Positions 1-64,000 of a stretch of 64,000 nucleotides of DNA are shown here, piece after piece. The stretch comes from Lobosporangium transversale (lineage: Eukaryota). The notes below the pieces were generated by a model. The model saw nothing but the letters and a program-made list of their open reading frames with translations. It did not search any database and was not told the DNA's origin. The stretch is from the NCBI RefSeq assembly GCF_002105155.1, contig NW_019029019.1:248001-312000 (forward strand), given 5' to 3'. Numbering within the stretch: position 1 is the stretch's first letter; the number at the start of each line of letters is the position of its first letter. A program made the translations under genes and the position numbers.

Positions 1-2
1 GT

Positions 3-590
3 TCACAACTATCACAACCAAATGATAACCAACAAGCATCAGTTGATAGTAATCAGCAGCCATCCGTCAAAGAGAAAAAGAAAAAGAAAAAGAAAAAGAA
101 AAAAGAGAAAGGGCCAGGTCAGGGGGAATATGATGCTGAATACCTTCATACTCACGTTGCTGATGAAGCAGCATACCCTATCGTCTACAGTAAAAACTGT
201 AGGCAGTCCCACGAAAGAACTATGAAATCCTGGGGACACTTCATCTGCAAAACAGAGGAGTGCGAGGAGAACGAATGGAAATCAGCCATCATTGCCTGCC
301 ATCTGATTTTTTCTAGGTCCAACATTTCCTACAAGGTTACACTTCATGCCCAGAAGTGCAGGCAATGCGAACGCTATGCAGAACCTATTGTGGACCCAGA
401 AGCCTATGCTAGACAGGTGGTTCATGTTTTGGACTTGTGGATGCATCTTAGAGAAAGGGAAGAGCCCACTGGATCTGGTGTCCATACCAGAGGCCCTCAT
501 GATATTGCTCGCTGCCATGGATGCGAAGTAGGTCAGTGCCCATATTCGGCAGGGGAGTTAGGGGCTCGACCATCTAGACAATTTCTTTAG
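3..590 (+). CDS. zf-3CxxC (RTP-like) zinc-binding domain protein, 5'-truncated by window edge
   Basis: ORF 222..590 has the 3CxxC pattern GHFIC..C...W.S / Y.V.LHAQKCRQC...P / GPHD..RCHGC..GQC. The same frame is open back to position 3 and includes a poly-Lys tract and YLHTHV, so the start lies upstream. Confidence 0.85.
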   Translation, partial: SQLSQPNDNQQASVDSNQQPSVKEKKKKKKKKKKEKGPGQGEYDAEYLHTHVADEAAYPIVYSKNCRQSHERTMKSWGHFICKTEECEENEWKSAIIACHLIFSRSNISYKVTLHAQKCRQCERYAEPIVDPEAYARQVVHVLDLWMHLREREEPTGSGVHTRGPHDIARCHGCEVGQCPYSAGELGARPSRQFL

Positions 591-1524
591 TATAAACTAC
601 CCTGAGAATTGAATAAAATATTAAGAAAAGGAAAGACCATTACACTGTTAATTGGGAATGAAAATGATCAGCCTTCTCTAGGACTTATTCAGGGCCCTCA
701 AGCAGCCTTCATTACCGCTTTAGGCACCAATATATCTCTCCTCGTTCCACTTTGTCATGTCTCCTCACCATGTGGAGAGAGAGGGAAAATAATAAAGCAA
801 ACTTCCAAGACTGGAAATATTGTTTGGCATCACAGTAAATTGAGTTTTGACAGAAATTGATATATATACTTGATGCGCAATCAACGCACCATTGATATTT
901 CAATCAATCTTACTCTTTTATTCCTCAGTGGATACTACAGATATATTGTGCCTAGTTCAAATATTTTCTAGTAGTGTTGCTGCATTATTTCTATAACAAA
1001 TGTCCAAGGCTATCAATCCTCTATGGAGATAACAGCAGCGAATATAATGGACCAAAGGATGAGTCGTGGCATGCTTCAAAAGGTACGCTTATTGAATGAA
1101 ATTTGTATCTTTGAAATATTTTAAATGCCGCCTCGATTATCCGAAAAGAAAGCGAGGACACACTATTTCAGTCACCAGAGATAACCGCAGTATTATGTCG
1201 ATACAGTTGTTTTTGTTGAAAGATCTGTTGGTGCTCAGAGAGCACATCTAATCTACCTATGGGCAAAACTATATACAATCACATGCACCTTGATGCATGC
1301 GGTCGTCTGCGTGGATTGTTAAGCGTATTTATATTTCTTGTTTTATATTTATCCTGTTGTACATGTACCGTCTTCAAATTATGCGCATATACACTCCGCA
1401 TTTACTCCCAACACTAGAAATTCATCCAAGTCAAAATGTTGCCAGCCACTTTCCGAATAGCCAATGAATAGTTTGCGGATTCATTGGATATGGTGCTGGT
1501 AGAGAGCTAGGAACATACTAGTCC

Positions 1525-1950
1525 ATCCTAACCGACAAGTGCTTTGGTGTGTTCGGGTGTTTACTTCCCGAAATATATCATTCTCTTAAACCGTCTTTAC
1601 ATGGGGACCTTATGAAGGACGTAGGTCTCCAGAAGTCGTGCTTTGGAGCAGGCTCCATACCAACCCAGGTGCCATATATACGAAGAAGCTATGGGTGATC
1701 CGAAAGGGTTTACTCCAACAGACATGGTAAAATACCCAAGGGCTGCTGCTCTAAAAGAGAAGGTGTATCTCTGCAACAGCATCCTCTTGTATGCAAGCCC
1801 CAAGTATAGCATACAGGCCCAATTTACCCAAGTATAGGTCCTTAATGCACTGCGGCAAGACTAAGGAAGATCTGTTTACCTGAAGCACAAAGTGTTGACC
1901 AATCTTACGGCAGAGATGAACAGAATATATTGCTCCTAGGCTCTCCAGAA
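1525..1950 (+). pseudogene. DUF4238 gene remnant (3' part only)
   Basis: Matches 44500-44950 (ILTDKC.G.F, KEKVYLCNSILL), with internal deletions and frameshifts; 5' half absent. Confidence 0.7.
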
Positions 1951-3079
1951 AGACCTTTACTTCTTCCACTTCTCCTCATAAACAAAGATTGTAGTTGTTA
2001 AGTACAGTTTGGTGAAAATAAAGCAATGGGCCTCTTAGCCAGCGCTAATAAGGAGCCGATATTGAAGCTTGGGGGAGGATGAGTATAGGAATGAGGAGGG
2101 TTAGAATATGGCGACATTTTTATTTGGTTCTCATTTTTAATTTTATTTCTAGCGCATCTCATCTTGAAGGATGCGACTTCTGTATGATGACCAACTCGAT
2201 ACAATAGCAGTTATTCTGTTAAGAAGAAAGGAAGAAGACATGAAAAGACAGCTATCTGTGTGGACCAACTATAGATGGGGGGTAGAAGAAGAAAGAAGTC
2301 TATGAAAGTCCTCGATGGGCAGGGGTGCGGTGCGCCAGATAATAATGCAATATTCTGAAGAGCTTTAACAGCTTCAACCAGTATTTACCACACAATGAGC
2401 ACTGGGTTTAAAAGAACACATGTTTAGCGGTATTTACTTATACCAGCCCCTCCTTGTGTAGAGGATGTGTTGGCGGAACAATGTTTGGTTGTCGATCAAT
2501 GCTTTGTGTGACATGAGCCATATGATAGAAAATGTTTATATTTATTCTTTGATGAATGGTCAATTGATGGGATTAACTATTGTAGAGGAGAGGAGAATGG
2601 GTGTGGGAACATCATATAAGACCGTCCCTCGTCCCAACAATTATTATCGGATCAATATCCTCAGTAATAAAAATCGGGCTCTTGCTGATTATCCCCCGAA
2701 AAAAACGCATCAAAAAGTAGAAAGGGTTTCAAAAAGCAGATTTGGTGTGGAAAAAAGGCTTACATGTACACTGCTATGTTTGCTTGTTATGCAGGTGCTG
2801 TGCTCAGAAATGTGCATTTTTTACTTCGCCATTTTTTCTTTGGACCAATATAACTAAGGATTTTCCGCTGTTACTTCCATCATCTCGCTTGCTCAGCTCT
2901 TCTGGCCTGTTCTCTGTTCTTCATACTGAATCAAGACAATCATCCTTACACTTGCATCAATTCGCATCCTTTTTCAATTGCTTCCTCCATTACTCATCGA
3001 TCATCGTGACTGTTTTTTAAAAACACGCGTTTATTTTATTTGCGCCACTGAACCTGGAATTAGTTTGACATACGTTAAG

Positions 3080-3348
3080 GTAATGGTGATAGCAAATAGT
3101 CATTTGAGATGTGGGGCGGGTGTAGAGGTGTTGGCGACCCAGGGTTAATCATTTTTACATTGGACATTGTGTGCGATGTAAGTCGATCTGGGTTCTAACT
3201 GGCGCACACTTTTTCTATGTCGACCTTGCTTTAAAAGCGGCTCAACTTTATTTCGATTTATGGCACAAAATATGATGTTCGATGATGTACTGTTATTAAC
3301 CATTTCTTTCTTTTCTCTCTTTTTTTTTTGGGGATAAAAACCAAATAG
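3080..3348 (+). other. Probable 5'-UTR intron(s) of helicase copy 1
   Basis: AAG|GTAATG donor, T(T/C)AAC-type branch site, pyrimidine tract and YAG acceptor ~33-34 nt before the ATG are conserved in all five copies. The acceptor-to-ATG phase differs between copies, arguing the upstream exon is non-coding. Confidence 0.5.
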
Positions 3349-3382
3349 AAAAAAAGAACCTCCGAGGTCTTGCGCGTTTTCG

Positions 3383-6300
3383 ATGGATTTACTATACGAC
3401 ACCCAAAAGTTGCGAATTTTACATGAGAAGGACCAGAAGATCAACTTGAGGAAAGGCACGATAGACACATTTGAAGAATATGGGTATGAATCTGTTGACC
3501 TGTATACCGAAAGGCTAGTAGACATGTGCTCGTACGAATTTCAGATCGAAGCAGCAAAGGCGCTGTTTGGCAAGATTCCAGACGACCACGATATCCGCCA
3601 ACTCAAACGCGTAAAAAATAACGCCGTTCGGGGTCCCATCGATGACGAACTGAATGAAGATGATGGAAAACCAAATGGAGACAGTGGCGAGGTTGACGGG
3701 CCTGACGCAGAGGACTGGGTTCTTACCGGGGAGCCGGAGATGTACAACTATAAAGACATTGTCATAGCTGCAATCACTAAGAGTTTTGGCGACGAGACAG
3801 ACCCCGAGCGGTACATCGGTTACGTGAGCCATATTTCCAAGATCCCACAAAGCGGCCTCCGTAGATATTTTTTTACATTTGACGCGCAAATATCTTCTTC
3901 CCAAGATATTGACGTGTTAATGTGGACGATTGGAAACCTTACATCCTACGAGCGTGTTGTGAATAGCCTTTCCGATAAGGATGCGATGAGGTCGATACCA
4001 AAGCTATTTTTAAAAGCTCCTGTGACAGACATTAGCCCCCTTACAGACGATACTGTAGACATTCCAGATGGTGTGCCCGAGTCGATGAATCAATCGCAAA
4101 AAGTTGCGATATCAAGGGCAATCCAGGAAGATGGGGACAAGGTGGTGCTGATCCAGGGTCCTCCTGGATGCGGTAAATCGACGACTATCGCTGAAATGAT
4201 CCATTTACTTACCTCTCATGACCGAGGTAACACAGGAATGCAGGTTCTGGCGTGTGCACAGACGAACGTTGCTGTGGCGGATCTTGCGTTTAAGTATGTT
4301 ACCACTAAAAAGCCTGCCAATTTTAAGTGTGTTATGGATATGAGGCCACCCAAGATAACCGATAGCCGCAAGAGAGCTGTGCTTGAGCCATTTACAATTA
4401 CCGCCCGATATCACCAAGTTGTCAATGCTGTGTTGCATACCATCATACGCGTCTTTGGGCGTACCCCCACCGCGTGTCACGGGAGCACGACAAGAAATGA
4501 AGTTAGGAGTATTGTGGCCTCCGATTTCAGGAAGTGTATGGAAAGTGGTTTAATCAAGCTACTGCCTCCGAAAGCCTGTAAGCTTCTTATGTCTATGGAG
4601 GCTGCGATCAGCGATTCTGCGCTGCCGTCTACCGATTTGACTCAGGTGAAACGTCTTGTTTCAGGAATGCGCAACGAACTAGAGCTCTTTTTTGAACCCG
4701 TCGAGCTTGAGTCGTTGCTCGAACTTTGCAGTGTTGATCAGCATACCGGCTCGTCGCCACGCTCTAAAACCATACCTATTTACGGGTGGGTGAAGCAAGC
4801 TCTTCTCGACGAAGCGTCTGTCGTATTTTGCACGATTAATATTGGGATATCGTTGACTTTTAAGAGACGCCTGGAAAGACTAGCGTATATCGTTGTCGAT
4901 GAGGCAGCGCAGGCGCTAGAGCCAGATGTGGCTGCACTAATGTGTGTTGATTCGTACTTTCGCCGCCTAATTTTGGTTGGAGACCCAAAGCAGCTTCGAG
5001 GATATTGTGCGTCCAACCGAGGCAAGCGCGAGATGATGGACCGCAGCCTCATGGAGCGCCTCCAGACATACCGGCTGTGCCATTCTACACTCCTCGATGT
5101 GCAATATCGCATGCATCAAGACATCTGCAATTTCGTGTCTCGAACCTTCTACGATAACAGATTGACCTCCGATGCGTCGATTCAAAGCAGGAGAGCTGTT
5201 ACAGCACTAGCACCTATTATGCACGTTATGTTCCTGGGATCTCAGATGGCACAATCGACAATCACGACAACGAGCGTGGTGAATATCGACGAGGCTAGAT
5301 ACATTGTTGCCCATGTATTCAAGGTGTTATTGCAATCCAGGCAGAATCAAGTCCTCTTGACTAATACTGTGACTAAGTCAATCTCTTATGCTGCCGTGAC
5401 GAAAAACACAGAAAAGGTAGAGACGCGACAGCCTGTAGAGGTCGCCAAGATCACTATCGGGATCATATGTATCTACAAGGCACAGGCCAACGTTATACGC
5501 TGTCTAGTCGAGAAGTCTCAAAACGCCTATAAAGGATTTGGAGCCGAAATAGTAGTTAACACCATAGATTCGTTTCAGGGGCAGGAGTGCGACATTATCT
5601 ATGTAGCGCTTACAAGGACTACACAAATTAACACTTTTATGGACAATGCTAATCGCGTTAACGTCGCAATTTCGAGAGCTCGGCACCATCTGATTGTAGT
5701 GGGAGATGCAAAACTTTCGCTGGCAGCCAAACAAGACGCCCCATCATCCTACTGGCATAGCCTGTGTATGGGCAGAAGATCCATGGTTATCGAACCAAAG
5801 TACATCAGGAGCATGCCTCAATACGATGGGCCGGAACGCGTTACTGTTATGAAGGCTGCGGTAATACAAGCAGCGCCGGCCACAATCAAAGAGATCATAG
5901 CTAAGGGACTGGCTGCCACAACTCCCATTTGGACTATCCACTACGAGAGACTCACGATAGACCCGAAAACCCCGCAAGGGATCCATATACTCGAATATGT
6001 CGTGCAAGCACTAGCCAGTGGAGATTTTGACACGGGAAATGGCGGTAGGACAACAAGACCCTTATTCGGTAAAAAACAAAAAGGGGCATCCCTGTTTTTC
6101 GTTACCACAGTGTGTGGGGTAGTGTGCCTTGCGTGGACCGTGAGAGTGCACGGGCAGCGCCAGGCCATTGAGCTTCTTGGCATCGGAGACAAAACATTCG
6201 TTGAAAAGACGGCCTGGCCGTTGCTCCGTCGCGACATCGAAGGGCAACCGGAATGGAAACTCTTTGCGTCTATGAGCCTGTGGTCGTCTGGTATAAGCGT

Positions 6301-9013
6301 AGACCTCTCCAAGGATATGCCAAAAAGTACGTCGTTGCTCTATGTGCCCGCAGATATAGAAATTCCTGTCGACGACGCCTTGGCGGATGTACCAGAGAAT
6401 GGGCACCTTCTGATCGACCACGACCACATTAAAGCCATGTCCTTTATGAGATCCAGCCCCACTATGGTCCTTGGAGGTGGGGGTACTGGCAAGACGGAGT
6501 GCATGCTGGATATGATTGAGCAGCAACTGGACATGGATACAGACCTTGGCAACGTGCAGCTCTATTTGGGAGCGACTGATTCGTTAGCCAACTGGTCGTC
6601 GATGAGACTATTAAAACGGGAGAACATAACGGAGCAAGGCTTTAAGATGGTATCGTTCACCAGTCTCCCATCTCTACTCTCAAAGCTCTACATGTCGAAT
6701 AGCACCATACGCGGGAAGCTCTTTGTGGATCGGGATATCTTTAGATCCGAATATATGGATGCCATGCCTGCAATGGTCCGCAGTATTGGCGCCGATGAGC
6801 TCTACGACGCTATCCACGCGCGCATGGATATAGAGACAGAGAACGGCATTAGTTCTCTTAGGCCAGAGTACAAGACAGCACACAAGGTCTATGAATTGGT
6901 CAAGACATCGCGCGGTCACTTCGACGCTTACGACCTTCACGCACTCGTCGAGCAAGACCCGCAACGATTAGTGGCTATGGCATCGAAGATCGCACGCATC
7001 TACTTAGATGAGGTCCAAGATATATCATGGACAATGTGGTCTGTAATCGAGGTAATGCTGTCTGCACGCACCTCGAGCGTGGTGTGTGCTGGTGATTTCA
7101 CACAGCGACTTACACCAGGGATTTCGGTCAATGGTATAAAAAGCCTCATCTATAAACACCTCCCCAAGAGTATGGAGACCATTAGATTCAAGACAAATTA
7201 TCGATCGGACCCCAGCATTATATCACTCGCAAACCGTATCCAATCGTACACCCACATGAGAGAACACGCAATGGAACCATCTCTCTACCCTCAGGAAAGC
7301 AGCAACTCCGTGACACTGGTAGAGATACAGGACATCGAGCATGAAAATGTAGCCGATGTGTTGCGCTATATCGGAGTTCCGTCCAACAACTATAGAGCTG
7401 CGATCGTCACATCGTCGTCATGGGCACATCGGCTTCGTGAGACTTTGGGTAAATCTCACAATGTCTTTAGTGCTTACGAATGCAAGGGTCTCGAGTTCGA
7501 CCTTGTTGTGTGTTGGGACCTCTTCAACCCAAGCATGGATGTAAAAACATCGACTCTAAGGCGTAACATGGGGGCTGCCACCTTAGATAAGGGCAATATT
7601 GAGGAAGACGAAAACTTTGAGATATACTTGAACCATCTCTACGTAACCGTTACAAGGGCACGCAAGCACCTTATAATGGTCGTTCCATCATGCGATAGAT
7701 CTAGCATTATGGTCAAGGCACTTGGGATTAGCGATATGGTCCATTACAGTGAGGTTCGGGAGCGTGGACCTCTGCCTGAAATTATCATTCCAATAGACGA
7801 GCTCAGCGTGTCTGACGATCTAAGAATGGCGATTGTGATGAGAGAAAGAGGATTACTCCAGCAGGCTCTCAACGTCTTTGAGCAGTACGGCGACGCTGCA
7901 CAAGCAGGGTTTACGAGAGCTCTAATCCATCGAAATGAACACAGGCTTCGCGGGGAAGACCACGAGATCCAGCTTTGTATTTCTGAGTGTTACGGTGTAA
8001 TCGAGGTATTGCAACAGTCGACGGATAGTGTTCTCAAAATCGAGGATGTAAAGCTATTCCTTACCCAGGCACTGGTCGCTGATAAGCAGTATGCTGAAGC
8101 ATGTCTGCTTTACAAGGAATTGGAGATGGAAGATGAACTGGTCGCGTGTCTAATCGAGGCAGTTGAATCAAAGTCTGGAGATGTGGTGCGGCTACGCTAC
8201 TTAATATCCGAAAAAGCTGTAGCTATCTGGGAGCATTTCAAGGACAACAAGAGATATGCAAGATTTGTTGTTGCGTTAATGCTTGTGTTTAAATCTTCGA
8301 CTGTAGACCTAATCCAGTCGATGATCACGCACATTCCATCCAAAGCAGGGCTCACTATGCTGCACAACTCCCTGATAGAGGCCGATAAAAGCGTATCCCC
8401 CATATGGGAAGTATTCCGAAGAAGAAAGTGGCTGCAGGTGGGGTCTGGATCGGAAGAGTCGGAGGAACTGACATTCTTAGAATGGAGCTCATTGCGGCGC
8501 CTCGATGGCCAACACTCCAACGAAGACTTGGTTTACATTATTTCTACTGGTTGCTTGCCAGAATCTCAGTCGTCAATAGCCTGTCTGTTTGTTGGGCCTA
8601 GAAACAACAAGACTACAAAAACCTTGTCGCTCAATATCCAATCGGGTGCTATGCTAAAGGCGTGTCGGTCGCTGGAAATACCTTTGAAGCATGTTTCAAC
8701 GAAGATGAGAGAGCTCTCCTGCCCCCTGACAGATTTTATGGCACTCCATTCCCAAATAAGTGGGGAAGAATCAAGAATGTACCTGCTTGCTGAGGCGTAC
8801 AAGACGCATAAGCTCAAGATGAGGGGTAGCGAGCACCAACTCACTCTCTTTAGATGGTGTGCTAAGATGAGTGGAGGTACGAACATCATCGATATGATCT
8901 GTACCATGCTTAAGGAGGACAGAGATATGTTGCTTGCCATCTACAGCCCAGATAACACCCTAAACGTAACACAGAAAGCACTACTTCAGGTGCTGAACGA
9001 GAGGGATATATAG
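3383..9013 (+). CDS. Dual-helicase protein copy 1 (Upf1/Sen1-like SF1B + UvrD-like SF1A + TPR-like tail; TRANK1-like), 1876 aa
   Basis: Helicase 1 motifs: MNQSQ, IQGPPGCGKS, CAQTNVAV, VVDEAAQ, LVGDPKQL, QYRMH, TIDSFQGQE, RVNVAISRAR. Helicase 2 motifs: GGGGTGKT, YLDEVQD, AGDFTQ, NYRS, KGLEFD, LYVTVTRAR. Confidence 0.93.
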   Translation: MDLLYDTQKLRILHEKDQKINLRKGTIDTFEEYGYESVDLYTERLVDMCSYEFQIEAAKALFGKIPDDHDIRQLKRVKNNAVRGPIDDELNEDDGKPNGDSGEVDGPDAEDWVLTGEPEMYNYKDIVIAAITKSFGDETDPERYIGYVSHISKIPQSGLRRYFFTFDAQISSSQDIDVLMWTIGNLTSYERVVNSLSDKDAMRSIPKLFLKAPVTDISPLTDDTVDIPDGVPESMNQSQKVAISRAIQEDGDKVVLIQGPPGCGKSTTIAEMIHLLTSHDRGNTGMQVLACAQTNVAVADLAFKYVTTKKPANFKCVMDMRPPKITDSRKRAVLEPFTITARYHQVVNAVLHTIIRVFGRTPTACHGSTTRNEVRSIVASDFRKCMESGLIKLLPPKACKLLMSMEAAISDSALPSTDLTQVKRLVSGMRNELELFFEPVELESLLELCSVDQHTGSSPRSKTIPIYGWVKQALLDEASVVFCTINIGISLTFKRRLERLAYIVVDEAAQALEPDVAALMCVDSYFRRLILVGDPKQLRGYCASNRGKREMMDRSLMERLQTYRLCHSTLLDVQYRMHQDICNFVSRTFYDNRLTSDASIQSRRAVTALAPIMHVMFLGSQMAQSTITTTSVVNIDEARYIVAHVFKVLLQSRQNQVLLTNTVTKSISYAAVTKNTEKVETRQPVEVAKITIGIICIYKAQANVIRCLVEKSQNAYKGFGAEIVVNTIDSFQGQECDIIYVALTRTTQINTFMDNANRVNVAISRARHHLIVVGDAKLSLAAKQDAPSSYWHSLCMGRRSMVIEPKYIRSMPQYDGPERVTVMKAAVIQAAPATIKEIIAKGLAATTPIWTIHYERLTIDPKTPQGIHILEYVVQALASGDFDTGNGGRTTRPLFGKKQKGASLFFVTTVCGVVCLAWTVRVHGQRQAIELLGIGDKTFVEKTAWPLLRRDIEGQPEWKLFASMSLWSSGISVDLSKDMPKSTSLLYVPADIEIPVDDALADVPENGHLLIDHDHIKAMSFMRSSPTMVLGGGGTGKTECMLDMIEQQLDMDTDLGNVQLYLGATDSLANWSSMRLLKRENITEQGFKMVSFTSLPSLLSKLYMSNSTIRGKLFVDRDIFRSEYMDAMPAMVRSIGADELYDAIHARMDIETENGISSLRPEYKTAHKVYELVKTSRGHFDAYDLHALVEQDPQRLVAMASKIARIYLDEVQDISWTMWSVIEVMLSARTSSVVCAGDFTQRLTPGISVNGIKSLIYKHLPKSMETIRFKTNYRSDPSIISLANRIQSYTHMREHAMEPSLYPQESSNSVTLVEIQDIEHENVADVLRYIGVPSNNYRAAIVTSSSWAHRLRETLGKSHNVFSAYECKGLEFDLVVCWDLFNPSMDVKTSTLRRNMGAATLDKGNIEEDENFEIYLNHLYVTVTRARKHLIMVVPSCDRSSIMVKALGISDMVHYSEVRERGPLPEIIIPIDELSVSDDLRMAIVMRERGLLQQALNVFEQYGDAAQAGFTRALIHRNEHRLRGEDHEIQLCISECYGVIEVLQQSTDSVLKIEDVKLFLTQALVADKQYAEACLLYKELEMEDELVACLIEAVESKSGDVVRLRYLISEKAVAIWEHFKDNKRYARFVVALMLVFKSSTVDLIQSMITHIPSKAGLTMLHNSLIEADKSVSPIWEVFRRRKWLQVGSGSEESEELTFLEWSSLRRLDGQHSNEDLVYIISTGCLPESQSSIACLFVGPRNNKTTKTLSLNIQSGAMLKACRSLEIPLKHVSTKMRELSCPLTDFMALHSQISGEESRMYLLAEAYKTHKLKMRGSEHQLTLFRWCAKMSGGTNIIDMICTMLKEDRDMLLAIYSPDNTLNVTQKALLQVLNERDI

Positions 9014-10199
9014 GTACGCTAGCTTAGACTTGTCCGACTGCAGATCCATCGAGAATCAACTATCATAAGTGATCCACATCTTCTTAAAATAAACCACTCT
9101 GATTTCTCCTCTCCCTGATTTGATATGAAATGTGGCCTTGTGTTAGCTTCAAGTTCTGTTTTTCCAATATGCCAAATATAGTTATTTGGAGCAGTAGAAT
9201 CCTGTTACTTTGTCTAAGATCATAAAGGTAGGGCTTTTTATTTAGTCCAACACACCATTTGCTCGGTGGTTCATGCGTAGTGGTAGCCAAAATGTTGGTA
9301 TCATCTATTTCTATTACTTGAGGCCATAGAGACCGTAAATAGCTTCAGATCTAGTTACGTAACTACAATCACATCATAAGCCTAACCATTGGCCTGATAG
9401 AGTTTTTTTTTATGTATTTTAGTCTACATTACACTATTCATCACGGAGTGGCAGCCCGGATCGGAAATTCATCTAACTAGAAATCATAACCTGAAAGGGA
9501 ACTAAAGCTCTACTTCTCAAGCCCCGTTTCGAACATCCACAACCTCTCCCCTCTACTTTTACCCTTTTCTTACAAAACCATAGTGCCGCTCAAGCCCACA
9601 AGCATATACCTTCCGGAAATAACTAATCTTGATAGTGAGTTGTCTCAACCATTTATACATAATATGGTTGATGGGCTCTTTCGAGCATCGTTTATGAGCC
9701 TGCTCTGTGTGCTCTCTAAAAAAATAGAAAAAAAAGGAGTGCGTTGATAGAAATGAACTAGACGGGCGACCCGTGGCTTCGCTCACGGTCGCTCCAGTCT
9801 AGCCTTTGCCTCGTGAGGCTCATTTACCCTCGTTGGGGTTCCAACACAAAATTGAACGTTTTTGACACAAAGGTTTCTTTTTTATTTATTAGGTATTAAA
9901 GTCTTTTTTTTTATTGACATTTTGTTGTTCTTCAAACAAAAGAGTTTCAGTGTCGGCTCGCTTTTTCAATAGATCATATAAACCGGCATGGAAACGAAAA
10001 TTTTGGGCAGCCCACGGGGCGGTAGCATCGGTGCCTCTCGGCGTGCTTACTGTTTCTTCAAGTGAAAGCGAATGAACAGAGAGTTGGTCTTCCCGATCTG
10101 ATTGATGGGCGGGGCGTGTAGGAGAGAGTCGAGAGTGAAGGGGAGAGCGAGAGCGAGAGCGAGGAGGATGTGGGGATTTTTGGCGTGGGGAAGATGGCT

Positions 10200-10722
10200 T
10201 TAGGAGGGTTTGGCAAGGGGAAGATGGCTGTAAAGGACTCTGGTGGGAGGAAGAAGAATGCGTGGGAGATAGGTTCCTGGGGGGGGGGTCTGGCGGCGTC
10301 GCTTGCTTTGATCGTCGTGTTGTTCCTGGTCATCGTCGTCCCAATTAAGCGAACGCTTTTGAGATTGGGGAATTGTATCAAGGCTATCATCATCACATGA
10401 CTGATTGAAAAAAAAAAAAAAAAAAAAAAATTATTATTTTGTCTAGTCTTCACGTACAACCATATGACTATGATAGAGGCCTTTACCTGGGAAGCAGGAG
10501 GGAATTGGTCGATTGAGGAGGATGAGGGCGAAAGTATTGTCTGAAAGAACGATACCAAATTCTCCTTGGTGTTAGTCAATTATAACTCTGATTCTCTGTT
10601 GATACCCAAGACTCAAAGTTTAATAGAAACTTACTTCACTGGTATTTGGGGTCAATAGAGGTGCTTTTATAGAGACCGTCTGACGACCTTGAGAAGTCTT
10701 GGTGATGGTGGAGGTAGAAGAC
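10200..10722 (-). pseudogene. Degenerate spliced accessory/cargo gene within Helitron
   Basis: ATG (MSSTSTITKTSQ...) followed by GTAAGT and GTAAAG donors and CAG acceptors. An intact frame could not be assembled. Confidence 0.3.
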
Positions 10723-11191
10723 ATAATGTATGAATGTACGTGTGTGAGAGCGAATGAGGAGTGTGTGTGAACTTTTTTTTTTGTGTGTGTGTGAATTTTT
10801 GAAAAGAAAAAAAAAAAAAAGAGGAAAAGATGGAAGAATCTAAATTTTCAATTACAAAAACTGGTATCACGGTCAGATGTATATACAAAGACACGTTTAC
10901 TATACAGAGATGTACAAATACACTTCTACTAAAATACAGAGACGCTAATTTACACTGATCATACAACATGTACACTAATTTACACTGGTCTTACAGCTAT
11001 ATATACGATAAATAACATTTCGGCCGAGTCGCGATGATGGATACAGAGAGAGCAAGGGTAGTAAGAGCTGGAGATATAGATATCGTGGGGACAGCAAGGC
11101 ATAGGCACAGTAGGAACAACAGAGACAGGGATAGTAGAGGGGCGGCAGGGACTGAAGATGTCAGCGACTTTTTTTTTTTTTTTTTTTTTTT

Positions 11192-11780
11192 CAATCTTGA
11201 AGGACTTCTTGGTACACAATATTTCGCGTGTATTTACAAAGATCCCTTGAATCACCTTTGATAAGTACCTTCAAATGCTTGGGGTCTGTACAGCGAGAAA
11301 GAGCCACATAGAGCTGGCCATGACTAAAAACAGACCGTGGGAGGGAGGTATATGCCAACATTCTGAAGAGTTTGTCCCTGAGCCTTATTGATGGTCATGG
11401 CGAAGGCAGGTTTCAAAGGGAAATGGCGCCGCTGGAATATGACTGGAGACGATCTATCATCAGTTGCATTGATATTGATTCGAGGGATGTAATGGATCGC
11501 TCCTTTGAATATTCCCGTCATTACTTCAGCTTCGATGACTTTGTTTCCAAGTTTATGCACAATGAGACGCGTACCGTTACAGAGACCTTCCTTTGGGCTC
11601 AGGTTCCTTATGCGAATGATGGGCTGACCGATCTTTAATTGCAGTATACTGGGAGGGATTCCGGGAGGATTTAAAGAATTAAGAAATTCCACAGTGTATG
11701 TTGCTGCTGCTACTGGGTCGTCAATATCAGGGATGGAATCTTGCCCATGATAGACCTTTGGAATGGTATGACTTGAAAAT
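11192..11780 (-). pseudogene. Helitron PIF1-family helicase C-terminal fragment
   Basis: EFLNSL..PGIPP..L.LK.G, RNL....[31 protein letters not shown]; after a frameshift [11 protein letters not shown] and [10 protein letters not shown]. Confidence 0.9.
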
Positions 11781-12378
11781 ATCTCTGTTGCCCAAGCATT
11801 TCGCAGAGCGTAGGCCATGTATATATGTGTTTCTCTACATTATTATTTTAGAAAACTAACACGATATGCAATGGTCCTCTTGACTTGATTATAGTCATGT
11901 TTCTTAGCACTCATGGCACAAGTTAGATTTGTCTGTAAGGGAAGAGGAGCTAAAGTGGAGAAGGAAGGTTTCTTATAGAAAAAAAGCGCGTTCCATATGA
12001 AATATCAAACATTTCACAGGAGCATTGTCATTGTCATTGCACAGACCATGTTTCTCTATGAAAATTAATTTGTTAAAAAATAAATCTCTTTGTTTTCTAA
12101 CTGTCATGTTTCTGTCATATATTTTTATCATGCCACATGAATGTATCGACACTTGAAGGAATTCATGTTTGAGGTTAAAGCATATGATATGATCAAGGCT
12201 TATAGGTAGTGTTTGAAGGAGCTCAATTGTTGTTTTATTATTATTACTATTATTATTATTATTATTATTATATAAAATAAAATTCTTATTATCATTTTTA
12301 TGCATCAATGGTTCAATGGCTGATGGTAGAAGCAGGCCATGATTGAAGGCTGATTATTTTTTTTTTTCAATGCATCAT

Positions 12379-12633
12379 GATTGAGATGATTGAGATGATT
12401 GAGATGATTGAGATCTGGTTGGTTATTATTTGTAATGTAAAGCCCAAAGTTGCGCTCTCATGATGATCGCTCATAATCATGATTGAGGTCACATGATGAT
12501 TGGGTCACATGATTGAGGTCCGATGATTGAAGTATGTATGCTCATTTCCTGAAAGGCACATGAAAATGGAATGACATGAAATGAAAATGGAATGACATGA
12601 AATGAAATGAAATGAAATGGAATGGAATGGAAT
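12379..12633. repeat. Short tandem repeats inside Helitron (GATTGAGAT x4; ATGAA/ATGGA runs)
   Basis: Directly visible. Confidence 0.7.
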
Positions 12634-12727
12634 TTATTTTAGATTTATGGACGGACGTATCATAGAGCAAGAATTATGAAACTATGAAATGAAATATATC
12701 ATATAATAGAGCAAGATCTATGAAATA

Positions 12728-15068
12728 GAGTCCTCGCCAAAAAGTCATAAACTGGATATATTTTACAATACTCAATTTGAATTAAAAATTTGAAAAATAA
12801 AAATTTACGTACGAAGACAAAAATGCATATATTTTTTGAATAGAAGGAATGAATTAGATGCATGGCCACCAAACCAATTCAATCTTCGTTTTTAATTAGA
12901 AATATTAGAATTTGCGAGAAATGGGCAACATCATTCTCAATCTCATTCTCGATCTCATCCTCATTGTCAACCTACTTTATTCGCAATCTTCAGATAGTAA
13001 AATGTCTTTCCCTTTTGATATCAATAACCTACTCTCATACAACGATCTTGGTGGTTGGTATAGCGAAGGAAATATCGACCAAATGATTTCAGGCACACCC
13101 TTCACTCCGCCTCGAAGATCGCCACAACTGCCCACTGAAGCCGATCTCTCCCCTATTAGGTCTCCTACCGAATATCAATGGATTACTCCTCCCAGAAACG
13201 AGCCAAGGAGTTCTACCTCATTAGAGCAATTCGGTGAGCGTCCCAATACCCTCGATTTAAATCCATTCTTGTCAGACAAACAAACTGGAGAGAGAAAAAA
13301 GGCATTTACACGCAGTAAAGCGTCCGTTACTAAAGACGAATACGCGATAATAGCTCATACATATAATGCTATAATGAATGCGCCACCAGCAGTCCAAGAC
13401 TGGTTTAAGAAGACAGACAACAGAGCAATGGACCTTTCGATTCTGATGGGTGTAGGGAGAAACACTTGTGTGGCAGCAATTAAATATGCACAAACAGGCA
13501 TCGTCGAAATGACAGGGCGAGGAAGAACTGGACGCCCTAAAAAAGAAGCGGACAAGGATTTAAACTCGAAGGTGCTGAATATCATAGTTGAATCAAACAA
13601 GAGCGGGACTCCTAATTCTGCGGGTTTAATTGCAAACCAACTGAAAGAAGACTTTGAAATCGACAGATCAGCAAGATCAATCACTCGCGACCTCCGTAAA
13701 ATGGGACTGTATTGGGGCAAAGGGATCCGACAGAACTTTTTGCACGACTCCAAGGAGAATATTGCCTTCCGAGCTACTTACCTGAAGCGCCGTCTTAAGA
13801 ATTTAAAACTAGTAGACGGCAGTTGGGTGCCTAGGACTCCAGAGGTCTTCTTGGACGAGTCTTACTGCCACATTGACCATGCTGCAGCAAGACGTTGGGT
13901 GCAAAGTGGCGGTGGTGTCATTAACGATGCAGGAAGGAAATCAATCATGGTTATATTTGCAGCCTTCATTGTATATTATGATGAAGCTGCTAAAAAGGTT
14001 GAAGGCAAATTCGTTAATGATAGCGTGTATGTTTGGCCATCAAAGGGACCAAAGCCTCAATCAAAAAAAGGCCAAGAGCAGGAGGCTGAACTGTGGGATG
14101 ACGTACCTGAGGAGATCAGGAATGCAGGGGTCGTGGCAACAGATCACGATTATCATGGAAACTTCAACGCTAGTTTGTTCGATAGTATCTTTAAGCGACT
14201 TTGTGAGAATCTCAATAAGATGGGACTTGGCCCTTGTAAAATCCATCTTGATGGCGCTTCATATCACTTTCACAAGAAAAACAGGGAACCAACCAAGAGC
14301 GACACTGTGAAAACTATCAAAGAGTGGCTCACGGGCAAGGAGATTGTTATTCCAACAAGGGAAAATGGAAAAGCACTGAACAAAAACGAGCTTATGGAAT
14401 TGGTTAACGCTCTTCCTGATGAGTCGTATTTCTCTATCAGTAAAATAGCCCAGGAGAATGGTGGACATGAAATCCTCAAGACTCCACCCTACCATTGCGA
14501 GCTACAACCTATTGAGAAGATCTGGGCAGTTGTGAAAAACATAATTGCCTCGAGAGCAATGGTGACAATGACATCCATCTTGCTGAAAAAAGGCTACTAA
14601 GCTTGTTTTCCCAGATTCCGTGTAAAGTCTTTTACTCTGTATGGAAGAAGTCTGTGAAAATTGGCATGAGATACTATAACGAGAGGAGTCATGCACAGGA
14701 AGAAATAGTCGAAGAGGTTTATCAAGAGGTTTTTGATGAAAACGAGCCTATTGTGGACCTTAGTGACACTTTCAAAGTCGACAATAGTGAGTGGGATGCA
14801 GAACTCATTAGAGTACTAAATCAAGAGCGAGCTGAAGCTGTTACCCTAGGCCCTGAGATAGTGGATCTTACGCTAGATGCTGGAAGCATGTTTAATGTGA
14901 TAGAGGATAGCGAGTCTGAGGACGAGCCTCTTATCAATCGAAAACGCTCTCGTAAAAATTAAAATTTTGAGTTTGTACGTATTTTTCCTGCGTCTAAAAG
15001 TGGAAGTATTCTATTCAATTTAAAAGCCTGAAAAATATATCCAGTTTATGACTTTTTGGCGAGGACTC
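12728..15068 (+). mobile_element. IS630/Tc1/mariner transposon, Sailor-like (DD87E)
   Basis: Perfect 37-bp TIRs GAGTCCTCGCCAAAAAGTCATAAACTGGATATATTTT (12728-12764 and 15032-15068), TA on both flanks, internal transposase. Confidence 0.93.
12921..14962 (+). CDS. DDE transposase, probable frameshift near 14555
   Basis: VFLDES, IHLDGASYH, PPYHCELQPIEKIW. An alternative frame from ~14555 (SNGDNDIHLAEKRLLSLFSQIP..W.K) runs into ORF 14603..14962. Start codon uncertain. Confidence 0.82.
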
Positions 15069-15265
15069 TATATCATATAATAGAGCAAAGATCTATGAAA
15101 CGAGTTATTACGATAAGGGAGAAACCATTTCGACTTTAGTATATAGATAAAGAGATTTGAAGGAATATGGCTTTCAACTCATCTCTCTCTTTCACACACG
15201 CCTTGTCACGTATAACACAGCCTTTTAGCTCTCCTATTACATACGACCATTGCCATAAAGGAAGG

Positions 15266-15306
<41 letters not shown>

Positions 15307-15334
15307 ACATTTTGTCTGCCATGAATGCTTTGAT

Positions 15335-15890
15335 ACCGACCGAGGCGGCAGGCATGGGCAGCACGCAACTCGGCGCTTCGAAGCGAGGATAGATTGCTTA
15401 TCACCGCCAGAATTCCAGAGAGAACCGAAGACGATATCAAGGCCTATGTCGATACTCAGAGTTGTCGTCGAGTATTCTTAAATGACTTTTTCAGCATTGT
15501 TCACAGAGATGTTGAGAACTGCTGTGGCAATTGTGATCCCAAAATGCAGGAGCGTCCACCACTACTGGAGACCAGAGATGGTTGACGCAGAATCCAGCAG
15601 AGCGACTAACCGACATAGGGCCTGGGAGGTGGCAGCAGGAAAATAGGTACAAGAAACTACTGCATGGAGAGACAGTGCGTTCAACAACGAGTTCAGGGGC
15701 CAATACTCATTATTTGACGAAGATATTGTCATGAAGAATGACATGGCCGAGCTTGCTATCAAGGGTGCTGGCATTGTGGTGCCAGAGCCGATTCTCTCTG
15801 CTATCCGTTGTCAGTTTCCTAAAATTGAATACCCACCAGCTCTGTGCAAAATTATAATAGCTTTGAACAGAGCCATCATTTCGACAAGGT
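15335..15890 (+). pseudogene. RecQ-like helicase C-terminal fragment
   Basis: Degenerate motif VI-like segment followed by CRRVFLNDFF...ENCCGNCDP, a RecQ Zn-binding pattern; disrupted. Confidence 0.6.
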
Positions 15891-17260
15891 AGCGAAAAAG
15901 TGGTCGTTTATCACCCGAGGAAGAAGATTCCTAATCACTACAATGGCTAATTAAGCACTAGAACCAGGCTCGGCCCTTTGGTTGTTTGACGGCAAAGTAT
16001 GTGTAGCCACTTCAGCGCTTTTGAATCTACTATTAGAGAATCTTCCAGTGCAAGCTCAGCTTTAAATGCCATCACTATAAGGACTACTGTATCTCTCAGA
16101 ATTACCATTGCATTCCCCGGAGTCACAGGAGCCACCGCTGGCTTATGAGACGTTACCCCAAAGGGTAGAGCTGCGTCGTCGGGCTGTGCAAAAATGTAGG
16201 GATATGGCTGCGGAAGGAGTGAAAGAGGCCTTATGGTAGTGGAAAAAGTGAAGCTGCGAAGCCAACATCTCTCTAATAGTTTGGAAGAGAATGAAGCATT
16301 GCGGACAGGGGAAAAACCTTTTGCACAAGGGCCACTGGAGTGCTGACTGTTCTCATTCAGGTAAAGAACCCTCCACAACGCTTACCACTAGTAGCACATA
16401 GATTATTAAAGCTTCCTTCTTTTGCACAAGAACCGTTGGGGCACTGGCTGTTCTCGTTCAGTCTTTTGTATTGTGTTGTTATTTATTTGCGTTCAAGAAG
16501 CATTTTGTCTATCTGTCGCTGGGAATGACTTCACAAACCACCAAAAAGGCCAAGTTTCTCTATTCAATTAGCCCTAAATTTCCCAACAGTGTTAATCCTG
16601 AGAAAAAAAAGGGTGTGTTGCAATGCGCTTGCCATACATGATGTTGTTGTCGAAGTTGAACCGCGTTTGACGGAACAAATTGTTACGAAGATCTTCCCCA
16701 GCACCCTTTTTGGATCATATGTGCGGCTGAGTGTGAGGTCCGGAAAAGGGGTTATCGCTATCATCGCCAGCGCATTCCATAGGTTCATCCCAATCATCAG
16801 CTGGCTGACACTATTAAATCATTGGTAGACGATATTGAACAGCCTGTTTTCTGGAAGAGCCACGTTTACATCGGCATGTGGACCATCAGCCACAGAACGC
16901 CCACTCTCTTCAAAAGGAGAAAGAGAAGGGATAGGAAAAGGTTAAGGGCACCGCAAAATAGAGTTCGCGCCATCACTAGGAGACGCCGGCAATATTGTTT
17001 CTAAGGGGGCTGACTGCAAGCCAAGCGCACTCGACTCATAAAAAACTTTCATACTTTGACTGAGCTACGATGCTTGGGCAAAGTCCTTGGATGGTATGAA
17101 CCCCATCAAGGTGGTTCCAAAAATGCCCCATCGAGAGGCTGTTGGTGTACCAGTCTTGGATCTGGCAGAGGTAGTGGCAAAGCTGGGCTACGGCCGGGAA
17201 CGAACGACTGTTGGGTTGAAGTAGGAGTGGCAACAGCTGTTCACCGACAGATAAATCAGT

Positions 17261-17295
<35 letters not shown>

Positions 17296-17421
17296 GATTT
17301 AAGCTCATGTCAGCTTTGAAAAAGAAAAGGGGAAGAGGAAAAGGGACCTGCATAGCCTTTGGCATAGGCTCCGAAAAGCCGGTGCGGTATCTTTCCATAC
17401 GCCTGCACCTGATGGTTAGAC

Positions 17422-17478
17422 CAGTGTCCATATTCGGCGGAAGAGTTAGGTGTAGAGCCATCTAAACAATTTCTTTAG
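17422..17478 (+). pseudogene. 3' tail remnant of the 3CxxC gene
   Basis: QCPYSAEELGVEPSKQFL* vs QCPYSAGELGARPSRQFL* at 534-590; the following ~900 bp is homologous to 590-1500. Confidence 0.8.
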
Positions 17479-18337
17479 TATAAACTGCCCTGGGAACTGA
17501 ATAAAATATTAAGGAATGGCCATTACACTGCTGATTGGGAACAAAAATGATCAGCATGCTCTAGGACTTATTTAATAGCCTCACTAGCTCTTATAAACAC
17601 TTTAGACACCAACGTACCTCTCTCCGCTTCACTTTGTCACGTCTCCTCACCATGTGGAGAGGAAAAGGAAATAATATTGTGAACTTCCAGGACCGGAAAT
17701 ATTGTTTGACATCACAGTAAAGCGAGCTTTGATAGAGGGTGATATACTTGATGCGTAGCCAACGCACTATTGCCATCTCGATCAACCTTACTCTTTTCTT
17801 CCTCAGTGGGTGCTATAGGGTAAATAGTGACCATATTGTGCCTAGTCCAATTTATTTGCAGTACTACTACTGCATTATTCCGCCATAAATGTCTAAGGCT
17901 ATCAATCCTCTATGGAGATTTAAATGACACACATAACGGACCTAAGAGTGAATCGTGGCATGCTGCAAAAGGTGTGCGTATTTTAGGTCTATGAATGGAT
18001 TTGTATCTTTGAAATATGTTTAATACCACCTCTATTATCTGAAAAGAGAGCGAAGGCACACTATTTCAGTCGCCTGTGCTACCGCAGCACTATGTCGATA
18101 TTTGTTCCTGGTGAAGAGTCTTTTGGTATTAAGAGAGTCCACCTAATCTACGGTCAAGGTTGCATACAACCACATGCATCTTGATGCAGGTAGTTGCTTG
18201 CGTGCATTGTAAGGCGTATTTTATCTTGCCATCCTGTTGTAACGCCTTCAAATTATGTGCATATATTCTGAACACTAGAAGTTCATCCCAGTGTTGCCGG
18301 CCGCTTTTCGATTAAGCAATGGGTAGTATGCGAGCAA

Positions 18338-19530
18338 TTGCCTCAGGTAACTTCACAGAAGTGCCTTTTTCAAAAGGCCCAGTGGGAAGCAAGGGAAATA
18401 GTGGGGGGGATAGCGTGGGAAGCAGCAGGAAAGGTAACAGAAGAAAAAGCAGTGGGGTCAGCAAAAGAGATAGCAGAGAAGGCGATAGAGAAGACGGTCA
18501 TGAAGCCAAGGAGCAAATCCTAATATTGATTCCCTATTAATGTGTATTGAGCGTTGGAGAAAACAATCGCAGAGCGACGTTAGCAGAGTGTATGGTCTTC
18601 AGAACATGTATCAGGACATTGCTGAAGTCGATAGTATGAGGTTTGAGAAGGAGCTTGCCAAGTTGGAGTGCACCTCTGCGACGTTCATTCATAAGATCCG
18701 ATCTGGCGAAGAACTACTGCTGACACGGACTCAACTAGCAGACTTCAAGAGGTTCCTAGCCATCATGACATACAGGAGCGAGCGCCGGAGGGAACAGTAT
18801 TACGAGTGTCGATTTGATATTATGACACTTCTATCGATTCGAAAACACATGTCCCAAAACAATATTGACAGAGTTCAAGACGTATGGTTCGAGAATCTCA
18901 AATGAATCATCAAGACCCCTCACGACGAAATCATTAAGGAGAGCTCAGCTATCGATCCGAAAGGCGTCAAGACTCCCATGGATACTATGTTTGCTTTGAG
19001 CAAATATAAAGGACCTATTTACGTTGCAGAACTTATGGACTATTATAACTTAGTGTGCAACTACGTGTGTGTCTGGCAAGCGGAAGAAGGGCCTGAATTT
19101 ATCCTAACCGACAAGTGCTCTGTTGGGTTCGAAGGTGAGGATGCTATCCACTTCCAAAGCTTCTATGTTGTGTCTCCGAAATATATGGTCGTTCTTGTGA
19201 ACCGTCTTTACATGTGGGACCTTATGAAGACCGTGGGTCTCCGGAAGTCGTGGTCTGGAGGCGAGCTCCATGCCAATCCAGTTGTCATTAATACGAAAAA
19301 GCTTGTGAGAGGTGCGAAAGACTTCACTCCGACAGACGTGTTCAAATTCAAAAGGATTGTCGCCCCAAAAGAGAAGGTATATCTCGGCAGCAGCTCATTT
19401 TGGGTGGAGGTACATAACATAAAAGTCCTATATCTCCATTAACAGGTCCTTAAGATGCTGCGATAAGGCTAAGGAATCTTTATATACTAACAAATTTGAT
19501 TGCCGTTTCATGAAGCGCGAAACATTAGGA
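18338..19530 (+). pseudogene. DUF4238 pseudogene
   Basis: RVYGLQNMYQD, FEKELAKLE, LTRTQLADFKRFLAIMTYRS, EFILTDKC..FEG, VVSPK. Start region deleted; TGG>TGA stop at ~18903. Confidence 0.8.
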
Positions 19531-20809
19531 TATGGCGACATTATATTTTATGTATTTTTAATTCCAATGCATCTTATCCTGAAGGACGCAGCTCCTACAC
19601 TATGGTTAACCCGATGTAATAACAGTCTCCTGCTGAGAAGAAAGAACGGAAACATAAAAAGGCAACTATCTGTGTGGACCAATAATAGATGGAGGATGGA
19701 GGAAGAAAGAAGTCTGTAAAAGTCTTCGAGAAAAGGGATGTGCCAGAGATAACACAATAATATTTGGAGAGTTTTGACAACGTCAACAGCATTTACAGTG
19801 GACATTGGTGTTTAAAGAACACATGTTTAGTGCTATTTTACTATACCAACCCCTGCTTGTGTAGAGGATCTGTTTGCCAAGCAACCAAAAAATAAGCGGA
19901 ACGATGTTTGGTTGTTGATCAATGCTTTGAGGCATGAACCACATGATAGACAGTGTTTATATTATACGAGCCGGAGACGGTGGCGAAGCCACGGTCGGCT
20001 CTTGCCTCGTTAGAAAATTTAATGCTTAGCCTCGTAAGACAACAAAAAGAAACATTGCCTACAGCAGCAAAAGGTTTATATTTTGACATAGGAATGAAGA
20101 CAATAAACTCACGTAGGCCTTTGGCCTTTTACTACTGTAAAAATTATGTGTAAACTGCATGTTTTTTTTATTACAAAACTAAAATACAAAGCTAAAATAC
20201 AGAACTAAAATACAGTAGATAAAACGCAATAAAGTAGAATACAAAATATACAAAATATACACAATAAAATACAGACGAAACTACAATCAAGAGGGAGAAT
20301 ATCTGGTAATCACAACATTTGATAGATTAACGGCGGCGAGGAGGTAACGCAGTAAATGGCAATCAAAAGACAACGTGGCTATAAAGCATCTTTGAAGACA
20401 ATGTTCCGTGTGTATGTTCCTAGCCCTCATTAAGGGGACTCAAGATAGCGCGCTCAATGAGCATCTCAGGAAGGAGTCTAGCATTTTCGATATCCGGAAA
20501 TATAGTACGAAAAAATTAAAAAAATTAAAAAAATAAAAAATAAAAAATAAAAAATAAAAAATAAAAAAAAAAAAGGAAATAAAGAGTGAACAAAATGTAG
20601 CTCACCTTCGCCTTTGTGTGGGTCTCTCATTTTCGATATCAAGGTCATGGTCAAAGCTTCGCTCGCGCACTGCTCCATGATTGGCTTCATTTTGGATATG
20701 GCTGCTAAATCAATGGATCAATGGACAGTAATAATCCGTTATAAAGTCAAATCGATGGCGAGGAAGAGTATGATTATATGAAATATTTAAAGTACGTAGA
20801 GCCCACCTT

Positions 20810-21135
20810 TCAGCACTCGGATATGTACTTCGATTATGTCCTGGGCGATTGCAAGTGCTACACATATGCGGCCTTTGAGGCTGGCTAACAATATTTGCCC
20901 TTATATATATATGATGAGAATAAAATAATAGAGGGTTAAATAAATAAAATAAAAAACAAAATAAAATAAAGATTAAATAATAACTTCTTTACCCTCTCGT
21001 GGGACCAATAACCTGCTCCAGGTGTGAAGCGGAGGGAAGGTTTGTGCGAAGCTCAACACGCTCTGTTTTTTGAGGGCAGAGCCGCCTATCATGCTTTTCA
21101 CTGTTGCACAGACTACAGGTGCGGACCATGTGTTT
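20810..21135 (-). pseudogene. Spliced tandem CCHC zinc-knuckle gene fragment
   Basis: CSLCNSEKHDRRLC (21117-21076) is joined in frame via a GT-AG intron (20992-20900) to CSTCNRPGHNRSTY (20862-20821). Confidence 0.6.
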
Positions 21136-21382
21136 ATGAAATCTAGGTGCTGAGAGAAAAATTCAAATTGACAATATTGTAATTGTATTGGGTGAAAAAG
21201 ACAGAAAAGGCCTTTGGCAGCGCTGCCTGCCTACTATATCCTCTACCACATTATCGATGGATAAGTTTTGACACTTTTATTTTATTTCACCGCCAGAAAT
21301 AAAAACTGGTCAAAATGAGAATGATTTTCATTTTGACCAGTCTTTATGGATTCTCCTACAGAAAACAGAGCTCTGGCGACGT

Positions 21383-21987
21383 TTATTGACGATCATTTAT
21401 TTTTTCCGCCCTCCACAGCTTTATATTCAGAGGCTCTACATCAAACAACAGCTCCGAAGAACATCTGGGGCAATTGATGGGTGCAGCTTCATAGTGCACA
21501 TACGCTTCATTCATCTTCTCTGAAGATTGTGATTGATAAACTGGTGGCGGAGGAGTTGCGGGGGCTGGCTGCTCTAGAGAAGGACAAATACACTTATATT
21601 GAGAAGAGCAGCCGATGTTCAAGCATTCCCTGCAGCCAATCTCAGCTGCAATCCCAGTTTTTCTTGCCTTTCTTTCTTCAAGTTTTCTTTCCTCCTCTTC
21701 ACTCTCACTCTTTTTCTCTTCTTTCTCCTCTTGTTCGAGTAAAGCAAGCAGGGTGTATTCGTCGATGGAGCTGTAGAACCCATCATACAACTCTTTACTG
21801 CCTGTTGGCTTTGTATTAGTTCCTCTTCAGCGTCTATGGGTCGTTCTTTGATATGTTGCACAGCCCGCCGAGCTCGTCGTGCTTGGATAATATGTTGTAC
21901 ACCCGATGGATTTGGTGAAGTTGTGGAACGTGTAGAACGTGTGGAGTTTGTGGAGCGTGCGGAGCGTGCGGAGCGTGTGGCAACCAT
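21383..21987 (-). pseudogene. Frameshifted unknown ORF in the insertion (RSA/RST repeats, Glu/Lys-rich, Cys clusters)
   Basis: Overlapping ORFs 21619..21987 and 21383..21790; a related start region occurs at ~57053 (+). Confidence 0.4.
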
Positions 21988-22239
21988 TTCAAAAAATCAA
22001 ATTAAAATTTAGGTTCAGAGGTGAGAGATTGAGGAAGCCAATTATCAAAGAAGCTTCATGATACATGTACATGCTTTTTTTTTTTTTTTTTTTTTGTTTC
22101 ATCGTTTATTTTTGTTTCTCTTTTGTTTCATCGTATCTCGTCTTTTTAAAGTCACCTTTTTTGGCTGTCACATAATTTTTTGTAATATTTTAATATAAGA
22201 GATAATATTTTAATATAAGAGAAGAAATATAAGAGAAGA

Positions 22240-22328
22240 GAAGAAGAGAAGAGATAAGAGAAGAGATAAGAGAAGAGATAAGAGAAGAGATAAGAGAAGA
22301 GATAAGAGAAGAGATAAGAGAAGAGATA
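22240..22328. repeat. 12-bp tandem repeat (AGAGAAGAGATA)n
   Basis: About 7 consecutive units visible. Confidence 0.85.
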
Positions 22329-23249
22329 TTTTAATATAAGAGATACCTCCAATACTGTACATTTAGACTCCCGTGTGTTTTTTAATACTGATGCACCCGT
22401 TCATCTTTCAAAACTCCGAACAATCGCAGGGCTAAAGTGAATAGAAAAATGGGTTCACAGTATATAATTCTTTGATGAATGGTCAATTGATGGGATTAAC
22501 TATTGTAGAGGGAGGAGAATGGGTGCGGGAACATCATATAGGACCGTCCCTCGTCCCAACAATTATTATCAGGTCAATCTTCTTAGTGATGAAAGAATCG
22601 GGCTCTTGCTGATTATCCCCCGAAAAAAACGCACCAAAAAGTAGAAAGGGTTTCAAAAAGCAGATTTGGTGTGGAAAAAAGGCTTACGTGGACACTGCTC
22701 AGAAATAAGGATATTTCGCTGTTACTTCCATCATGCTCACTCAGCTCTTCTGCCTTTTTCTCTGTTCTTCATACGGAATCAGGACAATCATCCCTACACT
22801 TGCATTCACATCCTTTTTTTCAATTGCTTCCTCCATTACCTCTTCGAACCCATCAATCATTGTGACTGTTTTTGAAAACACGCGTTTATTTTATTTGCGC
22901 CACTGAACTTGGAATTAGTTTGACATACGTTAAGGTAATGCAGATAGTCATTTGAGAGCATAGAGGTGCTGGCGGCTTGGGGTTCATCGTTCTTACATTC
23001 GATATTGTGCGCGATGTGAGCTGACTTGGGCTCTAAACACATTTAAGACCGGCGTACTTTACTGGCGCACGCTTTTTCTTTGCCGACCTTGCTTTAAAAG
23101 CGGTGCTCAGCTTTTATTTCGATTTGTGGCACAGAATATGAAGATATTCGATGATATACTGTTATTAACCATTTCTTTCTTTTCTCTCTTTTTTTTTAGA
23201 GGATAAAACCAAATAGAAAAAAGAATCCTCCGAGATCTCACGCATTTCG

Positions 23250-26200
23250 ATGGATTTACTATACGACACCCAAAAGTTGCAAGCTTTACTGAAGAAGGAC
23301 CAGGATATCAACTTGAGGAATGGCAAGGTGGACACCTTTAAGAGGGATGGATACCAGTCTGTTAGTCTGTACACCAAAAGGCTTGTAGAAATGTGTTCGT
23401 ACGAATTTCAGATCGAAGCAGCAAAGGCGCTGTTTGGCAAGATTCCAGACGACCGCAAGCACTGCCGTCTCGAACGCGTAAAAAATAAAGCCTATCGAGG
23501 CTTCACCGATGGCGAATTAAATGAAGACGATGGGGAACTTAATGAAGACAGTGACGATGGGGAACTTAATGAAGATAGTGGCGATGCTGACAGACCTAAC
23601 GTAGAGGGCTGGATCCTTGTTGAAGAGCCAGAGATATACAACCACAACGACATTGTCGTAGCTGTAATCACTAAGAGCTTTGGCGATGAAACAGGCTCCA
23701 AGCGATACATCGGCTGCTTGGAGCACATCTACAGGGACTGGCAAACTGGATCGAATGAATATACTTTTACATTTGACGCGAAAATATCATCTTCCAAGGA
23801 AATTGACGTGCTGATGTGGACGATTGGGAACCTTACAACCTACGAGCGTATTATGAATAGTCTCTCTAATGTGGATAAGATGAGCTGCATACCAAAGGTG
23901 CTTCTGAGAGGCCCTGCAACAGGCATTAGCTCCCTTATAGACGATACTCAACACACACAAACTGATGTACCCGAGTCGATGAACACAGCGCAGAAGGTTG
24001 CGATAACAAGGGCAACCCAGGGAGGCCCGCAGGATGTGGTGCTGGTTCAGGGCCCTCCTGGATGTGGTAAATCGACGGTAATCGTCGAAATGGTGCGTTT
24101 ACTCACCCCCCGTGTCCAGTCTAGCGCGAGAGTGCAGGTCCTGGTGTGTGCACAGACGAATGTTGCTGTGGTGGATCTTGCCTACAAGTATATCACCACT
24201 AACGAGCCTAAAAGCAAGTTTGAGTATGTTATGGTTATGAGACCACCCAAGATCATCGATAGCCACAAGAGAACAGTGCTCGAGCCATTTACAGTTACCG
24301 CTCGATATCACCAAGTTGTCAATGCTGTGTTGCACACCATCATACGCGTCTTTGGGTACACCCCCTTCGCATGTCATGGGAGCTCGGCAAGAGATGAAGT
24401 TAAGAGTATTGTAGCCACCGATTTCACGAGCTTTGTGGAAAGTGGTTTAATCAAGCTACTGCCTATGCGCGCCCGCGAATTCCTTTCTGGGCTGCCGTCT
24501 GCCGATTCGGCCCAGATGAAGCCTCTGATTTTTGGAATGCGCAACGAACTAGGGCCCTTTTTTAGGCGCGTTGACTTCAAATCATTGCTCGAACTGTGCG
24601 GTACTGGCCAGGGTACTGACATTCCACGCTCTAAACCCTTACCCATTTATGGATGGCTGAAACAAGCTCTTCTTCGTGCAGCTTCGGTCGCGTTTTGCAC
24701 AATTAATGTTGGGATATCGGCGACTTTTTGGGGAACCATGACCAACCTAAAGTATATCGTTGTCGACGAGGCAGCGCAGGCACTAGAGCCGGATGTGACT
24801 GCACTAATGTGCGTTGATTCGAGCTTTAGTCGCCTAATTTTGGTTGGAGATCCAATGCAGCTCCCAGGATATTGTACATCCAACCAAGGCAAGCGTGAGA
24901 TGATGGACCGCAGCCTCATGGAGCGTCTCCAGACATACCGGCTGTGCCATTCGACACTCCTCGATGTACAGTATCGCATGCATCAAGACATCTGTGCTTT
25001 CGTGTCCCGAACCTTCTACGATAACAGATTGACCTCCGACAAATCGATCCACGACAGGAACCCTGTTACAACACTACCAGCAGTTATGCACGTTATGTTC
25101 CTGGGATCCCAGGCAAGCCAGTCGAGAATCACGACAACGAGCGTGGTGAATATCGACGAGGCTAGATACATTGTTGCCCATGTATTCAGTGTGCTGTTGT
25201 CGTCCAGGCAAAAGCAAGCTCCTTTGACTAATCCTGTGACTAAATCAAGCACGTTTGATAAGATGGCGGTGACACTTCCGCAAAAGGTAGAGGCGCGACA
25301 GCCTGCAGAGGCCCCCACGACCACCATTGGGATCATATGTATCTACAAGCCGCAAGCCAACGTTATACAGTATCTAGTCGACAGAATGCTGTCCCAAGGA
25401 GCCTATAAAGGACTTGGATTTAACATAGTCGTTAACACTATAGATTCATTCCAGGGGCAGGAGTGCGACATTATCTATGTGGCACTTACAAGAACTACAC
25501 AAGTTAACGATTTTATGGGCGATCCTAACCGTGTTAACGTCGCAATTTCGAGAGCTCGGCATCATCTAATTGTAGTGGGAGACGTGAGTCTTTCGCTAAC
25601 AGACAAACAAGGCGCATCATTATCTTACTGGCATAGCCTGTGTGTGGACAAGAGCTCAATGATTATCGAACAAAAGTACATCAAGAACGTACCTCCGTAC
25701 GAAGGACCAGAGAGTGTTACTACTATGAGGACTGCGGCAATGCCAGCAGCGCCGGCCACAATCAAAAAGCTCATAGCTAGGGGACTGAATGCCACAACTT
25801 CTATTTGGACCATCCACTACGAGAGACTTATGATAGACCCGAAAACTCCGCAAGGAATCCATATACTCGAATATGTCGTGCAAGCACTAGCCAGTGGAGA
25901 TTTTGACACGGGCAATGGTGGTAGAACAACAAGGCCTTTATTCCGCAGCAAACAAAAGGGGGCAGCTCTATTTTTCGTTACCAGAGTGTGTGATAAAGTG
26001 TGCCTTGCGTGGACCGTGATAGTGCACAGGCAGCGTCAGGCCATTGAACTCTTTGGCATTGGAGACAAAACATTCGTCGAGAAGAAGGTTTGGCCATCGC
26101 TCCGTCGCGACAACGAAAGACAACCGGAATGGGAGCTCTCTGCGTCTATGAGCCTGTGGTCGTCCGGTACAAGCGTAGACCTCTCCAAGGATATGCCAAA

Positions 26201-28856
26201 AAGTACGTCGCTGCTCTATGTACCCGCAGATATAGATCCTCCTGCCACCGATGTATTGGCAGATGTATCAGAAAATGGTCGTATGATCGATCACGGCCAT
26301 ATTAAAGCCATGGCGTCCATGAGGTCCAGACCCATTATGATCCTTGGAGGTGGGGGTACTGGCAAGACGGAGTGCATGTTGGGTATGATCGAGCAGCAAC
26401 TGGACATGGATGCAGACTTTGACAACATGCAGCTTTATTTAGGAGCAACAGATTCGTTAGCCAACTGGTCGTCAATGAGGCTATTAAAACGGGAGAGTAT
26501 AACGGAACAGGGCTTTAAGATGGTATCGTTCACCAGTCTTCCATCTCTACTCACAAAGCTCTACATACACGGGAAGCTTTTTGTGGATCGAGACGTCTTT
26601 AGGTCCGAATACATGGATGCCATGCCTGCAATGGTCCGCAGTATTGGCGCCGATGAGCTCTACGATGCTATCCTCGCACGCATGGATATAGAGGCACAAA
26701 ACAGTACTAGGTCTAGGTTCCTTAGGTCAGAGCACAAGACAGCGCACAAGGTGTACAAATCGATCAAAGCATTGCGTGGCCACATCGACGCTTACGACCT
26801 TCACGCATTCGTTAAGCGAGACCCGCAACGAGTAGTGGCCATGGCATCGAAGATTGCACGCATCTACTTAGATGAGGTCCAGGATATATCGTGGACAATG
26901 TGGTCCGTAATTGAGATAATGCTGTCTGCAGGCACCTCAAGCGTGGTGTGTGCTGGTGATTTTACACAACGACTTACACCAGGGATTCCGGTTAATGGCA
27001 TAAAGACGCTTATTTATAAACACATCCCAAAGAGTATGAAAACCATTGGATTTAAGAAAAATTATCGATCGGACCCTAGCATTATATCGCTCGCCAATCG
27101 TATTCAATCGTACACACGCATGAGGGAACATGCAATGGAACCGTCCCTCTACCCTCAGGAAAGCAGCAACTCCGTGAGACTGGTAGAGATACAGGACATT
27201 AAGCATGAAAATGTAGCCGATGTGTTGCGCTATATCGGAGTACCATCCAACAACTACAAAGCTGCGATCATCACATCGTCGTCATGGGCACATCGGCTTC
27301 GTGAGTCTTTGGGTAAATCTCACAATGTCTTTAGTGCTTACGAATGCAAGGGCCTCGAGTTCGACCTTGTTGTGTGTTGGGATCTCTTCAACCCAAGCAT
27401 GGATGTAAAAACATCGACTCTAAGGCGTAACATGGGGACTGCCGCGTTGGATAGAGGCAATATTGAGGGAGATGAGAACTTCGAGATATACTTGAACCAC
27501 CTTTACGTAACCGTTACAAGGGCACGCAAGCATCTTATAATGGTCGTCCCATCGTGTGATAGAACCAGTATTATGATCAGGGCACTCGGGATTAACGATG
27601 TCGTCCATTACAGCGAGGTCCAGGAGCGTGGGCCTCTGCCTGAAATCACCCTTCTAGTTGACGAGCTCAGCGTGTCTGACGACGATCTAAGAATGGCGAT
27701 TGTAATGAGAGAGAGAGGATTGCTCCAGCAGGCCCTCAACGTCTTTGAGCAGCACGGCAACGCCGCACAAGCAGGATTTACGAGAGCTCTAATCCACCGA
27801 AAAGAGCACAGGCTTCGCGGGGAAGATCGGGAGATCCAGCTTTGTATTTCTGAGTGTTACGGTGTAATCGAGGTATTGCAACAGTCGACGGATAGTGTTC
27901 TCAAAATCGAGGATGTAAAGATATTCCTTACCCAGGCACTGGTCGCTGATAAGCAGTATGCTGAAGCATGTCTGCTTTACAAGGAATTGGAGATGGAAGA
28001 TGAGCTGGTCGCGTGTCTAATCGAGGCAGTCGAATCAAAGTCTGGAGATGTGGTGCGGCTGCGAGATCTAATACGCGAAAAAGCTATAGATATCTCAGAG
28101 CATTTCAAGGACAACAAGAGATACGCAAAATTTGTTGTTGCGTTAATGCTTGTATTTAAATCCTCGTCTGTAGATATAGTTCAGTCGATGATCACGCACA
28201 TTCCATTCAAGACAGGCCTTACTATGATGCATAACTCCCTGGTAGAAGTCAATGAAAGCATATACCCTATATGGGAAGTATTCCGAAGAAGGAAGTCGCT
28301 GCAGTCAAAAGAACTGACATTCTTAGAATGGAGCTTATTGCGACGCCTGGATGGCCAATACGCCAACGAAGACTTGGTTTACATTACATCTACTGGTTGC
28401 TTGTCAGAATCCCAGTCGCCGATGGCGTGTCTATTCGTCGGGCCTAGAAACAACAAGACTACAAATACCTTATCGCTTCATATCCAATCGGGTGCTATGC
28501 TAAAGTCGTGTCGATCGCTGGAAGTGCCCTTGAGGCATGCGGCAACGAAGATGAGAGAACTCTCGTGCCCTCTGACAGATTTTATGGCACTCCATTACCA
28601 ACTAAGCGGAGAAGAGGCAATGTACCTGCTTGTCGAGGCGTACAAGATGCATAAGCTGGAGATGAGGGGTAGCGAGCATCAACTCGCGCTCTTTAGATGG
28701 TGTGCTAAGATGTGTGGAGGTATGAACATCATCGAGATGATCTGCACCACGCTTAGGGAGGATAAAGGGATGCTGACCGCCATCTACAATCCAGGCAACA
28801 CTTCAAACGCAACACAGAAAGCACTCCTTCGTGTGTTAGACGAGAGAGATTTATAG
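23250..28856 (+). CDS. Dual-helicase protein copy 2, 1868 aa
   Basis: Both helicase motif sets intact; diverged N-terminal half. Confidence 0.93.
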   Translation: MDLLYDTQKLQALLKKDQDINLRNGKVDTFKRDGYQSVSLYTKRLVEMCSYEFQIEAAKALFGKIPDDRKHCRLERVKNKAYRGFTDGELNEDDGELNEDSDDGELNEDSGDADRPNVEGWILVEEPEIYNHNDIVVAVITKSFGDETGSKRYIGCLEHIYRDWQTGSNEYTFTFDAKISSSKEIDVLMWTIGNLTTYERIMNSLSNVDKMSCIPKVLLRGPATGISSLIDDTQHTQTDVPESMNTAQKVAITRATQGGPQDVVLVQGPPGCGKSTVIVEMVRLLTPRVQSSARVQVLVCAQTNVAVVDLAYKYITTNEPKSKFEYVMVMRPPKIIDSHKRTVLEPFTVTARYHQVVNAVLHTIIRVFGYTPFACHGSSARDEVKSIVATDFTSFVESGLIKLLPMRAREFLSGLPSADSAQMKPLIFGMRNELGPFFRRVDFKSLLELCGTGQGTDIPRSKPLPIYGWLKQALLRAASVAFCTINVGISATFWGTMTNLKYIVVDEAAQALEPDVTALMCVDSSFSRLILVGDPMQLPGYCTSNQGKREMMDRSLMERLQTYRLCHSTLLDVQYRMHQDICAFVSRTFYDNRLTSDKSIHDRNPVTTLPAVMHVMFLGSQASQSRITTTSVVNIDEARYIVAHVFSVLLSSRQKQAPLTNPVTKSSTFDKMAVTLPQKVEARQPAEAPTTTIGIICIYKPQANVIQYLVDRMLSQGAYKGLGFNIVVNTIDSFQGQECDIIYVALTRTTQVNDFMGDPNRVNVAISRARHHLIVVGDVSLSLTDKQGASLSYWHSLCVDKSSMIIEQKYIKNVPPYEGPESVTTMRTAAMPAAPATIKKLIARGLNATTSIWTIHYERLMIDPKTPQGIHILEYVVQALASGDFDTGNGGRTTRPLFRSKQKGAALFFVTRVCDKVCLAWTVIVHRQRQAIELFGIGDKTFVEKKVWPSLRRDNERQPEWELSASMSLWSSGTSVDLSKDMPKSTSLLYVPADIDPPATDVLADVSENGRMIDHGHIKAMASMRSRPIMILGGGGTGKTECMLGMIEQQLDMDADFDNMQLYLGATDSLANWSSMRLLKRESITEQGFKMVSFTSLPSLLTKLYIHGKLFVDRDVFRSEYMDAMPAMVRSIGADELYDAILARMDIEAQNSTRSRFLRSEHKTAHKVYKSIKALRGHIDAYDLHAFVKRDPQRVVAMASKIARIYLDEVQDISWTMWSVIEIMLSAGTSSVVCAGDFTQRLTPGIPVNGIKTLIYKHIPKSMKTIGFKKNYRSDPSIISLANRIQSYTRMREHAMEPSLYPQESSNSVRLVEIQDIKHENVADVLRYIGVPSNNYKAAIITSSSWAHRLRESLGKSHNVFSAYECKGLEFDLVVCWDLFNPSMDVKTSTLRRNMGTAALDRGNIEGDENFEIYLNHLYVTVTRARKHLIMVVPSCDRTSIMIRALGINDVVHYSEVQERGPLPEITLLVDELSVSDDDLRMAIVMRERGLLQQALNVFEQHGNAAQAGFTRALIHRKEHRLRGEDREIQLCISECYGVIEVLQQSTDSVLKIEDVKIFLTQALVADKQYAEACLLYKELEMEDELVACLIEAVESKSGDVVRLRDLIREKAIDISEHFKDNKRYAKFVVALMLVFKSSSVDIVQSMITHIPFKTGLTMMHNSLVEVNESIYPIWEVFRRRKSLQSKELTFLEWSLLRRLDGQYANEDLVYITSTGCLSESQSPMACLFVGPRNNKTTNTLSLHIQSGAMLKSCRSLEVPLRHAATKMRELSCPLTDFMALHYQLSGEEAMYLLVEAYKMHKLEMRGSEHQLALFRWCAKMCGGMNIIEMICTTLREDKGMLTAIYNPGNTSNATQKALLRVLDERDL

Positions 28857-29017
28857 GTACGTTAGGCTAGGTTTATCTGATTTCGGATCCATCGAGCATT
28901 ATATATCATAGGTGATCCACATCCTTTTAAAATAAAACACTTTGATTTTATCTTGACCATGGTTTGGTATTTGGTATAAATGTGGCATTGTGAAGATCTC
29001 GAGTTTTATTTCAAGTT

Positions 29018-29050
<33 letters not shown>

Positions 29051-29860
29051 CAACATGCTGAAGATGTGTTGTCTGCTAGAGATTTGGTTATTTTGGGCTG
29101 TAGAATTCTATTACGTTGCCTAAGATCATATGCGTGGGATTTTTTGTTTGGCCATTTGTTATTTGCTCTGCGGCTCGTGCGTAGCGGTAGCCGAAATAGC
29201 GGCATCATCTATTTCTATTAAAGTCGCAGGGATTGTAAAGCCTTCAAACCCAGCTTGATAGTTTTTTTATTCTTTTGAATAAATAGGCTTTTATCCTTCC
29301 AAAAATGACTAGAACTCAACGATGGGTCCCCTCAGCCCTTGATACATAATGTAAAAGACATCAATGAAGGGTTTTCTCAGCCCTTGATGCATAGAATAAG
29401 CAGAGCTTAATGCCAATGACAGATTTCTTCAACCATTCATATATGTACATGATATATTTGATGATACTCAAAGCCGTAATATATCTCTGTAAAATGCCTG
29501 GGGGACCATCACTTTTGAGGAGCTGTGGGATTTCATTCACATTTGTTTTTTAATTTAGAAACATTACCTGTGTCCCGCGATAGACTTGATTTTATACATT
29601 TATTATTTAGTGCTTTTTTTAGTCTACACTACACTAATATCATCGCCATGAAGTGCCAGCACGGATCGAAAATTCATCTGACGAGATATCGTAATCTTAA
29701 AGAGACCCAAAACCATACTCCTCGAGCCCCATTTCGAACGTCAACAACCCCTCCCCTCTACTTTTACCCTTCCCTTACAAAACATGATGCCGTTCAAGGC
29801 CACGGGCATACATCTTCCGGAAATAACCAATCTTGATAGTGGCTTGTTTCAACCATTTAT

Positions 29861-30124
29861 TGTTGGAAAATTAAGGGGTAGGAATGATAGGAGATTTTGA
29901 GTCGTTTTGATGGTTTATGAAGCCGGCCACTTCCAGCTACAGATAAATGAAATAACTCTCTTAGACAATAAAAGAACAACACTACTCGAAGACTGAACGA
30001 GAACAGTCAGTACTCAAATAGCTCTTGTGTAAAAGAAGAAACAAAGAGCCAGATTTTCCTGAGCTGTTGCTCGTTAAGTAGTTGGTGGCGAACCCTCTCC
30101 ACGTGACTAAAACTAAAACCAACA
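29861..30124. mobile_element. Solo LTR (264 bp)
   Basis: TGTTGG...CCAACA termini; absent from homologous sites at ~9655 and ~39200. TSD imperfect. Confidence 0.7.
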
Positions 30125-30404
30125 ATATGGTCGATGGGCTCTTTCGATCATCGTTTATGAGCCTGCTCCGTCTGTGCCCTCCAAAAAGAAAAAAGAGAAA
30201 AAAAAGGGGGTTTGAAGGAATATGGCTGTTAACTCAACCCTTTCACACATGCCCTATCACAAATAATTCAGTCTGCTGGCTCTCCTATTACATAAGACCA
30301 TTGCCATGAAGGATCGTAATACCAAGATTTTACTAGGTCAACATTTTTTTTTAAAGTCACATAAACTGCAGAGAAATATATTTTTTTGTTTCTCATGAAT
30401 GCTT

Positions 30405-30584
30405 TGATACCGACCGAGGCGGCAGGCATGGGTAGCACGTAACCCGGCGCTTCGAGGCAAGGGTAGATTGCTTACCACCACCAGAGTTCCAGAGAAGACC
30501 TGAGACGATATCAAGGCCTATATCGATACTCAGAGTTGCCGTCGAGTATTCTTAAATGACTTTTTCGGCAATATTCACAGAGAT
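30405..30584 (+). pseudogene. RecQ-like fragment (truncated copy)
   Basis: Homologous to 15330-15510. Confidence 0.55.
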
Positions 30585-31660
30585 AGCAGAGAAGGCGATA
30601 AAGAAGGCGGTCATAAAACCAAGGAGCAAAATCCCATCAGTGATTTCCCTATTTATATGCCCTATTAATGTGTATCGAGCGTTGGAGAAAACAATCGCAA
30701 AGAGCGACGTTAGCAGAGTGTATGGTCTTCAGAACATGTATCAGGACATTGCTGAAGTGGATGACAATATGAGGTTTGAGAGGGAGCTTGCCGGGTTTGA
30801 GTGCACCTTTGCGGACGTTTATTCATAAGATCCGATTTGGCAGAGAACTACTGCTGACGTGGACTCAACTAGTAGATTTCAAGAGGTTCCTAGCCATCAT
30901 GACATACAGGAGCGAGCGCCGGAGGGAACAGTATTACGAGTGTCGATTTGACACTTCTATCGATTCGAAAACACATGTCCCAAAACAATATTGACAGAGT
31001 TCAAGACGTATGGTTCGAGAATCTCAAATGGATCATCAAGACCCCTTACGACGAAATCATTAAGGAGAGCTCAGCTATCGAGCCAAAAGTATCAAGACTC
31101 CCATGGATACTATGTTTGCTTTGAGCAAATATAAAGGACCTATTCATGTCCCAGAACTTATAGGCTATTACCACCTAGTGTGGAACTACGTGTTTGTTTG
31201 GCAAGTGGAAGAAGACTCTAACTGACAAGTGCTTTGGTGCGTTCGAAGATGAGAATGCTATTCACTTCCACAACTTCTATGTTGTGTCTCCGAAATATAT
31301 AGTCATCCTTGTGAACTGTCTTTACATGTGGGACCTTATAAAGACCGTGGGTCTCCGGAAGTCGTGGTCTGGAGGCGAGCTTCATGCCAATTCAGTTGTC
31401 ATCTATACAAAAAAGTCTATGAGAGGCGCGGAAGACTTTACTCCAACAGACGTATTCAAATACAAAAGGATTGTCGTCCCAAAAGAGAAGGTATATCTCG
31501 GCAACAGTATCATTTTGGGTGGAGGTACATAACATACAAGTTCAATATCTCCATATACAAATCCTTAAGATATTACGATAAGGCTAAGGGATCTTTATAT
31601 ACTCACAAATTTGATTGCCGTTACATAAAGCGCGAAGTATTAGAATATGACGACATTTTA
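30579..31660 (+). pseudogene. DUF4238 pseudogene
   Basis: Homologous to 18466-19530; multiple frameshifts; 5' end deleted. Confidence 0.8.
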
Positions 31661-32896
31661 TTTTATGTATTTTTATTTCCAATGCATCTTATCCTGATGG
31701 GTGCGGCTCCTACACTATGGCTAGCTCGATGTAATAACAGTTCCTGCTGAGAAGAAAGAACGAAAACATAAAAAGGCAACTATCTGTGTGGATCAATAAT
31801 GGATGGAGGATGGAGGAAGAAAGTAGTCTGTGTAAGTCTTTGAGGAAAGGGGTGTGCCAGAAGATAACACAATAATATTTATAGGGTTTTGACAACGTCA
31901 ACACCATTTACAGTGGACATTGGTGTTTAAAGAACACATGTTTAGTGCTATTTTACTATACCAACCCCTGCTTGTGTAGAGGATGTGTTTGCCAAGTAAC
32001 CAAAAAATAAGCGGAGCGATGTTTGGTTGCTTTGAGGCATAAACCAAACAATAGATACTGTCATGTTTATTCTTCGATCTTTATCAACTGCTGGGATAAA
32101 CTATTGTAGAGGGAGAATGGGTACAGAACATCATGTAAGACCGTTCCTTGTCCAAATAATCATCGGATCAATCTCCTTGGTGATGAAAGAGGGCTCTTGC
32201 TGATTATCCTCCGAAAGGAAAAAAAAAACATCAAGAAGTAGAAAGGATTTCCACAAACAGATTTGGTATGGAAAAAATGCTAACGTGTACGTTCCTGCGT
32301 TTGCTTGTATTCAGGTGCTATACTTTGAAATGTGCTATTTTTTTCTTTGAGCCAAGGATATGTTTTATTATATCTTTGATGCCTCTATCACCTCGCTCAC
32401 TCAGCTCTTTTGTCTTTTCTCTGTTCTTCATACGGAATCAGGACAATCATCCCTACACTTGCATCGATTCACATTCTTTTTTCAATTGCTTCCTCCATTA
32501 CTTCTTTGAACCATCAGTCATTGTGACTGTTTTTGAAGACGCGTTTATTTTATTTGCGCCACTGAACTTGGAATTAGTTTGACAAACGTTAAGGTAATGG
32601 TGATAGCAAATAGTCATTTGAGATGTGGGGTGAGTGTAGAGGTGTTGGCGACCCAGGGTTAATCATTTTTACATTGGACATTGTGTGCGATGTAAGTCGA
32701 CCTGGGTTCTAACTGGCGCACACTTTTTCTATGTCGACCTTGCTTTAAAAGCGGCTCAACTTTATTTCGATTTATGGCACAAAATATGATGTTCGATGAT
32801 GTACTGTTATTAACCATTTCTTTCTTTTCTCTCTCTTTTTTTTGGGGATAAAAACCAAATAGAAAAAAAGAACCTCCGAGGTCTTGTGCGTTTTCA

Positions 32897-35800
32897 ATGG
32901 ATTTACTATACGACACCCAAAAGTTGCGAGCTTTACTTGAGAAGGACCAGAAGATCAACTTGAGGAAAGGCACGGTAGACACGTTTAAAGAAAATGGGTA
33001 TGAATCCGTTGACCTGTATACCAAAAGACTAGTAGACATGTGCTCGTACGAATTTCAGATCGAAGCAGCAAAGGCACTGTTTGGCAAGATTCCAGACGAC
33101 CACGATATCCGCCAACTCAGACGCGTAAAAAATAACGCCTTTCGGGGTCCCACCGATGACGAACTGAATGAAGATGATGGAAAACCAAATGGAGACAGTG
33201 GCGAGGTTGACGGGCCTGACGCAGAGGACTGGGTTCTTACCGGGGAGCCGGAGATGTACAACTATAAAGACATTGTCATAGCTGCAATCACTAAGAGTTT
33301 TGGCGACGAGACAGACCCCGAGCGGTACATCGGTTACGTGAGCCATATTTCCAAGATCCCACAAAGCGGCCTCCGTAGATATTTTTTTACATTTGACGCG
33401 CAAATATCTTCTTCCCAAGATATTGACGTGTTAATGTGGACGATTGGAAACCTTACATCCTACGAGCGTGTTGTGAATAGCCTTTCCGATAAGGATGCGA
33501 TGAGGTCGATACCAAAGCTATTTTTAAAAGCTCCTGTGACAGACATTAGCCCCCTTACAGACGATACTGTAGACATTCCAGATGGTGTGCCCGAGTCGAT
33601 GAATCAATCGCAAAAAGTTGCGATATCAAGGGCAATCCAGGAAGATGGGGACAAGGTGGTGCTGATCCAGGGTCCTCCTGGATGCGGTAAATCGACGACT
33701 ATCGCTGAAATGATCCATTTACTTACCTCTCATGACCGAGGTAACACAGGAATGCAGGTTCTGGCGTGTGCACAGACGAACGTTGCTGTGGCGGATCTTG
33801 CGTTTAAGTATGTTACCACTAAAAAGCCTGCCAATTTTAAGTGTGTTATGGATATGAGGCCACCCAAGATAACCGATAGCCGCAAGAGAGCTGTGCTTGA
33901 GCCATTTACAATTACCGCCCGATATCACCAAGTTGTCAATGCTGTGTTGCATACCATCATACGCGTCTTTGGGCGTACCCCCACCGCGTGTCACGGGAGC
34001 ACGACAAGAAATGAAGTTAGGAGTATTGTGGCCTCCGATTTCAGGAAGTGTATGGAAAGTGGTTTAATCAAGCTACTGCCTCCGAAAGCCTGTAAGCTTC
34101 TTATGTCTATGGAGGCTGCGATCAGCGATTCTGCGCTGCCGTCTACCGATTTGACTCAGGTGAAACGTCTTGTTTCAGGAATGCGCAACGAACTAGAGCT
34201 CTTTTTTGAACCCGTCGAGCTTGAGTCGTTGCTCGAACTTTGCAGTGTTGATCAGCATACCGGCTCGTCGCCACGCTCTAAAACCATACCTATTTACGGG
34301 TGGGTGAAGCAAGCTCTTCTCGACGAAGCGTCTGTCGTATTTTGCACGATTAATATTGGGATATCGTTGACTTTTAAGAGACGCCTGGAAAGACTAGCGT
34401 ATATCGTTGTCGATGAGGCAGCGCAGGCGCTAGAGCCAGATGTGGCTGCACTAATGTGTGTTGATTCGTACTTTCGCCGCCTAATTTTGGTTGGAGACCC
34501 AAAGCAGCTTCGAGGATATTGTGCGTCCAACCGAGGCAAGCGCGAGATGATGGACCGCAGCCTCATGGAGCGCCTCCAGACATACCGGCTGTGCCATTCT
34601 ACACTCCTCGATGTGCAATATCGCATGCATCAAGACATCTGCAATTTCGTGTCTCGAACCTTCTACGATAACAGATTGACCTCCGATGCGTCGATTCAAA
34701 GCAGGAGAGCTGTTACAGCACTAGCACCTATTATGCACGTTATGTTCCTGGGATCTCAGATGGCACAATCGACAATCACGACAACGAGCGTGGTGAATAT
34801 CGACGAGGCTAGATACATTGTTGCCCATGTATTCAAGGTGTTATTGCAATCCAGGCAGAATCAAGTCCTCTTGACTAATACTGTGACTAAGTCAATCTCT
34901 TATGCTGCCGTGACGAAAAACACAGAAAAGGTAGAGACGCGACAGCCTGTAGAGGTCGCCAAGATCACTATCGGGATCATATGTATCTACAAGGCACAGG
35001 CCAACGTTATACGCTGTCTAGTCGAGAAGTCTCAAAACGCCTATAAAGGATTTGGAGCCGAAATAGTAGTTAACACCATAGATTCGTTTCAGGGGCAGGA
35101 GTGCGACATTATCTATGTAGCGCTTACAAGGACTACACAAATTAACACTTTTATGGACAATGCTAATCGCGTTAACGTCGCAATTTCGAGAGCTCGGCAC
35201 CATCTGATTGTAGTGGGAGATGCAAAACTTTCGCTGGCAGCCAAACAAGACGCCCCATCATCCTACTGGCATAGCCTGTGTATGGGCAGAAGATCCATGG
35301 TTATCGAACCAAAGTACATCAGGAGCATGCCTCAATACGATGGGCCGGAACGCGTTACTGTTATGAAGGCTGCGGTAATACAAGCAGCGCCGGCCACAAT
35401 CAAAGAGATCATAGCTAAGGGACTGGCTGCCACAACTCCCATTTGGACTATCCACTACGAGAGACTCACGATAGACCCGAAAACCCCGCAAGGGATCCAT
35501 ATACTCGAATATGTCGTGCAAGCACTAGCCAGTGGAGATTTTGACACGGGAAATGGCGGTAGGACAACAAGACCCTTATTCGGTAAAAAACAAAAAGGGG
35601 CATCCCTGTTTTTCGTTACCACAGTGTGTGGGGTAGTGTGCCTTGCGTGGACCGTGAGAGTGCACGGGCAGCGCCAGGCCATTGAGCTTCTTGGCATCGG
35701 AGACAAAACATTCGTTGAAAAGACGGCCTGGCCGTTGCTCCGTCGCGACATCGAAGGGCAACCGGAATGGAAACTCTTTGCGTCTATGAGCCTGTGGTCG

Positions 35801-38530
35801 TCTGGTATAAGCGTAGACCTCTCCAAGGATATGCCAAAAAGTACGTCGTTGCTCTATGTGCCCGCAGATATAGAAATTCCTGTCGACGACGCCTTGGCGG
35901 ATGTACCAGAGAATGGGCACCTTCTGATCGACCACGACCACATTAAAGCCATGTCCTTTATGAGATCCAGCCCCACTATGGTCCTTGGAGGTGGGGGTAC
36001 TGGCAAGACGGAGTGCATGCTGGATATGATTGAGCAGCAACTGGACATGGATACAGACCTTGGCAACGTGCAGCTCTATTTGGGAGCGACTGATTCGTTA
36101 GCCAACTGGTCGTCGATGAGACTATTAAAACGGGAGAACATAACGGAGCAAGGCTTTAAGATGGTATCGTTCACCAGTCTCCCATCTCTACTCTCAAAGC
36201 TCTACATGTCGAATAGCACCATACGCGGGAAGCTCTTTGTGGATCGGGATATCTTTAGATCCGAATATATGGATGCCATGCCTGCAATGGTCCGCAGTAT
36301 TGGCGCCGATGAGCTCTACGACGCTATCCACGCGCGCATGGATATAGAGACAGAGAACGGCATTAGTTCTCTTAGGCCAGAGTACAAGACAGCACACAAG
36401 GTCTATGAACTGGTCAAAGCGTCGCGTGGCCACATCGACGCTTACGACCTTCACGCACTCGTCGAGCAAGACCCGCAACGATTAGTGGCCATGGCATCGA
36501 AGATTGCACGCATCTACTTAGATGAGGTCCAAGATATATCATGGACAATGTGGTCTGTAATCGAGGTAATGCTGTCTGCACGCACCTCGAGCGTGGTGTG
36601 TGCTGGTGATTTCACACAGCGACTTACACCAGGGATTTCGGTCAATGGTATAAAAAGCCTCATCTATAAACACCTCCCCAAGAGTATGGAGACCATTAGA
36701 TTCAAGACAAATTATCGATCGGACCCCAACATTATATCACTCGCAAACCGTATCCAATCGTACACCCACATGAGAGAACACGCAATGGAACCATCTCTCT
36801 ACCCTCAGGAAAGCAGCAACTCCGTGACACTGGTAGAGATACAGGACATCGAGCATGAAAACGTAGCCGATGATGTGTTGCACTATATCGGAGTTCCGTC
36901 CAACAACTATAGAGCTGCGATCGTCACATCGTCGTCATGGGCATATCGGCTTCGTGAGACTTTGGGTAAATCTCACAATGTCTTTAGTGCTTACGAGTGT
37001 AAGGGTCTCGAGTTCGACCTTGTTGTGTGTTGGGATCTCTTCAACCCAAGCATGGATGTAAAAACATCGACTCTAAGGCGTAACATGGGGGCTGCCACCT
37101 TAGATAAGGGCAATATTGAGGAAGACGAAAACTTTGAGATATACTTGAACCATCTCTACGTAACCGTTACAAGGGCACGCAAGCACCTTATAATGGTCGT
37201 TCCATCATGCGATAGATCTAGCATTATGGTCAAGGCACTTGGGATTAGCGATATGGTCCATTACAGTGAGGTTCGGGAGCGTGGACCTCTGCCTGAAATT
37301 ATCATTCCAATAGACGAGCTCAGCGTGTCTGACGATCTAAGAATGGCGATTGTGATGAGAGAAAGAGGATTGCTCCAGCAGGCCCTCAACGTCTTTGAGC
37401 AGTACGGCGACGCTGCACAAGCAGGATTTACGAGAGCTCTAATTCATCGAAATGAACACAGGCTTCGCGGGGAAGACCACGAGATCCAGCTTTGTATTTC
37501 TGAGTGTTACGGTGTAATCGAGGTATTGCAACAGTCGACGGATAGTGTTCTCAAAATCGAGGATGTAAAGCTATTCCTTACCCAGGCACTGGTCGCTGAT
37601 AAGCAGTATGCTGAAGCATGTCTGCTTTACAAGGAGTTGGAGATGGAAGACGAACTGGTCGCGTGTCTAATCGAGGCAGTCGAATCAAAGTCTGGAGATG
37701 TGGTGCGGCTACGATACCTAATATCCGAAAAAGCTGTAGCTATCTGGGAGCATTTCAAGGACAACAAGAGATATGCAAGATTTGTTGTTGCGTTAATGCT
37801 TGTGTTTAAATCTTCGACTGTAGACCTAATCCAGTCGATGATCACGCACATTCCATCCAAAGCAGGGCTCACTATGCTGCACAACTCCCTGATAGAGGCC
37901 GATAAAAGCGTATCCCCCATATGGGAAGTATTCCGAAGAAGAAAGTGGCTGCAGGTGGGGTCTGGATCGGAAGAGTCGGAGGAACTGACATTCTTAGAAT
38001 GGAGCTCATTGCGGCGCCTCGATGGCCAACACTCCAACGAAGACTTGGTTTACATTATTTCTACTGGTTGCTTGCCAGAATCTCAGTCGTCAATAGCCTG
38101 TCTGTTTGTTGGGCCTAGAAACAACAAGACTACAAAAACCTTGTCGCTCAATATCCAATCGGGTGCTATGCTAAAGGCGTGTCGGTCGCTGGAAATACCT
38201 TTGAAGCATGTTTCAACGAAGATGAGAGAGCTCTCCTGCCCTCTGACAGATTTTATGGCACTCCATTCCCAAATAAGTGGGGAAGAATCAAGAATGTACC
38301 TGCTTGCTGAGGCGTACAAGACGCATAAGCTCAAGATGAGGGGTAGCGAGCACCAACTCACTCTCTTTAAATGGTGTGCTAAGATGAGTGGAGGTACGAA
38401 CATCATCGATATGATCTGTACCATGCTTAAGGAGGACAGAGATATGTTGCTTGGCATCTACAGCCCAGATAACACTATAAACGTAACACAGAAAGTACTA
38501 CTTCAGGTGCTGAATGAGAGGGATATATAG
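32897..38530 (+). CDS. Dual-helicase protein copy 3, 1877 aa (near-identical to copy 1)
   Basis: Same motifs; a few substitutions plus one inserted Asp (ADDVL) relative to copy 1. Confidence 0.93.
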   Translation: MDLLYDTQKLRALLEKDQKINLRKGTVDTFKENGYESVDLYTKRLVDMCSYEFQIEAAKALFGKIPDDHDIRQLRRVKNNAFRGPTDDELNEDDGKPNGDSGEVDGPDAEDWVLTGEPEMYNYKDIVIAAITKSFGDETDPERYIGYVSHISKIPQSGLRRYFFTFDAQISSSQDIDVLMWTIGNLTSYERVVNSLSDKDAMRSIPKLFLKAPVTDISPLTDDTVDIPDGVPESMNQSQKVAISRAIQEDGDKVVLIQGPPGCGKSTTIAEMIHLLTSHDRGNTGMQVLACAQTNVAVADLAFKYVTTKKPANFKCVMDMRPPKITDSRKRAVLEPFTITARYHQVVNAVLHTIIRVFGRTPTACHGSTTRNEVRSIVASDFRKCMESGLIKLLPPKACKLLMSMEAAISDSALPSTDLTQVKRLVSGMRNELELFFEPVELESLLELCSVDQHTGSSPRSKTIPIYGWVKQALLDEASVVFCTINIGISLTFKRRLERLAYIVVDEAAQALEPDVAALMCVDSYFRRLILVGDPKQLRGYCASNRGKREMMDRSLMERLQTYRLCHSTLLDVQYRMHQDICNFVSRTFYDNRLTSDASIQSRRAVTALAPIMHVMFLGSQMAQSTITTTSVVNIDEARYIVAHVFKVLLQSRQNQVLLTNTVTKSISYAAVTKNTEKVETRQPVEVAKITIGIICIYKAQANVIRCLVEKSQNAYKGFGAEIVVNTIDSFQGQECDIIYVALTRTTQINTFMDNANRVNVAISRARHHLIVVGDAKLSLAAKQDAPSSYWHSLCMGRRSMVIEPKYIRSMPQYDGPERVTVMKAAVIQAAPATIKEIIAKGLAATTPIWTIHYERLTIDPKTPQGIHILEYVVQALASGDFDTGNGGRTTRPLFGKKQKGASLFFVTTVCGVVCLAWTVRVHGQRQAIELLGIGDKTFVEKTAWPLLRRDIEGQPEWKLFASMSLWSSGISVDLSKDMPKSTSLLYVPADIEIPVDDALADVPENGHLLIDHDHIKAMSFMRSSPTMVLGGGGTGKTECMLDMIEQQLDMDTDLGNVQLYLGATDSLANWSSMRLLKRENITEQGFKMVSFTSLPSLLSKLYMSNSTIRGKLFVDRDIFRSEYMDAMPAMVRSIGADELYDAIHARMDIETENGISSLRPEYKTAHKVYELVKASRGHIDAYDLHALVEQDPQRLVAMASKIARIYLDEVQDISWTMWSVIEVMLSARTSSVVCAGDFTQRLTPGISVNGIKSLIYKHLPKSMETIRFKTNYRSDPNIISLANRIQSYTHMREHAMEPSLYPQESSNSVTLVEIQDIEHENVADDVLHYIGVPSNNYRAAIVTSSSWAYRLRETLGKSHNVFSAYECKGLEFDLVVCWDLFNPSMDVKTSTLRRNMGAATLDKGNIEEDENFEIYLNHLYVTVTRARKHLIMVVPSCDRSSIMVKALGISDMVHYSEVRERGPLPEIIIPIDELSVSDDLRMAIVMRERGLLQQALNVFEQYGDAAQAGFTRALIHRNEHRLRGEDHEIQLCISECYGVIEVLQQSTDSVLKIEDVKLFLTQALVADKQYAEACLLYKELEMEDELVACLIEAVESKSGDVVRLRYLISEKAVAIWEHFKDNKRYARFVVALMLVFKSSTVDLIQSMITHIPSKAGLTMLHNSLIEADKSVSPIWEVFRRRKWLQVGSGSEESEELTFLEWSSLRRLDGQHSNEDLVYIISTGCLPESQSSIACLFVGPRNNKTTKTLSLNIQSGAMLKACRSLEIPLKHVSTKMRELSCPLTDFMALHSQISGEESRMYLLAEAYKTHKLKMRGSEHQLTLFKWCAKMSGGTNIIDMICTMLKEDRDMLLGIYSPDNTINVTQKVLLQVLNERDI

Positions 38531-39420
38531 GTACGCTAGTTTAGACTTGTCCGACTGCAGATCCATCGAGCATCAAGTATCATAAGTGATCCACATTTTC
38601 TTAAAATAAACCACTCTGATTTCTCCTCTCCCTGATTTGATATGAAATGTGGCCTTGTGTTAGCTTCAAGCTCTGTTTTTCCAATATGCCAAATATATGT
38701 TATCTATTAGGGATTTAGTTATTTGGAGCAGTAGAATCCTGTTGCTTTGTCTAAGATCATAAAGGTAGGGCTTTTTGTTTGATCCAACACACCATTTGCT
38801 CGGTGGTTCATGCGTAGTGGTAGCCGAAATGTTGGTATCATCTATTTCTATTACTTGAGGCCATAGAGACCGTAAATGGCTTCAGAGCTAGTTACGTAAC
38901 TACAATCACATCATAAGCCTAATCATTGGCCTGATAAAGTTTTTTTTATGTATTTTAGTCTACACTACACTATTCTACTAATATCATCACGGAGTGGCAG
39001 CCTGGATCGAAAATCATCTAACTGGAAATCATAACCTGAAAGGGAACTAAAGCTCTACTTCTCAAGCCCCGTTTCGAACATCCACAACCTCTCCCCTCTA
39101 CTTTTACCCTTTTCTTACAAAATCATAGTGCCGCTCAAGCCCATAAGCATATACCTTCCGGAAATAACTAATTTTGATAGTGAGTTGTCTCAACCATTTA
39201 TACATAATATGGTTGATGGGCTCTTTCGAGCATCGTTTATGAGCCTGATCTGTGTGCTCTCTAAAAAAATAGAAAAAAAAGGAGTGCGTTGATAGAAATG
39301 AATAAAGAGATTTGAAGGAATATGGCTTTCAACTCATCTCTCTCTTTCACACACGCCTTGTCACGTATAACACAGCCTTTTAGCTCTCCTATTACATACG
39401 ACCATTGCCATAAAGGAAGG

Positions 39421-39456
<36 letters not shown>

Positions 39457-39484
39457 ACATTTTGTCTGCCATGAATGCTTTGAT

Positions 39485-40040
39485 ACCGACCGAGGCGGCA
39501 GGCATGGGCAGCACGCAACTCGGCGCTTCGAAGCGAGGATAGATTGCTTATCACCGCCAGAATTCCAGAGAGAACCGAAGACGATATCAAGGCCTATGTC
39601 GATAGTCAGAGTAGTCGTCGAGTATTCTTAAATGGCTTTTTCAGCAATGTTCACAGAGATGTTGAGAACTGCTGTGGCAATTGTGATCCCGAAATGCAGG
39701 AGCGTCCACCACTACTGGAGACCAGAGATGGTTGACGCAGAATCCAGCAGAGCGACTAACCGACATAGGGCCTAGGAGGTGGCAGCAGGAAAATAGGTAC
39801 AAGAAATTACTGCATGGAGAAACAGTGCGTTCAACAGCGACTTCAGTGGCCAATACTCATTATTTGACGAAGATATTGTCATGAAGAACGACATGGCCGA
39901 GCTTGCTATCAAGGGCGCTGGCATTGTGGTGCCAGAGCTGATTCTCTCTGCTATCCGTTGTCAGTTTCCTAAAATTGAATACCCACCAGCTCTGCGCAAA
40001 ATTATAATAGCTTTGAACAGAGTCATCATTTCGACAAGGT
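39485..40040 (+). pseudogene. RecQ-like fragment (duplicate of 15335-15890)
   Basis: SRRVFLNGFF...ENCCGNCDP. Confidence 0.55.
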
Positions 40041-40253
40041 AGCGAAAAAGTGGTCGTTTATCACTCGAGGAAGAAGATTCCTAATCACTACAATGGCTAT
40101 GAAGCACTAGAACCAGGCTCGGCCCTTTGGTTGTTTGACGACAAAGGATGTGCAGCCACTTCAGCGCTTTTGAATCTACTATTAGAGAATCTTCCAGTGC
40201 AAGCTCAGCTTTAAATGCCATCACTATAAGGACTACTGTATCTCTCAGAATTA

Positions 40254-41088
40254 TAGTGCGTTCCACCTAGTCGCAAAAATAAACCTTATTTTTTAATGGG
40301 ACCAGATTTCAGTCCATTCACTCTTACAGGCGAAACATACTCCATGAACTACTCTGAAGACTATTATATAAAAGAATTGTGAGGAAAGCCAAAAGGGATT
40401 AGACGGGTTCTTATAGAAAGGAAACTTTGGAGAAAGGATCTTAAGATGATATGTGCGAGCTGCAAGGTTCGTGATTATTCTAATAATCAAAGCTCATGTT
40501 GTTGTACACGCATTTTGGAGCTACAGAGGATTTTATGGCGCAGCGATCATTTCTAGAGGAGATTGCAGACAAACATGAGCAGCAAATCATTTTCTATCCA
40601 AAGTACCACTGCGAATTGAACTTCATCGAGATGTTCTGGGGTGCAAGCAAGCGCTATACTAGAGCAAACTGTGACTATACTTTCAAGGGACTGCAAGAAA
40701 CAATACCAGCGGCATTGGCTTCTGTAACTATACTCAGTATTCGAAAGTACGCAAGGAGGAGTTTTCGATACATGGACGCATATAGGAAGGGTTTGTCTGG
40801 CCACGTTGCCGAGCTGCAAGTGAATCCCATAGGCGTATTCCAGCCAATTGGGATTTGAGGACAGAATAGACTACCCTTAATATCGTTATGATGTCATCTC
40901 AATTAAAGTTTCAGCCAATCATAATTTAAGATTTTTTGGTGCAATTTTTCCCTCTCATAGAGAATTGGCAAACGAACAACATTACGATGAGTTTTCTTGT
41001 CTGGCTCTCATGGAGAGTGAGGGCATACATTTCCCCCGTGGTCCATTATTTTTCACAAAAAAAGTGCGTGACTAAGTGGAAGACACTG
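40254..41088 (+). mobile_element. Internally deleted Tc1/IS630-type transposon
   Basis: TA duplicated relative to empty site AATTACCATTG (~16100-16110). Degenerate TIRs TAGTGCGTTCCACCTAGTC / GACTAAGTGGAAGACACTG. Transposase C-terminus FYPKYHCELNFIEMFWG...RYMDAYRKGL (40496..40858). Confidence 0.85.
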
Positions 41089-42244
41089 TACCATTGCATT
41101 CGGAGTCACAGGAGCCACCGCTGGCTTATGAGACGTTACCCCAAAGGGTAGAGCTGCGTCGTCGGGCTGTGCAAAAATGTAAGGATATGGCTGCGGAATG
41201 AGTGGAAAGAGGCCTTATGGTAGTGAAAAAAGTGAAGCTGCGAAGCCAACATCTCTCTAATAGTTTGGAAGAGAATGAAGCATTGCGGACAGGGGAAAAA
41301 CCTTTTGCACAAGGGCCACTGGAGTGCTGACTGTTCTCATTCAGGTAAAGAACCCTCCACAACGCTTACCACTAGTAGCACATAGATTATTAAAGCTTCC
41401 TTCTTTTGCACAAGAACCGTTGGGGCACTGGCTGTTCTCGTTCAGTCTTTTGTATTGTGTTGTTATTTATTTGCGTTCAAGAAGCATTTTGTCTATCTGT
41501 CGCTGGGAATGACTTCACAAACCACCAAAAAGGCCAAGTTTCTCTATTCAATTAGCCCTAAATTTCCCAACAGTGTTAATCCTGAGAAAAAAAAGGGTGT
41601 GTTGCAATGCGCTTGCCATACATGATGTTGTTGTCGAAGTTGAACCGCGTTTGACGGAACAAATTGTTACGAAGATCTTCCCCAGCACCCTTTTTGGATC
41701 ATATGTGCGGCTGAGTGTGAGGTCCGGAAAAGGGGTTATCGCTATCATCGCCAGCGCATTCCATAGGTTCATCCCAATCATCAGCTGGCTGACACTATTA
41801 AATCATTGGTAGACGATATTGAACAGCCTGTTTTCTGGAAGAGCCACGTTTACATCGGCATGTGGACCATCAGCCACAGAACGCCCACTCTCTTCAAAAG
41901 GAGAAAGAGAAGGGATAGGAAAAGGTTAAGGGCACCGCAAAATAGAGTTCGCGCCATCACTAGGAGACGCCGGCAATATTGTTTCTAAGGGGGCTGACTG
42001 CAAGCCAAGCGCACTCGACTCATAAAAAACTTTCATACTTTGACTGAGCTACGATGCTTGGGCAAAGTCCTTGGATGGTATGAACCCCATCAAGGTGGTT
42101 CCAAAAATGCCCCATCGAGAGGCTGTTGGTGTACCAGTCTTGGATCTGGCAGAGGTAGTGGCAAAGCTGGGCTACGGCCGGGAACGAACGACTGTTGGGT
42201 TGAAGTAGGAGTGGCAACAGCTGTTCACCGACAGATAAATCAGT

Positions 42245-42279
<35 letters not shown>

Positions 42280-42405
42280 GATTTAAGCTCATGTCAGCTT
42301 TGAAAAAGAAAAGGGGAAGAGGAAAAGGGACCTGCATAGCCTTTGGCATAGGCTCCGAAAAGCCGGTGCGGTATCTTTCCATACGCCTGCACCTGATGGT
42401 TAGAC

Positions 42406-42462
42406 CAGTGTCCATATTCGGCGGAAGAGTTAGGTGTAGAGCCATCTAAACAATTTCTTTAG
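42406..42462 (+). pseudogene. 3' tail remnant of the 3CxxC gene (second copy)
   Basis: Identical to 17422-17478. Confidence 0.8.
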
Positions 42463-43537
42463 TATAAACTGCCCTGGGAACTGAATAAAATATTAAGGAA
42501 TGGCCATTACACTGCTGATTGGGAACAAAAATGATCAGCATGCTCTAGGACTTATTTAATAGCCTCACTAGCTCTTATAAACACTTTAGACACCAACGTA
42601 CCTCTCTCCGCTTCACTTTGTCACGTCTCCTCACCATGTGGAGAGGAAAAGGAAATAATATTGTGAACTTCCAGGACCAGAAATATTGTTTGACATCACA
42701 GTAAAGCGAGCTTTGATAGAGGGTGATGTACTTGATACGTAGCCGACGCACTATTGCTATCTCAATCACCCTTACTCTTTTCTTCCTCAGTGGGTGCTAT
42801 AGGGTAAATAGTAACCATACTGTGCCTAGTCCAATTTATTTGCAGCACTACTACTGTATTATTTCCGCCATAAATGTCTAAGGCTATCAATCCTCTGTGG
42901 AGATTTAAATGACGCACATGACGGATCTAAGAGTGAACCATGGCATGCTGCAAAAGGTGTGCTTATTTTAGGTCTATGAATGGGATTTGTATCTTTGAAA
43001 TATGTTTAATACCGCCTCTATTATCTGAAAAGAGAGCGAAGGCACACTATTTCAGTCGCCTGTGCTACCGCAGCACTATGTCGATATTTGTTCTTAGTGA
43101 AGAGTCTTTTGGCATTAAGAGAGTCCACCTAAGGTGTGGTCAAGATTGCATACAACCACATGCATCTTGACGCAGGTAGTTGCTTGCGTGGATTGTAAGG
43201 CGTATTTTATCTTGGCATCCTGTTGTAACGCCTTCAAATTATGTGCATATATTCTGAATACTAGAAGTTCATCCAAGTCTTGCCGGCCGCTTTTCGACTA
43301 GGTATTGGGTGGTAAGCGAGCACATTGGATGAAATGTTGCTAAGTGACTAGAAACATATTATTAGGGAATATTTATAATTACCACTGTGTGACTCGAACA
43401 TAGGACTTTTTATTCTTGAGTGCGCCCTGGAGGAGGAGTGTTGTCATCAGGTAGGACGGCGGAGAGCTTGAGCTTTGGAAATAAATCATATCAAATGTTC
43501 TCCACATCATAGAGTCTACTAATAACTTTCAAACGTG

Positions 43538-43544
43538 TATAAAA
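43538..43544 (+). promoter_or_regulatory. Putative TATA box of DUF4238 gene
   Basis: TATAAAA ~100 bp upstream of ATG 43647. Confidence 0.35.
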
Positions 43545-43646
43545 AGCCCACCATTTCTTTCATCTCCCAGATTACTTATCCATACATCTACTCCATTCGA
43601 TAACCAAGTAAAAGTAACATTACTTTATCTGTTTGTTGTCATCATT

Positions 43647-44950
43647 ATGTCTCAAGATCAGTTCCATCACTATATACCACGCTTCATATTGAAGAGCTTC
43701 TCTGATTACCTCCAACTGAAACCTTCAAGTATTTTCTCACCAAATGCCTCAGGCAACTTCACAGAAGAGGCTTTTTCAAAAGGCCCAGTGGGGAGCAAGG
43801 GAAATAGTGGGGGGGATAGCGTGGGAAGCAACAGGAAAGGTAACAGAAGGAAAAGCAGTGGGGTCAGCAAAAGAGATAGCAGAGAAGGCGATAGAGAAGG
43901 CGGTCATGAAACCAAGGAGCAAATCCTAATATTGATTCCCTATTAATGTGTATTGAGCGTTGGAGAAAACAATCGCCAGAGCGACACTAGCAGAGTGTAT
44001 GGTCTTCAGAACATGTATCAGGACATTGCTGAAGTGGATGATAATATGAGGTTTGAGAGGGAGCTCGCCAAGTTGGAGTGCACCTCTGCGACGTTTATTC
44101 ATAAGATCCGATCTGGCGAAGAACTACTGCTGAGGTGGACTCAACTAGCAGACTTCAAGAGGTTCCTAGCTATCATGACATACAGGAGCGAGCGCCGGAG
44201 GGAACAGTATTACGAGTGTCGATTTGACACTTCTATCGATTCGAAAACACATGTCCCAAAACAATATTGACAGAGTTCAAGACGTATGGTTCGAGAATCT
44301 CAAATGGATCATCAAGACCCCTTACGACGAAATCATTAAGGAGAGCTCAGCTATCGATCCGAAAGGCGTCAAGACTCCCATGGATACTATGTTTGCTTTG
44401 AGCAAATATAAAGGACCTATTTACGTTGCAGAACTTATGGACTATTATAACTTAGTGTGCAACTACGTGTGTGTCTGGCAAGCGGAAGAAGGGCCTGAAT
44501 TTATCCTAACCGACAAGTGCTCTGTTGGGTTCGAAGGTGAGGATGCTATCCACTTCCACAGCTTCTATGTTGTGTCTCCGAAATATATGGTCGTTCTTGT
44601 GAACCGTCTTTACATGTGGGACCTTATGAAGACCACGGGTCTCCGGAAGTCGTGATTTTGGGGCAGGCTCCATACCAGCCCAGGTGCCATATATACGAAA
44701 AGGCTATGGGTGATCCGAAAGGCTTTACTCCAATAGACATGTTAAAATACTCAAGCGTTGCTGTTTTAAAAGAGAAGGTGTATCTCTGCAACAGTATCCT
44801 CTTGGATGCAAGCCCCAAGTGCATAGCATACAGACCCAATGTACCCAAGTATAGGTCCTTGAGTTACTATGGCAAGACTAAAGAAGATCTGTTTACCTGA
44901 AGCGCGAAGTGTTGACCAATCTTACGGCAGAGATGAACAGAATATATTGC
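43647..44950 (+). pseudogene. DUF4238 pseudogene, most complete copy
   Basis: N-terminal signature MSQDQFHHYIPRFILKSF plus downstream motifs; 8-bp deletion at ~44227 relative to 18817; stop at 44653-44655. Confidence 0.85.
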
Positions 44951-45873
44951 TCCTAGGTTCTCCTGAAAGACCCTTCTAGGATATTGTACTTCTTCCACTT
45001 CTCCTCATAAACAAAGATTATAGTTGTTAAGTACAGCTTGGTGAAAATAAAGCAATGGACTTCTTAGCCAGCACTAATAAGGAGCCGATATGGAAGCTTG
45101 GAGGAGGATGAGTATAGGAATGAGGATGGCGACATTTTTATTTGGTTCTCATTTTTAATTTTATTTCTAGCGCATCCCATCTTGAAGGATGCGACTTCTG
45201 TATGATGACCAACTCGATACAATAGCAGTTATTCTGTTAAGAAGAAAGAAAGAAGACATGAAAAGACAGCTATCTGTGTGGACCAACTATGAATGGAGGG
45301 TAAAAGAGGAAAGAAGTCTATGAAAGTCCTCGATGGGCAGGGGTGCGCCAGATAATAATATGGTAATATTCTGGAGAGCTTTAACAGCTTCAACCAGTAT
45401 TTACCATACAATGGGCGCTGGTCTTAAAAGAACACATGTTTAGCGGTATTTACTTATACCAGTCCCTCCTTGTGTAGAGGATGTGTTGGCGGAACAATGG
45501 TCTACTGAATGGTCTACGAAGGACGACCTATTCACATTGTCATAGGTACCATGGACGTATGTGTGTGTCACCTTTCTTCATTGAAAATCCGACGAGAAAT
45601 AAAGAAAAATAAACTAAATAAAAAGATCCCTCTGCCCTGCAACTCTGATCTACATCTACTTCTCGAGCCAAAAAGGGGTGGTGTGGGTGGGACATACGTC
45701 CATGGTACCTATGACAATGTGAATAGGTCGTCCTTCGTAGACCATTCAGTAGACCATTGTCTACGGTACCATGTCCGTATGTGGCTCCAGAGGGATCGCC
45801 AAAGAGAACTAAACTAAAACAAAACTAAAACTAAAAGAAAACTGAACGAAATGAACAACTAACTAAAGAAAAT

Positions 45874-46840
45874 CTAGCCTAGAGTGCTCATGGACATGTT
45901 GTTGGAGGTGGCACTCGACAAACGGTAGTGCTTCTCGAAGACTTTCGGGGACGACCAATTCCCCTGCACCATGATATCAGCCACTGGTACGCCTGCTATA
46001 GCCGCGAGCGTAGAACCTAAGGCTCGGAGCTTAGGAGCTTTCTTGTCTCCTAAATCCATCAGCGAAGAAATCCTACTCATGTGGGAGCCAATAGTAGTCG
46101 CACGCGCCGGCTGGGTGTGGTCTTTCACAAATCTAATCAAAGGTACAATGCTTCTTGTTGGGTCCTTCGGATGAGGAGAGGTAGTGGAAGGACAAGACAG
46201 CCTGTCCAGGTAAGCGGTGTATGCGTCGACAGGGCATAGCTTCTTGTCAAAGTGAGAACCAATGGTCACATGCTTAATGATACGTTGCCCATCACTCTTC
46301 TCTTTTGGGAAAACAACAACAAGCTGAAGCTTCCCTAACACAATCTTGGAGAGACTGACATCTACACATCTGATGTCGTCTGGTCTCATGAAGCCACAGA
46401 CGCCTAAGAGCCAACACAGCTTCCATGTAAGCTCCTCAAAAGGCAACTCCATATTTGCTGATGACTGCCGAAAATGGTCCAAAACAGGTGTGATGTCAAA
46501 GTGACCAGACCTGGACTCAACGACACCTTCTTGCTTTCCAGCCTTGAGGAACTGGCGGTAGTATTCATCTGATCGTACTCTCTCTGGGTCACGAAATAGG
46601 GCGAGGACAGCCGACTTCATGGTCATCAGCGTGGACCACTTCAAATTGCGAGCGACCCGCACGTAGTGTAGCCAGTTCACTACTGGGATCGCGGGGTTAA
46701 TCCCTTGTTCGAACGAGCCCTCTTTCAGCCAAGTGACGAATTCAGCTTGATGCTTTTCGTACTCTCGCTTGGTGCTCTTGGATCCTTTGTGAGCACAGAT
46801 AAACTCAGTCACCGCTGGCGAGAGGCCATCTATGAGCATC
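45874..46840 (-). CDS. DIRS tyrosine recombinase (C-terminal part of the 1222-codon frame 45874..49542)
   Basis: GFMRPDD, PKEK, LCPV, KLRALGST, QGNWSS..VFEKHYR. True start uncertain. Confidence 0.88.
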
Positions 46841-48578
46841 CTCGTCCTCTTACTCTCCACGCGGTAAGGCCCCAGTGTGGAATCGGTAAAGGGGGTTGGG
46901 TCGCCATTGCCTGTATCTTCGGGAACCAAATCGCCGATGGCCAAAATGGAGTAATTATGGTCGCTTCCAGGCCTTCCTGGTCTAGCTTCTGCAGGATCCT
47001 TGGAAGTAAGTTCCATGGAGGACAGATGTAAAGGTTGCCCAAGTGGCTCCACTTGTGTCTCAGCGCATCGAAGTCCACTGCCAAAGGATGAGGTTTCCAT
47101 GTCATGAACTGAGGAAGCTGGTTGTTGCTGGGCGATGCAAAGAGGTCTATCCGATGAGGCCCCCACTGCTGGTCTAGACGACGGAAAAATGACGGGTCCA
47201 GCCTCCATTCGAGCTGCGCTTGCATCCGGCGTGATGGTGCATCTGCTGGATTGAATACTGAAGGTACATATGTGGTCCTGAGTCTTGTGCCTGTTGCTAG
47301 ACAATGCTTCCATATTTTGTCCGCCAGGTCCATCAGAGGTTGTGAACGAGTTCCGCCGAACCGGTTGATGTAAGCGATGGTGGTTGTGTTGTCGATTACT
47401 AGGTTGAGCATCCTCCCTTGTGTTTGCGGTAGAGTGACTGCGTAGTACACGGTTAGTAACTCTTTTAAATTGATGTGTTGGTGGCGTATGTTTGGTGGCC
47501 ATAGCCCTGTCCAAGTGCGCTGCCCTATGACGATCCCCCAGCCTTGGTCGGAGGCGTCTGTGTACACGTCCATCTGAGTTGGCGACTGAATCCATGACGT
47601 CCCGTTCCACTCCTTGAGTTGGTGTGTCCACCAATCCAGATCGGCTCGAGCTCTGTCGTCCAGTGAGATCGTCGCTTCCCAAGATGACCCCTGATGGCTG
47701 AGCGCTCTGTTCTTCAATGCCAGAAGATGCCGCGTCATTAGACGAGCTGGAAATACTGCTGCTGTCGTCGCCATGGCTTTCCCTATGAACGTAGCCAAGT
47801 TGCGAACCGTCGTCCATCCCTTGCTGAGCATCTTCGCTGCTTCTCGCCGTATGTCCCTGACCTTGGACTTCGGTACCGAGAGGGTCATGTCGGTGGTGTT
47901 GATGGTGAAACCCAGATGATCTAGACATTTCGTTGGCATCAGAGAGGATTTCTCCTTGTTGATGAGGAATCCAAGAGACTTGAGTTTGTCCAGGACAAGA
48001 TTCGTGTGCTCTTCTGCTTGGGCTTTGGAGCTGGCCATGATCAACAGATCGTCGATGTAAGCTGTCAGCCGTATTCCTCGACGCCTCGCCCATCTCAACA
48101 CCGGGCGTAGGACCTTCGTGAAGACTAACGGCGACAGTGACATCCCGAAAGGTAGAGTGCGAAACTGATACAGCTGACCCTTCCACTGAAACTGAAGGTA
48201 AGGACGAAAATGTGGATGAATCAGCACATGAAGGAAAGCATCTTTGAGATCGATGCTCGTCAAATAATCGTTCTTCTGAAGGGTATTGCATACTACCTGA
48301 ATCGTCTCCATCTTGAACGAGTCTGTGATGATAAATTGATTGAGAGGACGTAGGTTGAGGACAGGCCGGAGGTCCCCTGTCTTCTTGGGGATAGTAAACA
48401 AACGACTCTGGAAACCAGGTCCCGAAGCGTGCTCTATGGCTTTTTTGGCCAGAAGTGCGATCACTTCGTTCTCTATCGCCAGTGTCTCCTCCTTGGATAG
48501 ATGCGGGGAAAGGGCTCTTGATGTGTGTGTTATTGGAGGTTGTCTGTGGAAGGGAATCTGAAAACCGTTTCCAATCAC
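46830..48578 (-). CDS. DIRS reverse transcriptase / RNase H / adenine-methyltransferase-like ORF
   Basis: RPVLNLR.LN, IDLKDAF, LPFGM..SP..FTK, YIDD; TDAS..GWG, IN.KEL, DN.T, NPADAPSR; IDLFAS, CPPW. Confidence 0.93.
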   Translation of the reverse strand: MIGNGFQIPFHRQPPITHTSRALSPHLSKEETLAIENEVIALLAKKAIEHASGPGFQSRLFTIPKKTGDLRPVLNLRPLNQFIITDSFKMETIQVVCNTLQKNDYLTSIDLKDAFLHVLIHPHFRPYLQFQWKGQLYQFRTLPFGMSLSPLVFTKVLRPVLRWARRRGIRLTAYIDDLLIMASSKAQAEEHTNLVLDKLKSLGFLINKEKSSLMPTKCLDHLGFTINTTDMTLSVPKSKVRDIRREAAKMLSKGWTTVRNLATFIGKAMATTAAVFPARLMTRHLLALKNRALSHQGSSWEATISLDDRARADLDWWTHQLKEWNGTSWIQSPTQMDVYTDASDQGWGIVIGQRTWTGLWPPNIRHQHINLKELLTVYYAVTLPQTQGRMLNLVIDNTTTIAYINRFGGTRSQPLMDLADKIWKHCLATGTRLRTTYVPSVFNPADAPSRRMQAQLEWRLDPSFFRRLDQQWGPHRIDLFASPSNNQLPQFMTWKPHPLAVDFDALRHKWSHLGNLYICPPWNLLPRILQKLDQEGLEATIITPFWPSAIWFPKIQAMATQPPLPIPHWGLTAWRVRGRGCS

Positions 48579-48643
48579 GGAGCGGACCCACCTGTCGTCC
48601 GTGAGGAGCCTCCAAGCCCTCGAGTAGAGGTGCAGACGGCCCC

Positions 48644-49573
48644 CTACTGGCTCTTGTTGGCGCTGCCGCGTCCCCGTCCACGGCTGCCTCTGTAAAAATA
48701 CTGTCCCTGCTGGTTGTTATGCATGGGCTCTCCATACCCGTAAGTGAGCTGAGGAGGTGTGGCTTGTTGTGCTTGATGATGATTCGCTGGTGAATAAGGT
48801 TGCGATTGTGATGGAAATTGCTGGAACTGTTGCTGCTGGTGGGGGTACATGTTAAAGTAAATACCCCTGCTGCGAGAACCGGAATTGCGACCGGATCCTC
48901 TGTTTTGCAAAGCTGTCTTGCGAGGCTTGCTGGCCTCCTGGTACTCCTCAGCAGCTTTAATTCGGGCTGCAATATCATCTTTAGTGATAGTTGCAGTCTT
49001 TTCATGATCAGGGGCTGGCTTGAGACCCTTTGCGTACACAAAATTATCCATGCGCAGATCGGTGATTTGGCGTGCTGTAACGGCCAGATGAGATCGCATG
49101 ACATGCCCAAAATCTGCGACGATCTGCCGTAATGCAGGATCGTGCACTTTGTGAAAGTATTCTGCCAGGAATTCGTCCAAGGGTCGCGTAGCGTGGGCCT
49201 GACGTTCCTGTAGTTGGGATAACCACTTGTCCACTCGTTGAAAAGAAGTGGTCTCCTGAGGCCAAGGCAACTCAAGAGAGGGCGCTTTGTACTGCTGATC
49301 TGGGTTCTTGGGATAGAGGACGTACTCGGTGAGGATGTTATCGTCGCCAGAGTTGTCCGGGGGACGGAAGAAATGAGAGCCGTCAAGGGAAGGTACAGCC
49401 GCTTTGAGGGTATCAGAGAGGACAAGTATCTTGGCCTGTGGGCGATCAATGGTGATGGGGGAAGGGGAAGAGGAGGAAGGGTTGGCCTGCGTAAGGGCAG
49501 CCACCTGCTGACGAAGAGTGTTGATTTCATGAAGGAGTGCATTATGAGTGTTGTCGGTAGAATTGTCGCTCAT
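48644..49573 (-). CDS. DIRS gag-like ORF1
   Basis: First ORF after the ITR (MSDNST...), coiled-coil start and Gln/RG-rich end; assignment is positional. Confidence 0.7.
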   Translation of the reverse strand: MSDNSTDNTHNALLHEINTLRQQVAALTQANPSSSSPSPITIDRPQAKILVLSDTLKAAVPSLDGSHFFRPPDNSGDDNILTEYVLYPKNPDQQYKAPSLELPWPQETTSFQRVDKWLSQLQERQAHATRPLDEFLAEYFHKVHDPALRQIVADFGHVMRSHLAVTARQITDLRMDNFVYAKGLKPAPDHEKTATITKDDIAARIKAAEEYQEASKPRKTALQNRGSGRNSGSRSRGIYFNMYPHQQQQFQQFPSQSQPYSPANHHQAQQATPPQLTYGYGEPMHNNQQGQYFYRGSRGRGRGSANKSQ

Positions 49574-50664
49574 TGGAACGAATAGATAATAGTCTGCAAC
49601 GGATGAGTTCCAGGAGCGACGAGAAGAAAGATGTAGATCAGAGTTGCAGGGCAGAGGGATCTTTTTATTTAGTTTATTTTTCTTTATTTCTCGTCGGATT
49701 TTCAATGAAGAAAGGTGACACACACATACGGACATGGTACCGTAGACAATGTTTGGTTGTTGATCAATGCTTTGTGTGACATGAACCACATGATAGACAA
49801 TGTTTATATTAATTCTTTGATGAATGGTCAATTGATGGGATTAACTATTGTAGAGGGGAGGAGAATGGGTGTGGGAACATCATATAAGACCGTCCCTCGT
49901 CCCAACAATTATTATCAGATCAATATCCTCAGTAATAAAAACCGGGCTCTTGCTGATTATCCCCCGAAAAAATGCATCAAAAAGTAGAAAGGGTGATTTG
50001 GTGTGGAAAAAAGGCTTACATGTATGTACACTGCTATGTTTGCTTGTTATGCAGGTGCTGTGCTCAGAAATGTGCATTTTTTACTTCGCCATTTTTTCTT
50101 TGGACCAATATAACTAAGGATTTTCCGCTGTTACTTCCATCATCTCGCTTGCTCAGCTCTTCTGGCCTGTTCTCTGTTCTTCATACTGAATCAAGACAAT
50201 CATCCTTACACTTGCATCAATTCGCATCCTTTTTCAATTGCTTCCTCCATTACTCATCGATCATCGTGACTGTTTTTTAAAAACACGCGTTTATTTTATT
50301 TGCGCCACTGAACCTGGAATTAGTTTGACATACGTTAAGGTAATGGTGATAGCAAATAGTCATTTGAGATGTGGGGCGGGTGTAGAGGCGTTGGCGGCTT
50401 GGGGGCCCATCATTCTTACATTCGATATTGCGCGCGATGTAAGCTGATCTCGGTTCTAAACACGTTTATGACCGGCGTGCTTAACCGGCGCACACTTTTT
50501 CTATGCCGACCTTGCTTAAAAGTGGTGCCCAGCTTTTATTTCGATTTATGTCACAGTATGAAAACACTCGATAATGTAATGTTATTAACCTTTTTTTTTT
50601 TTTTTTTTTTTAATGGATTAAAACCGAACAGAAAAAAAGAACCTCCGGGGTCTTGCACGTTTCG

Positions 50665-53600
50665 ATGGATTTACTATATGACACCCAAAAGTTGCGAATT
50701 TTACTTGAGAAGGACCAGAAGATCAACTTGGGAAAAGGCAAGGTGGACACCTTTAAGAGGGATGGATATCAGTCTGTTAGTCTGTACACCAAAAGGCTTA
50801 TAGAAATGTGTTCGTACGAATTTCAGATCGAAGCAGCAAAGGCACTGTTTGGGAAGCTTTCAGACGACTACAAGGAGTGCCGTCTCCAACGCTTAAAAAA
50901 TAAAACCTTTAGCGATTTCGCCGATGGCGAATTAAATGAAGACGATGGCGAACTAAATAGAGGCAGTAACGATATCGACGGATCTAGCGCAGAGAAATGG
51001 GTTCTATACGGAGAACCAGAGATGTACAGCTACAACGACATTGTCGTAGCTATAGCCACTAAGAGCTTTGGCGATGAGACAGTCTCTGTGCGATACATAG
51101 GCTGCTTGGGCCGCATTTCCAGGGTCCCGCAAACCAGCTTGCGTAAATACATTTTTACATTCAACGCTCAAATATCTCCTTCCAAGGAAATTGATGTACT
51201 GATGTGGACGGTTGGAAACCTTACGTCCTACAAGCGTGTTGTGGATAGCCTTTCCAACCAGGATGCAATGAAGTCGATACCAAAACTGTTTTTGAGAGCT
51301 CCTGCGACAGATATTAACCCCCTTACGGACGGTACTACAGATATTCAAGATGGTGTGCCTGAGCGGATGAACCTAGCGCAGAAAGTGGCGATATCAAGGG
51401 CAATCCAGAAAGATGGGGATGATGTGGTGCTGGTCCAGGGCCCTCCTGGATGCGGTAAATCGACGATGATCGTTGAAATGGTGCGCTTGCTTACATCTCA
51501 TGGCCGAGGTAACGCGGGAATGCAGGTTCTGGTGTGTGCACAGACGAACGTTGCTGTGGCAGACCTTGCGTATAAGTATGTTACCCATAATGAATTTAAA
51601 GGCAAGTTTGACTGCGTTATGGATATGAGACCACCCAAGATCGCCGATAGACACAAGAGAGACACTCTCGAGCCATTTACGGTTACCGCCCGATATCACC
51701 AAGTTGTCAATGCTGTGTTGCACGTCATCATACGCGACTTTGAGCACATCCCCACCACATGTCACGGGAGCACGACAAGGGAGAGAGTTATGAATATTGT
51801 GGCCAGCGATTTCAATGCGTGTGTAGAAAGTGGCTTACTCATGTTGCTGTCTGGGAGAGCCACTCTTCTTATGTCCATAAAGACTGCCGATTTGACCCGA
51901 ATGAAACGCCTGATTTTAGGAATGCGTAACGAATTAGAACCTTTTTTTAAACCTGACGACCTCAGTTTGTTACTCGAACAGTGCAGTGCAGGCCAGTATA
52001 CCGACACATCACGCCCCGAATCCTTTCCCATTTATGGATGGGTAAGACAAGCTCTCCTTAGCGCAGCAACTGTCATATTTTGCACAATTAATGTTGGGAT
52101 ATCGGTGACTTCTAAGAAATTCTTGGGCAATCTAGCGTATATTGTTGTCGACGAAGCAGCGCAGGCACTGGAGCCGGATGTGACTGCACTAATGTGTATT
52201 GATTCGTGCTTTCGACGTCTAATTTTGGTTGGAGATCCACAGCAGCTCCCAGGGTATTGTGCATCCAACCGAGGCAAGCAGCAGATGATGGACCGCAGCC
52301 TCATGGAGCGTCTTGAGGAATACCAGCTGTGCCATTTTACACTCCTTGATGTGCAGTATCGCATGCATCAAAGTATTTGTGATTTCGTGTCTCGAACCTT
52401 CTATAAGGACAGGCTGACTTCTCACGAGACAATCCACAGCAGAAGTCCCATTACAACACTATCACCGGTTATGCACGTTATGTTCCTAGGATCTCGGACG
52501 AGTCAGTCGACAATCACGACAACGAGTGTGGTGAATATCGAGGAGGCTAGGTACATTGTTGCCCATGTATTCAACGTACTGTTGCCATCCAGACAGAAGC
52601 AAACCCCTTCGGCTAAACCTGTTACTGAATCAACCCCTTATGCTACCGTGGCGAAAAACACAGAAAAAACAAAGACGCGACAGCCTATAGAGGCCGCCAC
52701 TATCTCCGTCGGGATTATATGTATCTACAAGGCACAGGCCAACGTTATACGCTATCTAGTCGACAAGTTCAAGAAACTTCATAATGTATCTGGTATTGAT
52801 ATACTTGTTAACACTATAGATTCCTTCCAGGGGCAGGAGCGCGATGTTATCTATGTGGCACTTACAAGAACTACACAAATCAACACTTTTATGGACAATG
52901 CTAATCGCGTTAATGTCGCAATTTCGAGAGCTCGACATCATATAATTGTAGTAGGAGATGAGAAGCTCTCGCTGACAAGCGAAAAAGACGCCTCATCATC
53001 CTACTGGCATAGCCTGTGTGTTGGTAGGAGCTCGATGGTTGTCGACCCAAACTACTTGAAGGACGTGCCTCAGTATGATGGGCCAGAACACGTTACTCAT
53101 ACCAAGGCTGAGGAAATACCAGTAACGCCGGCTGCAATTAAGAAGCTCATAGCTAAGGGGCTGGCTGCCACAACTCCCATTTGGGCTATCCACTACGAGA
53201 GGCTCATGGTGGACTCGAAAATTCCGCAAGGAATCCATATACTCGAATATGTCGTGCAAACACTGGCCAGTGGAGACTTTGACGCGGGGAAGGGCGGTAG
53301 CACAACTAGGCCTTTATTCCGCAAACAAAAGGGGACAGCCCTGTTCTTCGTTACTACGGTGTGTGGGACAGTGTATCTTGCATGGACTGTGAAAGTGTAC
53401 GGGCAGTGCCAGGCCATCGAACTCCTTGGCATCGGAGGCAAAACATTCGTCGAGAAGAGGGTCTGGCCGTTGCTCCGTCGCGACATCGAAGAGCAACCAG
53501 AATGGAAGCTCCCTGCGTCTATGAGTCTGTGGTCATCTGGAGCTAGCGTTGACCTCTCTAAGGATATGCCGGAGGATACGTCATTGCTCTATGTGCCCGC

Positions 53601-56262
53601 AGATATAGATGTTCCTGCCAACGATGCACTGGTGGATGTGTCAGAAAATGCACATCTTTTGATAGACCAGAGCCACATTAAAGCCATGTCATTTATGAGG
53701 TCCAGGCCCACTATGGTCCTTGGGGGCGGGGGTACTGGCAAGACGGAGTGCATGCTGGATATGATCGAGCAGCAGCTGGACACAGGTACAGGCTTTGACA
53801 ACATGCAGCTTTATGTGGGAGCAACAGATTCTTTAGCCAACTGGTCCTCAATGAGGCTACTAAAACGAGAGACCATAACGGAAGAGGGCTTTAGGATGGT
53901 ATCGTTCACCAGTCTTCCATCTCTACTCGCTAAGCTCTACATGTCGAATAACACCATACGCGGGAGGCTCTTTGTGGATCGTAACATCTTTAGGTCCGAA
54001 TACATGGATGTCATGCCGAAAATGGTCCGCAGTATTGGCGCCGATGAGCTCTACGATGCTATTCACGCGCACATGGATATAGAGGCAGAGGGCGGTGTTA
54101 GCTCTCTTAGGCCAGAGTACAAGAAAGCGCGTAAGGTCTACGAATCGGTTAAAGCATCGCGTGGCCACATCGATGCTTACGATCTTCACACACTCGTCAA
54201 GCAAGACCCGCAGCGATTAGTGGCTATGGCATCGAAGATCGCACGCATCTACTTAGATGAGGTCCAAGATATATCATGGACAATGTGGTCCGTAATCGAG
54301 ATAATGCTGTCTGCACGCACCTCGAGCGTGGTGTGTGCTGGTGATTTCACACAGCGACTTACACCAGGGATCTCGATCAATGGCATAAAGACGCTTATCT
54401 ATAAGCACCTCCCCAAGAGTATGGAGATTGTTAGATATAAGATCAATTATCGATCGGACCCCAGCATTATATCGCTCGCAAACCGTATCCAATCGTACAC
54501 CCACATGAGAGAACACGCAATGGAACCGTCTCCCTATACTCAGGAAACTAGCAACTCCGTGACACTGGTAGAGATACAGGACATCGAGCATGAAAATGTA
54601 GCCGATGTGTTGCGCTATATCGGAGTACCGTCCAACAACTATAGAGCTGCGATCGTCACCACGTCGTCATGGGCACACCGGCTTCGTGAGACTTTGGGTA
54701 AATCCCACAATGTCTTTAGTGCTTACGAGTGTAAGGGTCTCGAGTTCGACCTTGTTGTGTGTTGGGATCTTTTCAACCCAAGCATGGGTATAAAAGCGCC
54801 AATCCTAAAGCGTAGCATTGAGGCAGCCGCGTTGAATAAGGGCAATATTGACGAATACGAGAACTTCGAGATATACTTAAACCACCTCTACATAACCGTT
54901 ACAAGGGCACGCAAGCATCTTATAATGGTCGTTCCACCGTGCGAGAGATCCAGCATTATGATCAAGGCGCTCGGGATTGACGATATCGTTTATTACAGTG
55001 AGGTTCGGGAGCGTGGGCCTCTGCCTGAAATTACCATCCCAATAGACGAGCTCAGCGCGCCTGACGACCTAAGAATGGCGATCGTGATGAGAGAGAGAGG
55101 ATTGCTCCAGCAGGCCCTCAACGTCTTTGAGCAGAATGGCGACGCTGTACAAGCAGGGTTTACAAGAGCTCTAATCCACCGAAAGCAGCACAGGCTTCGT
55201 GGGGAGCATCGCGAGATCCAGCTTTGTATATCTGAGTGTTACGGCGTAATCGAGGCATTAAAACAGTCGACGGATAGCGTTCTCAAAATCGAGGATGTAA
55301 AGTTACTCCTTGCCCAGGCACTGGTCGTTGATAAGCAGTATGCTGAAGCTTGTTTGCTTTACGAAGACCTGGAGATGGAAGATGAACTGGTCGCGTGTCT
55401 AATCGAGGCAGTCGAATCAAAGTCTGGAGATGTAATGCGGATACGATACCTAATACCTGAAAAAGCTGTAGCTATCTGGGAGCATTTCAAGGACAACAAT
55501 AGATACGCAAGATTCGTTGTTGCATTGATGCTTGCGTTTGAACCTCCATCTGTAGACCTAGTTCAGTCGATGATCTCGCACATTCCATCCAAGGCAGGGC
55601 TTATTATGATGCATAACTCCCTGGTAGAGGTCGATGAAAGCGTATTCCCCACATGGGACGTATTCCGAAAGAGGAAATTGTCGCAGATGGGATCCGGGTC
55701 GGAAGAGTCGGAACTGACATTCTTAGAATGGAGCTTATTGCGACGTCTCGATGGTCAACACTCCAACGAAGACTTGGTTTACATTATTTCTACTGGTTGC
55801 TTGCCAAAATTCCAGTCGTCAATGGCTTGTCTGTTCGTTGGGCCTAGAAACAGCAAGACTACAGAACTCCTGTCGCTCCATATCCAATCGGGTGCTATGC
55901 TAAAGGCGTATCGCTCGCTGGAAATGCCTTTGAAGCATGTTGCAACGAAGATGCGAGAACTCTCGTGCCCTCTGACAGATTTTATGGCACTCCATTCCCA
56001 AATACCGAGTGAAGAAGAGTCAAGGGTGCACCTGCTTGCCGAGGCGTACAAGACGCATATGCTCAAGATGAGAGGTAGCGAGCATCAACTCACGCTCTTT
56101 AGATGGTGCGCTAAGATGAGTGGAGGTATGAACATTATCGAGATGATCTGCACCATGCTTAAGGAGGACAAACAGATGCTGCTCGGCATCTACAGTCCAG
56201 ATAACACTGTAAACGCAACACAGAGAGCGTTGCTTCGTGTATTAAGCGAGAGGTATTTATAG
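50665..56262 (+). CDS. Dual-helicase protein copy 4, ~1865 aa
   Basis: ATG homologous to other copies (MDLLYDTQK); all motifs intact. Confidence 0.93.
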   Translation: MDLLYDTQKLRILLEKDQKINLGKGKVDTFKRDGYQSVSLYTKRLIEMCSYEFQIEAAKALFGKLSDDYKECRLQRLKNKTFSDFADGELNEDDGELNRGSNDIDGSSAEKWVLYGEPEMYSYNDIVVAIATKSFGDETVSVRYIGCLGRISRVPQTSLRKYIFTFNAQISPSKEIDVLMWTVGNLTSYKRVVDSLSNQDAMKSIPKLFLRAPATDINPLTDGTTDIQDGVPERMNLAQKVAISRAIQKDGDDVVLVQGPPGCGKSTMIVEMVRLLTSHGRGNAGMQVLVCAQTNVAVADLAYKYVTHNEFKGKFDCVMDMRPPKIADRHKRDTLEPFTVTARYHQVVNAVLHVIIRDFEHIPTTCHGSTTRERVMNIVASDFNACVESGLLMLLSGRATLLMSIKTADLTRMKRLILGMRNELEPFFKPDDLSLLLEQCSAGQYTDTSRPESFPIYGWVRQALLSAATVIFCTINVGISVTSKKFLGNLAYIVVDEAAQALEPDVTALMCIDSCFRRLILVGDPQQLPGYCASNRGKQQMMDRSLMERLEEYQLCHFTLLDVQYRMHQSICDFVSRTFYKDRLTSHETIHSRSPITTLSPVMHVMFLGSRTSQSTITTTSVVNIEEARYIVAHVFNVLLPSRQKQTPSAKPVTESTPYATVAKNTEKTKTRQPIEAATISVGIICIYKAQANVIRYLVDKFKKLHNVSGIDILVNTIDSFQGQERDVIYVALTRTTQINTFMDNANRVNVAISRARHHIIVVGDEKLSLTSEKDASSSYWHSLCVGRSSMVVDPNYLKDVPQYDGPEHVTHTKAEEIPVTPAAIKKLIAKGLAATTPIWAIHYERLMVDSKIPQGIHILEYVVQTLASGDFDAGKGGSTTRPLFRKQKGTALFFVTTVCGTVYLAWTVKVYGQCQAIELLGIGGKTFVEKRVWPLLRRDIEEQPEWKLPASMSLWSSGASVDLSKDMPEDTSLLYVPADIDVPANDALVDVSENAHLLIDQSHIKAMSFMRSRPTMVLGGGGTGKTECMLDMIEQQLDTGTGFDNMQLYVGATDSLANWSSMRLLKRETITEEGFRMVSFTSLPSLLAKLYMSNNTIRGRLFVDRNIFRSEYMDVMPKMVRSIGADELYDAIHAHMDIEAEGGVSSLRPEYKKARKVYESVKASRGHIDAYDLHTLVKQDPQRLVAMASKIARIYLDEVQDISWTMWSVIEIMLSARTSSVVCAGDFTQRLTPGISINGIKTLIYKHLPKSMEIVRYKINYRSDPSIISLANRIQSYTHMREHAMEPSPYTQETSNSVTLVEIQDIEHENVADVLRYIGVPSNNYRAAIVTTSSWAHRLRETLGKSHNVFSAYECKGLEFDLVVCWDLFNPSMGIKAPILKRSIEAAALNKGNIDEYENFEIYLNHLYITVTRARKHLIMVVPPCERSSIMIKALGIDDIVYYSEVRERGPLPEITIPIDELSAPDDLRMAIVMRERGLLQQALNVFEQNGDAVQAGFTRALIHRKQHRLRGEHREIQLCISECYGVIEALKQSTDSVLKIEDVKLLLAQALVVDKQYAEACLLYEDLEMEDELVACLIEAVESKSGDVMRIRYLIPEKAVAIWEHFKDNNRYARFVVALMLAFEPPSVDLVQSMISHIPSKAGLIMMHNSLVEVDESVFPTWDVFRKRKLSQMGSGSEESELTFLEWSLLRRLDGQHSNEDLVYIISTGCLPKFQSSMACLFVGPRNSKTTELLSLHIQSGAMLKAYRSLEMPLKHVATKMRELSCPLTDFMALHSQIPSEEESRVHLLAEAYKTHMLKMRGSEHQLTLFRWCAKMSGGMNIIEMICTMLKEDKQMLLGIYSPDNTVNATQRALLRVLSERYL

Positions 56263-56417
56263 GTACGCTAGCTTAGGCCTATCCGATTGCAGACCCATCG
56301 AGCATTAAATATTATACGTAGGTGATCCAAACCCATTAAAATAAAATACTCCAATTTCTCTTCTCCCTAGATTGGTATGAAATGTGACCCTGTGTTAGTT
56401 TCAGGTTCTATTTTTCC

Positions 56418-56673
56418 ATTATCCATCGAGCCAGGACCATATATGTGTTATCTTCTTTTATTGCCTAATTTAGCGAACTTTTCAGAAAACTACCCTTAAA
56501 TAAAAGAAATAAACTATATAAATCTGCTCTGCTACCAAGTTGGATCTGCATCTTCTTGATAGTGAGCCAGGAAAAAATAGTAAAACTAAAGACAAAAGGG
56601 TGAGTATAGGGTGGGACATATATGGTCCTGGGATAATAAGCTTAAGTCGTCATGTTATTCGACTTGGCCAGCT
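56418..56673. mobile_element. Remnant terminus (ITR + ICR-like) of a second DIRS family
   Basis: 16-bp inverted repeat CCAGGACCATATATGT (56431 and 56616); interior resembles 45597-45696; absent at sister site TTTTTCC^AATATGCC (~38680). Confidence 0.6.
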
Positions 56674-56825
56674 AATATGCCGAACATATGCTATCTGCCT
56701 GAGATTTGTAGAGCCCTGTTACGTTGTCTAAGGTCATATGCGTGGGATTTTTTGTTGACCCGACACACCATTGCTATTTACTCGGTGTCTCGTGCGCAGT
56801 GGCAGCCAAAATAACGATATCAATC

Positions 56826-57110
56826 TCTTCTTCTCTCTTATATTTTCTCTCTTCTCTTCTTCTCTCTTCTCTCTTCTATTAAAATATTACAAAAAATTAC
56901 GTGACAGCCAAAAAAGGTGACTATAAAAAGGCGAAGTGACTGGCGGGATACGATGATACAAAAAAAAAAAAAAAAAAAAAAGAACGCGTAACATGAAGCT
57001 TCGATAATTAGCTTCCTCAATTTACTAAGCTTTCATTTTATCATTTCTTGAAATGGCTGCCATACGCTTTGCATCCTCCACAAGCTTTAAACGTTCCACA
57101 ACCTTACCTA
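56826..57110 (+). mobile_element. Truncated inverted relative of the 19965-22466 element
   Basis: AAAATATTACAAAAAATTA.GTGACAGCCAAAAAAGGTGACT and the CT-rich repeat are the reverse complement of ~21970-22260. Confidence 0.7.
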
Positions 57111-57212
57111 CAGTGGATTCCAATATTGTCCAAATGTTTTATTCTTTCAAAGGGAAACTATAAGTGTTCAACAGTGAGCAGCGCTTGTGCCCTTGGATTC
57201 TAAATGGGAACA

Positions 57213-57670
57213 GTCCCAAAAAATATTGACAGAGTTCAAAGCGTGTGGTTCGAGAACCTCAAATGAATCATCAAGACCTTCACGAAGAAATCATTAAGGG
57301 AGGCTCAAAAATTGATTTAAAAAATACCCTGGCCCCCATGAATTATAAGTTTACTTTGAGCAAATATAAAGGACCTATTCACGTCCCAGAAATTAGGAGG
57401 CGAACTCCATGCCAATCCAGCTGTCATCTATACGAAAAAGCTTATGAGAGGCGCGGAAGACTTTACTCCAACAGACGTGTTCAAATACAAAAGGATTGTC
57501 GTCCCAAAAGAGAAGGTATATCTCGGCGGCAGTTTCATTTTGGGTGGAGGTACATAACATACATGTACAGGTCCTTGAGATACTACGATAAGACTAAGGA
57601 ATCTTTATATACTCACAAATTTGGTTGCCGTTTCATGAAGCGCGAAGTATTAGAATATGACGACATTTTA
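57213..57670 (+). pseudogene. DUF4238 remnant
   Basis: NIDRVQSVWFENLK*, SKYKGPIHVPE, FTPTDVFKYKR; internal deletions. Confidence 0.75.

Positions 57671-64000: not shown

Follow-up and report, generated by a model that had tools for sequence, protein, structure and literature searches.

E. coli is protected against phage T7 by a single-gene DUF4238 system of the P2 hotspot, which acts by itself and whose molecular function is given as not known (Rousset et al. 2022, PMC9122126). Zinc fingers of the 3CxxC type have been described in animal proteins: RTP4 binds viral RNA through this domain (PMC8172065), and ZAR1, which is non-immune, binds maternal mRNA through the same domain (PMC12799850). 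Because ZAR1 shares it, the domain implies RNA binding rather than immunity. Fungi have no interferon. Tandem arrays that evolve by birth and death, with pseudogenes hitch-hiking beside the amplified gene, are a general pattern of genome evolution. Defence islands in fungi have the standing of a hypothesis, put forward in PMC10197012. For helicases, the nearest comparisons are fusions of a Upf1/SEN1-like SF1 module to a UvrD-like module, known from plant-type P-loop proteins, and the helicases of the Mokosh and Gabija systems.

We analysed a window of 64,000 nucleotides from the early-diverging soil fungus Lobosporangium transversale (contig NW_019029019.1), the features of which are collected in Table 1. 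An earlier note had proposed that an amplified unit in this DNA couples a helicase to a zf-3CxxC protein and to DUF4238. The unit that is repeated consists of a DUF4238 remnant, a spacer and a helicase. As in other birth-and-death arrays, one gene is present in intact and diversified copies, its neighbors have decayed, the units are mosaic and transposons have inserted among them; here, however, the amplified gene is an unstudied double helicase of about 1,870 aa and the passenger comes from an anti-phage family. We favor, with a probability of roughly 0.65, a birth-and-death tandem array of helicases whose duplications probably carried the DUF4238 remnants and the 3CxxC tails along as passengers.

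Table 1. Features of the window, in order of position; residue numbers of DUF4238 remnants refer to the full-length paralogue P0005.
Feature	Position	Strand	Evidence and remarks
zf-3CxxC gene, 3' 195 codons	3..590	+	Pfam PF13695; P0001 100% identical
Spacer from 3CxxC to DUF4238	591..1520		Homologous to 17479-18332 (73%) and 42463-43361 (72%), blastn
DUF4238 remnant 1	1468..1936	+	Residues ~272-446 only (C-terminal 40%); frameshifts, stops; tblastn
Helicase 1, 1876 aa, uninterrupted	3383..9013	+	Pfam, motifs, dN/dS
Transposon debris between units	11327..14962	Pif1 2B piece -, DDE_3 transposase +	Pfam
Duplicated 2.2-kb block with 3CxxC tail and spacer	16103..18340 = 41089..43327		97.8% identity
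3CxxC tail, last 18 codons and stop	17422..17478	+	Outside Pfam domain; one cysteine
DUF4238 remnant 2	18340..19530	+	Lacks residues 1-33 (conserved N-terminal motif); frameshifts, stops; Pfam, tblastn
Helicase 2, 1868 aa, uninterrupted	23250..28856	+	Pfam, dN/dS
DUF4238 remnant 3	30579..31642	+	Residues ~76-433; several frameshifts, stops; no upstream 3CxxC tail
Helicase 3, 1877 aa, uninterrupted	32897..38530	+	Recent twin of helicase 1 (dS 0.022)
3CxxC tail, second copy, 18 codons	42406..42462	+	Inside duplicate of block 16103-18340; one cysteine
DUF4238 remnant 4	43647..44953	+	Residues 1-446 spanned; frameshifts, stops; Pfam, tblastn
Retrotransposon with inverted ends, reverse transcriptase, Dam-like piece	45500..49745	-	Pfam RVT_1 E 1.7e-31
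Helicase 4, 1865 aa, uninterrupted	50665..56262	+	Pfam, dN/dS
DUF4238 remnant 5	57222..57652	+	Residues ~209-266 and 340-433; internal deletion, frameshifts; no upstream 3CxxC tail
Helicase 5, open frame past window end	58891..64000	+	dN/dS

Each helicase joins a Upf1-like SF1 module (AAA_11/AAA_12 in Pfam) to a UvrD-like module that follows it, and both P-loops, both DE motifs and the later SF1 motifs are present in all five. The genes are under purifying selection: dN/dS is 0.30-0.37 at dS 0.36-0.41 in the nine old pairs and 0.20 at dS 0.022 in the youngest, formed by helicases 1 and 3. Change is uneven along the protein, with dN of 0.15-0.29 in the N-terminal and SF1B parts against 0.05-0.09 in the UvrD part. 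The order of AAA_11/AAA_12 and UvrD is that of the Upf1/SEN1-UvrD fusions, and the same set of domains occurs in one Atlas cluster of proteins from eukaryotes (score 0.94); full-length relatives of the window helicase, however, were found in three species only. PADLOC profiles match at E 2e-61 for MkoA of Mokosh and E 5e-13 for GajB of Gabija, but these matches cover generic helicase cores only, the NCBIfam scores fall far below their cut-offs, and no nuclease partner of the MkoB or GajA type was identified for the window helicases. The helicase may resemble TRANK1. A putative RelE-like character of its linker (residues 830-980) found no confirmation in our searches.

A DUF4238 remnant precedes each of the five helicases, always on the + strand, when the window is searched by tblastn with P0005; on this point the earlier note was right. 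Pfam confirms both neighboring domains, zf-3CxxC at 3-590 and DUF4238 (PF14022), the latter with matches starting at 18504, 43485, 43947 and 44179 and with window fragments of 40.6 and 32.3 bits, beside 81 bits for P0005, against a cut-off of 27 bits. Stops, frameshifts or deletions have broken all five copies, leaving none of the five units with an intact DUF4238 of the kind that would give anti-phage protection. The window fragments have no match in PADLOC, and the database protein models P0004 and P0006 (ORZ07534 and ORZ07539) lie over remnants 2 and 4. Since dN is lower than dS in some remnant pairs, copies were functional at the time of their duplication.

The zinc-finger gene at the left edge has a different history. 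Its full product, P0001, has 272 aa and starts 77 codons before the window, and the open reading frame at 3-590 matches Zn_ribbon_3CxxC (PF13695) above the Pfam cut-off and over the whole domain (E 1.7e-10, 41.8 bits, profile positions 3-99 of 100, residues 77-176 of the frame). This places it in the family of RTP4 and ZAR1, both animal proteins reported to bind RNA through the domain, and it is likened to the two equally, by the shared domain alone. The domain had been introduced as that of antiviral RTP4, which is correct (PMC8172065), as is the note's link of DUF4238 to a single-gene bacterial anti-phage defence (PMC9122126). It had also been introduced more broadly as defence-associated, a description that fits RTP4 and does not extend to ZAR1, where the same domain has no immune role.

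Three 3CxxC tails had been reported, at 534, 17422 and 42406. Position 534 proves to be the end of the single whole gene and no separate tail. The other two are truly homologous to its 3' end (tblastn E 9e-5; blastn 84.5% over 58 nt), and in blastn each match runs on into some 0.9 kb of spacer with an identity of 72-73%, so that chance is excluded. Their 18 codons lie past the domain, and neither is recognized by Pfam as PF13695. The 300 nt upstream of 17422 are unrelated to the zf-3CxxC gene (alignment score 41 versus 49 +/- 11 in 200 shuffles), the domain-coding nucleotides 3-533 have no second blastn match within the window, and units 3 and 5 contain neither tail nor spacer by the same search, so that the 3CxxC domain is present in one of the five units. 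Both tails sit inside one duplicated block (2193 identities, 42 mismatches, 7 gap positions) and thus record one event. The 3CxxC search, with two matches among 13 candidates, gave no second intact copy on the scaffold of the window; the sole relatives returned were L. transversale paralogues, one of which (BCR41DRAFT_392710) sits on another scaffold.

Spacer comparisons give the order of events. The oldest DUF4238-to-helicase spacers are 73-75% identical between units, and the 3CxxC-to-DUF4238 spacer of unit 1 is 72-73% identical (blastn) to those of units 2 and 4; the second is therefore as old as the first, which indicates that the order 3CxxC, DUF4238, helicase existed when duplication began. 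The earlier note was right on this ancestral order; the repeated unit holds only the DUF4238 remnant and the helicase. The first copy may have taken the whole zinc-finger gene or started within its last codons. Among the DUF4238 remnants dS is 0-0.22 (over 45-143 codons), against 0.36-0.41 for the helicases that belong to them, and the spacer of unit 1 is 89-92% like that of unit 4 while helicase 1 is the twin of helicase 3; these mismatches show that the units are mosaics. Transposon pieces break the spacers at differing sites among units. The retrotransposon, which we take to be DIRS-like, has split unit 4 between its DUF4238 remnant and its helicase; it has an inverted match at its ends (45534-45665 / 49752-49620) and is flanked by sequence collinear with unit 1.

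Evidence from beyond the window comes from protein records and sequencing-run contigs. The L. transversale proteins that match the window belong to a scaffold of 394,655 bp, which encodes further DUF4238 proteins outside it: P0066 (ORZ07527, 440 aa), P0005 (ORZ07547, 446 aa) and P0007 (ORZ07551, 342 aa), the last of which lacks the N-terminal motif. Judged by accession order, P0066 would precede the window, no more than four genes before the zf-3CxxC gene, and P0005 and P0007 would follow it. Together with the five remnants these make at least eight DUF4238 copies on one scaffold, next to at least five diversified helicases, and the identity of just 62% between P0066 and P0005 shows the expansion of DUF4238 there to be of long standing. 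The locus thereby keeps a whole copy per family, the full-length DUF4238 copies being on the scaffold outside the window. In a quick tree the three proteins group together (SH-aLRT 99) inside Mortierellaceae and far from the six bacterial proteins included, and the named members among 594 family representatives at E<=0.001 are Mortierellaceae; by sequence, DUF4238 here looks like a fungal family of old standing that has undergone local expansion, and nothing points to a recent transfer. P0005 shares the Pfam family of the P2-hotspot protein (E 1.3e-22); the bacterial system is partnerless, whereas the fungal clade is very distant from it and the window copies are pseudogenes.

Among the contig matches listed from three DNA runs, tail plus spacer occurs only in the three window copies, and at the 5' ends of other DUF4238 copies similarity is lost no more than about 40 nt from the start codon. 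One contig of 1843 nt, found in runs X1 and X3, spans 119-1919 without differences. Run X7 was left out for its word share of 0.00 and its changes, almost all C>T and G>A, and summed contig depth was not taken as copy number. Contigs of run X5, which is RNA by guess only, cover the zf-3CxxC gene, helicases 1/3 and 2, and a DUF4238 copy whose letters fit the copy outside the window and not the remnants; at best they show presence, neither level nor co-regulation. The same run gives little or no cover of the spacer at 668-1334 and of the tail and spacer at 42328-43611, which the DNA runs do cover, an observation of no evidential weight.

Survival of the 3CxxC domain in a single copy, beside DUF4238 neighbors that are all broken, suggests that the neighbors are passengers and not parts of a three-gene defence system. 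The coupling of three functions in an amplified unit is therefore not supported, the zinc finger not being amplified and every DUF4238 in the window being dead. Under the birth-and-death reading, an ancestral 3CxxC-DUF4238-helicase order would have been expanded by unequal crossing-over and partial re-duplication, with the helicases kept and diversified by selection. With full-length DUF4238 genes at other places on the scaffold to provide the function, surplus copies may have been free to decay; the zinc finger would either never have been inside the unit or have been lost at once. To judge from its domains, the helicase probably needs no partner and surveys nucleic acids, possibly as part of defence. 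Counting against an array with passengers are the whole copy of each family kept at the locus, the working state of DUF4238 copies when they were duplicated, the X5 contigs on the zf-3CxxC gene, the helicases and the out-of-window DUF4238 copy, and the meeting of three defence-linked families at one transposon-rich locus, which is how a defence island is expected to look.

A possible though unlikely account would see a loose fungal defence locus, with no single machine, where three unrelated and separately acting immunity-type families are held together in a fast-turning, transposon-rich region. It survives because one whole gene per family remains on the scaffold, and the number of DUF4238 copies and diversified helicases, the long expansion of DUF4238 and the faster change of the N-terminal and SF1B parts of the helicases relative to the UvrD part are all in keeping with it. 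Bacterial relatives point the same way: in a sample of 401 genomes of one phylum, 30 carried PF14022, and at four of the 20 loci read (4 kb each side) the neighbors were restriction-modification, CBASS or PADLOC candidate genes, with SF2-type helicases at two of the 20. Bacterial DUF4238 is thus located in defence regions, with changing neighbors, and islands of this kind in fungi are a stated open hypothesis (PMC10197012). Set against these points, our literature search gave no defence function for fungal members of these families, the PADLOC matches of the helicase are to generic SF1 cores, Pfam detects no NLR, HET or gasdermin family among the 160 open reading frames of the window, and the arrangement is that of one species.

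A tighter arrangement, an ancestral three-gene module in which foreign RNA is captured by the 3CxxC protein and unwound by the helicase, with DUF4238 as effector, strikes us as improbable. Old spacer homology backs the ancestral order, a whole copy of each gene exists on the scaffold, the RTP4 finger binds viral RNA and DUF4238 alone protects against T7; yet bacterial DUF4238 works as a single gene, ZAR1 carries its domain without an immune role, and no unit contains three or even two adjacent working genes, except the 3CxxC gene and helicase 1 across a dead DUF4238. Nor was linkage found in the other genomes within reach of the analysis; the earlier note had proposed such a test of synteny in related genomes. 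None of 149 DUF4238 homologues matches helicase or 3CxxC profiles as a fusion would, no other Pfam family occurs in the 59 longest, and none of the 20 bacterial loci has this kind of SF1 helicase or a 3CxxC protein (0 of 139 open reading frames match the profiles). The helicase search gave 43 matches among 7984 scored candidates, with full-length relatives returned only from L. transversale, Mortierella sp. AM989 (73%; BGX27_002528, on a 46.5-kb contig) and Lunasporangiospora selenospora (43%; BGW38_004837, on a 17-kb contig), the last two being orthologous. The DUF4238 relatives that bear names come from 14 further taxa of Mortierellaceae, with neither AM989 nor L. selenospora among them, and the species lists of the three families do not overlap outside L. 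transversale; this mismatch is weak evidence, since 10 of 149 representative matches are named, members are hidden by clustering, and the searches are limited by word and length.

Wider searches gave a similar picture. A metagenome scan with the helicase alignment, a weak comparison as none of its loci is orthologous, returned 78 generic SF1 loci, none with DUF4238, 3CxxC or a second helicase module. No viral contig was related to the alignment of helicase, DUF4238 or 3CxxC, no prokaryote contig matched the fungal DUF4238 alignment, and tblastn with P0005 against phage records gave nothing at E<=1; the DUF4238 protein of phage Smp131, used as a query against prokaryote contigs, gave one match of 16 residues. 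Our literature search, with most subscription literature beyond its reach, found no publication on this locus or on linkage of 3CxxC, DUF4238 and helicase. A three-gene defence island at the locus is unproven, not refuted. An origin of the repeats in faulty assembly, or as cargo carried by a single mobile element, is hardly credible: identities of 95-98% in some blocks and the plentiful transposon debris would suit it, but dS is near 0.37 in most helicase pairs, the junction of 3CxxC, spacer and DUF4238 recurs unchanged in contigs of separate runs (one of which may have supplied the window's own sequence), and the unit has neither shared element ends nor a transposase of its own, transposons interrupting it at different places.

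DUF4238 itself, a bacterial anti-phage family that is also large in fungi, has a confident predicted fold that matches no solved structure. The model of P0066, whose 440 residues exceed the advised size and were folded whole, was built from 105 sequences and reached pLDDT 88 and pTM 0.85; a first DUF4238 model, at pLDDT 48.5, was left out of the fold searches. Against the PDB the P0066 model has no clear match, with none in Foldseek at E<=0.001 and a best VIA Z of 5.0. Its single structural match at E<=0.001 among viral models is a DUF4238 protein from phage Smp131 of the Peduoviridae (E 9.8e-4, TM 0.26/0.37), for which hhalign with the fungal DUF4238 alignment is not significant. DUF4238 might be an HNH-like nuclease with a beta-beta-alpha-metal core, but these fold searches gave that idea no confirmation, and the one profile match, to TasH (E 0.11), is confined to 50 residues that lie apart from the conserved motif at the N-terminus.

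Gene order repeated within one tandem array is one observation, not five, and the array is an ordinary process acting on unusual genes. It is doubtful that the locus is a fungal defence island proper, in which an RTP4-type RNA-binding zinc finger, an intact DUF4238 and diversifying double helicases serving as fast-evolving sensors are kept together. If that were true, L. transversale would give the idea of defence islands in fungi its first concrete example, together with a eukaryotic DUF4238 open to test.

The DUF4238 family extends beyond the five broken copies that precede the window helicases. Three further DUF4238 genes lie on the same scaffold (see table), two of them full-length, and the contig ends hint at one more copy in addition to these three; on this basis, the array continues past the window on both sides.

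Positions of scaffold DUF4238 genes, mobile elements and the repeated block
Feature	Window position	Remarks
DUF4238 gene P0066	outside window, same scaffold	BCR41DRAFT_399671
DUF4238 gene P0005	outside window, same scaffold	BCR41DRAFT_360177
DUF4238 gene P0007	outside window, same scaffold	BCR41DRAFT_388904
Pif1 2B fragment	11327-11839	
DDE_3 transposase	12909-14962	frame broken by a frameshift near 14580
Repeated block	15147-16127, 30211-30584, 39302-40275	upstream of DUF4238 remnants in 3 units
Retrotransposon, inverted ends	45500-49745	3 long overlapping frames, - strand; inserted in a DUF4238-to-helicase spacer

Within the window, the reverse transcriptase frame of the retrotransposon is unbroken, and the Pif1 2B fragment is presumably Helitron-like. 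The repeated block gave a weak match to the RecQ zinc-binding domain that did not reach the cut-off (E 5e-4).

Modeling of the fungal DUF4238 protein P0066 (m8a7dcd4addb6) yielded a confident predicted fold, for which we found no solved structural relative. The protein bears a conserved, histidine-rich motif at its N-terminus and two near-invariant glutamates, E132 and E139, all of which are candidate active-site residues. An 800-amino-acid model from Gryganskiella cystojenkinii (P0065) carries two DUF4238 domains in tandem, hinting that this family has also undergone tandem duplication in a second species of the Mortierellaceae. Separately, we observed an unannotated DUF4238 gene in the P2-like phage Smp131 (Smp_43, L079:30939-31835), where it immediately follows the integrase and adjoins an SRAP gene.

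Turning to the helicases themselves, we take the linker between the two modules (window 5870-6322 and its counterparts in the other helicases) to resemble the RelE-type domain found in TRANK1-like proteins; searches of Pfam, PDB sequences and the Atlas gave no confirmation of this resemblance. The second Walker A motif is present in all five window helicases and in the orthologue from Mortierella sp. AM989, and is absent from the L. selenospora orthologue (P0016), which may reflect a deletion or a gene-model error. Comparison of helicases 1 and 3 (window 3383-5750 versus 35xxx) revealed that the two genes share identical DNA across the SF1B module and linker, whereas both of their ends have diverged (dS 0.03-0.04). 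Such an identical segment between differing ends suggests, from sequence comparison, that helicases 1 and 3 have recently undergone gene conversion.

Follow-up and report, generated by a model that had tools for sequence, protein, structure and literature searches.

Why does the soil fungus Lobosporangium transversale (Mortierellaceae) carry a row of large genes that each encode two different helicase-type motors, and do these genes serve in defence, as the initial annotation of the locus had proposed? Little is known about how early-diverging fungi defend themselves against viruses other than by RNAi. The array supplies intact, intronless, expressed paralogues for testing. If the defence reading is true, an immune module shared from prokaryotes to eukaryotes would be added; if not, the locus would simply show a helicase family, so far unstudied, that has expanded in an ordinary way.

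A six-frame listing of the window (the whole stretch of DNA analysed, 64 kb) revealed a tandem array of at least five stop-free open reading frames (ORFs) of ~5.6 kb, H1 to H5, which lie head-to-tail on the + strand. The five intact same-strand ORFs described before were thus confirmed, and both helicase matches were found in 5/5. The limits of the ORFs were counted from a Met common to the copies:

3383..9013, + strand: H1 double-helicase gene, 1876 aa, intronless, transcribed in the RNA-like run X5
23250..28856, + strand: H2 double-helicase gene, 1868 aa
32897..38530, + strand: H3, a 99% copy of H1, 1877 aa
50665..56262, + strand: H4 double-helicase gene, 1865 aa
58891/58942 to 64000, + strand: H5 double-helicase gene, open at the window end

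H5 is completed by the database model P0044 (1912 aa), whose contig is shared with the window. H1 and H3 are 99% identical, while all other pairs share 75-78% identity. H1 and H3 appear to be genuine separate copies because their flanks differ by a Helitron with an empty site at 39302; in the DNA runs X1 and X3 the empty-site joint is present and the filled site is covered too. An AATAAA motif is conserved 3' of 4/4 complete copies. Pyrimidine tracts ending in AG were noticed just 5' of several starts (3300-3383 in H1 and the equivalent positions), and since database models also add short N-terminal extensions, a small 5' exon is possible. Two further database models, P0003 with an altered C-terminus and P0005 without the second Walker A motif, look like gene-model artefacts. 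A further L. transversale assembly contains near-identical pieces of H1/H3, H4 and H5, together with five more fragments that are only 73-93% identical to the nearest of H1-H5; therefore, more paralogues or divergent alleles exist. Run X7 carries the same species label and is without the array, but the high-copy DIRS and Tc1 elements are absent from it as well, and no presence/absence polymorphism was inferred.

Each protein combines four parts, given here for H1:

4085..5713, + strand: SF1B (Sen1/Upf1-class) helicase core, AAA_11 and AAA_12, with a variable insert at aa 346-470
5930..6247, + strand: RelE/YoeB-like domain, aa ~850-955, with the catalytic Arg/Arg/His-Asp positions replaced
6410..7702, + strand: TRANK1-type UvrD/Rep-fold ATPase, aa ~1010-1440
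7793..9013, + strand: TPR-like alpha-solenoid tail, from a fold model and fold matches

In the first motor, the Pfam families AAA_11 and AAA_12 were matched in 5/5 copies (E 1e-31 to 1e-42) and the SF1B motifs I-VI are all present. The best matches among solved structures were SETX (2e-30) and Upf1 (5e-27). In an SF1B tree, which holds no Upf1 or ZNFX1 row, the first motor fell, with a support of 81, on the side of Sen1/SETX and apart from MOV10L1 and HELZ2. The assignment as Upf1-like stands as far as the Sen1/Upf1 class of SF1B helicases is concerned, but within this class the tree weakly suggests a Sen1/SETX-sided placement. No SEN1_N, Upf1 CH or NFX1 zinc-finger domain was among the Pfam matches (best 25 families per protein). 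Sen1/SETX, Upf1, MOV10, HELZ2 and ZNFX1 have the SF1B core in common with H1-H5, whereas H1-H5 carry a second ATPase in the same chain, exist in several copies and evolve fast. PADLOC matches of H1 and H5 to MkoA and GajB were judged to be generic helicase matches and rejected.

The second motor was identified by the Pfam family UvrD-helicase in 5/5 copies (E 2e-10 to 5e-8) and is a UvrD-type ATPase of the TRANK1 family, in agreement with its earlier description. Its motifs I, II, III-Q, IV, V and VI are intact. However, the claim of two complete SF1 motif sets holds for the first motor only, as the second has lost the Q-motif residue (H here, Q/E in 69/70 homologues) and the motif III aromatic residue (I here, F/Y in 70/70 homologues). 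The predicted helical tail was borne out by a solenoid model of H1 (pLDDT 70-90) and by matches to TPR-protein folds (E ~1e-3 to 1e-4). The suggested profile search, run with Pfam, recovered AAA_11, AAA_12 and UvrD but no TPR match in the tail; no ankyrin match was obtained in H1-H5 either.

Newly noted here, compared with the initial annotation, are a RelE-like domain between the motors and neighbouring genes of the DUF4238 and zf-3CxxC families. The linker of H1 matched a profile of 35 eukaryotic members with a probability of 91.5% (hhalign, E 9e-7; reversed control 0.1%), and this eukaryotic profile matched the bacterial profile with 96.5%, while the H1 domain compared directly with the bacterial profile reached only 7% probability. 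With the bacterial N-terminal profile, in turn, structures of YoeB/RelE were matched as the top 5 of 12 (E 0.001-0.03). From this chain we infer, transitively, that the H1 linker domain is homologous to RelE/YoeB. Pfam gave no RelE model in the H1 linker and only weak ParE_like/Gp49 matches in 3/16 bacterial domains. In a first fold model, linker and UvrD part remained at pLDDT<50; a fold model of the H1 linker displayed a strand-helix-three strands-helix order (pLDDT 46-87, domain within a larger model). The catalytic residues of RelE/YoeB, which we take to be basic residues on strands 2-3 and a C-terminal His, have changed in H1, H2, H4 and H5: the first Arg position reads T, R, T and S, the second C, C, Y and C, and His-Asp has become KT. 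Because these Arg/Arg/His-Asp positions are replaced, the RelE-like domain of H1-H5 is likely inactivated. In contrast, both the Arg and the His of RelE type are retained in 10/10 rows of animal proteins named TRANK1 (P0197-P0205, P0207), on which grounds animal TRANK1 may be a ribosome-directed RNase, and bacterial relatives keep R in 67/67 and H in 66/67. This yields a domain hypothesis that is cheap to follow up, namely that the RelE-like domain of the TRANK1 family looks active in animals and bacteria but dead in the double-helicase lineages.

In the open literature we found no assigned mechanism for TRANK1 and no paper linking it to UvrD or RelE. A toxin-antitoxin paper from 2003 may mention RelE-helicase fusions, and a prior description is thus possible.

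Full-length relatives of H1-H5 were found in Mortierella sp. AM989 (73%) and Lunasporangiospora (43-46%), and fragments in Dissophora and Gryganskiella. A profile of the C-terminal half, compared with 1.84 billion representatives, gave three matches at E<=1e-30, all of them from Mortierellaceae, and 17 at E<=1e-10; the best 150 profile matches include double helicases of two chytrids, Pelomyxa and one plant, and plant SF1B+UvrD clusters head the Atlas match list. Records from chytrids, plants and Pelomyxa (e.g., KAJ3118095.1, KAJ3330548.1, KAK9742962.1, KAH3744837.1) contain single chains that unite an SF1B helicase, the linker domain and UvrD, and the idea of a fungus-specific double-helicase family had to be abandoned. 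No published function of these fusions was found in the open literature. Under mixture models the H clade joined the chytrids both in the linker+UvrD tree (SH-aLRT 98, 38 rows) and in the SF1B tree (SH-aLRT 99, 36 rows); these are quick trees with long H-clade branches (3.2 and 1.9, respectively). FastTree (120 rows) left the H clade unplaced. Since both motors group separately with the chytrid double helicases, the SF1B+UvrD fusion is old; congruent ancestry is shown with the chytrids, and the SF1B tree does not settle monophyly with the plant and Pelomyxa proteins. The domain order is the same in all these fusions, whereas H1-H5 differ by a branch about three to four times longer (3.2 versus 0.7-0.9 for the chytrid kin), an eroded Q motif and motif III, the tandem arrangement and gene conversion. 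The array is thus a very divergent new branch of a known, unstudied family, and its architecture is not categorically new.

Animal TRANK1, its relatives in fungi and plants, and a family of bacterial single-gene proteins all share a core of RelE-like domain, UvrD-type ATPase and TPR. Animal TRANK1 and fungal TRANK1-like proteins have the RelE-like domain, the same UvrD-type ATPase and a helical repeat tail as in H1-H5. Animal TRANK1 carries ankyrin/TPR repeats and the RelE-type Arg/His but no SF1B helicase, whereas H1-H5 add a Sen1-class motor and have lost Arg/His. The bacterial single-gene RelE-UvrD-TPR/ankyrin proteins have the same three-part core, but with R/H kept and without an SF1B module. 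Genome contigs often contain this bacterial family, with 556 stretches confirmed for a single clade, and the best 80 loci (L001-L080) belong mostly to Bacillota and Fusobacteriota. Among 535 pattern matches in metagenome contigs no relative was confirmed, and no upstream SF1B module was present at 79 metagenome loci of the wider family, the one match having overlapped the UvrD match. A phage match with 22% identity was dismissed as a generic UvrD match.

The neighbourhoods of the bacterial genes were mixed. No PADLOC model matched the bacterial proteins along their length. In 28 of the 80 loci, picked for long flanks, 11/106 neighbours in 9/28 loci matched PADLOC, a count that has no control set; no conserved operon was found among these 28 loci, and a known defence system was absent from 3/3 annotated plasmid contexts. 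At L049:9161-13726, a 1522-aa SF1B helicase with an MkoA-like match is encoded two genes away from the bacterial gene; this arrangement, an unfused counterpart to the fusion in eukaryotes, was seen in 1/28 loci. A preprint (bioRxiv 10.64898/2026.09.30.754977) mentions a RelE-like nuclease-helicase fusion beside Tiamat defence genes, which may differ from the bacterial family considered here.

Self-comparison of the window showed that the repeated unit exceeds the helicase gene and consists of DUF4238 plus helicase, in line with the local tandem amplification proposed before. The remaining features of the window are:

3..590, + strand: zf-3CxxC (RTP-like) ORF, Pfam E 1.7e-10, open at the 5' window edge
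1524..1913, + strand: truncated DUF4238 remnant upstream of H1
9757..15146, - strand: non-autonomous Helitron with a CTAG + hairpin end, a TC end, an empty site between A and T at 39302 and a Pif1 fragment
12719..15077, + strand: Tc1/mariner element with TIRs and a DDE_3 ORF, nested in the Helitron
18340..19626, + strand: frameshifted DUF4238 remnant upstream of H2
30579..31747, + strand: frameshifted DUF4238 remnant upstream of H3
43647..44930, + strand: frameshifted DUF4238 remnant upstream of H4
45494..49752, - strand: DIRS retrotransposon with gag-like, RT-RNase H-Dam-like and recombinase-like ORFs and inverted termini
57222..57757, + strand: DUF4238 remnant upstream of H5

In 5/5 units the helicase is thus preceded by the remains of a DUF4238 gene, either frameshifted or truncated. 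Because all copies are broken and had no PADLOC match, the linkage of DUF4238 to the helicases may be passive. Remnants of the zf-3CxxC 3' end lie at 17416 and 42400, and further cluster genes may lie upstream of the zf-3CxxC ORF, which is itself covered by X5 contigs. Rfam and tRNA searches gave no match.

The spacers had been called TE-rich; Helitron, Tc1 and DIRS elements are indeed present, yet much of the spacer DNA is duplicated unit DNA. The Helitron inserted after the H1/H3 duplication, and the transposons are later insertions, each within a single unit. The DIRS label follows from the domain set and the terminal repeats, read with what is typical of the family; the element inserted ~0.9 kb 5' of H4. 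Its long ORFs overlap, and because it is represented by deep contigs in the DNA runs and a long contig in X5, it is likely multi-copy and transcribed. A DDE_3 fragment lies near 40.5 kb. Very deep X5 contigs match the 9.8-10.7 kb part of the Helitron at ~90-95% identity, and this part is likely an expressed gene fragment that was captured from elsewhere. A RecQ zinc-binding-like fragment is duplicated at 15334-15889 and 39484-40039 and is spliced in X5 (15886-15966).

Intronless ORFs, TE-rich surroundings and a patchy distribution might suggest that the unit is itself a mobile element or viral insert, with the helicase as its own replication gene. We regard this as very improbable, in keeping with the initial annotation: the repeated unit contains no transposase, Rep or recombinase and has no termini on its flanks, the TEs are insertions found in single units, all copies are adjacent and on the same strand, both motors group with cellular proteins of chytrids, and no relative was confirmed among 49 pattern matches in viral contigs.

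Selection on the copies was assessed with our own codon models on the four sequences H1, H2, H4 and H5. Omega was 0.47 overall (p(omega=1) 6e-41), with values of 0.67 for the N-terminus, 0.47 for the SF1B core, 0.72 for the insert, 0.41 for the RelE-like domain, 0.28 for UvrD and 0.40 for the tail; the insert did not differ from 1 (p 0.14). The copies are thus under purifying selection, which is weakest in the N-terminal half. Comparison of M8 with M8a gave p 6e-5 for the N-terminal half and p 0.09 for the C-terminal half with the TPR tail; when codons near gaps were dropped, the N-terminal half gave p 0.03 on the best tree and 0.008-0.03 over three trees. This is a weak sign of positive selection, obtained from four sequences; it is sensitive to alignment gaps, and gene conversion could have inflated it. 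Tracts of H4 and H5 are 99-100% identical against ~80-87% elsewhere, and H1 and H3 show no difference over aa 121-1140 but drop to 94% identity at the start; these tracts therefore point to gene conversion.

Fungal NLR clusters likewise show tandem paralogues, conversion and an NTPase + TPR layout, but H1-H5 have SF1 motors instead of NACHT/NB-ARC, and their variability lies in the N-terminal half and not in the repeats. The NTPase + TPR layout, the divergent paralogues in the further assembly and the toxin ancestry of the RelE-like domain would fit a role in non-self recognition (allorecognition, or recognition of bacterial endosymbionts or antagonists), in which the ATPase-TPR half would act as an NLR-like switch leading to growth arrest or cell death. 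We consider this unlikely, as no STAND NTPase (NACHT/NB-ARC) or death-effector domain was found above cut-off in H1-H5, where P-loop cross-matches stayed below curated cut-offs, the TPR tail is a conserved and not a variable part, and the RelE-like domain is without catalytic residues.

A more serious contender, although one we hold to be less probable than defence, is that unequal crossing-over amplified a general RNA-metabolism or translation quality-control enzyme, with the extra copies kept for dosage or under relaxed selection. The dominance of purifying selection, the marginal positive selection, the duplication of whole segments with broken passengers included, the Sen1/SETX-sided first motor and the repeat-rich region all agree with it. 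However, at least five copies have stayed intact at dS ~0.35-0.4 while the linked DUF4238 has decayed in all units, and a very long branch and few named carriers misfit a housekeeping gene, so that the exclusion of a slowly evolving single-copy gene is upheld. Moreover, the tandem layout likely recurs in Dissophora, where a gene model on a 4.3-kb contig joins the tail of one copy to the start of the next and suggests tandem copies, unless this is an assembly join.

We give about an even chance to the reading that the array is an RNA-level defence (surveillance) locus. It is favoured by the intact amplified copies beside decayed passengers, by fast evolution and by the RNase-toxin ancestry of one domain, as well as by antiviral homologues of the DUF4238 and 3CXXC neighbours and by TRANK1 as an interferon-stimulated gene. 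A DUF4238 protein protects against T7 (PMC9122126), 3CXXC is the antiviral domain of RTP4 (PMC8172065), and TRANK1 is treated as an interferon-stimulated gene that is up in virus-positive chicken cells (PMC10269786) and appears in the table of an ISG screen (PMC6880163). The weak selection signal, the conserved TPR tail, the broken DUF4238 copies and the mixed bacterial neighbourhoods speak against it. In such a surveillance protein, the SF1B motor would load on single-stranded RNA and track 5'->3', and the RelE-like domain, being dead, would attach to RNA or the ribosome but would not cut. Since the Q motif and the strand-stacking aromatic are lost, the second ATPase would serve as a nucleotide switch or short-range remodeller and not as a processive helicase, while partners would be brought in by the TPR tail. 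As output, foreign RNA from a mycovirus or retroelement would be stripped or stalled, and the paralogues would differ in their RNA-contacting N-terminal half.

A broader proposal, which we put forward tentatively and judge rather doubtful, is that RelE-like domain, UvrD-type ATPase and TPR form an unrecognised immune module of bacteria and eukaryotes. In bacteria, basidiomycetes and animal TRANK1 the module would be active as a ribosome-directed RNase. In chytrids, plants and Mortierellaceae its RelE domain would be dead, and a Sen1-class RNA motor would have re-wired it; the present array would be its fungal defence island, built with DUF4238 and RTP4-like genes.

Finally, expression, which had been named as a check on the locus, was found for H1. 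Only run X5 contains GT..AG-type joints (15886-15966 and 49844-50020), and this single run was taken as RNA by its behaviour, which is a guess. X5 contigs cover H1 without differences over 3580-4347 and 8107-9094, where H1 and H3 differ; H1 is therefore transcribed, if X5 is RNA. One of these contigs ends at 9094, right after the AATAAA of H1. H4 was covered by small low-depth pieces only and H5 by almost nothing, from which no ranking of expression was derived. A spliced X5 contig on the - strand (49681-50309, intron 49845-50019) leaves H4 and enters the DIRS end, and a divergent transcript from the region 5' of H4 may thus read into the DIRS element.
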